Shown here: in pieces, positions 1 to 64,000 of the stretch | Position numbering within the stretch: the stretch's first letter is position 1 | Layout of the letters: each line of letters starts with the position of its first letter | Source of the DNA: Mustelus asterias | Taxonomy: Eukaryota | DNA length: 64,000 nucleotides | Direction: 5' to 3' | Assembly: GCF_964213995.1 (NCBI RefSeq) | Contig: NW_027590141.1 | Location: 682,001-746,000 of the forward strand | Translations under genes and position numbers: made by a program | Notes under the pieces: model-generated | What the model saw: only the letters and a program-made list of their open reading frames with translations | Database searches by the model: none | Told to the model about the DNA's origin: nothing

Positions 1-1019
1 TGTCTCAGCAGATGGGATGACTGAGTGAATCCCTTCCCACACACAGAGCAGGAGAACGGTTTCTCCCCGGTGTGAATGCGCCGGTGTTTCAGCAGACTGG
101 ATGAATCACTGAATCCCTTCCCACACTCCGAGCAGCCGAGCGGCCTCTCCCCAGTGTGAATTCTCTGGTGTACGGTGAGCTGAGATGATTTCCTGAATCC
201 AGTCCCACAACGAGAGCATCTGAACGGTCTCTCGTCAGTGTGAATACGTTGATGGGTCACCAGTTCCCCAGAACTTTTAAAGCACTTCCCACAATCCAGG
301 CATTTAAATGGTCTCTCGTCAGAGTGAACCCGTTGATGGGATGTTAGTTCCACAGAACTTTTAAAGCACTTCTCACAGTTCAGGCATTTAAAAGGTCTCT
401 CATCAGTGTGAACTCGCTGATGTTTCAGTAGGTGAGATGACTGAGTGAATCCCTTCCCACACACAGAGCAGGTAAATGGTTTCTCCCCAGTGTGGATTCG
501 CTGGTGTTTCAGCAGATCAGATAACTGAATGAATCCATTCCCACACTCGGAGCAGGTAAATGATCTCTCTCCAGTGTGAATTCGCTGATGTGTCATCAGG
601 TGGGATGACTGAGTGAATCCCTTCCAACACACAGAGCAGGTGAATGGCCTTTCCCCAGTGTGACCACGTTGGTGTCCTAACAGATTGGATAACTGAGTGA
701 ATCCCTTCCCACGCTCAGAACATGTGAATGGTCTCTCCCCATTGTGATCTCGCTGGTGTTTTAGCAGACTGGATGACTGAGTGAATCCCTTCCCACACTG
801 AGGGCAGGTGAATGGTCTCTCCCCAGTGTGACTGCGTCGATGAGTTTCCAGGTCAGATGGATAACTAAACGCTTTCCCACAATCCCCACATTTCCACAGC
901 TTCTCCCCAGTGTGACTGTGCTTGTGTCTCGACAGGCTGGATGATCGACTGAAGCCTTGTCCACACACACAACACGTGTATGGTTTCTCCTCACTGTGAA
1001 CAGTGCTTTTTCCTTCCAT
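1..1019 (-). CDS. C2H2 zinc-finger protein (MEGK-type), about 12 fingers, runs off the window start
   Basis: Manual translation from ATG 1019: [70 protein letters not shown]...; 84-nt periodicity down to base 1; putative acceptor tttcacAG at 1129-1130. Confidence 0.85.
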
Positions 1020-1189
1020 ATTTAATATTCAATGATATTCAAGTTACGATAAATGATACACCTCTGTCAGCTCCTGGTGTGATGTTTGGTTTCAGTTTCC
1101 TGACTGTAAATCCTCCTCTTCTAAAACCCTGTGAAATTGATTTAAAACAAAAACACAGAAGTGAGAGAGAACCCACAAAAACTCAAAGG

Positions 1190-1330
1190 CAGCTTGTGAA
1201 ATTGAGCTGAATGAATCTGGTAATTTGTCTGATACTAATGAACAGTGCTGGATTATCATAAAAACCCAACTGATTCACTAATGTCCATCAGGGAAAGGAA
1301 CCTACCACCCAGTCTGGGTCTGTACAGACT
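1190..1330 (+). mobile_element. Old tRNA-SINE central-domain fragment in ZNF intron (homologs at about 13280-13430 and 7540-7670)
   Basis: aaaaacccaactgattcactaatgtccatcagggaaaggaacc resembles the core of the SINE at 11135-11430. Confidence 0.5.
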
Positions 1331-1571
1331 CAGGCCTCTACTTAAGGAGAGTTCAAGACAGTGGGAGAGAACGGGGAGTAATGCAAGAGGTGAGGTTGTG
1401 GGGGGATGGGGGAGGTGCTGGTGATGGCAGGAGGAGAGGGATTTTACACATCTATAACTCAGCTGGAGCTTTGACAGAATCTCCCAAACCCTCAACTTCC
1501 ACCACCTGGAAGGACCAGGATCACAAGTGTGAATGAACACCTCGAAATTCACCTTCAAGTCTCACACACTT

Positions 1572-1650
1572 GGGGATTTTCACAGTAACTTCATCGCAGT
1601 GTTAATATAAACCTACTCGTGACATGATAAACTTTTTAAAAAAACTTTAA
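1572..1650 (+). mobile_element. Solo 3' tail of a second SINE family (also 18541-18605 and 55321-55393)
   Basis: tttcacagtaacttcat(t/c)gcagtgttaat...gtgac...ataaacttt is shared by three loci. Confidence 0.55.
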
Positions 1651-1889
1651 ACACACTGTTCTGACTTGTCTGCCATCCAGTCCTGGATGAACAGATATTT
1701 TATATATTGGGAAGACTGAAGTCACTGGTTTCAGTCTTTGCTACAAACTTCACTCCCCAGCCACCGACTCCATCTCTCTCCCTGATAATTGTCCGAGGCT
1801 GAACATGATTGTTCACAACCATGGTGACATGTTTCACCTCAAGAATTAGGAGTCGGCCATTCGGTCCATCAGGTCTTTCACCTCTGTCA

Positions 1890-2008
1890 CTGTTTCAAGT
1901 CTGGATGACCGTTCTCCAAACAGTCATTCAGACTCGAAACGTTGGCTCTATTCTCTCTCCAAAGATGCTGTCAGACATGCTGAGATTTTCCAGCACTTTG
2001 TTTTTTGT
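1890..2008 (+). mobile_element. Penelope-like family B pLTR fragment with short inverted piece
   Basis: gactcgaaacgttggctctattctctctcc...gatgctgtcagac...gctgagattttccagca; reverse complement of the copies at 23305, 32805, 35898 and 44905. Confidence 0.6.
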
Positions 2009-2199
2009 TAAACATTCACTTGATTGCAGTTTGCTGTGGGTAAATCCTCCCCTTTTAACCCATGTAAAATAAGTTTCCAAAACCCATCACTCTCAGTCCA
2101 GGATAGAAATTCACAACATTGTGTCTGCCTGCTTTCCGGCTCAGGATTACTTAAGCTGGGACACATTTTCATTGGAAGCAGATGAGAAAATGTTCACTA

Positions 2200-3312
2200 G
2201 CCTGACTCCTGTGATGAGGGGGTTTGGCTTCTGAGGAAAGGTGGAACAGGTTGGGTCTTTACCCATTGGAATTCAGAAGAATGAGAGGTGATCTTGGTGA
2301 AGCATATTAGATCCTGGGGGAGCTTGACCGGGTAGATTCTGAGAGGATGTTTCCCCTCATGGGGTAATATCGAATTATGGAACAGTTGAAAATAAGAGGT
2401 CTCTCAGTTTACACCATGAGGAGAAACGTATTCTCTATGAAGATCATTAGTCTTTGGAAATCCCTTCTCCAGTAAGTAGGAGGCTTGGCCATTGAATACA
2501 TTTAAGGCTGTGTTAAGCTCATAAGATATTGGAGCAGAATTAGGCCATTCGGCCCATCGAGTCTGCTCCGCCATTCGACCATGGCTGATATGCTCCTCAT
2601 TCCCATTTTCCTGCCTTCTCCCCATAACCAATTAAAAATCTGTCTAACTCCTCCTTAAATTTACTCACTGTCCCAGCATCCACCGCACTTCAGGGTAGCG
2701 AATTCCAGATTCACAACCCTTTGGGAGAAGTAGTTTCTCCTCAACTCTGTTTTAAATTTGCTGCCCCTTATCCTAAGACTATAAGCTCTTGTCCTAGAAT
2801 GCCCCACAAGAGGAAGCATCCGCTCCACGTCTACTTTATCCATACCTTTTATCATCTTGTACACCTCAATTTGATCTCCCCTCATTCTTCTAAATTCCAG
2901 AGAGTATAGGCCTATATCTCTTCATACGACAAACCCGTCATCTCTGGAATCAATCTAGTGAACCTCCCCTGAACTGCCTCCAATGCCACGACATCTTTCC
3001 TCAAATAAAGGGACCAAAACTATGCACAATACTTCAGGTGTGGTCTCACCAATGCCTTGTATAGTTCCTTACATTTATATTCTAATCCTTTAGCTATAAA
3101 TGCCAACATTCCATTCACTTTCTTTACAATCTGCTGTTCCTGCATGCTGGTTTCCTGTGACTGGTGAATGAGGACACCCAGATCCTTCTGCACTGGAGCA
3201 CCCCGAAGTCGCTCCCCATTTAGATAATAAATCGCCTTCCCAACACTCCAGCCCAGGCAACATGCTGGTGACTCTCCTCTGCACTCTTTCCAGTGCAATC
3301 ACATCCTTCCTA
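2200..3312. mobile_element. CR1 LINE fragments: plus-strand piece (about 2200-2520) and minus-strand 3' end (2521-3312)
   Basis: RT C-terminal peptides RGDxIEVYKMIKG, LYKALVRPHLKYC, LERVQRR. Confidence 0.8.
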
Positions 3313-3887
3313 TCGTGTTCCTCAGTGTTCCTCTGTCTGTCTGATTCTGTCAGTTGATGTTTCTGAGATTCACCTTGGGACACTCTCCTACATTAAAGTT
3401 CTGATATAAATGAAAGTTATTTTTAAATCACATTGTAACAGATTGGGGAAGTCAGGATTAAAACAATATCTGGGTAAATGGAGTTTGGTCACAGATCAGC
3501 CGTGACCCCAGTCAATAAGAGAACAGGCTCAAGGGGGATAAATGATTTCCTCCTGTTCCCAATAAACTTGGGCTCAAACACCAGCTGATGAATGGAAAGT
3601 AATGGGAGAACTGGGGGGGAAGACACTTCACCAGGAACCAGCGATGGAGCAGAGTTAAAGAGTAGGACAGTCCTGTGGACAGACTACTCAGGAAATGGAA
3701 TAGATTGTTCAGCCCTTCAAGTCTGCTCTGTTATTCAATTAGACCCTGGTTGATCCATTAGTCTATCTGAACTTGAACAAATACCTGAATTGTTAACTCA
3801 AGCTGGTTACAGCAATTATTAACAGCAGCAGAAACACACCATAGCTATCAGAATGCACATGGGTCAGTGCAGGATGTGATTACCTGT

Positions 3888-4394
3888 TCAATAACTGGGG
3901 AATCTGCCTCCAGAAGACTTGTGAACTCGCTGGTGTCTCATTAGGTTTTGTGACTGAGTGAATCTGTTCCCACATATGGAGCAGGTGAACGGCCTCTCCC
4001 CGGTGTGAACTCGCTGGTGTATCAGGAGATCAGATGAGTTAGTGAATCCCTTCCCACACACGGAGCAGGTGAAAGGCCTTTCCCCAGTGTGAGCACGCTT
4101 GTGTTTCAGCAGGTGAGATGAACTGCTGAATCCCTTCATACACACAGAGCAGGTGAATGGCCGCTCCCCAGTGTGAAGTCGCTGGTGAGTGCGAAGGTTG
4201 AACATTCGACTAAAACTCTTTCCACACACGGTGCAGATGAACAGACTCTTCCCAGTGTGGCTGCGCTGATGAGCTTCCAGCTGGGATGGAGAACTGAATT
4301 CCTTCCCACAGTCCCCACATTTCCATGGGTTCTCTATGGTGTAGATGTCCTCGTGTCTCTCCAGGTTGGATGATTTAGTGTGTGTATATTTCAA
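3888..4394 (-). CDS. C2H2 zinc-finger ORF, 5 fingers; canonical ATG mutated to ATA (possible pseudogene)
   Basis: [28 protein letters not shown] plus 4 fingers with TGERPF-type linkers; acceptor tttacAG near 4401. Confidence 0.65.
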
Positions 4395-5639
4395 ATATCC
4401 TGTAAAAGGAGTTTAGAAACATCATGATCAATACAAGATAGAAATTCAGAACAGACATTTCTACTTTCTGTGGAACATCGTTTCCTCACTTGTTCCTGTG
4501 AAGCAGTAAATCCTCATCCTGAACACTTTCCCCCCTCCCTGTCCTGCAACCAACTCCCACATTGAACAACCATCTCATATTTCAATGGATTGTCCCGTGT
4601 TTGAGTCCAGTGTGCCAGGCTGCATGGCGTATGGGCGCTGTTTCACCCGTAAGATGGATCTGTGCAGCACCCTCTTCCAACTGTTCTGGCTGCCAACCAG
4701 CCCCTGTCCACCCACGCAGTTCCAGCAGCACCGCACACAATACTGCTCACCTGCTCCAACAGACTCATGAAGGATGTCCTTTCATTTTCTCAGAGAGTTG
4801 GTCAGCCTGGCAAACCCAGTGTGAAATATCTTCACAAATCTTTTCTCCCACCCTCTGTCTCGGTGCTTTTCCAGTCACACTGATGTTTGAAATCTTTTCC
4901 CACAGACAGAACAGAGAAACATTTCTCCTCCCGCATTCAAAGGTTGAGAGTGTTCATGTGCTGATAAATCGAGCAACTGTGAAATATTAGTAAGAATTTT
5001 GATTTGAGTTTCCTGTCTGTAAAACTTCCACTTCAAATATTCTGCAAAAGAAGTTTACAAAATCACTGTCAGTATAGGAAAAAAAATCAAAACAGACAAT
5101 TCTTATTTCTCTGGATCATTTTTTCCTCCCTTGTTCCCCCAAATCAGTAAATCCCCGTCCCACACACTCTCCCTCCTCCCTGGGCTGAAATCCAAACCCA
5201 TCTCACCACTTCTTTCCTCCACTCCCAGTTTTCTCCCTCCCTCTCCTCTGGGTTCAGTTCTCCAGCTCCTGTCTGCAGACTGACAATAAAACCAATGGGT
5301 CTTATTGGGAGTGTTGGGGTCTCCAGCGGGTGTTTGTGAATCCTCCCCGCCCACCTCCCAGGGTTTCCTTCCTTCCCAGAGATCAGAGTCCTCATTGATT
5401 TGAGGCCAAAGTGTAACCTCTTATTTATTGTCCCCCTCCCCCATCCTCTGATGTGAACCATCCTCCAGTGGCTGAGCCAGGATGGGGCCGTTAACCTGGG
5501 CCTGTTCCCGGGAGGGAGGGAGGGAGAAGCCCCGCAGCTGCAAACCAGGGAGCTGACAATGATTCTGAAGGGTTTGCGGATCCACAAAGTGTTTCCAAAT
5601 CCTCCCAGCCACCGCCTAACGCTGACTCCGCTTCTCCGG

Positions 5640-6140
5640 GACAAAGGACTCTCGCTCCCGAGGAGAACAAAGGAATTGCGCATGCTCCACATTCAGATCG
5701 CGTGTCCGGCCTCATCAGCCTGACCGGACTGCGCATGTGCCAGATCACAATGACGGCAGCTCCGGACCAATAGGAGGAGGAGGGCGGGTCTGGAGGACCG
5801 CGGGGGAGCAGTTGGTCCTCCAACCATTCAGGGTGAAAGAGGGGCTCCGACTGAAGCATGCGCATTACGGGTAATGGCGACGGCGAATGCTTATTACCTG
5901 GGATCCATAATTTGTCAGCGGAAAATCGCCGATCGGTGGGTACGATTGAACCGGCGAGTGGACGGGAAGGCTTCGTAAACAGGTTGTGCGGATCTGTGAA
6001 CTCCCCCCAAAATTCTCCGGTTACATCGAGCGGGTCAAAGATCCCTGAGACCGGCCCGTGCGTTAACGGCCTCCATCTTTATTGGGGGCAATGTGCGGCA
6101 GTGCGCATGGGTGATCGCCATCTTTGTAGGGGGCAATATT
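5640..6140. promoter_or_regulatory. CpG-rich, probably bidirectional promoter between ZNF 3888(-) and 7818(+)
   Basis: NRF1-like TGCGCATG repeats, CCAAT 5767, GC box, YY1-like AATGGCG and CGCCATCTT; paralogous to 56800-57320. Confidence 0.65.
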
Positions 6141-6259
6141 GTCAATGACTGGGAGGGGCTTGTTCCCCATTGTTCAGAATGGAGACAACTTGTCCATCAA
6201 ACTGCATCAACCCTCTGAGTCCCAATGTCTTGTTGATGAGGCAGAGCGGTGGCAGAGAA

Positions 6260-7290
6260 GGAAAGAAATCACAAGATGCTTTATAAATATTTTAAGGGCA
6301 AGAAGGTAATCAGGGAAAGAGTAAGTAGGTTGGTAGGTTAGGAATCAATTGCCCATTCGGCAACCTGGGTGTGGAGCCGGAAGATGTATTTGAGGTATTA
6401 AATGAGTATTTTGCATCTGTGTTCACTGTGTGGAAGGACAATGTTGGTACAGAAAGCAGGGATGGGTGTGTGATAGAATTGAACAGATTGTCATTTGTGG
6501 TGTGGTAAATAGCGAGGAGGACAACCTTGGATTGCAGGGTGATACAGACAGGCTGGTCAGGTGGGCAGAACAGTGGCAAATGGAACTTAACCCTGAAAAG
6601 TATGAAGTGATTAATTTTGCGAGGATAAGGCCAGGGAATATAAAGGACCAGAGGGACATTGGGGAGCATTCCCAATTATCCCTGAAGCCAGCAGGACAGG
6701 TAGATTAGGTGGTTATGTTGGAGCTGTATAAACACTTGTTACTCATAACTCGAGTCCTGTGTGCTGTTCTGTTTAGAACGCTATAGGAAGGATGTGATTG
6801 CATCAGAGAGAGTGCAGAGGAGATTCACCAGGATGTTGCCTGGGCTGGACCATTTCAACTATGAAGAGTGGCTGGTTAGGCTGAGGTTGTTTTCCTTAGA
6901 GCAGAGAAGGCTGAGGGGTGACCTGACTGAGGTGTACAAGATTATGAGGAATATAAATCAGGTAAATTGAAAGGAACTTTTCCCCTTAGTAGAGGGGTCA
7001 ATAACCAGGGAGATAGATTTAAGTTAAGGGGCAGGAGGTTTAGAGTGGAGTGGAGGAATAACCTTTCACGCAGAGGGTGATGGGAATCTGGAACTCGCTG
7101 TCTGAAAGGATGGTAGAGGCAAAAACCCTCACAATATTTAAGAAGCATTTAGATGAGCAGGTGAAACACCACAGTATTCAAGGCTATGAACCAATTACTG
7201 GAAATGGGATTAGGATAGATAGGTGCTTGCTGGCTGGCACAGACATGATGGGCCAAAGGGCCTCTTTCTGCACTGTAGAACTGTATGATG
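6260..7290 (+). mobile_element. Degenerate CR1 LINE 3' portion
   Basis: LVRWAEQWQMELNPEK, ERVQRRFTRMLPGL, WNSLSERMVEA. Confidence 0.8.
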
Positions 7291-7817
7291 CTAAATGGAG
7301 GGAATTTCTGTGCATCCAGAATAAGATGCCAGATAAGTCAGGGTGATGTGTGACTTGAAGGGAAATTTGGAGGGATGATGTTCACATACACCGACTACCC
7401 TGGTCCTCCTCGGTGCTGGAGGTTGGTTTATTTGTAAGTAAATAAAATTCCCTCCCGTCACCCCATGCCGCTCCACTTCTCACCCTCTCCCTCCCCTCCC
7501 ATAGAGAAGAGCCTGGTGTAAGTCCAGACAAGGTGGTAGGTTCCCCTACCAGTGAACCAGTTGAGTTTTTCACAACAATGTCAGTTTTCATGGTCACATT
7601 TTTCTCGTATCTGCCCCACAAATGACCAAATTTGTTCAGCTCAATTTCACAGCCTGCTTTTGTGGCTTGTCTCTCATTCCCTTTTCTCTCTTTTGAAATA
7701 ATTTCACATGGCAATTGGAAGGAAGGATTTGCAGTTGGAAAACTCAAACTAAACATCCCATCAGAATCTGATGGAGTCACTCAATTTATCCAAACCTGAA
7801 ATCATTGGGTTGTAAAC

Positions 7818-8700
7818 ATGGAAGGAGAAAGTACCATTCACTGTGGGGAGAAACCGTACATGTGTTGTGTGGAAACTCATCAGTGCGTTCCCACTGGGGA
7901 GAGGCCATTTACCTGCACCGAGTGTGGGAAGAGCTTCGCAAATTCAACCAACCTGCTGAGACACCAGCTCGTTCACACCGGGGAGAGGCCGTTCACTTGC
8001 ACTGAATGTGGGAAGGGATTCACTCATTCATCATATCTGTTGAGACACCAACCAGTTCACACTGCAGAGAGACCTTTTAAATACACAGACTGTGGGAAAG
8101 GCTACAAAAGTTCTGGGGAACCAATACGCCATCAACATGTTTCACACTGACACGAGACCGTTCTCACTGTGGGAGTAGGTTCACACAATCATCCGACCTC
8201 ACTGTACACCAGTGGATTCACACTGGGGAGAGGCCGATCACCTGCAAAGAGTGTGGGAAGGGATTTGCTCAGATGTCCACTCTGCTGACACACCAGTGGA
8301 TTCACACTGGGAAGAGACCATTCACCTGCCCTGTGTGTGGGAAGGGATTCATTAATTCATCCAACTTGCTGAGGCACCAACACGTTCACACTGGGGAGAG
8401 GCCGTTCACTTGCACGGAGTGTGGGAAGGGATTCACTAATTCATCCCACCTGCTGACGCACCAGCAAGTTCACACTGACGAGATTGAACTGCGGGAAGTG
8501 CAACAAAAGTTCCAGGGAACTGCTGTCCCATCAACAAATCCACACTGACTAGAGATGATTCAAGTGTTGTCATTTTTGGTCTGAGTTCAGGTAATCTCAT
8601 CTCACTGTACACCAGTGCATTGACACTGAGGAGAGAATGTTCACTTCCTCTGAATGTGGGAAAGGAGTCACTCATTCGTCTCATCCACTGAGACCCAGTG
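7818..8700 (+). pseudogene. Frameshifted C2H2 ZNF pseudogene (MEGE-type)
   Basis: Finger repeats split across ORFs 7818-8150 and 8273-8548, with deletions, stops and lost Cys residues. Confidence 0.8.
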
Positions 8701-9074
8701 ATTTCAGAAATAAATCAGAAATACACTGATTGTATTTTACTTTTAATCACAGCCACTACTGAACCATATTCTTTGGGGTCTGTTTCTACTACTGATGATA
8801 AACTCCAGGCCAGTTATGTTTTTAATCTTCTGGTTAAAAGTTAAATAAATCAGCTGTATGTTAAGCTGAGTGTCAATCTTTTTGATATCTACAACATGTT
8901 AGGAGGTTTTGAGGTGCTCTGCCCATTCCCTCTTTCCTGCATCCTCACGTCCAATAATAAGTGTAAGCAGCTCATATAACTTCAAGATTGTGAACTCGCA
9001 ATGAACTACCTCCACTATTTCCAACAGCCCACCAGAAAAAACCTGCCTCTAAAGTTCCTCATTGACTGAGCCCT

Positions 9075-9419
9075 GACACGGTAGCACAGTGGTTCGCACT
9101 GCTGCTTCACAGCTCCAGGGACCTGGGTTCGATTCCCAGCTTGGGTCACTGCCTGTGTGGAGTTTGCACATTCTCCTCGTGTCTGCGTGGGTTTCCTCCG
9201 GGTGCTCCGGTTTCCTCCCACAGTCCAAAGATGTGCGGGTTAGGTTGATTGGCCATGCTAAAATTGCTCCTTAGTGTCCTGAGATGTGTAGATTAGAGGG
9301 ATTAGCGGGTAAAATATGTAGGGATATGGGGGTAGGGCCTGGGTGGGATTGTGGTCGGTGCAGACTTGATGGGCCGAATGGCCTCTTTCTGTACTGTAGG
9401 GTTTCTATGATTTCTATGA
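9075..9419 (+). mobile_element. HE1-type V-SINE, near full length
   Basis: tRNA-like head (cacagtggtt..gcact, ggttcgattccc), V-domain gggtttcctccgggtgctccggtttcctcccaca, (ttctatga) tail. Confidence 0.9.
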
Positions 9420-9599
9420 ACCTGCATCTTTTTCTGGGTTTTCTCACCATTTAATTGGGACTGTCAATGGTGGTGTTTTTACCCATCATTCCCCTGGTTG
9501 AGACCCCTATCCACAGCTCAGGAGAGCAGTGGGCAGGCCTGGTTCTGCCCTGTCTTTGGAACATCCGCAGTGTCAGCCATGATTATGAACAGACACTTT

Positions 9600-9860
9600 T
9601 CTCTCGGATCCACGATGGGTAAAGGGGGGATGGCGGGCGCAATGGATCTGTGGGTGGACGAGATTCTCCGGAAACACGTTGTGTAAATCGCAGACCCCAA
9701 ATGAGAAGCTACCGAGTGGACACGAGTGGATTTATCCTGGTGACAAAGCTGGAGCAGGAGGAGAGAATGTTGTGAATTTCTATCCTGGATGGATTTCGGA
9801 AACTCCTTTTACAGGGGGTTAGAAGAGGAGGATTTACACATGGCAATCTCAAAATAAAGG
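9600..9860 (+). pseudogene. Orphan ZNF 5' module (leader, intron and acceptor) without fingers
   Basis: gaatttctatcctgg...ccttttacAG ggggttagaagaggaggatttaca matches the acceptor module of the intact ZNF genes. Confidence 0.5.
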
Positions 9861-9871
9861 TTCATCTCTAC

Positions 9872-10124
9872 AGGATGGTACAGTGGTTAGCACTGCTGCC
9901 TCACTGTCTGTGAGGAGTTTGCACATTCCACCTGTGACTTTAGGGGTTTTCTCCAGGTGCTCTGCTTTCCTCCCACAGTCAAAAGATGTGCAGGTTAGAG
10001 GATTAGCAGGGTAAATGTGTGCAGTTGCTGGCGGTGGGCCTGTGTAAGATACTCTTTTGCAGAGTCAGTGCAGACTCGATGGGCTGAATGGCCTCCTTCT
10101 ACACTGTAGGGGATTCTATGATTC
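9872..10124 (+). mobile_element. Degenerate HE1-type SINE
   Basis: Head, V-domain and ctatgatt tail recognisable with deletions. Confidence 0.75.
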
Positions 10125-10230
10125 TTTGGATACAGGTCTTCAAATGGGATGGACAGGTAGATATGGACAGAATGTTTCCACTGAGACATGAATACACAGT
10201 AAATAGTAGTAAATCCAATCACTAAAACCC

Positions 10231-10480
10231 AGACACCAAATCCAGGGACCACTTACACCCAGACACCAAATCCAGAGACCACTAACATTGAGACACCAAA
10301 TCCAGGGACCACTGACACCAAGACACCAAATCCAGGGACAACTTACACCCAGACACCAAATACAGGGACCACCTATACCGGAACACCAAACCCAGGGACC
10401 ACTTACACTGAGACGTCAAATCCAAGGACCACTTACACCGAGATACCAAATCCATGAGATCATTTACACTGAGACAGCAA
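10231..10480. repeat. Minisatellite, 30-bp unit, about 8 copies
   Basis: agacaccaaatccagggaccacttacaccc repeating at 10231, 10261 ... 10441. Confidence 0.95.
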
Positions 10481-11134
10481 ATTTAAGCAATAATAAAAGG
10501 ACATCTAAGCAAGCAGCCAATGCCACAATAAAATAAAGCTGCTTACAAACTGCGGAGAACATGTTTTTAAAAAATACATTTCTTAAAGGCACATTAGCGT
10601 CACTTTCTTGAAAACATAAAGGGTGCAATCTTCCCCAACAAAAATTCTATTTCTCAAAAGAGTCTGACGAGTTTGGCACTGCAATCTTCCCAAACTCTGT
10701 CGATTTCTTTAGCAATTGGGAGATTTGTGTCCATGGGGGAGCGGGTGGTGTAGAGCTTTTGCATGCCAGGGAAACCATCAAAATCAACTATGACAATTGC
10801 AAAGATCAGAACATTTCAAAGGCTCTCACATGCAGTACGTGTGGTGGAGTTTTAATAAACAAGATTCCAAGAGAGTTGATTGATCCAGAAAATAACAGAT
10901 TTCTTCTGCAATATAATTCTACAATGGGTGGTTCACAAGAACTCCAGATGTGTGTAAAGTGAAACATTACAGGTCAATTTGTCACACCCAAACAGAACAC
11001 TCAAACAGAAGAAGCCTGTGGTTTCTTTTCTTCTTCTCCTGTCTGAGAGAAGAAGCAAAAACCGTGTTAAATACTAATCTCTGAGTTAGATATCCAGGTC
11101 AAAGCTTCTGGTGTAAGATTTCTTATGAGTTTCG

Positions 11135-11430
11135 GGGCAGCCAGTGGCGAAGTAATATTGAACAAGTAATCCAGAAACGCAAAGTCATGTTCTGGGGATC
11201 TGGGTTCGAATGCCACCATGGCAGACGGTGGAATTTGAATTCAATAACAAAAAAAATCCAGAAATAAACTTTTAATGAAACCATTGCCGATCGTCATACA
11301 AAACTCAAGTCCTTTAGGAAAGGAAATCTGCCACCCTTACCCGGTATGTTCCACGTGTGACTCCAGATCCATAGCAATGTGGGTCTTTAAATGGTCCAGC
11401 AAACCATTCAGTTCAAGGGCAATTAGGGTT
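11135..11430 (+). mobile_element. tRNA-derived SINE with conserved central domain and L2-like tail (superfamily tentative); pieces also at 26775-26945, 53325-53395, 56200-56300
   Basis: B-box ggttcgaat, ggtggaatttgaattcaat, ggaaatctgcc, gtgactccag, gggcaattaggg. Confidence 0.6.
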
Positions 11431-11780
11431 GAGCAATGAGTATGGACAGAGTAAATAGTCAGAAACTGGTTCCACTCAAGAGAGCACCAAGAACTAGGGC
11501 ACAGATTCAAAGTATTTAGCAAAGGAGTAAGAGTGATGTGAGTAAAAATGTTTCACTCAGAGGTGGGTTGGAGTCTGGAACAAATTCACTGAGAAGGTCG
11601 TGGAGGCAGGTTCTATCGAGGTATTGAAAAGAAAATTAGATTGCTATCCAAAAAGAAAGAATGTGCAATGTTACGGGAATAAGGCAGGGAAGTAGCACTG
11701 GGTACAATGCCCTTTCAGAGACCCAGGACAGACTCAATGGGCTGAATGGTGTCCTTCTGCACTGTGAGGATTCTGTGTTT
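11430..11780 (+). mobile_element. CR1 LINE 3' fragment
   Basis: ttcactcagagg...ctggaac and gggctgaatgg..ccttctgcactgt tail. Confidence 0.65.
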
Positions 11781-12257
11781 CTGTCAGCACAGACCCCACA
11801 TCATCAGCATTGGAACTGAAACTCCCATCATTACATCAACACCAGAACCACGATGAATTTCAGAAAACTGGGAAATCTTCCAAAAGGCAATGACACTAAC
11901 ATCAGGTGGGTTTAATCAAGCACCCAATGTCTTCAATAGATTGATAGGATTGATGAAAGTTCAGAGTTTAATCCGGAAGAAGATGAATCAGAGAACAGAA
12001 ATAATCTTGAGTAAGAAAAGGCCCAAATAATGGCACTGTCAAAAACAGGAGATCAATCATTCTCCTCTTATTATTGGAGAAATCCAAAACACTGTGTTTG
12101 AATCAAAGCTGATTTAATCAACATTTACAAACAACATCACTGCACACACCAGCTTTCATGCTTATTAATATCAGCAGCAACAAACTCCAACTGTCAGAAT
12201 GAACATGGTTCAGTCCTGGATGCGATTAACAGCAGATTCTAAATCCAATCCCTTCCG

Positions 12258-13100
12258 TTACTTGTGAACTCGCTGGTGCCTCAGCAGTGTGGATGAACGA
12301 CTGAATCTCTTTCCACACACTGAGCAAGGAAATGGCCTCTCCCCGGTGTGAACTCGCTGGTGTGTCAGCAGGGTGGACGACTGAGTGAATCCCTTCCCAC
12401 ACACTGAGCAGATGAACGGCCTCTCCCCAGTGTGACTCCTTTGGTGATTAAGTAGGTTGGACATCCAAGTGAAGCCTTTGCCACAGAAAAAGCAGGTGAA
12501 GGGCCTCTCCCTGGTGTGAGTGAGTTGGTGCATCAGCAGATCCATCTGGCTTTCAAAGTACTTCTCACAGTCAGGACATTTAAACAGTCTCTTATCAGTA
12601 TGAACAAGTTGGTGTGTCAGTAGGTCGAATGAACGGGTAAATCCCTTCCCACACACGGAGCAGGGGAACAGTCTCTCCCCAGTGTGAGTGCGTTTATGGT
12701 TCAACAGATCATTTTTCCTTTTATAGTTTTTCTCACAGTCAGAGCATTGGAAAGGTCTCTCCTCACTGTGGATTCGATGGTGTGACAGGAGGTGGGATGA
12801 GTTTGTGAAGTCTTTCCCACAGACGGAGCAGGTGAATGGTCTCTCCCCAGTGTGAACACGCCGGTGTCTTAGAAGGTGGGATGATTTAGTGAATCCTTTC
12901 TGACACACAGAGCAAGTGAATGGCCTCTCCCGTGTGACTGCGGTGATGAATATGTCACTCAGATGGGTAATCAAATCCCTTCCCACAGTCTCCACATTTC
13001 CACGGTTTCTCCCCAGTGGGACAGCACTTGTGTTTTGACAGGTTTGATGAGCGACTGAAACCTCGTCCACACACAGAACATGTAAACACCTTCTCCCCAT
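12258..13100 (-). CDS. C2H2 zinc-finger ORF, 8 fingers, entered from a shifted-frame ATG (ancestral ATG 13125 meets a premature stop)
   Basis: 280-aa ORF with 8 intact fingers ending HQRVHK*; ancestral frame reads MESKSTIH...GFDYPSE*. Confidence 0.65.
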
Positions 13101-13655
13101 TGTGAATGGTGCTTTTTGATTCCATGTTCAGAAGCCGATGATGTTCAGGCCCTGATGAATTGGGTGTCTGTCAGATCCTGATGTGATGTTTGATCTGAGT
13201 TTCCCACCTACAAATCATCCTCTTCTAATATGCTGTAAAATTAATTCAAAAAGGAGAAAAAAACAGTGATAAACACAAAGGTAGGTTGTGAAATTGAGCT
13301 GAATGAATCCGGTAATTTGTGGAGCCGGCACAAGGAAAGAGTGACCACGAAAGCTGCTGGATTGTGATTAAAAACTCAAATGGTTTGTTAATGTCCTTCA
13401 ATTCAGGAAACCTGCCACCCAGTCCAGATCTACACAAGAATTCAACCTTAATGGGAGGAGAAAGATAGAGATGAAACAGGGAGGGAATGAACGGTAAGGA
13501 CTTTATACATCGACAACTGGACAAGAACTTTGACAGAACCTGCCAAACCACAACCTTCACCAACTCAAAGGACGCAGGAAAACTATCACCTCCAAATGTC
13601 GCTTTCAATCTCAAAACAACTTGTAATCCTGAGGTAACCTGTAACCTCCTGCATT

Positions 13656-13852
13656 TAAGGGGCAATTTAGCCTGGCCAATCCACTTAACCTGCACACCTT
13701 TGGGGTGTGGGAGGAAACCGGAGCACCTAAAGGAAACTCATGCAGTCACAAGGAGAACATGCAAACTCCACACAGTCACCCAAAGCTGGAATCGAACCCG
13801 GGTCCCTGGTGCTGTGAAACAGCAGTGTTGACCACTGTGCCACCCTGTGCCA
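13656..13852 (-). mobile_element. HE1-type SINE, 5' half
   Basis: Reverse complement of head and V-domain. Confidence 0.8.
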
Positions 13853-14221
13853 CTGTACTATGTTGCTCAGAAATAAGTTTTAGAATTTTGGCCGAGTGAT
13901 TGTGAAGGCAGAGCAGTAAACTACCAAATCAGAATAGTGTGTGATTCTGAAGAGTAAATGCAGGTAGTGGGGTTTCCATGCACAAACTGCCCTAATCCAT
14001 ATTGGAGAAGAGGTTTGTAGTTTTGGAAGCTGCTGTCAAAGGAGGTTTAGCCAATTGCTGGTAATTCCAGTAATGTCCATGTTCCAGTTATTAATTTGAA
14101 AATTTTCTAAATGAAAATTTAATGAAAATCCCCGACAGAACTACTTTTTCCTTACTTGAAACACAGCTTTAAATGGTCCGTTTGTTTCTAGATTCAGTTC
14201 CATGAGCAACGCCTTCAACTA

Positions 14222-14345
14222 AACAAAATCAAAACACTGCAGCTGCTGGAAATCTGAAATGAAAAGAGAAAACGTTGTAAATACTCATCAGGTTAGACAG
14301 CACCTATAGAGACAGAAATAGAGTTAATGTTTGCAGTCACTGATG
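14222..14345 (-). mobile_element. Degenerate Penelope family B pLTR
   Basis: ctgcagctgctggaaatctgaaat...gacagcacctatagagacagaaatagagttaatgttt. Confidence 0.55.
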
Positions 14346-14719
14346 CTCCTCTAATAAAACACATACCAATAGCTGCTGTTTAATGGGGCCGTGGATCCCA
14401 CAATCCCCTGTGCCCCAGAAACAGCTCTATCCACCACACACATTTCCCATTATGACACTTCTATGTCAAGAGGGCGAGCTGGTTAAAAGTCGTCAAGTTC
14501 CATTTTTGCGTGTTGATGTTCATTAAAGCTACGGATCGACTTCCCCCTCATTATGTATCAATTTCAGATACTTTGGTTGAGAATTTCCATTCCCCTACTT
14601 CCTGGTGGATAATGGATGCCTTGAGCACTTCGATTACAGTACAATTTGATTCCTAATTTTATTAACTGCACCCTAATTTTCACATCGCAGCAGAAAAAGC
14701 TACTGTTCACAAATGAGGA

Positions 14720-15110
14720 GTTTCGATGGCGTGCGTTTTACCCACCATTCCTCGCGGTGGGGAATGTCCCCTATCCACAGTGAAGCAGTGTTTGACGCAT
14801 GCGTAACGTGGACGATGGCAATGGAGAGGGACGTTCCTCTGTCTCATCAACAACCGGTAAGGATGCGGATACATGGAGGGAGGATTGGAACCGGCAGATG
14901 GACGGAGAGGGTTTCTAAATATCTGGTGAAGGTCTCAAACCTCTAATAGTAATCCGCAGGTCCCGTGTTTGCAGCTTCAGGTCTTTTTCCCGGGACGAGG
15001 CGAGGTTAACAGCCGCCATCTTGATTCAGCAGGGAGCGGAGCGCATGCGCTGGTGTCTTGGTGACGCAACAGAGAGTGGGTGGGGCTTAGGCATTTTCTG
15101 TTCCCAACCG
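14720..15110. promoter_or_regulatory. CpG-rich promoter between ZNF 12258(-) and 21370(+)
   Basis: ACGCATGCGT, YY1-like GCCGCCATCTTG near 15012, NRF1-like GCGCATGCGC 15041, GTGACGCAA. Confidence 0.6.
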
Positions 15111-15174
15111 GGTCCTAGTGACCGGAATGCACAGCAATCTGAGCAACAGGTTTTAAACAGCTTCACCCGCTCGC

Positions 15175-17242
15175 AGGCTGCAGCTAATGTTTGCAGCCGA
15201 GAGGAATCCATGGACCATGTACATACTCCAGAAGTTGTTTATTCCTGTTTGGCGCAAGAGTGGTAAGGGAATTGTGGCCAAGCCATGGCTTACAAGGGAA
15301 ATTAGAGATAGTATCAGATTCAAGGAAGAAGCATTCAAATCGGCAAGAAAAAGCAATAGGCCCGAGGATTGGGAGCAGTTTAAAATTCAGCAAAGGAGGA
15401 CCAAGGGATTGATTAAGAAGGGAAAAATGGAGTATGAAAGGATGCAAGCAGGGAACATAAAAACTGACTGTAAAAGTTTCTATTACTATGTAAAGAGAAG
15501 AAGATTGACAAAGACAAATGTTAGAAATGGGAGAATTCATAATGGGGAATAAAGAAATGGCTGAGGAATTAAATTGGTACTTTGCTTCAGTCTTCACAAA
15601 GGAAGACGTGAATAATGTACCAGAAGTGCTGAAAGAAACATGTGTTAGTCAGGGGCTGAAGGAAATCAGCATCAGTTGAGAAGTTTTTGGGGAAATTGAT
15701 GGGATTGAAGGTGGATAAATCTCCAGGTCCAGATAAGCTTCATCCCAGAGTATCTCAGGAAGTGGTCCTGGAAATAGTAGATACATTGGTGGTTATTTTC
15801 CCAAATTCCTTGGAATCGGTAATAGTTCCGACAGATTGGAGGGTAGCTAATGTAAACCCACTATTCAAAAAGGGAGGGAGAGAGAAAACAGGGAACTATA
15901 GACCAGTGAGCCTAACATTGGTATTGGGGAAGTTGCTGGTGTCTATTATCAAGGATTTCACAACTCGGCATTTGGAAGGCAGTGGTATAATCAGACAAAG
16001 ACAGCATGGATTTACAAAAGGGAAATCATGCTTGACGAATCTATTGGAATTTTGTAAGGATGTAAGTAGTAGAGTTGACCGAGGAGAACCAGTGGATGTG
16101 GTTTATTTAGACTTTCAGAAGGCTTTCGACAAGGTCTCACATATGAGACTGCTATGTAAAGTTAAAGGACATGGGATTGCAGGGAATGTCTTGAGATGGA
16201 TAGAAAGCTGGTTCGCAGATAAGAAGTGAAGCATTGGCATAAATGAGTCTTTTTCTGATTGGCAGTCAGTGACTAGTGGGGTTTGGCAGGGATCTGTGCT
16301 AGGACCCCAACTCTTCACATTATATATTAATGATTTGGAAGAGGGAACGGAATGTATTATCTCCAAGTTTGCAGATAATACAAAGTTGAGTGGGAGGGTG
16401 AGCTGTGAGGAGGCTGCAGAGATGCTTTAGCGTGATTTGGACAGGCTGAGTGTGTGGGCGTCAGCATTGCAGATGCAGTACAATGTGGATAAATGTGAGA
16501 TTATCCACTTTGGTAGCAATAATAGGAAGACAGATTATTACTTGAATAGGTGTAAATTGAGGGAGGTATTTACTCAACAAGATGTTTGATTCCTCGTGCA
16601 TCAGTCGCTGAAAGTAAGCGTGCAGGTACAGTAGGCAGTAAAGAAGGCAAATGATATGTAGGCCTTCATAGCAAGAGGATTTGAGTATAGGGATCGGGAT
16701 GTTTTGCTGCAGTTCTATAGGGCGTTGGTGAGGCCACACCTGGAGTATTGTGTACAGTTTTGGTGTCCTTATCTGAGGAAGGATGTCCTTGTTATAGAGG
16801 GAGTGCAGCGAAGGTTTACCAGGCTGATTCCTGGGATGGCAAGTCAGTCATATGAGGAGAAACTAAATCGGTTAAGATTATATTCACTGGAGTTTGGAAG
16901 AGTTGGATCTCATAGAAACTTAAAAATTCTAACAGGGTTCGACAGGGTAGATACAGGAAGAATGTTCCCAATGGTGGGGGGAGTCCAGAACTCGGGGTCA
17001 TAGTTTGAGGATAAGGGGTAAACCTTTTAGAACTGAGGTGAGGAGAAATTTCTTTACCCAGAGGGTGATGAATGTGTGGAATTCACTGCCACAGAATATA
17101 GATCAAGGGATATGGGGGAACGGGAGTGGGGTGGGGGGGGGGGATTAGGATATTGAATTTGATGATCAACCATGACCATAATGAATGGCGGAGCAAGCTC
17201 GAAGGGCTGAATGACCTACCCCCACTTCTAGATTCTATGTTT
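15175..17242 (+). mobile_element. CR1 LINE ORF2 (RT), 5'-truncated and disrupted
   Basis: KSPGPD, NYRPVSLT, QHGF..GKSCLTNLLEF, VYLDFQKAFDKV, LVRPHLEYCVQFW; ttctatgtt tail. Confidence 0.92.
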
Positions 17243-17686
17243 CAGTGTGAAAAGTTGCCTGAAGCGGTGGCAAAATATTTGGTTACATTTCAGCCCCAGG
17301 CTCCTCATGTTTACATAGAAACATACTGGAAAGTAGAAGTGGGGAGGACGCTATTCGGCCCTTCGAGCCTGCTCCGCCGTTCATTATGGTCATGGCTGAT
17401 CATCAAATTCAATATCATAATCCCGCTTCCCCCCCCACCCCCCGTATCCCTTGATCCCCAAGAAATGTATCTAATTCCTTATTGAAATCAGACTCTACTT
17501 CTACTTTTGAGGAAGGGAGTTCCAAAGATTCAAGACTCTCTGAGTGAAAAAAAATCTTCTCATCTCTGTCTTCAATGGGCAACACTTTTTTATGATGTGG
17601 AGATGCCGGCGTTGGACTGGGGTAAGCACAGTAAGAAGTCTCACAACACCAGGTTAAAGTCCAACAGGTTTATTTGGTAGCAAATA

Positions 17687-17723
17687 CCATAAGCTTTCGG
17701 AGCGCTGCTCCTTCGTCAGATGG
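17687..17723 (-). ncRNA. Minimal hammerhead ribozyme (Penelope pLTR)
   Basis: ccat-CTGACGA-a-GGAGC-agc-GCTCC-GAAA-GCT-T-atgg. Confidence 0.7.
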
Positions 17724-18115
17724 AGTGGATATCTGCTCTCAAACAGTGCACAGAGACACAAAATCAAGTTACAGAATACTGATTAGAATGCGAATCCCTA
17801 CAGCTAGCCAGGTCGTAAAGATACAGACAATTTGGGTGGAGGGAGCATTAAGCACAGGTTCAAGAGATGTGTATTGTCTCCAGACAAAACAGCTAGTAAG
17901 ATCAGGAGGCAAGCTGTGGGGGTTACTGATAATGTGACATAAATCCAACATCCCGGTTTAGGCCGTCCTCATGTGTGCGGAACTTGGCTATCAGTTTCTG
18001 CTCAGCGACTCTGCGCTGTCGTGTGTCGTGAAGGCTGCCTTGGAGAACGCTTACCTGAAGATCCGAGGCTGAATGCCCGTGACTGCTGTGCACTGTTTGA
18101 GAGCACATTTCCACT

Positions 18116-18152
18116 CCATCTGACGAAGGAGCAGCGCTCCGAAAGCTTATGG
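18116..18152 (+). ncRNA. Minimal hammerhead ribozyme (Penelope pLTR)
   Basis: Same sequence as 17687-17723, inverted. Confidence 0.7.
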
Positions 18153-18782
18153 TATTTGCTACCAAATAAACCTGTTGGACTTTAACCTGGTGTTGTTACA
18201 ACACTTTTTAAAACAGTGACCCCAAGATTCTCCCATAAGAGTAAACATCCTCTCCACATCCAAGATCTTTCAGGATCTTGAAGGTTTAAATTAAGTTGCC
18301 TCTTACTCTTTTAAAGTCGAGCAGAAGCTAAACTTGAGCAGAGACAGTCTCTGGTGTTATTATATGGGACTGATTTACTTCTGGTCCTGTAATAAATGCA
18401 TTTATTATTTCCAGTCTTGTAATATAGTCCTGTAGCTACGTTATATATTTCCAGTCATAGAGTCATTCCAGCACAGAAGGAGTCCATTGGACAACTCGAG
18501 TCCATACCGACTCTCACAGTAATTTCATAGTTTTTCATGATTTTCACAGTGACTTCATTGCAGTGTTAATGTCAGCATCCTTGTGACACTAATTAATAAA
18601 TTATCAAAACTAAACTATAAACTGTCTGTCGAGCAGTTCTGTCCGTCTGGAGTGGGTCCCATTCTGTAACCCTGCAGCACCCATCCAATCTCATTTAGAA
18701 ATTATTGATCCCCTCGGCTTGACTACCCCCACAGGCAGCAAGTTCAAGATCATCATTAATCACAACCCCCTGTATCTTAACT

Positions 18783-19817
18783 GTGGAGGGGTCTTTCTCT
18801 GCATGGAGGTCAGTGACCAGTGGAGTGCCCCAGGGATCTGTTCTGGGACCCTTGCTGTTTGTCATTTTCATAAATGACCTGGATGAGGAAGTGGAGGGAT
18901 GGGTTGGTCAGTTTGCTGACGACACCAAGGTAGGTGGTGTTGTGGATAGTTTGGAGGGATGTCAGAAGTTGCAGCGAGACATAGATAGAATGCAAGACTG
19001 GGCGGAGAAGTGGCAGATGGACTTCAACCCGGATAAGTGTGTGGTGATCCATTTTGACAGATCCAATGGGATGAAGCAGCAGTATAATATGAAGGGTACC
19101 ATTCTTAGCAGTGTAGAGGATCAGAAGGACCTTGGGGTCCGGGTCCATAGGACTCTTAAATCGGCCTCGCAGGTGGAGGATGCGGTCAAGAAGGCGTACG
19201 GCGTACTGGCCTTCATTAATCGAGGGATTGAGTTTAGGAGTCGGGAGATAATGCTGCAGCTTTATAGGACCCTGGTTAGACCCCACTTGGAGTACTGCGC
19301 GCAGTTCTGGTCACCTCATTACAGGAAAGATGTTGAAGCCATTGAAAGGGTGCAGAGGAGATTTACAAGGATGTTGCCTGGATTGGGGGGCATGCCTTAT
19401 GAGGATAGGTTGAGGGAGCTTGGTCTCTTCTCCCTGGAGAGACGAAGGATGAGAGGTGACCTGATAGAGGTTTACAAGATGTTGAGAGGTCTGGATAGGG
19501 TAGACTCTCAGAGGCTATTTCCAAGGGCTGAAATGGTTGCTACGAGAGGACACAGGTTTAAGGTGCTGGGGGGTAGGTACAGAGGAGATGTCAGGGGTAA
19601 GTTTTTCACTCAGAGGGTGGTGGGTGAGTGGAATCGGCTGACGTCGGTGGTGGTGGAGGCAAACTCGTTGGGGTCTTTTAAGAGACTTCTGGATGAGTAC
19701 ATGGGATTTAATGGGATTGAGGGCTATAGATAGGCCTAGAGGTGGGGATGTGATCGGCGCAACTTGTGGGCCGAAGGGCCTGTTTGTGCTGTGGCTTTCT
19801 ATGTTCTATGTTCTATG
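18783..19817 (+). mobile_element. Young 5'-truncated CR1 LINE with uninterrupted RT C-terminal frame
   Basis: 316 open codons including [14 protein letters not shown] and FADDTK; (ttctatg)x3 tail; TSD ttaac. Confidence 0.95.
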
Positions 19818-19864
19818 TTAACCCAACTAGAGCCATCCGATCCATTAAATATATTTTTAGTTCA

Positions 19865-20725
19865 GTCATAGCAGAGATATTTGTATCATCGATAGTCACA
19901 GGTGAGGTGCCTGAAGACTGGAGGGTGGCAAATGTTGTGCCTTTGTTTAAAAAGGGCTGCAGGGAAAAGCCTGGGAACTACAGGCCAGTGAGCCTCACAT
20001 CTGTGGTGGGTAAGTTGTTGGAAGGTATTTTGAGAGACAGGATCTACAGGCATTTCAAGATGCAATGACTGATTAGGGACAGTCAGCATGGCTTTGTGAG
20101 TGGTGAAGAAGGCATTCAGCGTGCTTGATTTCATTGGTCAGAACATTGAATACAGGAGTTGGGATGTCTTGTTGAAGTTGTACAAGACATTGGTAAGGCA
20201 ACACTTGGAATGCTGTGTGCAGTTCTGGTCACCCTATTATAGAAAGGATATTATTAAACTAGAAAGAGTGCAGAAAAGACTTATTAGGATGCTACCGGGA
20301 CTTGATGGATTGAGTTATAAGGAGAGGCTGGATAGACTGGGACTTTTTTGTCTGGAGCGTAGGAGGCTGAGGGGTGACCTTATAGAGGTCTATAAAATAA
20401 TGAGGGGCACAGACAAGGTAGATAGTCAATATCTTTTCCCAAAGTAGGGGAGTCTAAAACTAGAGGGCATAGGTTTAAGGTGAGAAGGGCAATTTTTTCA
20501 TACAGAGAATGGTGAGTGTCTGGAACAAGCTGCCAGAGATAGTAGTAGAGGCGGGTATGATTTTGACTTTTAAAAAGCATTTAGACAGTTACATGGGTAA
20601 GATGGGTTTCGAGGGATATGGGCCAAATGCGGGCAATTGGGACGAGCTTAAGGGTTTAAAAAAAAGGCGGCATGGACAAATTGGGCCGAAGGGCCTGTTT
20701 CCATGCTGTAAACCTCTATGACTCT
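19865..20725 (+). mobile_element. Internally deleted CR1 LINE
   Basis: PEDWRVANVVPLFKKG joined to VKKAF...LERVQKR and 3' UTR. Confidence 0.85.
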
Positions 20726-21369
20726 GTATAGACTGTCTGGCAGCCTGCATGGAGATTTTCAGCTCTCTGTGTCCAGGACAGGAAGCAGTGAGCATGGATC
20801 TGTCAATCAGCCTCAATCAGCACCTTCAGGAGAATTGAAAGGGTGAATATTAGATACAGCAGAGTGAGAATGGAGGGAGAGTGTGTGGGATGGAGATTTA
20901 CAGCTTTTGGGGAATGAGAGAGGAAAGAATGTTCCATAGAAACTAGAATTGTCTGCTCTGAATTTCTATCCTGTACTGACACTGATGACTTTTGTAAACA
21001 CCTTTTACAGGCTATCAGAAGGTGAGGGTTTACAGACAGAAATCTCAAACCAAACATCACGTCAACATCTGACAGAGTCACTCAATTCATCGGGACCTGA
21101 ATATCATCGGCCTTTGAATCTAGAAGGAGAAATGTTTCTCTGCTCTGTCTGCTTCAGGAGATTTTAAACATCAGTGTGACTGGAAAGCACTGAGACATAC
21201 ACACCCGGGTGAGAGTGTTCCAGTGCACTGCGTGTGGAAAACACTTCAGTTGCACAGCCTGAAAAAACATCGCAGCATTCACAGCGGGGAGAGACTGTAC
21301 CCGTGTTCTGTGTGTGGATGAGGTTTCAACTGATTGTCCGACCTGGAGAGTCACAAGGACACCTGCACC

Positions 21370-21960
21370 ATGGAGAAACGGTGGAAATGTGGGGACTGTG
21401 GGAAGGGATTTAGATACCCTTCTCACCTGGAAACCCATCGACGCAGCCACACTGGGGAGAGACCGTTCACCTGTTCTCAGTGTGGGAATGGATTCAGTCG
21501 ATTATCCACTCTGCAGACACACCAGCGAGTTCACAATGAGGAAAGGCCATTCATCTGCTTTCATTGTGGGAAGAGATTCACTCAGTCATCTGCCCTGCAG
21601 ACACACCAGCGAGTTCACAATGAGGAGAGACCATTCATCTGCTCTCAGTGTGGGAAGGGATTCAGTCAGTCATCCAGCCTGCGGACACACCAGCGAGTTC
21701 ACACTAGGGAGAGGCCGTTTATCTGCTCTCAGTGTGGGAATGGGTTCACTCAGTTATCCCATCTGAAGACACACCAACGGTTTCACACTGGGGAGAGGCC
21801 GTTCACCTGCCCTCAGTGCGAGAAGGGATTTGCTCAGTTATCCACTCTTCAGACACACCAGCGAGTTCACACCAAGGAGAGACCGTTCACCTGCTCTCAG
21901 TGTGGGAAAGGATTCACTCAGTTATCCAACCTGCGGAGACACCAGCGAGTTCACATGTGA
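21370..21960 (+). CDS. C2H2 zinc-finger protein, 7 fingers, 196 aa
   Basis: ACCATGG start, [10 protein letters not shown]...HQRVHM*; putative upstream intron from GTGAGC near 20788 to ttttacAG 21010. Confidence 0.85.
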
Positions 21961-22214
21961 TTCCAGGGGTTGGATTCTGCTGTTATTGTTTCTGCTCTCA
22001 ATTACATCCAGGACTGTATTTTGTTCATTCTCACAGTTGGTCACTGGGGAGAATTGGAGGCTCTCTTTCTGCTGGACTGGCCGGACTCACCACTTTGCCT
22101 CCAGTGGGCTGATAATCTTTTAACCTTGTTGCGAATATCTGGCTTTGGATTTCTCAAGGATCACAGAGTGAAAGGGTGTTGGGAAGTTTAAAGATATTTT
22201 GTTCGCAATTATGT

Positions 22215-23290
22215 TTGGAAGGCTCGCAAAGCATGCAGAGGGAGTAGTGAGCATGAGGAACTGAAAGAGATTAGTATTCGTGAAAAAGTAGCACTGGAGA
22301 AATTAATGGGGTTGGAAGTGAATAAATCCCCAAAAAGCTGCTGATCTACATCCCAGAGTGTTGGAAGAGGTGGCTGTGGAGATAGTGGATACATTGGTGG
22401 TCATCTTTCCAAATTCTATAGATTGTGGAATGGTTGTTGCAGATTGGAAGGTGGTAAATGAAACCCCACTCTTTAAGGAGGGAGAGAGAAAACGGGGAAC
22501 CACAGACCCATCAGCCTGACATCAGCCAGAGGGAAAATGCTCCAATCTATTGTACAGGATGTGATAACAGATGAATATGCATATTCAGAACAGGGGTACG
22601 TCCCTCGAGCCTACTTCACCATTCAATATGTGCACAGCTGATCTGATTGTAACCTCAACTCCACATTCCCGCCGACCCCCCGATAACCTTTCAGCCCCTT
22701 GCTTATTGAGAATCTGTCCAGCTCTGCCTTCAAAAGATTCAGAGACTCTGCGTCCACTGCCCTTTGAGGAAGAGAGTTCCAGATATTCAGACCCTCTGAG
22801 AGGAAGAAGTTCTCCTGTTATTTGTTTTAATCGAGCCGCCTCTTACTCTTCTAAACTCCAGTGGATACAAGCCCAGCCTGTCCAATCAATCCTCATTAGA
22901 CAAACCAGCCATTTCAGGTATTAGTCCAGTAAACCTTCTCTGAGCTGTTTCCAATGTGTTTACATCTTTCCTAAATGAGAGCCATATTGTACACAGTACT
23001 CCAGATGGTTTCACCAATATCCTGTATAATCTCCCTACTTTTTTATTCAATTCCCTTCGCAATAAACAACAACATTCTATTAGCTTTCCCAATTCCCTGC
23101 TGTACCTGTATACCGGCCTTTTGTGATTCAAGCACTGGGACACCCAGATCCCTCTGTAATCTCAGCTCTGCAATCTCACACCATTTAAATGATAAGCTTC
23201 TCTTTTATTCTTCCTGCCAAAATGGATGATTTGACTTTTTGCCACATTATATTCCATTTGGCGGATCTTTGCCCCTGTTTTAACCGATCT
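22215..23290. mobile_element. CR1 fragments (plus about 22215-22570; minus about 22585-23290)
   Basis: Degenerate RT peptides, e.g. RKDVNTLETAQRRFTGLIP. Confidence 0.7.
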
Positions 23291-23304
23291 ATATATTTTT
23301 GTAA

Positions 23305-23736
23305 CCAAAAACAGAAGATGCTGGAAAATCTCAGCAGGTCTGGCAGCATCTGTAAGGAGAGAAAAGAGCTGATGTTTCGAGTCCAGATGACCCTTTGTTA
23401 AAGCTAAAAGGCAGAGAAAGTGGGAGATGTTTATACTGCCGGATGAGGGAATTAGAAATGAATCATAGCCACAGAAACCAGGGGAAAAGACTGCTCATAG
23501 CTGTCCACAGAGAGAATATAGGGTGTGAATGGCCAAAAGCCAGAGAAGCTAAAATGAAGATGTTTGGGATTTGTGGGGCGGGGGGGTGGGGGGTGGGTGG
23601 AATGAATGGGATGAGGTAAGATTTAGCAAAGGGGGAGAAAAGGTAAGGGAAGGGGAATAAAGTAGGGGGAAAGAGTGGGAGGGGGGAAGAAAAATGAAGA
23701 AACACAAAGAAAAAGAAATTAAAAAAATAAAAATAC
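23305..23736 (-). mobile_element. Penelope family B 3' fragment
   Basis: pLTR plus purine-rich stretch; TSD atatttttgta on both sides. Confidence 0.7.
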
Positions 23737-24244
23737 ATATTTTTGTAGTCTCCTTATGTCATCTTCACAACTTTCCTACCTATCTTTATGCCATTAGCAA
23801 ATTTAGCAACCATCCCCTCAGTCCTTTCACCTCAGTCTAAGGGCTAAAAGGGGTCACGAGAAAGCATTGGGCAGCAGGATTAAGGAAAATCCCAAGGCTT
23901 TTTATACATATATAAAGAGCAACAGGGAGAGGGTTGGCCCACTCAAGGACAGGGGAGGGAATCTATGCGTGGAGCCAGAAGAAATGGCGAGGAAATGAGT
24001 ACTTTGCGTCAGTATTCATCAAAGAGAAGGACTTGGTGGATGATGAGTCTGGGAAAGGGTGTGTGAATAGTTTGAGTCATGTTGAGATCAAAAAGGAGGA
24101 GATATTGAGGTTCTTGAGAAACATTAAGGTAGACAAGTCCCCAGGGCCTGATGGGATATACCCCAGAATACTGAGAGAGGCAAGGGAGGAAATTGCTGGA
24201 GCCTTGAGAGAAATCTTTGTATCATCACTGGCTACAGAGGAGGT

Positions 24245-24678
24245 AAACACAGTAAGAAGTCTCTCAACACCAGGTTAAAGTCCAACAGGTTTATTTGGTA
24301 GCAAATGCTACTATTTTTCGGAGCGCTGCCCCTTCGTCAGGTGGACTTGCAAAATCTCACCAGCTGTCCTGTCTGGAGACAATACACATCTCTTTAACCT
24401 GTGCTTAATGCTCTCTCCACTCACATTGTTTGTACCTTTAAGATTTGATGAGCTGTATTAGCATTGATTTGCTTGATTAGCATTCCAATCATTATTCTGT
24501 AAATTGAGTTTGTGTCTCTGTATGCCCTGTTTGTGAGCACATCTCCCACTCCACCTGACGAAGGAGCTGTGCTCCGAAAGCTAATGGCATTTGCTACCAA
24601 ATAAATCTGTTGGACGTTAACCTGGTGTTGTGAGACTTCTTACTGTGTTTACCCCAGTCCAACGCCGGCATCTCCACA
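24245..24678 (+). mobile_element. Penelope family A insertion with inverted pLTR; hammerhead motif at 24551-24587
   Basis: 12-bp TSD tacagaggaggt (24233-24244 and 24679-24690); CTGACGA..GAAAGCTA. Confidence 0.85.
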
Positions 24679-25561
24679 TACAGAGGAGGTCCCAGAGGAT
24701 TGGAGAATAGCCAATCTTGTTCCTTTGTTTAAGAAGAGTAGCAAGAACAAGCCAGGGAATTACAGGCTGGTGAGCATTACATCAGTGGTAGGGAAATTAT
24801 TGGAGTGGATTCTTCAAGATAGGATTTATTCCCACTTGGAAACAAGTGGACGTATTAGCAAGAAGCAACATGGTTTTGTGAAGGGGAGGTCGTGTCTCAC
24901 TAAAGTGATTGAGTTTTTCGAGGAAGTGACGAAGATGATTGATGAGGGTAGGGCAATGGATGTTGTCTACATGGACTTCAGTAAGGCCTTTGACAAGGTC
25001 CCTCAAAATGTAACTGGTTTGATGAGTAAGTCTGCGGACGACTCAAAGGTGAGTGGATTTGCGGATAGCGATGAGGACCATCAGAGGATACAGCAGGATA
25101 TAGATTGGTTGGAGACGTGGGCGGAGAGATGGCAGATGGAGTTTAATCTGGACAAATGTGAGGTAATGCATTTTGGAAGGTCTAATACAGATAGGAAATA
25201 TACAGTAAATGGCAGAACCCTTTAGAGCATTGATAGGCAGAGGGATATGGGTGTACAGGTACACAGGTCATTGAAAGTGGCAATGCAGGTGGAGAATGTA
25301 GTCAAGAAGGCATACGGCATGCTTGCCTTCATCGGCCGGGGTATTGAATTTAAAAATTGGCAAGTCATGTTGCAGCTTTATAGAACCTTAGTTAGGCCGC
25401 ACTTGGAATATAGTGTTCAATTCTGGTCGTCACACTCCCAGAAGAATGTGTAGGCTTGGAGAGGGTGCAGAAAAGATTTACCAGGATGTTGCCTGGTATG
25501 GAGGGCATTCGCTATGAGGAGAGGTTGGAGAAACTTGGTTTGTTCTCACTGGAATGACAGA

Positions 25562-25817
25562 GAATCATAGAATCATAGAAACCCTACAGTACAGAAAGAG
25601 GCCATTCGGCCCATCGAGTCTGCACCGACCACAATCCCACCCAGGCCCTATCCCCATATCCCTACATATTTACCCACTAATCCCTCTAACCTACGCATCT
25701 CAGGACACTAAGGGCAATTTTTAGCATGGCCAATCAACCTAACCCGCACATCTTTGGACTGTGGGAGGAAACCGGAGCACCCGGAGGAAACCCACGCAGA
25801 CACGAGGAGAATGTGCA
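25562..25817 (-). mobile_element. 5'-truncated HE1-type SINE nested in CR1
   Basis: catagaatcatagaa tail and V-domain, reverse complement. Confidence 0.88.
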
Positions 25818-26349
25818 GGTTGAGGGGCGACCTGATAGAAGACTACAAGACTATGAGAGGCAGAGAGAGTGGATAGTCAGAAGCTTTTTCCCAGGGTGGA
25901 AGACCCAATTACTAGGGGGCACAGGTTTAAGGTGCGAGGGGCAAGATTTAAAGGAGATGTACAAGGCAGGTTTTTTTACACAGAGGGTGGTGAGTGCCTG
26001 GAACTTGCTGCCGGGGGAGGTAGTGGAAGCAGATACGATAGTGACTTTTAAGGGGCGTCTTTACAAATACATGAATAGGATGTGAATGGAGAGATATGGT
26101 CCCCGGAAGGATAGGGGTTTTAGTTAAGTTGGGAAGAATGGTCAGTGCAGGCTTGGAGGGCCAAAGGGCCTGTTCCTGTGCTGTAATTTTCTTTGTTCTT
26201 TGTAAGTCATCTATATCAATTGTAAAACGTTGGAGCCCCAGCACTATACCCTGTGACAGCACTCATTACATCTTGACAACCAGAAAACGACCTACATATG
26301 CTGAGTGTTTCCTGCTAGCTATCCAATCTTCTATCCAAGCCAATATGAT

Positions 26350-26683
26350 GGGGTGGCACGGTAGCACAGTGGTTAGCACTGCTGCTTCACAGCTCCAGGG
26401 ACCTGGGTTTGATCCCGGCTCGGAGTGGAGTTTGCACATTCTCATCGTGTCTGCGTGGGTTTCCTCCGGGTGCTCCGGTTTCCTCCCACAGTCCAAAGAT
26501 GTGCGGGTTAGGTTGATTGGCCAGGTTAAAAATTGCCCCTTAGAGTCCTGAGATGCGCAGGTTAGAGGGATTAGTGGGTAAAATATGTAGGGAAATGGGG
26601 GTAAGGCCTGGGTGGGATTGTGGTTGGTGCAGACTCGATAGGCCGAATGGCCTCTTTCTGCACTGTAGGGATTCTGTGATTGT
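26350..26683 (+). mobile_element. HE1-type V-SINE
   Basis: Head, V-domain and tail present. Confidence 0.9.
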
Positions 26684-26974
26684 ATGTTATCCCCACAGCT
26701 TTTATTTGTTGCAATAACCTTTGATGTGGTACCTTATCAAATGCCATCTGGAAATCTAAGTGCATTAAAATGTACTTCAGGGAAGGAAATCTGCCATACT
26801 TACTGGGCCTGTTCTACATGTGACTCGAGAGCCACAGCAATGTGTTTGACTCGCAAATGTCCTCCAAGGGTTTCAAGGGATGGGCAATAAATGTTACCCC
26901 AATAAATGTTGGCCAGCCAGGGACGTGTCCCACAAATGAATAAAAATGTGTGGAATGTACAGACTGGGGAACAA

Positions 26975-27350
26975 TGGGTGGGGGCGGGGCTCCCGGGTCC
27001 GTGCGCCTGAACCCGGAGACGTCACCGCGAAGCAGAGTGATTGCTATTGGCTGATTCAGGCAGGGCTCCATTGTGCCGTCACAATGACTTAGAGGGGCGT
27101 TCCCAGCACACAGTGTCCCATTGGCAGCAATATCACTGGTTACAGAAGCAGCACACTGCGGATTAGACACCAGCTCAGCGCGGCTGGCGGTCAAAGCCCC
27201 GCCCACCCCCACGTGGGCTCGGGTTCCGCCCTCTCATTATCTATATGCGGCAGATTGACCAATGGCAACGTGTGGAGGACCGGATGGGCGCTGGTCCTCC
27301 AGCCAATCAGAGTCCGGGCCTTGTATCAATGGCCGCGTGGAGCTTCCTGT
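26975..27350. promoter_or_regulatory. CpG-rich promoter upstream of ZNF 28995(+)
   Basis: GC boxes, GACGTCAC, three CCAAT/ATTGG boxes, TGGAGGACC/GGTCCTCCA palindrome. Confidence 0.65.
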
Positions 27351-27361
27351 GGACCTGAATG

Positions 27362-28242
27362 TGGGGGTTCGATCAGTAAGTTTGTTGATGATACAAAAAT
27401 TGGTGGTAAATAGCGAGGAGGAAAGCCTTAGATTACAGGAGGATATGGACGGGCTGGTCAGATGAGCAGAACAGTGGCAAATGTAATTTAACCCCCTAAA
27501 GTCCAAGGTGATGCGTTTTGGGAGGATGAACAAGGCAAGGGAATAGACAATGAACAATAGGACACCAGGAAGTACAGAGGACCAGAGGGACCTTGGGGCG
27601 CATGTCCATAGGACCCTGAAGATAGTAGGACAAATTGATAAAGTGGTTCAGAAGGATATGGGATACTTGCCTTTTTTAACCAAGGCATAGAATATTCGAG
27701 CAAGCAAGTTATGATTGAGCTGTATAAAAAGCGAGAGTACTGTCTGCAATTCGGATCGCCACATTTTAGCAAGGATGTGATTGCTCTAGAGAAGGTGCAG
27801 AGGAGATTCACCAGGATGCTGCCTGGGCTGGAAAGTTTCAGCCATGAAGAGAGGCTGGTGAGGCTGGAATTGTTCTCCCTCATTCAGAGAAGGCTGAGGG
27901 GGCCCTGATTGGGGTGGACAAAAATATGAACCCTTAGTTCAAGTAACCTTAGTCGCTGGGTCAACTTCCAGATTTAAGGTGAGAGGCAGGAGATTTAGCG
28001 GGGAATTGAGGGAAAAGATTTTCACCCAGAGGGTTGTGGAATTGGAAACTCACTGCCTGAAAGGGTGGTAGAGGTGGGAACGCTCAACATTACGAAGCAT
28101 TTAGATGAGCACTTGAAATACCATAGCTTACAAGGCTACTACTGACCAAATGGTGGAAGGTGGGATTAGAACAGATCGATGCTTGAGAGCTGGCACAAAT
28201 TCGATGGACCAAAGGGCCTCTTGCTGTGCTTTAAAACTCTGA
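27362..28242 (+). mobile_element. Degenerate CR1 3' portion
   Basis: ISKFVDDTKIGG; ALEKVQRRFTRMLPGL. Confidence 0.8.
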
Positions 28243-28994
28243 GGACAGAAATATGACCAGTGTTGTTATGTGATAAATATCGGATGGTTCTGCAATAAAG
28301 TACATTTATTATTATTTCTAGTCTTGTAATATAGTACTGTAGCTACATCATATATTTCCAGTCAGAGTCATTACAGCACAGGAGGAGTTCATTGGACAAC
28401 TCCAGTCCCTGCCGAGCAATTCTGTCAGTCTGGAGTGGGTCCCATTCTGTAACCCTGCAGCACCCATCCAATCACATTCAAAATTACTGACCATCTCTGC
28501 TTGACTCCCCTCACAGGCAGCAAGGTCAAGAACATGACCAATCACAACCCCCTGTATCTTAACCAACTTACAGATTTAGGGGAATGAGTGGGGAAAGAAT
28601 GTTCCTCAGAAACTTGAATTTTCGTTCTGAATTTTGATTCTGTATTGATGGTGATTTCTGCTGCAACTCCTTTACAGGATATCAGAAGGTGAAGATCCAT
28701 AGACGGAAATCCCAAACCAAACATCACATCAAGATCTGACAGTCGCTCAATTCATCTGGACCTCAACATCATCGACCTTTGAATCCAGAAGGAGAAATAT
28801 TTCTGTTTTTTCTGCTTCAGAAGGTTTAAACATCAGTGTGACTGGAAAGCACCAAGACACACACACACCCGAGTGAGAGTGTTCCAGTGCACTGTGTGTG
28901 GAAAGAGCTTCAACCAGTTACACAGCCTAAAAATACATCGCAGCGTTTACAGCGGGGAGAGACTGTACCCGTGTTCTGTGTGAGATTTAACTGA

Positions 28995-30377
28995 TTGTTT
29001 AACCTGGAGAGTCACAAGGACACCCGCACCAGGAAGAAACTGTGGAAATGTGGGGACTGTGGGAAGGGATTCAGTTTCCCATCTCAGCTGGAAACACATC
29101 GACACAATCACACTGGGGAGCGGCCATTCACCTGCCCTGTGTGTGGGAAGGGATTCACTCGGTCATCCAATCTGCTGAGTCACAATCTCACTCATACCAA
29201 TGAGAGACCCTTTAAATGCTCTGACTGTGGGACTGGTTTCAAAAGGTCTCAGGATCTGGTGTCCCACCAGCGCATTCACACCGGGGAGAGACCGTTCAGC
29301 TGCTCTCACTGCCCAAAGAGGTTTAGAAGGTCATCCCACCTGCTGTCACACCAGCGCATTCACACTGAGGGGGGACTGTTTAGCTGCTCTCACTGCACAA
29401 AGCAGTTTCAAACATCATCCAACCTGCGGAAACACCAGCAAGTTCACACCGAGGAGTGGCCGTTCACCTGCTCTGTGTGTGGGAAGAGATTCACTCTGTC
29501 ATCCAATCTGCTGAGACACCAGCAAGTTCACACTGGGGAGAGACCGTTCACCTGCTCCGAGTGTGGGAGCAGATTCACTCGGTCATCCAGCCTGCAGAGA
29601 CACAACGTCATTCACAACAGCGAGAGACCCTTTAAATGCTCTGACTGTGGGAGCGGATTCAAAAGGTCTCAGGATCTGATGGATCACCAGCGCATTCACA
29701 CTGTGGAGAGACCGTTCAGCTGCTCTCACTGCTCAAAGACATTTAGAAGATCATCCCACCTGCGGAATCACCAGCGAGTTCACACGAGGGAGCGGCCATT
29801 CACCTGCTCAGTGTGTGGGAGGGGATTCACTCAGTCATCCAGCCTGCAGAGACACAAAGTCACTCACAGCAATGAGCGACCCTTTAAATGCTCTGACTGC
29901 GGGAAAGATTTCAAAAGCTCTCACCAACTGTTGGTCCACCAGTGCATTCACACTGAGGAGAGACCATTCAGCTGCTCTCACTGCACAAAGAGGTTTACAA
30001 CATCATCCTACCTGTGGGAACACCAGCGAGTTCACACCAATGAGCGACCCTTTAAATGCTCTGACTGTGGGATTGGCTTCAAAAGGTCTCAGGATCTGGT
30101 GTCCCACCAGCGCATTCACACTGAGGAGCGACTGTTCACCTGCTCTCACTGCCCAAAGAGCTTCAGAACTTCATCCAACTTGCGGAAACATGAGCGAGTT
30201 CACACCGGAGCGAAACCGTTCACATGCTCTCTGTGTGGGAAGGGATTCAGTGATTCATGCAACCTGCGAGAACACCAGCGAGTTCACACCGGGGAGAGGC
30301 CATTCACCCGCTCTCAGTGTGGGAAAGGATTTAGTGATTCATCCCTCCTGCGGAGACACCAGCGAGTTCACAAGTGA
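28995..30377 (+). CDS. C2H2 zinc-finger ORF, 16 fingers (last has C to R); canonical ATG replaced by AGG, start uncertain
   Basis: 460 open codons; first in-frame ATG lies in finger 8. Confidence 0.7.
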   Translation: MFNLESHKDTRTRKKLWKCGDCGKGFSFPSQLETHRHNHTGERPFTCPVCGKGFTRSSNLLSHNLTHTNERPFKCSDCGTGFKRSQDLVSHQRIHTGERPFSCSHCPKRFRRSSHLLSHQRIHTEGGLFSCSHCTKQFQTSSNLRKHQQVHTEEWPFTCSVCGKRFTLSSNLLRHQQVHTGERPFTCSECGSRFTRSSSLQRHNVIHNSERPFKCSDCGSGFKRSQDLMDHQRIHTVERPFSCSHCSKTFRRSSHLRNHQRVHTRERPFTCSVCGRGFTQSSSLQRHKVTHSNERPFKCSDCGKDFKSSHQLLVHQCIHTEERPFSCSHCTKRFTTSSYLWEHQRVHTNERPFKCSDCGIGFKRSQDLVSHQRIHTEERLFTCSHCPKSFRTSSNLRKHERVHTGAKPFTCSLCGKGFSDSCNLREHQRVHTGERPFTRSQCGKGFSDSSLLRRHQRVHK

Positions 30378-30644
30378 TTACTGGTGTTGGATTCTGCTGT
30401 TATTGCTGCTGTTAATCACATCCAGGACTGAACAGTGTTCATTCTGACAGTTGGTGAAGTGGGAGGGTCGGAAGGTTTCTTTCTGCTGGACTGGCCAGTC
30501 TCCCAACTTTGCTTCCAGTGGGCTGATGCTCTTTGAGCCTGGGAGAGCACATTTCCACTGAAATGATCCACAAAAACTGATGAAGGACATTTTTTTATCC
30601 TGGATAGTAAAGAGTGCTTTTCCTACGACTAAGGTAGATTTAAA

Positions 30645-31375
30645 ATAAATACAGAAAGAACTGAAAAAACGCAGCAGGTCTGGCAGCATCTGTGGAGAGA
30701 GAAACAGAGTTAATGTTTCACGTCCAATGTAACTCTACTTCAGAACTAAAGAGAGGGAGAAATGTGATGGGTTTGATGCTGCTGAGAAAGGGGGGAGGGG
30801 CAGGGAGAACAAAAGGGAAAGTCAGGGATTGGTTAGAGGGCGGGTGAGATTCAATGACAAAAATGTCCCGGAACAAAAGGCAAAGGGAGAGGTAATGGTT
30901 GTTGTAAAGAAACAATAAGAAGTTTAACAACAGCAGGTTAAAGTCCAACAGGAACCTGGTGTTGTTAAAACTCTTACTGTGTTTACCCCAGTCCAACGCT
31001 GGCATCTCCACATCGTAAAGAAACAAAGCATTGGCCCAGAGTAAGTGTTAATGGTAGAATAAAGGACAGCTCTGTCTGGAAGCAAAAAAACATGAAAACA
31101 AGATACAGACTGGCACTCGGCAAATAAAAAACAAATCAAAATGTAGGAGAGAGTTCAGGGTGTGAAGTTGTTGAACTCAATGCTGAGTCCAGAAGGCTGT
31201 AAAGTGCCTCATCGGAAGATGAGGGGCTGTTTGTCCAGCTTGTGTTGGGCTTCTCCGGAACATTGCAGCAGGCCGAGGACAGAAATGTGAGTGTGAGAAC
31301 AAGGTGGTGAATTCTAATGGCGAGCGGAAGGTCAGGGTCATGCTTGTGGACTGAGCGGAGGTGTTCCACAAAGAG
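30645..31375 (-). mobile_element. Penelope family B 3' end with degenerate GIY-YIG C-terminus
   Basis: EHLRSVHKHDPDLP... on minus strand followed by pLTR. Confidence 0.75.
30916..31014 (+). mobile_element. Miniature Penelope family A inverted remnant nested in family B
   Basis: TSD gtaaagaaacaa at 30904-30915 and 31015-31026. Confidence 0.8.
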
Positions 31376-32799
31376 GGCAGGGAACAGGCTACAGATGAAT
31401 TAAAGAGAAACCATTTGTGTCCAGAACATTGTGAACATCCTTTTACTCTGGTTGTCTTTGATCCTCAAGTCATTTTCTGTTTGTTTTTAACCAAGTTCTG
31501 TTTCATTAATAAACTTTTATCAGTAAAAATTTGATTTTGCTGGACTTTTTCTGACTATATTGATGCACTTTCGGGAAAGCAGGTGAGAGGGGTTGGCAGG
31601 CTCTTTAACAGAAAGTGACTCCCTCTAAGGTAATTGGCAAAGGAGCCAGAGGGGGAGATGAGATTTTATTTTATTTTTTGACACAGCGAGGTGTTCTGAT
31701 CTGCCTGAAAGCAGATTCAATAGAATCTTTCCAACGGGTAAAGGCTTGAATGGGAAGAATTTGCAGGGCTGTGGGGAAAGAACAGAGCAGTTGGATGAAT
31801 CAGAGAGTCCTTTCAAAGAGATAGCAGGGGCACGATGGGCTGAATGGACTCCTCCTGCAGCCTGTCATTCTCAGCCTCCTGCTTCTGTGCAGGTTAAAAG
31901 GGACAGATTTCAGTGCAGCCTCTTCCCTGTATCTGTATTTAAAGAGACGGGTTTCTCTTTAGCTCTGAGTGACCGATATAACAATTGGTTGGAGGCCCAT
32001 TTCCCACTCAGTCCTCCAGCACCTCCCTGTCCCTCAATTAGTGCGACGCCCAGGGCAGTTTCCCAACTGGGGCGTAGGCCCCATTATTCTCAGCTAAATT
32101 CAGCCCTCAGCTCCGTCGCCTGGCTGTCATTGACACCAGCAATAGAGAGACCGAAAGGTGCCACAGGCTCAAATGGGACGTCGAAACGTGTGGCTTTAAA
32201 TGAACTGTTAACATCTCTGACAATCAACAATTTTTAAAAAATGAATTCTAAACCCAGTAAACAAATTAAAGATTCACACGACAAAACTTCAAGTTTTCTG
32301 ATGTTTATTCCAACAAACTGGAAGCAACAATGATTAAACACTTTTTATAGGGAACATAGCCCTTAAACTGTACAATTAAACTTTGCCCTTTTACTCTTAA
32401 CACCATTAAATATCCCACTCAATGGTCATATTTTACCCTGCCTTGGAATGTTCACACTCTTTCTCCAAAAACCAGCCCAAAGTGATTCTTCACTCCCCAA
32501 GGGTTTATTTCCATTGTTTTCCTTTTCCAGTCTGGCAACCTTTAATCCCAGAACTGTCCTTCACAGTGATGGTTCTCCTGGACATTTTCCCACTCACACA
32601 AGCAAGGTGAATCTTCCAGCCTTGTTTCACAATTCTCAGGAATTTGTGACCAACATTCGACATCGGAGCAGAAGTCGGCCATTTGGCCCTTTGAGTTTCC
32701 TCCACCATTTATTTACATCATGGCTGATCTACTTGTGTGGAGTTCCACATTCTCGTGCTATACCCGATACTTTTGATTCCCTTATCTAACAAGAATTGG

Positions 32800-32976
32800 T
32801 ATAAAGGCAAAATTCTGCTGTTGTTGGAATCTGAAACAAAAACAGAAAATGCTGGACAATCTCAGCAAGTCTGACAGCATCTGTAGAGAGAGAATAGAGA
32901 CAACATTTTGAGTCAGGATGACCCTTTGTCAGAGCTGAAGACAAGGAAAATCGGACAAAATTTATCCTGTGAGGGT
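32800..32976 (-). mobile_element. Penelope family B pLTR
   Basis: TSD caagaattgg at 32790 and 32977. Confidence 0.75.
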
Positions 32977-33223
32977 CAAGAATTGGGAAGCAATCTATTA
33001 AACCTCCTCTGAACCACTTTCAATGCATTTGTATCATTTCTTAAATAGGAGACAAAGCTGCACCCAGTGTTCAAGATGCAGTCTCAGCAACGCCCTGCAT
33101 AACGGAAGCAGAACATCTTTACTTCTATGTTCAATTTCTCTCAGAATAAAGGATTGCATTCCATTTGTAGGAACTTTGATTTATTTGAACTAAGATTTAT
33201 GGGCGTTCTCTTGTTTACAATGT

Positions 33224-33570
33224 CATAGAATAGAATGTCATAGAATCCCTACAGTGCAGAAGGAGGCCATTCGGCCCATCGAGTCTGCACCGACCACAAT
33301 ACCACCCAGGCCCTACCCCCACATATTTTACCCGCTAATCCCTCTAACCTACGCATCTCAGGACTCTAAGGGGCAATTTTTAACCTGGCCAATCAACCTA
33401 ACCCGCACATCTTTGGACTGTGGGAGGAAACCGGAGCACCCGGAGGAAACCCACGCAGACACGAGGAGAATGTGCAAACTCCACACAGACAGTGACCCGA
33501 GCCGGGAATCGAACCCAGGACCCTGGAGCTGTGAAGCAGCAGTGCTAACCACTGTGCTACCGTGCCGCCC
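33224..33570 (-). mobile_element. HE1-type V-SINE, full length
   Basis: Absent from the duplicate copy near 35090; caat duplicated. Confidence 0.92.
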
Positions 33571-33967
33571 AATAACCTCCCTAATCGTAAATCACACCAG
33601 GTTCCAGTGTCTTAACCATATGGCAAGAAAGAATACTTTAAATGGTGAATTCAGAAAGTTTGTTAATCATTAAAAATGTAACAAGTCAGAAAGATAAAAA
33701 ACAGAGTGTCGATTAACAGTGACTAGAGAAAGTTTAACATTAACAATTGTACAGACTTCTCTCCATCCCTCTCAGACCAGGACATGAAGTGACCGCTCCA
33801 AAAACGTGGATAACTTGTAAAACCAACAGCTCTCAACACCTCTCTGTAAACATATCTTCCTCCACCTCTCTCTACCTAATTGCCTTCTCAAGACCACTTT
33901 TTTATACTTTAAAAATGTCAAAAGACCATCTTAGCCAATTCCCATAAATCTTCAATTATGAATAGAT

Positions 33968-34924
33968 GGATCTGTTCTGGGACCCTTGCTGTTTGTCATT
34001 TTCATAAATGACCTGGATGAGGAAGTGGAGGGATGGGTTGGTAAGTTTGCCGACGACACGAAGGTTGGTGGGGTTGTGGATAGTCTGGAGGGATGTTAGA
34101 AGTTACAGAGGGACATAGATAGGATGCAAGACTGGGCGGAGAAGTGGCAGATGGACTTCAACCCAGATAAATGCGTACTGGTCCATTTTGGCAGGTCAAA
34201 TGGGATGAAGGAGTACAATATAAAGGGAAAGACTCTTAGTACAGTAGAGGATCAGAAGGACCTTGGGGTCCGGGTCCATAGGACTCTAAAATCGGCCCCG
34301 CAGGTGGAGGAGGTGGTTAAGAAGGCGAATCGGGTGCTGGCCTTTATCAATCGAGGGATTGAGTTTAGGACTCTGGGGATAATGATGCAGCTATATAAGA
34401 CCCTCGTCAGACCCCACTTGGAGTACTGTGCTCAGTTCTGGTCGCCTCATTACAGGAAGCATGTGGAAAAGATTGAAAGGGTGCAGAGGAAATTTACAAG
34501 GATGTTGCCTGGATTGAGTGGCATGCCTTATGAGGATAGGCTGAGGGAGCTTGGTCTTTTCTCCTTGGAGAGAGGTAGGATGAGAGGAGACCTAATAGAG
34601 GTATATAAGATGTTGAGAGGCATAGATTGGGTGGACTCTCAGAGGCTTTTTCCCAGGGTGGAAATGGCTGCTATGAGAGGACACAGGTTTAAGGTGCTGG
34701 GGGGGTAGGTACAGGGGAGATGTTAGGGTGAAGTTTTTCACACAGAGGGTGGTGGGCGTGTGGGATCGGCTGCCGTCAGTGGTGGTGGAGGCGAACTTAA
34801 GAGACTCCTGGATGAGTACATGGGACTTAATAGGATGGAGGGTTATAGGTAGGTAGGGATATGTTCGGCACAACTTGTGGGGCCGAAGGGCCTGTTTTGT
34901 GCTGTAGTTTTCTATGTTTCTATG
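33968..34924 (+). mobile_element. 5'-truncated CR1 LINE closely related to 18783-19817
   Basis: GSVLGPLLF...MQDWAEKWQMDFNPDKC; ttctatgtttctatg tail. Confidence 0.93.
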
Positions 34925-35892
34925 AGACAAAGCTGCACCCAGTGTTCAAGATGCAGTCTCAGCAACGCCCTGTGTAACTGAAGCAGAACATCTTTACTTC
35001 TCTGTTCAATTTCTCTCGTAATAAAGGATAACATTCAATTTGTCAGAACTTTGATTTATTTGAACTAAGATTTATGGGGTTCTCTTGTTTACAATAACCT
35101 CCCTAATCGTAAATCACACCAGGTTCCAGTGTCTTCACCATATGGCAAGAAAGAACAATTTAATTGGTGAATTCAGAAATTTAATTAACCATTAAAAATG
35201 TAACAAGTCAGAACGATAAAAGGCAAAGTATCGATTAACAGTTAATAGAGAAAGTTTAACATTAACAATTGAACAGACTTCTCTCCATCCCTCTCAGACC
35301 AGGACATGAAGTGACCGCTCCGAAAACATGGATAACTTGTAAAACCAACAGCTCTCCACACCTCTCTGTAAACATATCTCCCTCCACCTCTCTCTACCAA
35401 ATTGCCTTCTCAAGACCACTTTTTTATACTTTAAAAGTGCCGAAAGCCTATCTTAGCCAATTCCCATAAATCTTCAATTATAAACTAAAATAGACACGAG
35501 TTTTCAGATGATTTGAAAACAAATGAATTGTCTGCTGAAAGGGTTAACTTTTCTACAGAACCTAAAGGGATGGGGAGTGAGCAGAAAAAAATTGGCCCAC
35601 AATAATACCACTTTACACAAGTTTAAAAATCAAAACAAACTCGATTGTAAACTTCATTTCTTAATTTTTTTGTTGTATTCCATAACCTAATTATTTTTAT
35701 TTGATCAGTTTTTGTTAGGGATGGGTAACTTCTGTTCTTTACAAACTGCTTCATTCATTTTGTTGATTCTACATGGGCTCGGAGAATCAGAACCCAGACT
35801 TTATCATCCTCATCCTTTTTCCCCTTTTGCCACCACTCCCTCTGTTTTGCAGGAGGGTCGTGGGGATTCCAATCAGAACTAATAATTTCATC

Positions 35893-36070
35893 ATAAAAGT
35901 GAAATACTGCGGATGCTGGAATCTGAAACAAAAACAGAAAATGCTGGAAAGTCTCAGCAGGTCTGACAGCATCTGTGGGGACAGAATAGAGCCAATGTTT
36001 CAAGTATGGATGACCCTTTATAAGAGCTGTTATGAAATGTCTTCCAGACTCGAAATGTTGGCTCTATTCT
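35893..36070 (-). mobile_element. Penelope family B pLTR with inverted stub
   Basis: TSD ctaataattt(c/t)atc at 35879 and 36071. Confidence 0.75.
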
Positions 36071-36139
36071 CTAATAATTTTATCGATAAGTTTCTTGTTC
36101 TTAGTTTCCAAATAGCAGGTAAGAGACCTGTCCGGTCCC

Positions 36140-38770
36140 CACTCAAGTTCTGATTTTTCACTGGCCATGCTTGGGTCAGTTTATAACCATTAGAATCTAC
36201 TCTCAGAGGTCTGCTTTTCAGTCCAGTGCTACTTGGAGTATACCGCCACTTCACCGACTAACGGGTCACATATCCCTCATAGTTCTTATCACAAATTTGG
36301 GATAAAATAATTTAAACAATGCCTGAGAACGCTTTTTAACTTCTTAACCAACTATCTGCCACTGTTTGTTGATTGGTCAGACCTCCTCTTCACAGATTCG
36401 GGAATCTCAGCCGCTGAACACCAGCCGGTCCTGGAATAAGTTTAATTCTAACTCATTCTGAGTAAATATTCTCACCAGGTTCTCTGTCAGGGCCCTGCTA
36501 AGCAGCTTTAATGGTCCGTGATTGCAGTAACTGAGCAGTCACAGGAATGTGGTCAAGATAGTCCAGTCCCATAATGCCTCACATTCAATCTGCAGTCCTT
36601 CAATTATAACAGAATATGTGGCTGTATGTAGCTGCCTCGGACATGGTCAACCCCAACACTGCCTTCCTGAACTGCTACAATGCCTGAGGTGTACGTACAC
36701 CCACAGTGCTGTTAGGGAGGGATTTCCAGCTACACATTCCAGACTTTCACAGGACTGTAGGTGGATACCAGATTGACATATTCCATTCAACCACTCCCAA
36801 GGTGAGTTATTCCAATTCCTTTATTGTCCAGGACAATATATTCACAATATCTTTAAAACAAAAATTCAACAATCCCATTTGATTTCAGGTATTAACATAT
36901 TCTGTTAGTTTGTTCTTTATTGTCAATGTCAGGCTGGGGTTGTTTCCCCTTGGAGCAAAGGAGGTTGAGGGGAGATTTGATAGAGGTGGACAAGATTCTG
37001 ACAGGTGCAGATAAGGTGGACAAAGAAAAGCTGTTCCCATTAGCTGATGGGACATGGACGAGGGGGGACACAGATTTAAAGTTTCAGGTCAGAGATGTAG
37101 GGGGGGATGTGAGGACGAATATTTTGATGCAGCGAATGGTAATGACCTGGAACTCGCTGCCTACGAGGGTGGAGGAAGTGGAGACAATAAACAATTACAA
37201 AGGAAATTGGATGGGCATCTGGGGGAGTTTCAAACAGAAATGCTGACTAAATATCTCTGAACTTCCTCACACCCGGTCACTCTGTGATCCGTGTGAAATT
37301 TAAAACAAGGTATTCGCAACAAGACTCAAAGAGCATCAGCTCACTGGAGGCAAAGTTGTGAGACCGGCCAGTCCAGCAGAAAGAAACCCTCCGACCCTCC
37401 CCATTGACTAACTGTGAGAATGAACAAAATGCAGTCCTGGATGTAACTGAGAGCAGAAACAATAACAGCAGAATCCAACCCCTGTGAACTTGTTGGTGCC
37501 TCAGCAGCTGTGATGAAATTCTGAACACTTTTTATACACTGAGCAGGTGGACAGTTTCTCCCCAGTGTAACTTCACTGATGTCTCAACAGGTGGGATAAC
37601 TGAGTGAATTCCTTCCCACACTGAGAGCAGGTGAATGGTCTCTCTCCATGTGAATTTGCTGGTGTCTCTGCAGGTTGGATAACTGACTGAAACCCTTCCT
37701 ACACTGAGAGCAAGTAAATGGCCTCTCCCCAGTGTGAACTTGCTGGTGTCTCCGCAGGTGGGATGACTGAGTGAATCTCTTCCCACACTGAGAGCAGGTG
37801 AACGGCCTCTCTCCAGTGTGAATTTGCTGGTGTTTCTGCTGGGTGGATAACTGACTGAAACCCTTCCCACACTGAGAGCAGGTGAATGGCCTCTCCCCAG
37901 TGTGAACTCGCTGGTGTCTCCGCAGGTCGGATGACCAAATGAATCTCTTCCCACACTGAGAGCAGGTGAACATCCTCTCCCCAGTGTGAACTCGCTGGTG
38001 TGCCCGCAGCTCGGATGACCGAGTGAATCTCTTCCCACACTGAGAGCAGGTGAATGGCCTCTCCCCGGTGTGAACGTGCTGGTGTGTCCGCAGGTCGGAT
38101 GACCGAGTGAATCTCTTCCCACACTGAGAGCAGGTGAATGGCCTCTCCCCGGTGTGAACGTGCTGATGTGTCCGCAGGTCGGATGACCGAGTGAATCTCT
38201 TCCCACAACGAGAGCAGATGAATGGCCTCTCCCCAGTATGAATTCGCATGTGTGTCCATAGATTGGATAACTGGTTGAATCCCTTCCTACACCGAGAGCA
38301 GATAAACAGCCTCTCCCCAGTGTGAATTCGCTGGTGTCTCTGCAAAGTGGATAACACAGTGAATCCCTTTCCACACTGAGAGCAGGTGAACGGTCTCTCT
38401 CCAGTGTGAACTCGCTGGTGTGACTGCAGACTGGGCAACAGAGCGAATCCCTCCCCACACTGAGAGCAGATGAATGGCCTCTCCCCAGTGTGGCTGCGCC
38501 GATGAGCATCCAGCAGAGAGGGGGCTCTGTATCTCTTTCCACAGTCTGCACATTTCCATGGTTTCTCCATGGTGCAGGTGTCCTTGCCTCTCCCTTGGGT
38601 GGCCAATCAGTTGACGCCTTGTCCACACACGGAACACGGGTACAGTCTCTCCCCGCTGTGAATGGTGTGATATTTATTCAGGCTGTGTAACTGGTTACAG
38701 CTCTTTAGTCAGTGCACTGGAACACTCTCACTCGGGTGTGGCAGTGTGTTGCTGCTTTTCCACTCACTGA
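36140..38770. repeat. Segmental duplication with 57894-60116 (ZNF gene plus 3' flank)
   Basis: Colinear non-coding flank, including a shared CR1 fragment (36930-37225 and 58687-58980). Confidence 0.9.
37584..38570 (-). CDS. C2H2 zinc-finger protein, 11 fingers, frameshifted C-terminal tail
   Basis: ACCATGG at 38570, [10 protein letters not shown]...; residual dead fingers at about 37480-37650. Confidence 0.8.
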
Positions 38771-38819
38771 TGGCCGAAGTCTTTTCAAATCCAAGTGGAA
38801 GGTTTAATCTGAAGCTCAG

Positions 38820-39360
38820 TGACCAACTTCCGCATTGAGACGTCACAATGGAGCGCTGCCTGAATCAGCCAATAGAAATTGCTCGGCTCCGCAGTGACGT
38901 GTCGGGGTTCCATGGCGCAGGCCCGGGTGCGCGGACCCGGGAGCCCCACCCCCACCCATTGTTCCCCTCCCCCCTGAACCTCCTCCAGACACGGTTTCCA
39001 GGCAACCGGCTGGCGGCTCCGGCCAGAGCGAGAAGCCGCTCGGCGATCTCCCCCTCCCCCCTCTCTCTGCGGCGGCTGCTGCTCCAAAAAGAGATCGAGA
39101 GCGACCGCTGGCGGCAGCCGCACTGCGCCTGCTCCGGACAGCTCGGCTCAGCAGCGCTCTCTGCGCCTGCTCCGGACCGCTCGGCTCAGCAGCGCTCTCT
39201 GCGCCTGCTCCGGACAGCTCGGCTCAGCAGCGCTCTCTGCGCCTGCTCCGAACCGCTCGGCGCAGCAGCGCTCTCTGCGCCTGCTCCGGACAGCTCGGCT
39301 CAGCAGCGCTCTCTGCGCCTGCGCGCTGGGCTGCCAGCTGAGGGAGTGGGGGAGGGGACT
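38820..39360. promoter_or_regulatory. CpG island, probably bidirectional promoter between ZNF 38570(-) and 41884(+)
   Basis: GACGTCAC, GCCAAT, GTGACGT and NRF1-like array; homologous (inverted) to 26980-27090. Confidence 0.7.
39123..39324. repeat. 38-bp tandem repeat, about 5.3 copies
   Basis: ctgcgcctgctccggacagctcggctcagcagcgctct at 39123, 39161, 39199, 39237, 39275. Confidence 0.95.
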
Positions 39361-39432
39361 TTGTAAAATCTTCCCATCATTTTCTTCCAAGTCCCGCAGT
39401 TTGATTTGAAACAGAACAGCTTCTGTTTGTAG

Positions 39433-40194
39433 CTTCACCACAGACTCAAACTTCACACACAGACTCCAACTTCACCCACAGACTCAAACTTCACCACAGA
39501 CTCAAACTTCACCACAGACTCAAACTTCACACACAGACTCAAACTTCACACACAGACTCAAACTTCACCACAGACTCAAACTTCACACACAGACTCAAAC
39601 TTCACACACAGACTCAAACTTCACACACAGACTCAAACTTCACCACAGACTCAAACTTCACACACAGACTCAAACTTCACACACAGACTCAAACTTCACC
39701 ACAGACTCAAACTTCACACACAGACTCAAACTTCACCACAGACTCAAACTTCACCACAGACTCAAACTTCACACACAGACTCAAACTTCACACACAGACT
39801 CAAACTTCACCACAGACTCAAACTTCACCACAGACTCAAACTTCACCACAGACTCAAACTTCACACACAGACTCAAACTTCACACACAGACTCAAACTTC
39901 ACCACAGACTCAAACTTCACCACAGACTCAAACTTCACCACAGACTCAAACTTCACACACAGACTCAAACTTCACCACAGACTCAAACTTCACCACAGAC
40001 TCAAACTTCACACACAGACTCAAACTTCACCACAGACTCAAACTTCACACACAGACTCAAACTTCACACACAGACTCAAACTTCACCACAGACTCAAACT
40101 TCACACACAGACTCAAACTTCACCACAGACTCAAACTTCACCACAGACTCAAACTTCACCACAGACTCAAACTTCACCACAGACTCAAACTTCA
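39433..40194. repeat. Minisatellite, 41 units of 18 or 19 bp
   Basis: cttcaccacagactcaaa and cttcacacacagactcaaa interspersed. Confidence 0.97.
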
Positions 40195-40554
40195 TCCTCT
40201 GGACAACAGCTGTGAGTAAAACACTTTCTTTCTCCCCCTGGGAAATACAGAGAGTTGTGGGACTCTGGAACTGGAATTAGAGACAAATATACTGAGGGGG
40301 AAATGTTTGTGATTTTGTGGAACCTGTTTTTATTGTCTGAGATATTTAAAGACAAATTTATCCTGTCTATTCAAATACTGTTTGTCTCTTAATGCATGAT
40401 TCATTGATGTTGATTTTAATTTGATTATCGCAAGATTTATTAGAAGGTGAAATCTTTCTCATTGCTTTATTCCAATGGGTTTGGCTGGGAATGTTAATTT
40501 TAAGGTTATTGTACTCATAAGGATCATAACAACATTGATACATCTGGAGTTATT

Positions 40555-41372
40555 ATAAGAACATAAGAACTAGGAGCAGGAGTGGGCCATCTGGCCCCTC
40601 GAGCCTGCTCCGCCATTCAATAAGATCGTGGCTGATTTTTTTTTTGTGGACTTAGCTCCACTTACCCGCCCGCTCCCCATAACCCTTAATTCCTTTACCG
40701 TTCAAAAATTTATCTATCCTTGCCTTAAAAACATTCAATGAGGTAGACTCAACTGCTTCACTGGGCAGGGAATTACACAGATTCACAACCCTTCGTGTGA
40801 AGAAGTTCCTCCTCAACTCAGTTGAGTGACAGAAGATCAGCCCTCATTCTTCGAAACTTTGAGAGAATAGAGACCCAGTCTCCTCCTAGGAAACTCCCAT
40901 CCTTCCAGGGATTTGTTGAATGAACCCTCGCTCCATTCCCTCTATTGCAAGTGTACTCGTTGGAATTTAGAAGGCTGAGGGGAGATCTTATAAAGACCTA
41001 TAAGATAATGAAGGGGCTGGATAGGGTAGAGGTGGAGAGATTCTTTCCACTTAGAAAGGAAGCTAGAACTAGAGGGCACAGCCTCAAAATAAAGGGGGGA
41101 TCAGTTCAGGACAGAGTTGAGGAGGAACTTCTTCTCTCAGAGGGTGGTGAATATCTGGAATTCTCTGCCCACTGAAGTGATGGAGGCTACCTCGTTGAAT
41201 ATGTTTAAATCACGGATAGATGGATTCCTGATCGGTAAGGGAATTAGGGGTTATGGGGATCAGGCGGGTAAGTGGAACTGATCCACTTCAGATCAGCCAT
41301 GATCTTATTGAATGGTGGGGCAGGCTCGAGGGGCTAGATGGCCTACTCCTGCTCCTATTTCTTATGTTCTTA
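40555..41372. mobile_element. Two CR1 3' ends (minus about 40555-40940; plus about 40950-41372) in ZNF intron
   Basis: YSLEFRRLRGDLIKTYKIMKG; ttcttatgttctta tails. Confidence 0.82.
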
Positions 41373-41883
41373 CGTATCCTTCCTTTAGTAAGGAGACAAA
41401 AGCTCCACACAATACTCCAGGTAATGCAGCAAGAGCGTGGGACAGTTATTTACAGCTTTCGGGGAACAAGATAGAAAATAATGCTTCGTAGAAATTAACA
41501 ACTGCCAATTGTAGATTCTATCCTTAACTGACGGTGATGAAATTTGTAAACCTCTTTTACAGGATCTTCAAAGGGGGAGGATTTGCAGACACAAAATTCA
41601 AATCAACTATCAAGTGAAGAATTGACAGAGTCACTCGATTATCAGGATCTGAATATCATTAGCCTTTGAATCTAGAAGGAGAAATGTCTTTCTGTTCTGT
41701 TTGCTTCAGAAAGTTTTAAACATCAGTGTCACTGGAAAGACACAAACATCTAGGTGAGACTGTTCCAGTGACAGTTACATAGTTTGAAAGACCATCACCA
41801 TTTACACCAGGAAGAGATTGTACAGACGCTTTGTGTGGCCACCTCAGCTGAACAACAAACCTGGAGACAGGGACACCCACACC

Positions 41884-42642
41884 ATGGAGAAACCGTGGAA
41901 ATGTGGGGATTGTGGGAAGGGATTCAAATCCCCGTCTCAGCTGGAAATCCATCGACGCAGTCACACTGGGGAGAGGCCATTCACCTGCTGTGATTGTGGT
42001 AAGGGATTCACTCATTCATCCCACCTGCTGAGACACCAGCGGGTTCACACCAAGGAGAGGCCGTTCACCTGCTCCGAGTGTGGGAAGACCTTCACTACTT
42101 CATCTGATCTGCTGACACATCAGCGAATTCATACTGGGGAAAGGCCATTCACTTGCTCTGAGTGTGAGATGGGATTCAGTCGGTTATCTCACTTGCAGGC
42201 ACACCAGCGAGTTCACACCGGGGAGAAGCCGTTCACCTGCTCTGATTGTGGAAAGGGATTCTCTCACTCCTCCAACCTGCGGATACACCAACGCACTCAC
42301 ACTGGGGAGAGGCCATTCACCTGTACTGAGTGTGGGAAGGCATTCTTTGATTCATCAAGCCTGCGGATACACCAACGAGTTCACACCAAAGAGAGACCGT
42401 TTACCTGCTCTGAGTGTGGAAAGGGATTCAGTCGGTCATCCTTCCTGAAGGCACACCAGCGGATTCACACTGGGGAGTGGCCACCCACCTGCTCTGAGTG
42501 TGGGAAAGCATTCATTGATTCATCCAGCCTGCAGATACACCAGCGTCTTCACACTGCGGAGAGGACATTCACCTGCTCTGAGTGTGGGAAGAGATTCAGT
42601 CGGTCAATCTACCTGCGCAACCACCAGCGAGTTCACGAGTGA
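41884..42642 (+). CDS. C2H2 zinc-finger protein, 9 fingers, 252 aa
   Basis: ACCATGG start [10 protein letters not shown]...HQRVHE*; putative donor GTGAGT 40212 and acceptor AG 41561-41562. Confidence 0.88.
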
Positions 42643-43556
42643 TGACAGGGATTGGATTCTGCTGTTATTGCTGCTGTTAATCACACCCAGGACTGAACCC
42701 TATTCATTCTGACAGTTGGTGAATTGGGAGGATCAGAAGATCCTGGATCAGAAGGTCCAGCTCTGCTGGATTGGTCTTTCTCACAACTTTGCTTCCAGTG
42801 GGCTGGGAGAGCACATTTCCACAAATCATCCACACAAGCTGATGAAGGACATTTATTTTATCCTGGATAGTAAATCCTAGTTCTCCTATCATTTCAAGTA
42901 GACCTACATTAAATACATTTGTCTCTGTTCCAGTGAGTCTACAGCACAGGGCCAGGCCAGTCGGCTCAATTGGTCTATGTCAGTATTTATGCTCCACATG
43001 AGCCTCCACCCACCCCCCTCCATCTCCCCCATCAGCATATCCTTCTATTCCTCTCTCCCTCATGTATGTATCTAGCTTCCCCTTCAATGTATTCATGCTG
43101 TTCACCTCAACCACTCGCTGTGGTGGTGAGTTCCACATTCTCACCACTCGCTGGTAAAGAGGTTTCTCATTAAATCCGTACTGGATTATTGAACCCCTTC
43201 ATAATCTTGAAGACTTCCGTCAGTCTTCAGTTTTCCAGAGAAAAGTAACACCGGCGTTTTCAGAGGGTTAAATACTCTCAGTTCTGGAATTATTCTCATG
43301 GGGTAAACCGGTCAGTCCCATTGCCCCGTTCTATCCCTTTATCCTTTCAGTTCTATTTCCCGCAAGTGTCGGTCCATTTTCCTTGTTAAATCGTTCATTG
43401 TCTCTGCTTCCACCACCCTCACAGGCAGTGAGTTCCAGCTCATTCCCACTCATTGCATAAAACAGCCCTTTCTCACATCCCCCTGCATCTCTCGCTAAGA
43501 ATATATAAATCTCTGCATCCTTATCCTTGCACCATCAGCTAATGGGAACAGCTTTA

Positions 43557-43891
43557 TCATAGAATCCTACAGTGCAGAAAGAGGCCATTTGGTCCATCGA
43601 GTCTGCAACGACCACAATCCCACCCAGGCCCTACCCCCTTATCCCTACATATTTACCTGCTAATCTTCTAACCTACACATCTCAGGACACTAAGGGACAA
43701 TTTTAGCATGGCCAATTAACCTAACCCGCACATCTTTGGACTGTGGGAGGAAACTGGAGCACCCGGAGGAAACCCATGCAGACACGAGGAGAATGTGCAA
43801 ACTCCACACAGACAGTGACCCAAGCTGGTTATCAAACCCAGGTCCCTGGAGCTGTGAAGCAGCAGTGCTAAGCACTGTGCTACCATGCCAC
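43557..43891 (-). mobile_element. HE1-type V-SINE within old minus-strand CR1 debris (about 42930-44220)
   Basis: Reverse-complement match to the other HE1 copies. Confidence 0.88.
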
Positions 43892-44229
43892 CTCACCTTC
43901 TCACATTACTTTACCTTCTCACATTATTTAATCCTATTTTAATTTTGTACATCTCGAGCAAATCTCCCCTCCATCTCCTTTTCTCCAAGGAAAATAATCC
44001 CAGCTTCTTCAGCCTAGCTTTGTGGATAAAATTCCTCATTCCTGGAACCATTTTGGTAAATCTCCTCTACACCTCTCAAGGACCCTCACGTCCTTCCAAT
44101 AGTGTGGTGACCAGAACTGGGCTCAGTGTTCTATTGTGGCCTCACCAGAGCGTTAGAAACTATCAGTGTAACCTCCCTGCTTTTGTTTTCAATTCCTCCG
44201 TTTCTGAAGCCCAAGATCACATAGTCTCC

Positions 44230-46070
44230 AAATGGGAATGGTCAACATTTTTGCTTGAACATAAAATGCATTTTAACAACAGTTTGGCTGAAGAAGATTT
44301 TGTCCAATGAAGGAAAGAGTTGTTGACACAAAAAGAAGCCATTTTGACCTTGCTCTCTCCAAAAGAGAATCCAGAATGTGAGATTCTGGGAAATGAAATT
44401 AAAAATGAAGCTGCAGCTACAACAGAGCAAGAAGAAGACAGTTTCAATGTGGAATTGACTGGAATATTCTCTCTGGATTTAAACAATGGAGGAACTACAA
44501 ACATGGAAGAAAATAAAGTTCAAAACGTGCATTCTGAACAGACTGTTTTCAAAACTGAAGTTGAAAATACACAGATGAACAGCAATGAGGACTCTCCTCT
44601 TGCAGGAGGAACTTTGCACGATAATTATTATAAGAAGAAAACTGTCAGAAAACACTCTAAGCAGTAATATTTCCCATCTTCAGTGGACTGAGATTCCTGG
44701 ACATGGAACCCAGCAGTGTGCTGTTACCAAGCTGGACTTGTGAATGTGAAGTGGACAATGGGGGGATTATTATGTCTATTGCAGGTTATAAGGTAATTAA
44801 ACATTAGACTTTGGAACAGGAGTTGGCCATTTGGCTCTTTGAGCCTGCTTCACCATTTGATAAGATCACAACTATTTAGATATACAGCATGTTGTACATT
44901 GTTAAAAGCAAAATACTGTGGATGCTGGAATCTGAAACAAAAACACAAAATGCTGGCAAATCTCAGCAGGTCTGACAGCATCTGTGGGGAGAGAGAAGAG
45001 CCAATCTTTCGAGTCTACATTGTAATGTTTCAAATGGGATAATACGAGGATGATACTTTTCATTTCTTCATGGGGAAGGTGTTGCAAAGATCTAATTTCA
45101 TAATTCCTATGTTTTAGAAGTATGAGTTAGTTCAACAATTGCTTTTTTAAAAAATTTAAGGTAAATGGAAAACCCGCACTGAGAATCTGACAGAAACACC
45201 CGAAGGGGATTCACATTCACAAGGCGTGGCCCATGTTGGTTTAAGATGTCAAAACTCGAAGGGTAAGAAGTGTAAAAGGGCAGCTGGGCTCTTTTAGCTG
45301 GAGACCTGGAGACTTTGGGTCTGACAATTATTGCTCTGTCTTTGTTACAGATCGGAATTCTTCATGCAGACCTCAGGAAAAAAAGGTTTAGCTTTGAAGC
45401 TAAATATCTAACGGACATTCCAACAGATGTGTTAGCACGGGGATAAGTGAGCCCTGGTTGGAATTCCGGGTGTTTCTCACAGAAAGCAAGCAGTCTGCAG
45501 TTAGGTTGGAGGCCATCAGATATGGGACCAGCAGCTGCGAACCAGCTGTGGGACCAGAAGCCTAGAGGGTCATTAGGAACCAGGGGTGCTGCCAATGTTT
45601 AAATCCCTCAGCAAGAAAGCAGCGAAGCCCACGGTTGGACTGAGGAGTCCACAGTTTTGAGGTCTCAAAGGAAAATTGGAGAATTGTTTAGCCAAAAGCT
45701 AATGGAAAGACCCTCCATAAAATCTTGGAGCCTGGAGAATAGCTGGAAAAGTGAGGAAAATTAAAGTGAATTCTGCAGAGCTTTGGCATACCTTTGAGAG
45801 TCCCAGGAACAGAATTGAACTTTCAAGACATCATTAAGTATAAAGAAACTTTTGGGGTGAGGTTAAAAACAGGTTTGTACCATAAGTCTTTATCGATTAC
45901 AGTATTCAGTTTGTAGTGCTGTATTCTTAAATTTTATTTTGTTTTATATATACAGTAAAGTTTGTTTTTGTTTAAAAATGTTAAATCTTTTCATGTAATT
46001 CTTTTAGTTAATCACTGGGTGTTCACAATTTTCTTTAAACGTTAATTGTCCCGACCGGGATCACAAAACA
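44230..46070 (+). mobile_element. Possible LTR-element 3' end: decayed ORF, polypurine tract, LTR-like region
   Basis: Single frame across a TGA at 44308-44310; G-rich tract near 44760; LTR-like end gatcacaaaaca. Confidence 0.3.
44903..45015 (-). mobile_element. Penelope family B pLTR stub
   Basis: TSD tacattgt on both sides. Confidence 0.7.
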
Positions 46071-46520
46071 TTCACACAAATAATGTTTCAGAGCAAAGCA
46101 AAGAAGAAAAAATGTGACTTTCCTCCTTTTGTACAAAGCATTACATATAAAGACACCCCTCTCCTCAGAACCACAATAAGTTGTTAATATTCTCTTCATG
46201 AAATAATCTGATAATTGAAAGACTTATGCTATGTTCATAGTGCTGGCTTTTAATATTTTGTTTTATAAATTTTGTTCTTGTTTAAAAATGTGGAATCTTG
46301 TGGTGCAATTCTTTGTTAATCACTGGGTATTTGAGTTTCTCTTTAAACATTAACAATCCTGATTAGGATCAGAACAATACACAGCAACATATTTCACAAT
46401 GAATCAAAGAAAAAAAATGTACAAAGTATTACATTATAAGACACCGCTGTTCTAGGATCCACAATAATTTTTTAGCTCGAGCACTTACTTTAGTGAAACA
46501 ATCTGATAATATGAATAAAA
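45915..46520. repeat. Degenerate tandem duplication, about 310 bp x2
   Basis: ttgtttaaaaatgt..gttaatcactgggt..ctttaaac..ggatca..tgtacaaag..taagacacc..atctgataat present twice. Confidence 0.7.
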
Positions 46521-46569
46521 TTTATACTAATTGTCGTCCCTTCTAAAGCAGGAGGGCGTTCGCCCGGCA

Positions 46570-47900
46570 CAGAGGGTAATTTGGGATTTCTCCCATAGAC
46601 CAATTGACAGGGATTCTACCCTCCAACCATCTGAAGTGAATTCTTTACATGAATCGTATTTATCAACTTGCAGTTTGGCTGATCAGCTGAGATTTTCTGC
46701 AGCATTTCATCGATCACCGCGTGATTCCTTTCACAGAGTCCATCACTGAAAGGACTTTCAGCTGCCGTGTTCCTGACCAGAATGTTCATGTTTTCACACA
46801 CGTCTCAAAACTCATCATTAACAAATTCCCCTCCATTATCAGTCAGAAACTTAGCTGGTGCCCCAGGTCCAGTCCCTGTCAACTTCTCAATGACTTGGTC
46901 TAGAATCATCCTTTTGTCCTTGCCATGTATTATTGGAGAAAGACTAAATTGGGTCACCATGTCGATCATGTGTAGAATGGAAATATTTCTGTCTTTGTCT
47001 CATACCTTTAGATCCATGGAAATACCTTGTTAAGGTCATGTGCCAAGGGCAGCTTTACAATCAGATGTGACAGCATCCTTCAATACTTTTCACACATTGC
47101 ACACTTTGCATTAGTTTGTTCTATGAGCCTCAGATACTCTTCATCAACTCCCCTGCATCTTTTTGCGGGACTTTTAATCTTTAACAAAGATTTAAAAATT
47201 GTTTGCGTAGCTCTAAGACTGGTTGCTGTCTTTATCTCTGGGATGGAAGGGTACCACACTGGTTAGCACTGTTGCCTCACAGCGCCAGGGACCCGGGTTC
47301 GATTACTGGCTTGGGTCACTGTCTCTGTGGAGTTTGCATGTTCTCCCCATGTCTGCGTGGGTTTCCTCCGGGTGCTCCGGTTTCCTCCCACATTCTGATA
47401 GACGTGCTGGTTAGGTGCATTGACCCAAACAGGTGCCGGACTGTGACGACCAGGGGAATTTCATGGTAACTGTTCCCCCGTCATTCCTGAGATTCATTCA
47501 CCTATTAGTGCTTTTCCAATCCTGTCTTTTTTGTGATATCCAGATCTGCTAAATATACTTACACCCTCATTCAAAACTTGACAAAGTCTGACTATGCTTC
47601 ATAGGCACCCATCAGATCATCTTTCTTGTAAATCTCATCAATGAAACCGAGTAAAAGATCCAAGCCTTGATCAGTATACGACCAGTGGATTTCCAGCTCA
47701 GAAAATGTTTTGCTGCCAATTTTCCTTTCGTTAGACAGTGGCAATGCCAAGGCCAGACCTTGTTTTCTCATTGTTAGGGATGTAACCCGTGTCCACATCG
47801 CCACTTCATTCTTCCACTGGTCGTATGGTTCAGGCTCCGAGAACATCGGCGGGTAATCAGACCCTGACAATTCCCACTGGCTTTCATCTCTCACAAAAGC
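46570..47900 (-). mobile_element. LTR-retrotransposon relic: gag-like region and DDE integrase core
   Basis: YPPMF..PYDQWKNEVAMW..KQGLALAL; ILHMID, FLTDNGGEF, TAAESPFSDGLCERNH. Confidence 0.75.
47249..47471 (+). mobile_element. V-SINE with HE1-like head but a different 3' region
   Basis: After the V-domain it continues gacgtgctggttaggtgcattgac...aggggaatttcatggtaact. Confidence 0.75.
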
Positions 47901-48159
47901 TGCTGGGACTGTAAACTTCTGTCTGAAATATACATTCCTCCAATTTCCAAACTTCACCATTGGACAAACATTCTCTGTGACCATGTTATAATCCTGACAG
48001 CCTTGTGGTGAAGGAAGAAACTGGAACCAATCTTTACTTGGAATACATTTAACTCCCAACTCTTTATACATACTTTCTTCAGACACACTCAGATAATTAT
48101 TTGATCAAAGCCCTCCATTCTTAAACTCAATTTATTCAATTAACACCCATAGTCAGGGC

Positions 48160-48432
48160 AGGAATCCGGGTTCAATTCCAGCCTCGGGTCACTGTGTGGA
48201 GATTGCATGTTCTCCCCGTGTCTGTGTGGGTTTCCTCCGGGTGCTCCGGTTTCCTCCCACCTTCTAAAGATGTGCGGGTTAGGTTGATTGGCCATGCTAA
48301 ATTGCCCCTTAGTGTCAGGGGGATTAGCAGGGTAAATGTGTAGGTTTACTGGAGTGGGGCCTGGTTGGGATTGTGGTCGGTGCAGACTCAATGGGCCGAG
48401 TGACCTCCTTCTGCACTGTAGGAATTCTGTGA
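48160..48432 (+). mobile_element. 5'-truncated HE1-type SINE
   Basis: B-box, V-domain and tail. Confidence 0.85.
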
Positions 48433-48657
48433 TTAAAAAGAAAAGGTCTCTAATCGGTGTGAACTTGTTGGTGTGTCAGCAAGTTGGATGACTGATGACG
48501 TTCCCTAAACTCAGAGCAGGGGAATGGCCTCTCCTCAATGTGGACTTGCTGGTGTCTCAGCAGGTTGGATGAATCAGTGAATCTCTTCTCATACACAAAA
48601 CACATCAAAGGTCTTTCCCCAGTGCGACCACATTGGTGTTTTAGCAGACTGGATGAC

Positions 48658-49287
48658 TCAATGAATCCTTCTCTTGGAGCAGGTGAATGGGTTCTTCCTG
48701 CTGTGAACTCGCTGGTGTGTCAGCAGGTTGGATGACTGAGTGAATCCCTTCCCACATACGGAGCAAGTGAATGGCCTCTCCCCAGTGTGAACTCGCTGGT
48801 GTGTCAGCAGATGAGGTGACCGTGTGAATCCCTTCCCACACTCAGCGCAGGTGAACAGCCTCTTCCTGGTGTGGCTGCGTTGATGTGTCAGCAGACAGGA
48901 TGACTCAGTGAATGCTTTCCCACACTGAGAGCAGATGAATGGTCTCTCTCCAGTGTGGATTCGCTGGTGTGTCAGCAAGTTGGATAACTGAGTGAATCCT
49001 TTCCCACACTCAGCACAGGTGAACGGTCTCTCCCTGGTGTGAACTCGCTGATGTGTCCGCAGGGTAGATGAATCCTTGAATCCCTTCCCACACTCAGTGC
49101 AGGTGAGTGGTCTCTCCACACTATGAACTCGCTTGTGTGTCTGCAGGTGTGATGACTGAGTGAATCTCTTCCCACACTCAAAGCAGGTAAAAGGTCTTTT
49201 CCCAGTGTGGGTGTGTCGGTGAATTTCCAGTTGAGATGGGGCTTTGAATCCCTTCCCACAATCTCCACATTTCCACGGTTTCTCCAT
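48658..49287 (-). CDS. C2H2 zinc-finger protein, 7 fingers, followed by decayed fingers (about 48455-48680)
   Basis: GCCATGG start [10 protein letters not shown]...; 209-aa ORF. Confidence 0.8.
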
Positions 49288-50325
49288 GGCGCGGGTGTCC
49301 TTGTGTCTCTCCAGGTTTGATGATCAATTGAAGCCTTGTCCACACACACAAAGCAAGTACGGTTTCTCCTCCCTGTGAATGGTGTGATATTTATTTCAGG
49401 GTGTGTAATTGGTTAATGGTCTTTCCACAGTCAGTTCGCTGGTACACTCTCACTCAGATCTGTGTCTCTCGATGCTTTTCCAGTCACATATTTAAACCTT
49501 TTGACGCAGACAGAACACCATTTCTTTATACACGCTTTTTTCATACACACTCATATAATGATCCAATCAACGCCCTCCATCTGTACATACTTCAACTCAA
49601 TTCGAAACTGAAAGAGCGATGATATTCAGGTCCTTTTGAATCGAGTGAATGTGTCAGGTCTCGGTGTGACGTTTGGTTTCAGATTTCTATCGCAAATCTT
49701 CTCCTTCTCAAAACCTGTAAAAGGAATTTAGAAAAGTCAGCACTGTCAGTACAGCAGAGAAATTCAGAACACACGATTCTAGTTTCAGTTGAACATTCAT
49801 TCCTATTTTGTTCACCAAAAGTTGTAAACCTCAATCTCACATATTCCCTCTGCTCTCACTCGGCTGTATCTAATATACACCCTCACAATTCTCCTGAAGG
49901 TGCTGATTGATGCTGAGTGGCAGACCCCTACTCACTGCTTCCTGACCTGGAGACCTGAAAACCTTGATGCAGACTGCCAGACTCAATACAAACACAACCC
50001 ATAGGTACAGATTCTGGAGGAAAACATGTGTTGAATAAACACTGCTGTATTACTTGCTCAGAGCTTCATGACCATGTCAGTGAGAACTTCATTAAGGTAC
50101 TGAGTGTTCACAAACACAAACTCGCTGCTTATGAGAATGCTGGAATTAGAGATGATCCAAGATTTCAAACTCAACTGGATGGACAACTGAAGGAAATAAT
50201 CTTGCAGAGATACAAGGGTACAGCGGGAGAATGAGACTGGCTGGATTGCTCTACAAAGAGTCAGCACGGAGTCAAATGAACATCTTCTGTGCTGTAGTTA
50301 ATCAATGTCTGCAAAGGTATGTCAC

Positions 50326-50435
50326 AGTAAGAAGTTTAACAACACCAGGTTAAAGGCCATTAAAACAGCAACCAAGCCTCCCCCGGTACCACAGTAGAAA
50401 ACAGTACCACTGCAGGGAAGTCCATTACAGCAACC
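50326..50435. mobile_element. Penelope family A stub plus about 80 nt unrelated sequence inside one TSD
   Basis: TSD aaggtatgtcac at 50314-50325 and 50436-50447. Confidence 0.6.
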
Positions 50436-50949
50436 AAGGTATGTCACCACAGTGCTATATTACAAACTTGAAATAACAATAAATGAAATTTATCACAGAA
50501 CCATAAATAACATATCTAATATGTACCTAACAACAAAACTAGACATAACACTGACCTATATAAAATTACTGTCCCACAAAGAATCATAAATTTACATCAG
50601 ATTACACCAAACATGCCAAACCTTACTATATTCCTCTTAAATGTCAACTATCTCCTGAAGAAACCAGCCCTTTAATTGTGAACATTAGGAACGAGACCAT
50701 CCTTTTAGCCAGACAAATAAATGTGTCAAGTTGAGGGAGCAAAAGGATGTCAATGTCTTTCAGAGAGAGAGAGACCTGGGCCAACCTTTCCAGAGTCTGC
50801 AGCCTCCCTGGATTCACTTCGTTTCCCTTCAGTTGCTGCAAGTCCTCAATTTCCCCCAGAGTGAGAAAAGAAATGGAAAAGGGAGAAAGGAAAGTGTTTT
50901 ACTCACAGATGTTGCCTCTTTGGAGGAAGTTTGAGTCCGTCTGAAGCTC

Positions 50950-51170
50950 AACCTGCATTGTCACAAAGACCGCGCTCTGATTGGCTGGAGGACCAAAGTC
51001 CTTCCGGTCTTCCAAGAATTTCCATTGGTCAACACCTCAGCAGGGTTCAGAAACATTTCCGCACATGCGCAGATCCCCCTTTTCCTTGGACCTGCGCAGA
51101 TTCGAGCTTGGGCTATTGAGCGATTTCCCCAACGCGAGGCATTGTGGGGGATGCGGCCGCCATTACTCCT
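50950..51170 (-). promoter_or_regulatory. Promoter of ZNF 49287(-)
   Basis: Two ATTGG boxes, palindrome 50986-51014, GCACATGCGCA, GCCGCCAT; donor ACTCAC 50901-50906. Confidence 0.6.
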
Positions 51171-51316
51171 CCAGAGCCCTGTCTTCAAACTCTTGGGACT
51201 GGGATGAAAGGTAGAGGTGGGAGTGACTGCACCCAGAAACAAAGCACATGTGGGTAGTCACTAGATTATATATTGATGCCCCATTAGCAAAACAGTTCGC
51301 CTTCAGGCATTAAGAT

Positions 51317-51406
51317 TGAAATTTTGGGGTGAGACACTAGGGAGGGCAAGAGGTAGTCTGAAATTGGGGTGAGATACTAAGGAGGGCAAGAGGTAGTCTG
51401 AAATTG
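51317..51406. repeat. 40-bp tandem duplication
   Basis: ttggggtgaga(c/t)acta(g/a)ggagggcaagaggtagtctgaaa twice. Confidence 0.9.
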
Positions 51407-51439
51407 AAACCGAGAGTTAGCACATAAAGTGGAGAAGTA

Positions 51440-51650
51440 TTGATTTGATTTATTATTGTCACATGTATTGGGATACAATGAAAAGTATTGCTTCTTGCAC
51501 ATTATAAAGACAAAACATATCATTCATAGAGTACATGGGGAGAAGGAAAGGAGAAGGTGCAGAATGTAGTGCTACAGTCATAGCTAGGGTGTTGAGAAAG
51601 ATTAATTTAATATTTGTTAGGTCCATTCAAAAGTCTAATTGCAGCAGGGA
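51440..51650 (-). mobile_element. LINE 3' end with (atcaa)n tail (Rex/L2-like, tentative)
   Basis: ttgatttgatttattattgtcacatg terminus. Confidence 0.45.
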
Positions 51651-51879
51651 ATTGAAAAAGAAAGCAGGAGGAGAAAAGGATGAATTAGTGGAACAATTAA
51701 TGGGCAGGAAGGTGGGTGTGAGAGGACAGAGATTTATAGTTTGAATGGGACAACATGCCTAATGATAACCAGAATTTTCAGTTCTGATTTTGTATCCTGT
51801 ACTTGATAACTTCAATCCTGCCATATCCATTCATAATCTCTATCAGGTCAGCACTCAGCCTTGGCTTTTCCAGAGAATA

Positions 51880-52209
51880 GGGTGGCATGGTGGGACAGTG
51901 GCTAGCATTGCTGCCTCACAGCACCAGGAACCCCAGGCCTTGGGTGACTGTGGGATATGCACGTTTGCCCCTTCTCTGTGTGGGTTTCCTCTAGGTCTCT
52001 AATTTCCTCCCACAGTCCAAAGATGTGTAGGTTAGTTGAATTGACCATGGGTGAATTGCCCCTTAGTGTCCAAAAATGTGTAGATTAGGGGGATTAGCAG
52101 GGTGAATACATGAAGCTATGGGGATAGGGCATGAGGTAGATGCATTGTCAGAGAGTCGGCGCAGACTCAATGGGCCTCCTTCTGCACTGTAGGGATTCTA
52201 TGATTCTAC
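51880..52209 (+). mobile_element. Diverged HE1-type SINE
   Basis: Head, V-domain and ttctatgattcta tail. Confidence 0.8.
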
Positions 52210-52859
52210 GAAAACATTCCCAACCTGTTTCGTCTCTCCATTAACTTAAAAGCACTCTCAGTTCTGGTATCATTCTTGTGAATCTTTCTTGCATCATTTC
52301 GAGATTCTCTGTCAAGTTTAAAAGGCAGACAATTAAAATGTAGATTCAGTTTAACTTGGTTGCATGAGCCTAATTACTCAGTTCCAGACTGACTCTAAAA
52401 CACTTCAGTTCAAAAGAGAGTTTACCATCAGGCAAGACAGGACCCTGAAATGGCAAATAATAACAATGTTTATTTAAAAGAAAAAGATTTACCTGTGAAA
52501 TACATGAGGAAGTTTCACCACCTCAATTGGGGGATCACCCCAGGTAAAAGTGTGAATGTTCCTGAGGTGCCTGAACTAACAGTAACTTCCCAAAATCCTG
52601 CCCCAGGGGCACTCAGTATCTCCACGAATAGAGCTCAACTTGTAAACACAAGATGGTTCTTGAAACAGATCTTTAACTCTTTAAGCAGCATTACCTCATC
52701 TCCAATACATACATAGAATCATAGAGTGCAGAAGAGGCCCTTCGGCCCATCGAGTCTGCACCAATACACGAGAAACACCTGAACACCCATCTAATCACAT
52801 CTACCAGCACTTGGCCCATAGCCAGCAATGTATATTAAGATCGCTGATACTTAGAGATG

Positions 52860-53290
52860 CTTTCACTGTGAAGTCATCAATTAATCCTGTCTTGTTGTAT
52901 AATACCAGTGCGAGTGAAGCCTGCTTTCAAACGTACTCTTCCCAGAAACTATCCCCAAAACATTCTATGAACTCCTCATCTACATGACCTTTTTTCATCT
53001 GCCTTTCCCAGTTTATCAGTAGATTAAAATCCCTCTTGATTATTGCTGTATCTTTACCACAAGCTCCCATTACCTTTTCCTTTGTACTCTGTCCTACCGT
53101 GTCGTTACAATTAGAAAGCCTGTGCATCACTCCCACAAGTGAATTTTGCCTTTACCATTTCCCCATCAAACCAAACCACTCCATCATTCTGGTTCCTGAC
53201 CTTAGGTATCCCTCTCTAATGTGCTAATACTGCCAATAATCAACAGAGACACCCTTCCACCGTTTCCCAGACTCCTGTCCCTCCTAAATG
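52860..53290 (-). mobile_element. CR1 ORF2 AP-endonuclease fragment
   Basis: GVMHRLSN...IIKRDFNLLINW...EEFIECFGDSF resembles GVxYRPP / GDFNxxxW. Confidence 0.65.
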
Positions 53291-53930
53291 TCAAAGACAC
53301 ATATTTAGCTCACCACTGACTTCTCAGGGGCAATTAGTGGTGGTCAATAAATGCTGGGTGAGCCAATGACACCTACATCCCATGAATGAATAGGAACAAA
53401 TTCAGGCCCCACTCTATGTCTCTCTAATGGCTATCAACTCATAATTCTTTTCTTATATTTGTGCTGCTGTCAGTTCATCAGTTGTGTTTCAAAAGCTACG
53501 TGTGTTTAGATGCAGAGCCTTTAGTTTTGTCCCTTTAATATTTTTGTAGCGTCTAACCACATCTACTGATGTAATCTATAATTTGCTCTTTCATTATCTT
53601 CCTGTCACAGTCTGTTTATCATTTCCCAAATTCTTACCTTTCTCTCATTCCTTACTCTTTTGTTTGCCACATCTTCCAAAACATCAGAAAAGACCCAACA
53701 ATGGAACAGTCGGTAACAGGACATCAATCAGTCTCCTCTTACCTTAGAGAAATCAAGGACGCAAACGTGTGATTGACACAAAGTTGATATAATCTATATC
53801 CAGAATCTTAAACTCCAGTGCAGTTACAAGGATTATTAACTTCAACCGAAACAACCTCTAACTGTCAGAATGAGCATGGTTCAGTCTTGTGATTAACAGC
53901 AGCAATAACAGCAGAAACCAACTCCTGTAA

Positions 53931-54939
53931 TCATTTGTGAACTCGCTGGTGTTTCTGCAGGGTGTTCGCACAGGTGAATCCTTTCCCACACACTGAGCAG
54001 ATGAATAACGTCTCCCTGGTGTGACTGTGCTGGTGTTTCAGCCGGAGGGAATGCTGAGTGAATCGCTTCCCACACACAGAGCAGGTAAACGGTCTCTCTC
54101 CAGTGTGAACTCGCTGGTGAATCAGCAGATCCATTTTGCCTTTGAAGCTCTTCTCACAGTCTGAACATTTAAAAGGTCTCGTGTCAGAGTGAACACGTTG
54201 GTGTGAAGTGAGTTGGGCAGACTGGGTGAATCCCTTCCCACACTCGGAGCAGGTGAATGGTCTCACACCAGTGTGAATGCGCTTGTGCCTCAGCAAGGTG
54301 GATGACTGAGTGAATCCCTTCCCACACACAGCAGGTGAATGGCCGCTCCCCAGTGTGAACTCGCTGGTGATCCAACATTTTGCATAACTGAGCGAATGCC
54401 GTCCCGCACCCAGGGCAGGTGAATGGTTTCTCTCCAGTGTGAACTCGCCGGTGTGTCAGAAGGTGGGATAACTGAGTGAATCTCTTCCCACACTCAGTGC
54501 ACATGAATGGTTTCTCTCCAGTGTGAACTCGCCGGTGTGTCAGAAGGTGGGATAACTGAGTGAATCTCTTCCCACACTCAGTGCACATGAATGGTTTCTC
54601 TCCAGTGTGAATTCGCCGGTGTGCCTGCAGGCTGGATAACTGAGTGAATCCCTTCCCGCACTCAGCACAGGCGAACCATCTCTCCCCAGTGTGAAGTCGA
54701 TGGTGTGTCAAAAGATTGTATTTGGTTTTAAAACTCTTCTCACAGTCAGAACATTTAAAAAGTCTCATGTTAGTGTGAACAAGTTGGTGTGCAGTGAGGT
54801 GGGTTAGTCGAGTGAATCCTTTCCCACATTCAGAACAAGTGAACGGCCTCTCCCCAGTGTGACTGCGTTGATGAGTTTCCAGTTCAGAAGGGTAACTGAA
54901 TCCCTTTCCACAGTCCCCACATTTCAACTGTTTCTCCAT
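53931..54939 (-). CDS. C2H2 zinc-finger gene, 12 fingers split by one frameshift near 54330 (7+5)
   Basis: ORFs 54184-54939 ([10 protein letters not shown]) and 53931-54329; 2 nt missing in tgc(tc)tgtgtgt. Confidence 0.75.
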
Positions 54940-55399
54940 GGTGCAGGTGTCCTTGTGTCTCTCCAGGTTGGATAATCAGTTGAAGCCTCATCCACACACA
55001 GAACACGTGTATGGTTTCTCCTCGCTGCGAATGATGTGATGTTTTTTCAGGCTGTGTAAGTGGTTAAAACTCTTTCCACAGTCAGTTCACTGGAACACTC
55101 TCACTCGGGTGTGTGTGTGTCTCGGTACTTTTCCAGTCACACTGATGTTTGAAATCTTTTCCAACAGACAGAACAAACATCTCTCCTTCCACATTCAAAT
55201 TCAAGTCCTGATGAATTAAGTGACTGTAAAATCAGCAGATAATTTCCTGTCTGCAAATCCTTTCCTTCTAATCCCCAGTAAAATATCTACAGTCACCCGT
55301 GATCTAACTGGTGTCTCAGATTTCACAGTAACTCCATTGCAATGTTAATGTAAGCCTTACTTGTGACTAATAGATAAACTTTAAACTTTAAACATGAGA

Positions 55400-55916
55400 T
55401 GAGTGAGTACACCCTTTCCCATGTACAGGGCACGTGAATGGTCTCTCACCATTAAGAACTCACTGGTTAATGAATGAATCTCTTCCCACACATAGGGCAC
55501 GTGAATGGCTTCACTCCAGCATGAGTGCGCTGGTGTTCCTGCAGAATATTGTTGCTTTCAAAGCTATTCTCAGAGTTATAAAATTTAAAGATCTCACATC
55601 AGTGTGATGACGCTGGTGTCTACAGATTGGATAAATGAGAAAATCCCATCCCACACATGGTGCAGGTGAACAGTCTTTCCCCAGTGTGAATGCGTCGATG
55701 AATTTCCACACAATGGGTAATTGAATTCTTTCCCACAGTCCCTGCACTGGAACACTCTGTGTGTGTGAGTGTGTGTGTGTGTGTGGTGGTGGTGGTGGGG
55801 GGGAGGGGGGGGGAGGGGGGGGAGGGGGGGGGAGGAGAGCTTGGTGCTTTTCCAGTTACGCTGATGTTTGATTTTTTCCCCACAGACAGAACACATAAAC
55901 ATTTCTCCTTCCACAT
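55400..55916 (-). pseudogene. Decayed C2H2 ZNF pseudogene
   Basis: [33 protein letters not shown] in shifting frames. Confidence 0.75.
55757..55838. repeat. (GT)n-(GGT)n-poly-G low-complexity tract
   Basis: Directly visible; at least four long G runs. Confidence 0.9.
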
Positions 55917-56799
55917 TCAGAAGCCGATGGTATTCAGATCCTGATGAATTGAGTCATTGTCAGATCTTGAAGTGAAGCTTGATTTGAGTTTCCTGTCTGT
56001 TAGTCCTCTACTTGTAACTCTGTAAATCCAGTTCATACAGGTCAGTCCAGGACACAAATTCAGAACAGATAATTCTAGTTCATGGGGAATATTTATTTCT
56101 CTCTTGTTTCCCAAAGCTGCAAATTCCAATTCCACGCACTTTCCCTCAACTCATCACAATGGCTTCACAGTAACCAATACTGAGACTCGCATTGAATTCT
56201 AGATTATTAACTGAATTTAAATTCCACCAGCTATCCTGGTATGTTTTTAACCATTATCCCCAGAACATTATTCTTGTCCTCTGGATTACTGGTGTAGTGC
56301 ACCCCAATGGAGAAGAGGAATGACCCAGAGCTGAATGGTTCCACTCAAGGGTCCGTAATATCCAGGTTCTGATTGATCAAGTGACTCTCTCAGATCTTGA
56401 TGTCTTGTTAGATTTCAGTTTTCTGTGTGTAAATCCTCCCCTTTGAACTCTCTGTAAAAGGAGGTTCCAAAATCCATCAGTGTGAGTGCAGGATAGAAAT
56501 TCCCCCCATTCTCTCCTCCTGCTCCAGGGTCAGTAAAGTGAGTTAAAGATGATTCTCATTCACAAACCCATTGCTGCATTTCCTTCCTGAAGCCACATTT
56601 GTCCACTGGGTCCTGGCCCCGGGAGAAAGCGCTGCAGCTGCCGTTGTGTTGGGTGTTGAGGCGGTGCCGCTAGTTCCTTATTGGGGGTGTTGAAGCCTCC
56701 ACTGGGTGTGTGGAGCCTCCCCTCCCACCCACTGCCCCTAACGCTGCCTCCGCTTATCCGCCTCCTTCCCGCCTGAAGATCAGACAAACAAGCGCCTGT

Positions 56800-57240
56800 C
56801 TTTGGGACATGAACCGCACTGCGCATGCTCAGCGTCACAATGCCCGGGGACTGATTGACGGCAGCTCTGGACCAATAGGAAAAGGGGGCGGGGCTGGAGG
56901 ACCGAGCGGAGCGGCTGGTCCTCCAACCAATCGGAGTGAATGAGGGGCGGGATCTTAAGCATGCGCAGTAGCGCAGTAATGGCGACGGACGGACGGTTTT
57001 TCATCGAATCCACAAACGGTAAAAGGAAAATTGCGGAACGTGGGAACAGTGGATCTGGCGGGTGGGTGAAGAGTTTTTGTAAACATGTTGTTCAGGCCCA
57101 ACCCCAAAAAAGGATTTTATGTTTCGCGCCGAGAGGGGCTGCAAAGTCCAGTATTCGGCTCGGGTTAACGACCGCCATCTTTATTGGGGGCAATGAGCAG
57201 CAGGGCTCATGCCTTCCGCCATCTTTGTAAGGGGCAAAGG
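56800..57240. promoter_or_regulatory. CpG-rich promoter paralogous to 5640-6140
   Basis: TGCGCATG, two CCAAT, GGGGCGGG twice, palindrome 56895-56925, CGCCATCTT twice. Confidence 0.7.
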
Positions 57241-57433
57241 TGTCAATGAGTGGGAGGAGCTTGTTCCCCATTGTTCAGAATGGAGCCAACTTGTCCATCA
57301 AACTGCATCAACCCTCTGCCCCGGGTAATCTGACCCTGGTTTACACAGAGCCAGATGTTTAATTGATCAGGCAAAGTGGCAGCATAACAAGGAAAGGATG
57401 CAAATTCTGCTCTCCGGATCCCATAACCTATAA

Positions 57434-57638
57434 CACCCTGACACTGAAGGGCAATTTATCACGGCCAATCAACCTAACCCGCATCTTTGGAGTGTGGAAG
57501 GAAACCGGAGCACTTGGACGAAACCCACGCAGGCACGGGGAGAATGTGCAAACTCCACACAAACAGTGACACAAGCCAGGAGTCAAATCCAGGTCCCTGG
57601 TGCTGTGAGGCAGCAGTGCTAACCACTGTGTCACGGTG
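57434..57638 (-). mobile_element. HE1-type SINE, 5' half
   Basis: Reverse complement of head and V-domain. Confidence 0.82.
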
Positions 57639-57649
57639 ATACCCCTCCT

Positions 57650-57840
57650 TTTTGTGGCTATGATTCAAATTATGTAAGGCCTGTGCCACTCTTTGAGTGT
57701 GTGGTCACTGGTCAGAAGCTTGATTTGTTGTTTCAATAGCCCATTCATGTGTTCAATCAGGCCAGGCTAGGGGATATGCAATACCCAATGTATTCCATTC
57801 ATTGACTCCTATGTGATACAAATGTCATCCCAAATTGATT
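57650..57840 (-). mobile_element. Retroviral-type integrase fragment (ERV-like)
   Basis: NGIHWVLHIP*PGLIEHMNGLLKQQIK resembles GIxWxxHxPYxPQxxGxIERxNGLLK. Confidence 0.45.
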
Positions 57841-59243
57841 TTTACACGGGGAGATCTTATTCCTTCGCACCTTATCACATTATTATTCTTGATCACTCGA
57901 GCTCTGATTTTTCACTGGCCATGCTTGGGTAGGATTATAACCATTCATTAAAATCTATTCTCAGAGGTCTGGTTTTCAGTCCAGTGCTATTTGGAGTATA
58001 CCGTCACTTCAGTGACTATCAGGTCACAAGTCCCTCACAGTTCTCATCACAAATTTGTGATAAAACAATTTAAACAATGCCTGAAAATGCTTCTTAACTT
58101 CTTAACCAACGACCTATCACTGTTTGTTGATTGGTCAGACCCCTCTTTGTGGATTCAGGTATCTCGGACACTGAACACCAGCCGGTCCTGGAATAAGTTT
58201 AATTCTCACTCATTCTGAGTAAATATTCTCCCCAGATCCTCTGTCAGGACCCTGCTAAGCAGCTTTAATGGTCCGTGATTGCAGAAACTGAGCAGTCACA
58301 GGAATGTGGTCAAGATAGTCCAGTCCCATAATGCCTCACATTCAATCTGCTGTCCTTCAATTATAACAGAATATGTGGCTGTATGTAGCTGCCTCGGCCG
58401 TGGTCAACCCCAACACTGCCTTCCTGAACTGCTACAATGCCTGAGATGTGAGTACACCCACAGTGCTGTTAGGGAGGGATTTCCAGCTACACATTCCACA
58501 CTTTCACTAGAATGTAAGTGGGTTCCCAGGTGATATATTTCATCAACTGCACCCAAGGTGAGTTATTCCAATTCCTTTATTGTCCAGGACAATATATTCA
58601 CAATATCTTTAAAACAGAAATTAAACATTCCCATTTGATTTCAGGTATTAACATATTCTGTTAGTTTGTTCTTTATTGTCGATGTCAGGCTGGGGTTGTT
58701 CCCCATGGAGGAAAGGAGGTTGAGGGGAGATTTGATAGAGGTGGACAAGATTCTGACAGGTTTAGATAAGGTGGACAAAGAAAAGCTGTTCCCATTAGCT
58801 GATGGGACAAGGACGAGGGGGACACAGATTTATGGTTTTGGGTCAGAGATGCGGGGGGGGGGGATGTGAGGAAGAATATTTTGATGCAGCGAATGGTAAT
58901 GACCTGGAACTCGCTGCCTACGAGGGTGGAGGAAATGGAGACAATAAACAATTACAAAGGAAATTGGATGGGCATTTGGGAGGTTTCAAACAGAAATGCT
59001 GACTAAATATCTCTGAACTTCCTAACACCCGGTCACTCTGTGATCCTTGTGAAATCTGAAACCAGGTATTCGCAACAAGGCTCAAAGAGCATCAGCCCAC
59101 TGGGGGCAAAGTCATGAGACCGGCCAGTCCAGCAGAAAGAAACCCTCCGACCCTCCCCATTGACCAACTGTGAGAATGAACAAAATACAGTCCTGGATGT
59201 AATTGAGAGCAGAAACAATAACAGCAGAATCCAACACCTGGAA

Positions 59244-59918
59244 TCACTCGTGAATTCGCTGGTGTCTCAACAGCTGGGATGAAAGACTGAATCTCTTCTC
59301 ACACACAGAGCAGCTGAACGGCCTCTCCCCAGTGTGAATTCCCTGATGTGTCTGCAGGCTGGATAACCGAGAGAATCCCTTTCCACACACAGAGCAAGTG
59401 AACGGTTTCTCCCCAGTGTGAACTCGTTGGTGTCTCTGCTGGCTGGATGAATCACTGAACCGCTTCCCACACTGAGAGCAGGTGAACGGCCTCTCCCCAG
59501 TGTGAACTCGCTGGTGTGTCTGCAGGTGGGATAATCGACTGAATCCCTTCCCACACTGAGAGCAAGTGAACGGCCTCTCCCCAGTGTGAACTCGCTGGTG
59601 TGTCCGCAGGCAGAATAACCGAGAGAATCCCTTCCCACACTGAGAGCAAGTGAACAGCCTCTCCCCAGTGTGAACCCGCTCGTGTGTCCGCAGGCTGGAT
59701 AGCTGAGTGAATCCCTCCCCACACTGAGAGCAGGTGAATGGCCTCTCTCCAGTGTGAACTCGCTGGTGTTTCTGCAGGATGGATAATAGAGTGAATCCCT
59801 TCCCACACTGAGAGCAGGTGAATGGCCTCTCCCCAGTGTGGCTGCGCCGATGAGCTTCCAGCAGAGATGGGACTTTGTATCTCTTCCCACAGTCCACACA
59901 TTTCCATGGTTTCTCCAT
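59244..59918 (-). CDS. C2H2 zinc-finger protein, 8 fingers, 224 aa
   Basis: ACCATGG at 59918, [10 protein letters not shown]...HQRIHE*. Confidence 0.88.
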
Positions 59919-61017
59919 GGTGCAGGTGTCCTTGCCTCTCTCTTGGGTGGACAATCAGTTGAAGCCTTGTCCACACACAGAACACGGGTACCGTCTCTAC
60001 CCGCTGTGAATGGTGTGATATTTATTCAGGCTGTGTAACTGGTTAAAGCTCTTTAGTCAGTGCATTGGAACACTCTCACTCGAGTGTGGCAGTGTGTTGA
60101 TGTTTTTCACACTGATGTTTGAAATTTTTTCAAATTGACAGACTGGACAAACATTTCTCCTTCTAGATTCAAAGGCCGATGATATTCAGCTCCCAAGGAA
60201 TATGAGTCTGTCAGATCCAGACGTGACGTTTGAGATTTCGGCCTGTGATTCCTCTTTCAATATCCTGTAAAACAAGTTTATAAAAGTCATCAGTATCAGT
60301 ACAGGACAGAAATTCAGAACAGACAATTCTAGTTTCGATGGAACATTCTTTCCTCTCTCATTCCTCAAAAGCTGTAAATCTCCATCCCACACACTCTCCC
60401 TCCATTCTCACTCTGCTGTATCTAATATTCACCCTCCCAATTCTCCTGAAGGTGCTGATTGAGACTGATTGACAGATCCATGCTCACTGCTTCCTGTCCA
60501 CCACACACAAATCATAAGAAACAGGAGCTGCAGTTGGCCATTCAGCCCATCGATTGAGAATTAGCTGATCTACCTCAGCACTATTTCTTGCACTATCCCC
60601 CAGGTTGCTCAATGCCTCAAAAGTTACCAATCTCTCTCTTGAAAATACTTGATGGCTGAGGCTCCACAGTCCTCTGGAGTGCAGAATTCAAACATTTCAC
60701 CACATCCTTGAGTGAGGAAATCCCTTCTCATCTTAACTTTCACTCCATTTTCCCACCTGTTCTCCATAATGCTTGACTCCTTTATCAATGTAAAATCTGT
60801 CTAACTCATCCTCGAATATATTCAATAACCCTCAGCTTCCACTGATCCCTGTGGAAGACAAATCCAAAGACCAATGACTCTAATAAGCACGAGATGAATG
60901 ACTGAAAATATATAATTGACATGATTGACAGATCCATGCTCACTGCTTCTTTTCCTGGACAGTAAGAAGTCTCATAACACCAGGTTAAAATCCAACAGGT
61001 TTATTTGGTAGCAAACG

Positions 61018-61053
61018 CCACGAGCTTTCGGAGCGCTGCTCCTTCATCAGGTG
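61018..61053 (-). ncRNA. Minimal hammerhead ribozyme
   Basis: cac-CTGATGA-a-GGAGC-agc-GCTCC-GAAA-GCT-C-gtg. Confidence 0.7.
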
Positions 61054-61349
61054 AGTGAGGCACAAAGGTGAGTGGGAGTTGTGTTCACAAACAGGGTACA
61101 GAGACACAAACTCAATTTACAAGATAATGGTTGGAATGCGAGTCTTTACAGGTAATCAAGTCTTAAAGGAACAGACAATGTGAGTGGAGAGAGGGTGAAG
61201 CATAGGTTAAAGAGATGTGTATTGTCTCCAGCCAGGACAGTTAGTGAGATTTTGCAAGCCCAGGCAAGTCGTGGGGGTTCATGTAAATATTTATTTTGTA
61301 AATTGAGTTTGTGTCTATATATGCCCTGTTTGTGAACACAACTTCCACT

Positions 61350-61385
61350 CACCTGACGAAGGAGCAGCGCTTCGAAAGCTAGTGG
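61350..61385 (+). ncRNA. Minimal hammerhead ribozyme
   Basis: cac-CTGACGA-a-GGAGC-agc-GCTTC-GAAA-GCT-A-gtg. Confidence 0.65.
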
Positions 61386-61734
61386 TGTTTGCTACCAAAT
61401 AAACTTGTAGGACTTTAACCTGGTGTTGTGAGACTTCTTACTGTGTTTACCCCAGTCCAACGCTGGCATCTCCACATCATCCTTTCCTGGACACAGAGAG
61501 CTGAAAATCTTCCATCTCACAGCCACGTGAAAGTTTTACATTTGGACATAAATGAGCAGCCTGATGATGTGTGTAATACACTGCATGACCTGGTTACAGA
61601 TTCATGAAGAATGTGAGGAGAACTTTTATTTAGGCAGCGAGTGGTGAACTGGAAGTTATAAATTGAATCCCAGAATGAGAAAAGAAATGGAAAGGGGGAT
61701 AAAAGAAAGTGTTTTACTCACAGATGTTGGCCTC

Positions 61735-63690
61735 TTTTAAGGGCAAACCAAACAAACAAACTCAAGTTAAATCAGGACAAAGTAAAAGGGGCAGCTCCCC
61801 AAAAGGAGGGGGGGAACAGCCCGAACAAAAATCAAAGTACAAAGGAAACTTAAAAACATCAAATCATAATGTGATTATCAGGGTCAATAACGCACCCCAA
61901 CCCTTGCGGTGCCCAATGGGCACGGAAGGCGTCAACCGCGCCCGTGGACACCGCATGCTTCCTCTCCAGGGACACCCGGCCGCGAACGTAGCCGCGGTAG
62001 AGGGGAAGACAGTCAGGATGGACAGCCCCCTCGATCGCCCGCTGCCTGGACCGGTAAATGGCGCGTTTTGCCAGGCCCAGGAGCAGGTTCACGAGGAGGT
62101 CGCCATCCCGACCATCCCCTCTCCGCACCGGGTGTCCGTATATCAGGAGCGTGGGACTGAAGTGCAAACAAAACATCAATAAAAGGTTCTTTAAGAAAAC
62201 AAAAAGGGAGTGCAGCCTAAGACACAAAATATAGACATGATCCAAGGACTCCACAAGGCCACAGAAAGGGCAGTCTTCGGAGCCCGTGAACTAGTGAATC
62301 CTACGGTTGTGCGGAACTATGGGCAGCACGGTAGCACAGTGGTTAGCACTGCTGCTTCACAGCTCCAGGGTCCCGGGTTCGATTCCCGGCTCGGGTCACT
62401 GTCTGTGTGGAGTTTGCACATTCTCCTCGTGTCTGCGTGGGTTTCCTCCGGGTGCTCCGGTTTCTTCCCACAGTCCAAAGATGTGCGGGTTAGGTTGATT
62501 GGCCAGGTTAAAAAAATTGCCCCTTAGAGTCCTGGGATTAGCGGGTAAAATATGTGGGGGTCGGGCCTGGGTGGGATTGTGGTCAGTGCAGACTCGATGG
62601 GCCGAATGGCCTCCTTCTGCACTGTAGGATTTCTATGATTTCTATGAACTGCTGCATGCATCACCCTCCACCCCAGGTCCCCATCGTAACTGGGGGAGAT
62701 CCCTCCGTAGAGGGACCTCCAGCGGGGACCTCCGCCGCCCGGCGGCAACAAGGCCCGCCAAGGTGTATCCGGGCGACAGGCGAGGAGGCGGTAGTGGAAG
62801 GTGTGCAGCAGCAGCCTGCACAGGAAACGCCTCCGCGCGGTAGAAAAAGGCACGGAGGACATTTCCGCGAGGCGGCTCAGGCTGTGGGGCACCTCACCCA
62901 GGGGAGGGGGCTGAGGTTTTGGGCCAATGTGGAATTCCGTCTGAACAGGGGAACGCTCGGGCGGGATCCCACCGCACGCCTGCGTCGCCTCGAGTTTGCG
63001 TGCAGTTTCGGGGCCGAGCACGACCGTCCTAAGGTCTAGGATGGCTTTGGCCGCGCGCCGGACGGTCGTCCCCGCGCGCTCAGCCAGCACGCGGGGACTC
63101 ATCCAGCCCGCTCCTCCGCCATCGAGCACATCCCCGATTCTGGTCACCCTGGCATCCACAGCCCTCCTCTCCGCCAGCCACCTGAAGTTATACGGCTGGA
63201 GGAGCGGATTCCTGAGCAGCGGCTCTCGCACGAGAGCCGCTACTCCTGACGGGGGGGAGCTGCGTCACGAGGCGACCGTGTTCCAGACAGTGAGGAGGTC
63301 CTGGTAAAAGACGGGCAACTCCTGCAGGGCGGTCGAAGCATGCCCCAATTCGATATGCAGGAGCTGCACGTCATAATTGAGGCCGTGCCACTGGCGGAAG
63401 AAATACGTCGCCATGGCACACCATTGTGGAGGGGGCTCAACGTAAAGGTACCTCAGCAGAGCCTGGAGGCGGAAGGTCGCTATCTGAGTGCGGAGGCACA
63501 CCAGACCTTGTCCGCCCTCCTCAAGCGGGAGATGCAGAACCGCAGCAGGGACCCAGTGCAGTCGATTGTCCCAGAAGAACCGCAGGAGGGTACTCTGGAT
63601 ATCGGCGACAAAGCCAGGGGGAGGGGTCAAAGGGACCAGCCGGTACCACAGCATGGAGGCGAGCAGCTGGTTTATGACGCAAACCCGCCC
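61735..63690 (-). mobile_element. Tx1-clade (L1 group) LINE, 5'-truncated ORF2 C-terminus
   Basis: GRVCVINQLLASMLWYRL, LHLPLEEGGQGL, zinc knuckle CPFCG..ESLDHVYILC, AKRAIYRSR; GC-rich; short A-tail. Confidence 0.88.
62321..62646 (+). mobile_element. HE1-type V-SINE nested in Tx1
   Basis: Splits Tx1 peptide HAAV|PHNRR; gaact duplicated. Confidence 0.92.
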
Positions 63691-63869
63691 CTGTGAATGG
63701 TCACAAACACTCACCTCTGAAACAATTTAACTGATTTTAATATTAAAATCTCCTGCTGGAGCCTGCAGCTGGAAAGATATCAGAAGCATTGGCATCAGAG
63801 AAAAATCTCCCAGTTGAGGAAATCCCCGGGGAGTGGGGGTGATGTCACTGTGCAATTGTAAGTAATTGT

Positions 63870-64000
63870 AAGAATACCTGGGTCTGTGCAAACCAGTGAT
63901 CACCACACATTATGGAGGATGTGAGGCTCCTTGACAGGGTGCAGAGGAGATTTATCAAAATGGTTCCAGAGATGAGGAATTATAGTTACAATGTTAGGCT
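63870..64000 (+). mobile_element. CR1 fragment
   Basis: agggtgcagaggagatttatcaaaatggttccag (RVQRRF..M.P). Confidence 0.6.

What the first reader, a model, noticed from the sequence alone, without database searches (positions are those of the whole stretch)
1..59918. Finger-only ZNF family with a conserved atypical 'WKCGDC-PS-LE' finger: candidate KRAB-free effector module
Seen: nine ORFs (ATG 1019, where it is finger 2; 3888; 21370; 28995; 38570; 41884; 49287; 54939; 59918) plus the dead frame of 12258 carry [W/L]KC[G/A/V]DCGKx[F/Y]xxPSxL[E/D]xH, with Pro at helix +1 and an acidic residue at +5. The fingers that follow vary in number (4-15) and in contact residues. No KRAB, SCAN or BTB sequence is visible. 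Known: tetrapod KRAB-ZNFs pair a constant effector with variable fingers and target transposons. Inference: this finger may be a protein-binding module of an elasmobranch TE-surveillance system.
Basis: partly seen in the sequence, partly recalled or inferred. Interest (0 to 1): 0.7.

Follow-up and report, generated by a model that had tools for sequence, protein, structure and literature searches.

The report
Shark finger-only genes, specialised first finger
This DNA holds ten copies of a shark gene family, over two thousand strong, whose intact members are predicted to make proteins of zinc fingers alone, led by one unusually fixed finger that likely serves as a handle for a partner protein, while related ray proteins still carry a short motif predicted to bind a gene-silencing protein.

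Summary
The finger is real: 10 copies in the window, 9 matching the full pattern; two of the nine 'ORFs' lack an ATG. The genome holds 2,165 exact ATG-plus-finger starts. Genes have a CCAAT promoter, a tiny first exon and a leader of dead coding sequence (stops in 95 of 99 copies); in most, a new ATG sits in the linker just before this finger. No effector exon can splice in frame through that leader. Selection is split: helix +1/+5 are purified (dN/dS 0.12-0.15, against 2.2-3.5 in the next fingers and 1.0 in a dead leader finger), while -1/+3/+6 change fast. Position -1 avoids polar residues; +3 still looks like a base reader. So it is a specialised, partly DNA-reading first finger, not a constant module; docking is inferred, not shown. 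Predicted proteins of six ray and skate species keep the leader coding and carry a PxVxL (HP1-box-like) motif before it; that motif was not found in this shark. The scan noted this family before on other DNA (8 notes); I found no paper on it, and no note on the ray motif.

The parts
1..1019 (-). Class A gene (Met, one ordinary finger, then W finger at 828-896), cut by the window edge; acceptor-like site near 1128
3888..4337 (-). Class B-type copy, 5 fingers, ATA at the start position (likely pseudogene); W finger 4257-4325
5751..6217 (.). CpG-rich promoter-like element with paired CCAAT boxes, 75% identical to 56856-57318
7800..8545 (+). Broken class A copy without a W finger, frameshifted
12258..13125 (-). 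Dead class A copy; stop inside the W finger (12934-13002), then frameshift
21011..21369 (+). Leader from acceptor-like site to ATG: dead acidic spacer and three dead fingers with stops
21370..21960 (+). Intact class B ORF, 196 aa, 7 fingers; W finger 21382-21450
26966..27346 (+). CpG-rich promoter-like element upstream of the 29031 copy
29031..30377 (+). Open 15-finger frame with AGG at the start position (likely pseudogene); W finger 29043-29111; acceptor-like site near 28678
37584..38570 (-). Class B ORF, 328 aa, 11 fingers then frameshifted tail; W finger 38490-38558; promoter-like DNA abuts a shortened leader (38833-38967)
39433..40211 (+). First-exon region of the 41884 gene, expanded into an 18-19 base tandem repeat of first-exon sequence; donor-like GT at 40212
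41884..42642 (+). Intact class B ORF, 252 aa, 9 fingers; W finger 41896-41964; acceptor-like site near 41563
48658..49287 (-). Class B ORF, 209 aa, 7 fingers; W finger 49207-49275; leader 49288-49714
50907..51060 (-). Promoter-like CCAAT pair and predicted first exon (CCAAT 78 bases before the donor-like GT at 50906; short upstream ATG frame of 17 codons)
54184..54939 (-). Class B ORF, 251 aa, 7 fingers then frameshifted tail; W finger (Leu variant) 54859-54927
55400..56160 (-). Decayed copy with leader, frameshifted W-like helix and broken fingers
56856..57318 (.). CpG-rich promoter-like element with paired CCAAT boxes
59244..59918 (-). Intact class B ORF, 224 aa, 8 fingers; W finger 59838-59906; acceptor-like site near 60264, donor-like GT at 61721

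Best explanation
The window is a slice of a family of over two thousand shark genes predicted to encode zinc fingers only, and their fixed first finger likely works as a partner-binding handle that still touches DNA, while the fast-changing fingers behind it likely choose the targets. Shown: promoter-like element, tiny first exon, dead leader, new start codon in the linker before the finger, purifying selection on W, K, D, Pro+1, Ser+2, Glu+5 and Arg+9, fast change at -2, -1, +3 and +6. Inferred: +1, +5 and +9 form one stripe of the helix (i, i+4, i+8) that is not a base-reading face; an acidic, fixed stripe kept since sharks and rays split is what a binding site for one slowly evolving partner would leave. 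Inferred history: the ancestor had a coding N-terminus (still open in rays, with a PxVxL motif); the shark copies lost it and restarted translation downstream. The partner, repression and transposon targets are untested.
For: Calibrated site test on 59 class B genes not picked by finger DNA, two trees: +1/+5 dN/dS 0.12 and 0.15 (p 4e-5, 2e-4) in the W finger, 2.2-2.7 in finger +1, 2.5-3.5 in finger +2; dead leader finger 1.04 and 0.99 (88 genes agree; 23 class A genes give 0.16 on six diagnostic sites). D/E at +5 in 108 of 113 distinct W fingers, 3 of 931 other fingers; no other finger type tested fixes +5 (entropy 0.47 against 1.8-2.5 in 5 types); R/K at -1 in 0 of 113 against 180 of 931, at +6 in 5 of 113 against 300 of 931. 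Polar or charged residues are selected against at -1 (p 2.5e-4). Mean helix charge -0.6 against +0.8. The same residues are kept in 47 W fingers of other sharks and rays (Pro 94%, Glu 96%). The finger heads 17 of 21 complete arrays in 40 blind 10-kb samples and occurs behind ordinary fingers in 1 of 1,009 positions. Leader closed in 95 of 99 copies with random frame; first exon not frame-conserved. Ray spacer matches the shark leader (best E 4e-14; reversed control 0 hits).
Against: W +3 is the fastest site of the finger (9.8 times the dead-finger rate) and favours polar or charged residues (p 0.004), as a base reader would; 74 different -1/+2/+3/+6 sets among 123 W fingers, against 85 and 94 for the next two. 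dN/dS at -1/+3/+6 is 1.3-1.7, not significantly above 1, so neither reading nor relaxation is decided. A fixed framework with variable contacts is a known pattern of DNA-binding finger lineages (PMC5588721, passages seen). Pro+1 also occurs in fingers of ZFP568 chains in the PDB. Lys, Arg+8/+9 and the linker needed for backbone contact are kept. In one gene (L006) the Pro+1/Glu+5 helix recurs at internal positions. Ray proteins hold both PxVxL and the W finger. Units were picked with a lenient W score (4 of 7 residues, including +1 and +5), which can lower dN there; 17 of 100 leader-anchored units failed it and on inspection were broken copies. Paralog gene conversion violates the tree model, and the leader changes at about half the synonymous rate of the fingers, so it is an imperfect neutral ruler.
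Confidence: 0.4

Rival explanations
1. The W finger is a structural cap and DNA anchor: Trp, Pro+1 (first helix turn) and a Glu+5/Arg+9 salt bridge stabilise a finger that has no neighbour on its N-terminal side; it reads part of a site through +3, and the proteins repress, if at all, by occupying DNA.
For: Fast polar +3; backbone-contact residues kept; i,i+4 spacing of Glu+5 and Arg+9; normal fold predicted (helix 17-28, mean pLDDT 82.9); always at or next to the N-terminus; PMC5588721 (passages) ties non-base-contacting residues to backbone binding.
Against: In class A an ordinary finger comes first and the W finger keeps the same residues; last fingers and other types fix no such set; Pro+1 and Glu+5 offer no phosphate hydrogen bond (inference).
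Confidence: 0.35
2. Founder effect: the finger next to the unique 5' flank escapes shuffling, so its residues are shared by descent and need no special function.
For: Synonymous rate at its Cys/His codons is far lower than in the next fingers (tree length 1.1 against 6.0 and 6.5); dead leader fingers are also widely shared (805 exact 22-base matches).
Against: dN/dS at +1/+5 is 0.12-0.15 while the adjacent dead finger gives 1.0; residues kept across sharks and rays.
Confidence: 0.1
3. A real effector is encoded upstream and joined in frame through an acceptor close to the ATG, skipping the dead leader (for example the 17-codon frame of the first exon).
For: 35 of 42 first-exon elements have an ATG, 23 of them exactly 51 bases before the donor; no donor was found for 62 of 94 units with at least 4 kb upstream, including all 13 class A units; rays have a coding N-terminus.
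Against: 10 of 35 are out of phase 0 and 6 of 35 hold a stop; 81 of 92 class B copies have an in-frame stop in the last 20 codons before the ATG, some 2 codons before it; the last 15 leader codons give dN/dS 0.77, p 0.065; strong start context (A at -3 in 86 of 89, G at +4 in 89 of 89, partly by selection of loci).
Confidence: 0.08

Closest known systems
KRAB zinc-finger genes of tetrapods and lobe-finned fish
   Same: Clustered, fast birth and death, effector-type architecture (upstream exon, spacer, finger exon), fast change at base-contacting sites (dN/dS 1.6-2.2 in finger +1)
   Different: No KRAB in the proteins scanned; KRAB (PF01352) only in mammal and bird hits that lack the W finger; spacer is dead and non-coding here
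FiNZ-ZNF family of cyprinids (Wells et al. 2023, PMC10547256; passages seen)
   Same: Hundreds to thousands of lineage-specific genes, two-exon layout, diversifying contacts
   Different: FiNZ is a 28-residue acidic domain on a coding first exon; here the first exon is not frame-conserved and is cut off from the fingers by stops. The passages searched name no shark or chondrichthyan
PxVxL (HP1 box) proteins such as KAP1/TRIM28 (PMC12126490; passages seen)
   Same: Predicted W-finger proteins of six batoid species carry P-x-V-V-L-R-R-L about 75-90 residues before the finger
   Different: Here the motif would sit directly on a tandem finger protein; binding untested; not found in this shark genome
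C2H2 fingers that bind proteins (Ikaros dimer fingers, FOG, WIZ; recalled, from no call)
   Same: A finger with conserved residues off the base-reading face
   Different: No sequence match shown; the PDB search returned generic tandem fingers

Membership tests
Tandem Krueppel-type C2H2 ZNF | C-x2-C-x12-H-x3-H fingers joined by TGEKP-type linkers | tested here: met
KRAB-ZNF | KRAB domain in frame upstream of the fingers | tested here: not met
   No KRAB in 11 proteins scanned (best 25 families each); leader closed in 95 of 99; no PF01352 in shark or ray hits
KRAB-ZNF | Repression through TRIM28 at transposons | not testable with these tools
   needs cells; TRIM28 was not searched in G000
FiNZ-ZNF | Conserved acidic N-terminal domain on a coding first exon, in frame with the fingers | tested here: not met
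   first-exon frame mixed and stops present; leader closed. No FiNZ profile was run
Arms-race ZNF family | dN/dS above 1 at base-contacting sites | tested here: met
   finger +1: 1.8-2.2, p 0.01-0.03 in class B; finger +2: 1.3-1.6, p 0.04-0.34; W finger 1.3-1.7, not significant; shuffling of fingers can inflate these
Arms-race ZNF family | Binding to transposon sequences | not tested
   no motif prediction or ChIP data
Protein-binding C2H2 finger | Conserved residues outside the base-reading positions | tested here: met
Protein-binding C2H2 finger | Loss of base-reading signature | tested here: inconclusive
   -1 and +6 lack R/K; +3 stays polar and fast
Protein-binding C2H2 finger | A demonstrated partner | not testable with these tools
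   no candidate partner known
HP1-box protein (ray relatives) | PxVxL motif in a conserved, non-finger stretch | tested here: met
   P, V, V, L, R, R, L invariant in 4 of 4 aligned N-termini; fifth and sixth species
HP1-box protein (ray relatives) | Binding to the HP1 chromoshadow dimer | not tested
   no fold or assay run

The most novel reading that the evidence does not exclude
Sharks and rays run a third vertebrate silencing-finger system with no KRAB or FiNZ: the ancestor wired tandem fingers straight to HP1 through a PxVxL exon (kept in rays); sharks dropped that exon, restarted translation inside a linker, and amplified thousands of genes in which the first finger itself recruits the silencing partner.
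Probability: 0.17. Interest if true: 0.82.

Novelty: new variant of a known kind. Interest (0 to 1): 0.5.

Why it matters
How vertebrates without KRAB/TRIM28 aim silencing at transposons is open. This family gives two small, testable handles: a 23-residue finger with a mapped set of fixed residues (Trp, Pro+1, Glu+5, Arg+9) and an 8-residue HP1-box-like motif in ray relatives. It also shows a gene family that expanded to thousands after its N-terminal coding part died. If the first finger is only a structural cap, the family is a very large but ordinary finger-only expansion.

Tried and rejected
RNA: no RNA holder listed. Contigs of 4 runs guessed to be RNA were laid on 48650-51200; none of the 15 joints shown (357 not shown) joined the predicted first exon to the leader; paralogs swamped the tables, so splicing is not shown either way. 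Homodimer of the W finger plus next finger: no answer, score 0.00, alignment not used; no evidence either way. PxVxL exon in G000: one weak hit (E 0.7, with a stop, no fingers in the locus), none with a second query, 13 pattern matches against 23 for the control, none beside fingers or in an open ray-like frame; none in 1.59 Mb of fetched DNA: not found with these queries. Search of representatives with a whole skate protein returned long finger arrays and no further PxVxL protein among 150. L006, with an open leader, showed no upstream coding exon in 7.3 kb. IQ-TREE codon runs gave no readable omega; the first own fit was badly optimised and was redone. Rows dropped: L001-L021 (picked by likeness to the finger) were left out of all counts; units with under 4 fingers or irregular spacing were left out of selection tests (111 of 129 kept). 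Long Heterodontus, Mustelus and Carcharodon proteins with several W fingers look like merged gene models and were not taken as fusions. A W-like finger in Latimeria (internal, no acidic +5) was excluded. No tRNA genes. Literature: 10 searches gave no paper on this family or on a ray PxVxL finger protein; the library lacks most subscription journals, and I opened no supplements (those of PMC10547256 may list shark finger counts).
Full report
Observation. Six-frame translation finds ten arrays that begin with, or have as second finger, a WKCGDC-type finger. All ten carry Pro at helix +1; nine carry Leu-Glu/Asp at +4/+5. Seven of the nine ORFs named have an ATG; the copies at 4337 and 29031 have ATA and AGG there. 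The pair Pro+1 and acidic +5 marks 75 of 84 such fingers and 0 of 694 other fingers of the same ORFs. The window lies at G000:C109:682001-746000 in a 3.68-Gb assembly; homologues name sharks and rays, so the elasmobranch reading holds.

Family size and position. Exact DNA patterns give 2,165 ATG-plus-finger starts, 805 copies of a leader 22-mer, 222 class A starts and 245 first-exon 21-mers, each with 0 for the reversed control; these are matches, not gene counts, and the assembly may hold haplotype duplicates. In 40 blind 10-kb samples the finger heads 17 of 21 complete arrays. Of 100 units found by leader or start DNA alone, 83 have it; the other 17 are broken copies. It was seen behind ordinary fingers in 1 of 1,009 positions, tandemly doubled in a few genes, and as an internal Pro/Glu helix in one gene.

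Gene anatomy. Upstream lie CpG-rich elements with paired CCAAT boxes, a donor-like site about 77 bases after a CCAAT box, 0.7-4.6 kb of spacing, and an acceptor-like site 75-450 bases before the W finger. The splice sites are read from sequence. The stretch from acceptor to finger is dead coding DNA: an acidic spacer plus, in class B, three ruined fingers with stops shared among copies (one stop in 74 of 92). It is closed in the finger frame in 95 of 99 units with an acceptor match (30 of 129 had none within 500 bases), and its length falls in all three frames (28/23/22 in class B). Class B starts at an ATG in the linker position just before the W finger; class A starts one finger earlier. The first exon often has an ATG (35 of 42) opening about 17 codons, but 10 of 35 are off phase and 6 hold stops; it reads as an upstream ORF. 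A donor was located for 32 of 94 units with long flanks and for no class A unit, so unseen exons are not excluded, but they could not fuse through this leader.

Selection. On fixed trees with a codon model of my own (kappa 3), the dead leader finger gives dN/dS 1.00 (88 genes) and 1.04/0.99 (59 genes not picked by finger DNA, trees from whole block or leader only). In the W finger +1/+5 give 0.12-0.15; in the next two fingers 2.2-3.5. W, K, D and Arg+9 give 0.27-0.29. Yet -2, -1, +3 and +6 change 4-10 times faster than the dead finger, dN/dS 1.3-1.7 at -1/+3/+6, not significantly above 1; the same sites in finger +1 give 1.95-2.2 (p 0.01-0.03). Whole-finger values differ little (0.57-0.58 against 0.62-0.79). 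Class A (23 genes) gives 0.16 on six diagnostic sites. Residue classes differ sharply: no Arg or Lys at -1 in 113 distinct W fingers, 84 hydrophobic; 72 hydrophobic at +6. A class model finds selection against polar residues at -1 (p 2.5e-4), for them at +3 (p 0.004), none at +6. Caveats: lenient finger filter, gene conversion and finger shuffling, and a leader that evolves at about half the fingers' synonymous rate.

Relatives. W fingers from Heterodontus, Mustelus, Cetorhinus, Chiloscyllium, Scyliorhinus, Pristiophorus, Mobula, Hypanus, Pristis, Rhinoraja and Amblyraja keep the same residues (47 fingers). No shark or ray hit carries KRAB among its precomputed Pfam domains. Five of 50 W-finger occurrences, all batoid, have P-x-V-V-L-R-R-L 73-87 residues upstream, and a Leucoraja protein shares it. 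The spacer between motif and finger matches the shark leader (96 tblastn hits of 6 ray N-termini on 129 leaders, best E 4e-14, reversed control 0), and one skate alignment places the shark acceptor just after the motif, which suggests an upstream coding exon. PxVxL is the HP1 chromoshadow-binding box (PMC12126490, passages). These are predicted gene models, mostly with two fingers called; I saw no ray DNA, and whether the motif is ancestral or a ray gain is open. It was not found in G000 with three queries.

Mechanism. Shown: finger-only open frames, a specialised first finger, diversifying later fingers. Inferred: the fixed +1/+5/+9 stripe and hairpin residues form a binding surface for a slowly evolving partner (0.40), or stabilise and anchor a terminal finger (0.35); founder effect (0.10) and a hidden effector exon (0.08) fit worse. 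A transposon target rests on analogy with KRAB and FiNZ families (PMC10547256, passages: finger gene number tracks retroelements regardless of accessory domain); it was not tested here.

Comparison and verdict. It works like KRAB- and FiNZ-type families in genomic behaviour but fails their defining domain test. Papers seen: PMC10547256, PMC8455134, PMC11603059, PMC12126490 and PMC5588721 as passages; PMC11620358 as abstract and outline; others as search listings. Ten searches found no description of this family. The scan has eight earlier notes on it; one holds that the first finger still looks like a DNA reader, which my data support for +3 only. A word search found no note on the ray motif. 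New variant of a known kind; interest 0.5.

Noticed in passing
P0047, P0049, P0066, P0085, P0089, P0232: Predicted ray and skate W-finger proteins carry a conserved PxVxL (HP1-box-like) N-terminal motif ahead of a spacer homologous to the dead shark leader.
   Followed up: partly
window 39433-40194: An 18-19 base tandem repeat (41 copies, 96% matches) built from first-exon sequence, directly before the donor of the 41884 gene.
   Followed up: partly
class B leaders, e.g. window 21011-21369: Leaders hold 0-6 upstream ATGs (68 of 73 have at least one) and change at about half the synonymous rate of the fingers with dN/dS 1; possible RNA-level or translational control.
   Followed up: partly
L006 (G000:C11:65346990-65356989): A gene on another large contig with a fully open leader and Pro+1/Glu+5 helices repeated at several internal fingers.
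   Followed up: partly
window 5751-6217, 27250-27346, 50960-51060, 56856-57318; L014, L105, L245: Shared promoter-like element: two CCAAT boxes around a GGAGGACC/GGTCCTCC inverted pair; head-to-head first exons about 470 bases apart in several loci suggest bidirectional use.
   Followed up: no
L004:5467-5563, L018:7512-7596, L088: Tandem duplication of the W finger at the head of the array.
   Followed up: no
window 15660-16226, 18723-19810, 24605-25553, 33968-34924; 62527-63726; 9074-9420 and copies: Fragments that look like CR1-type and Tx1-type LINE reading frames and a SINE-like 340-base repeat in about ten copies fill the introns and spacers (labels from recall, not from a library).
   Followed up: no
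window 36140-38072 and 57894-59840: A 1.95-kb duplication at 89% identity covering the 3' ends of the 38570 and 59918 genes.
   Followed up: no
window 47595-48104 (-): A 170-residue open frame without fingers that resembles a retrotransposon gag-like protein (recall; not searched).
   Followed up: no
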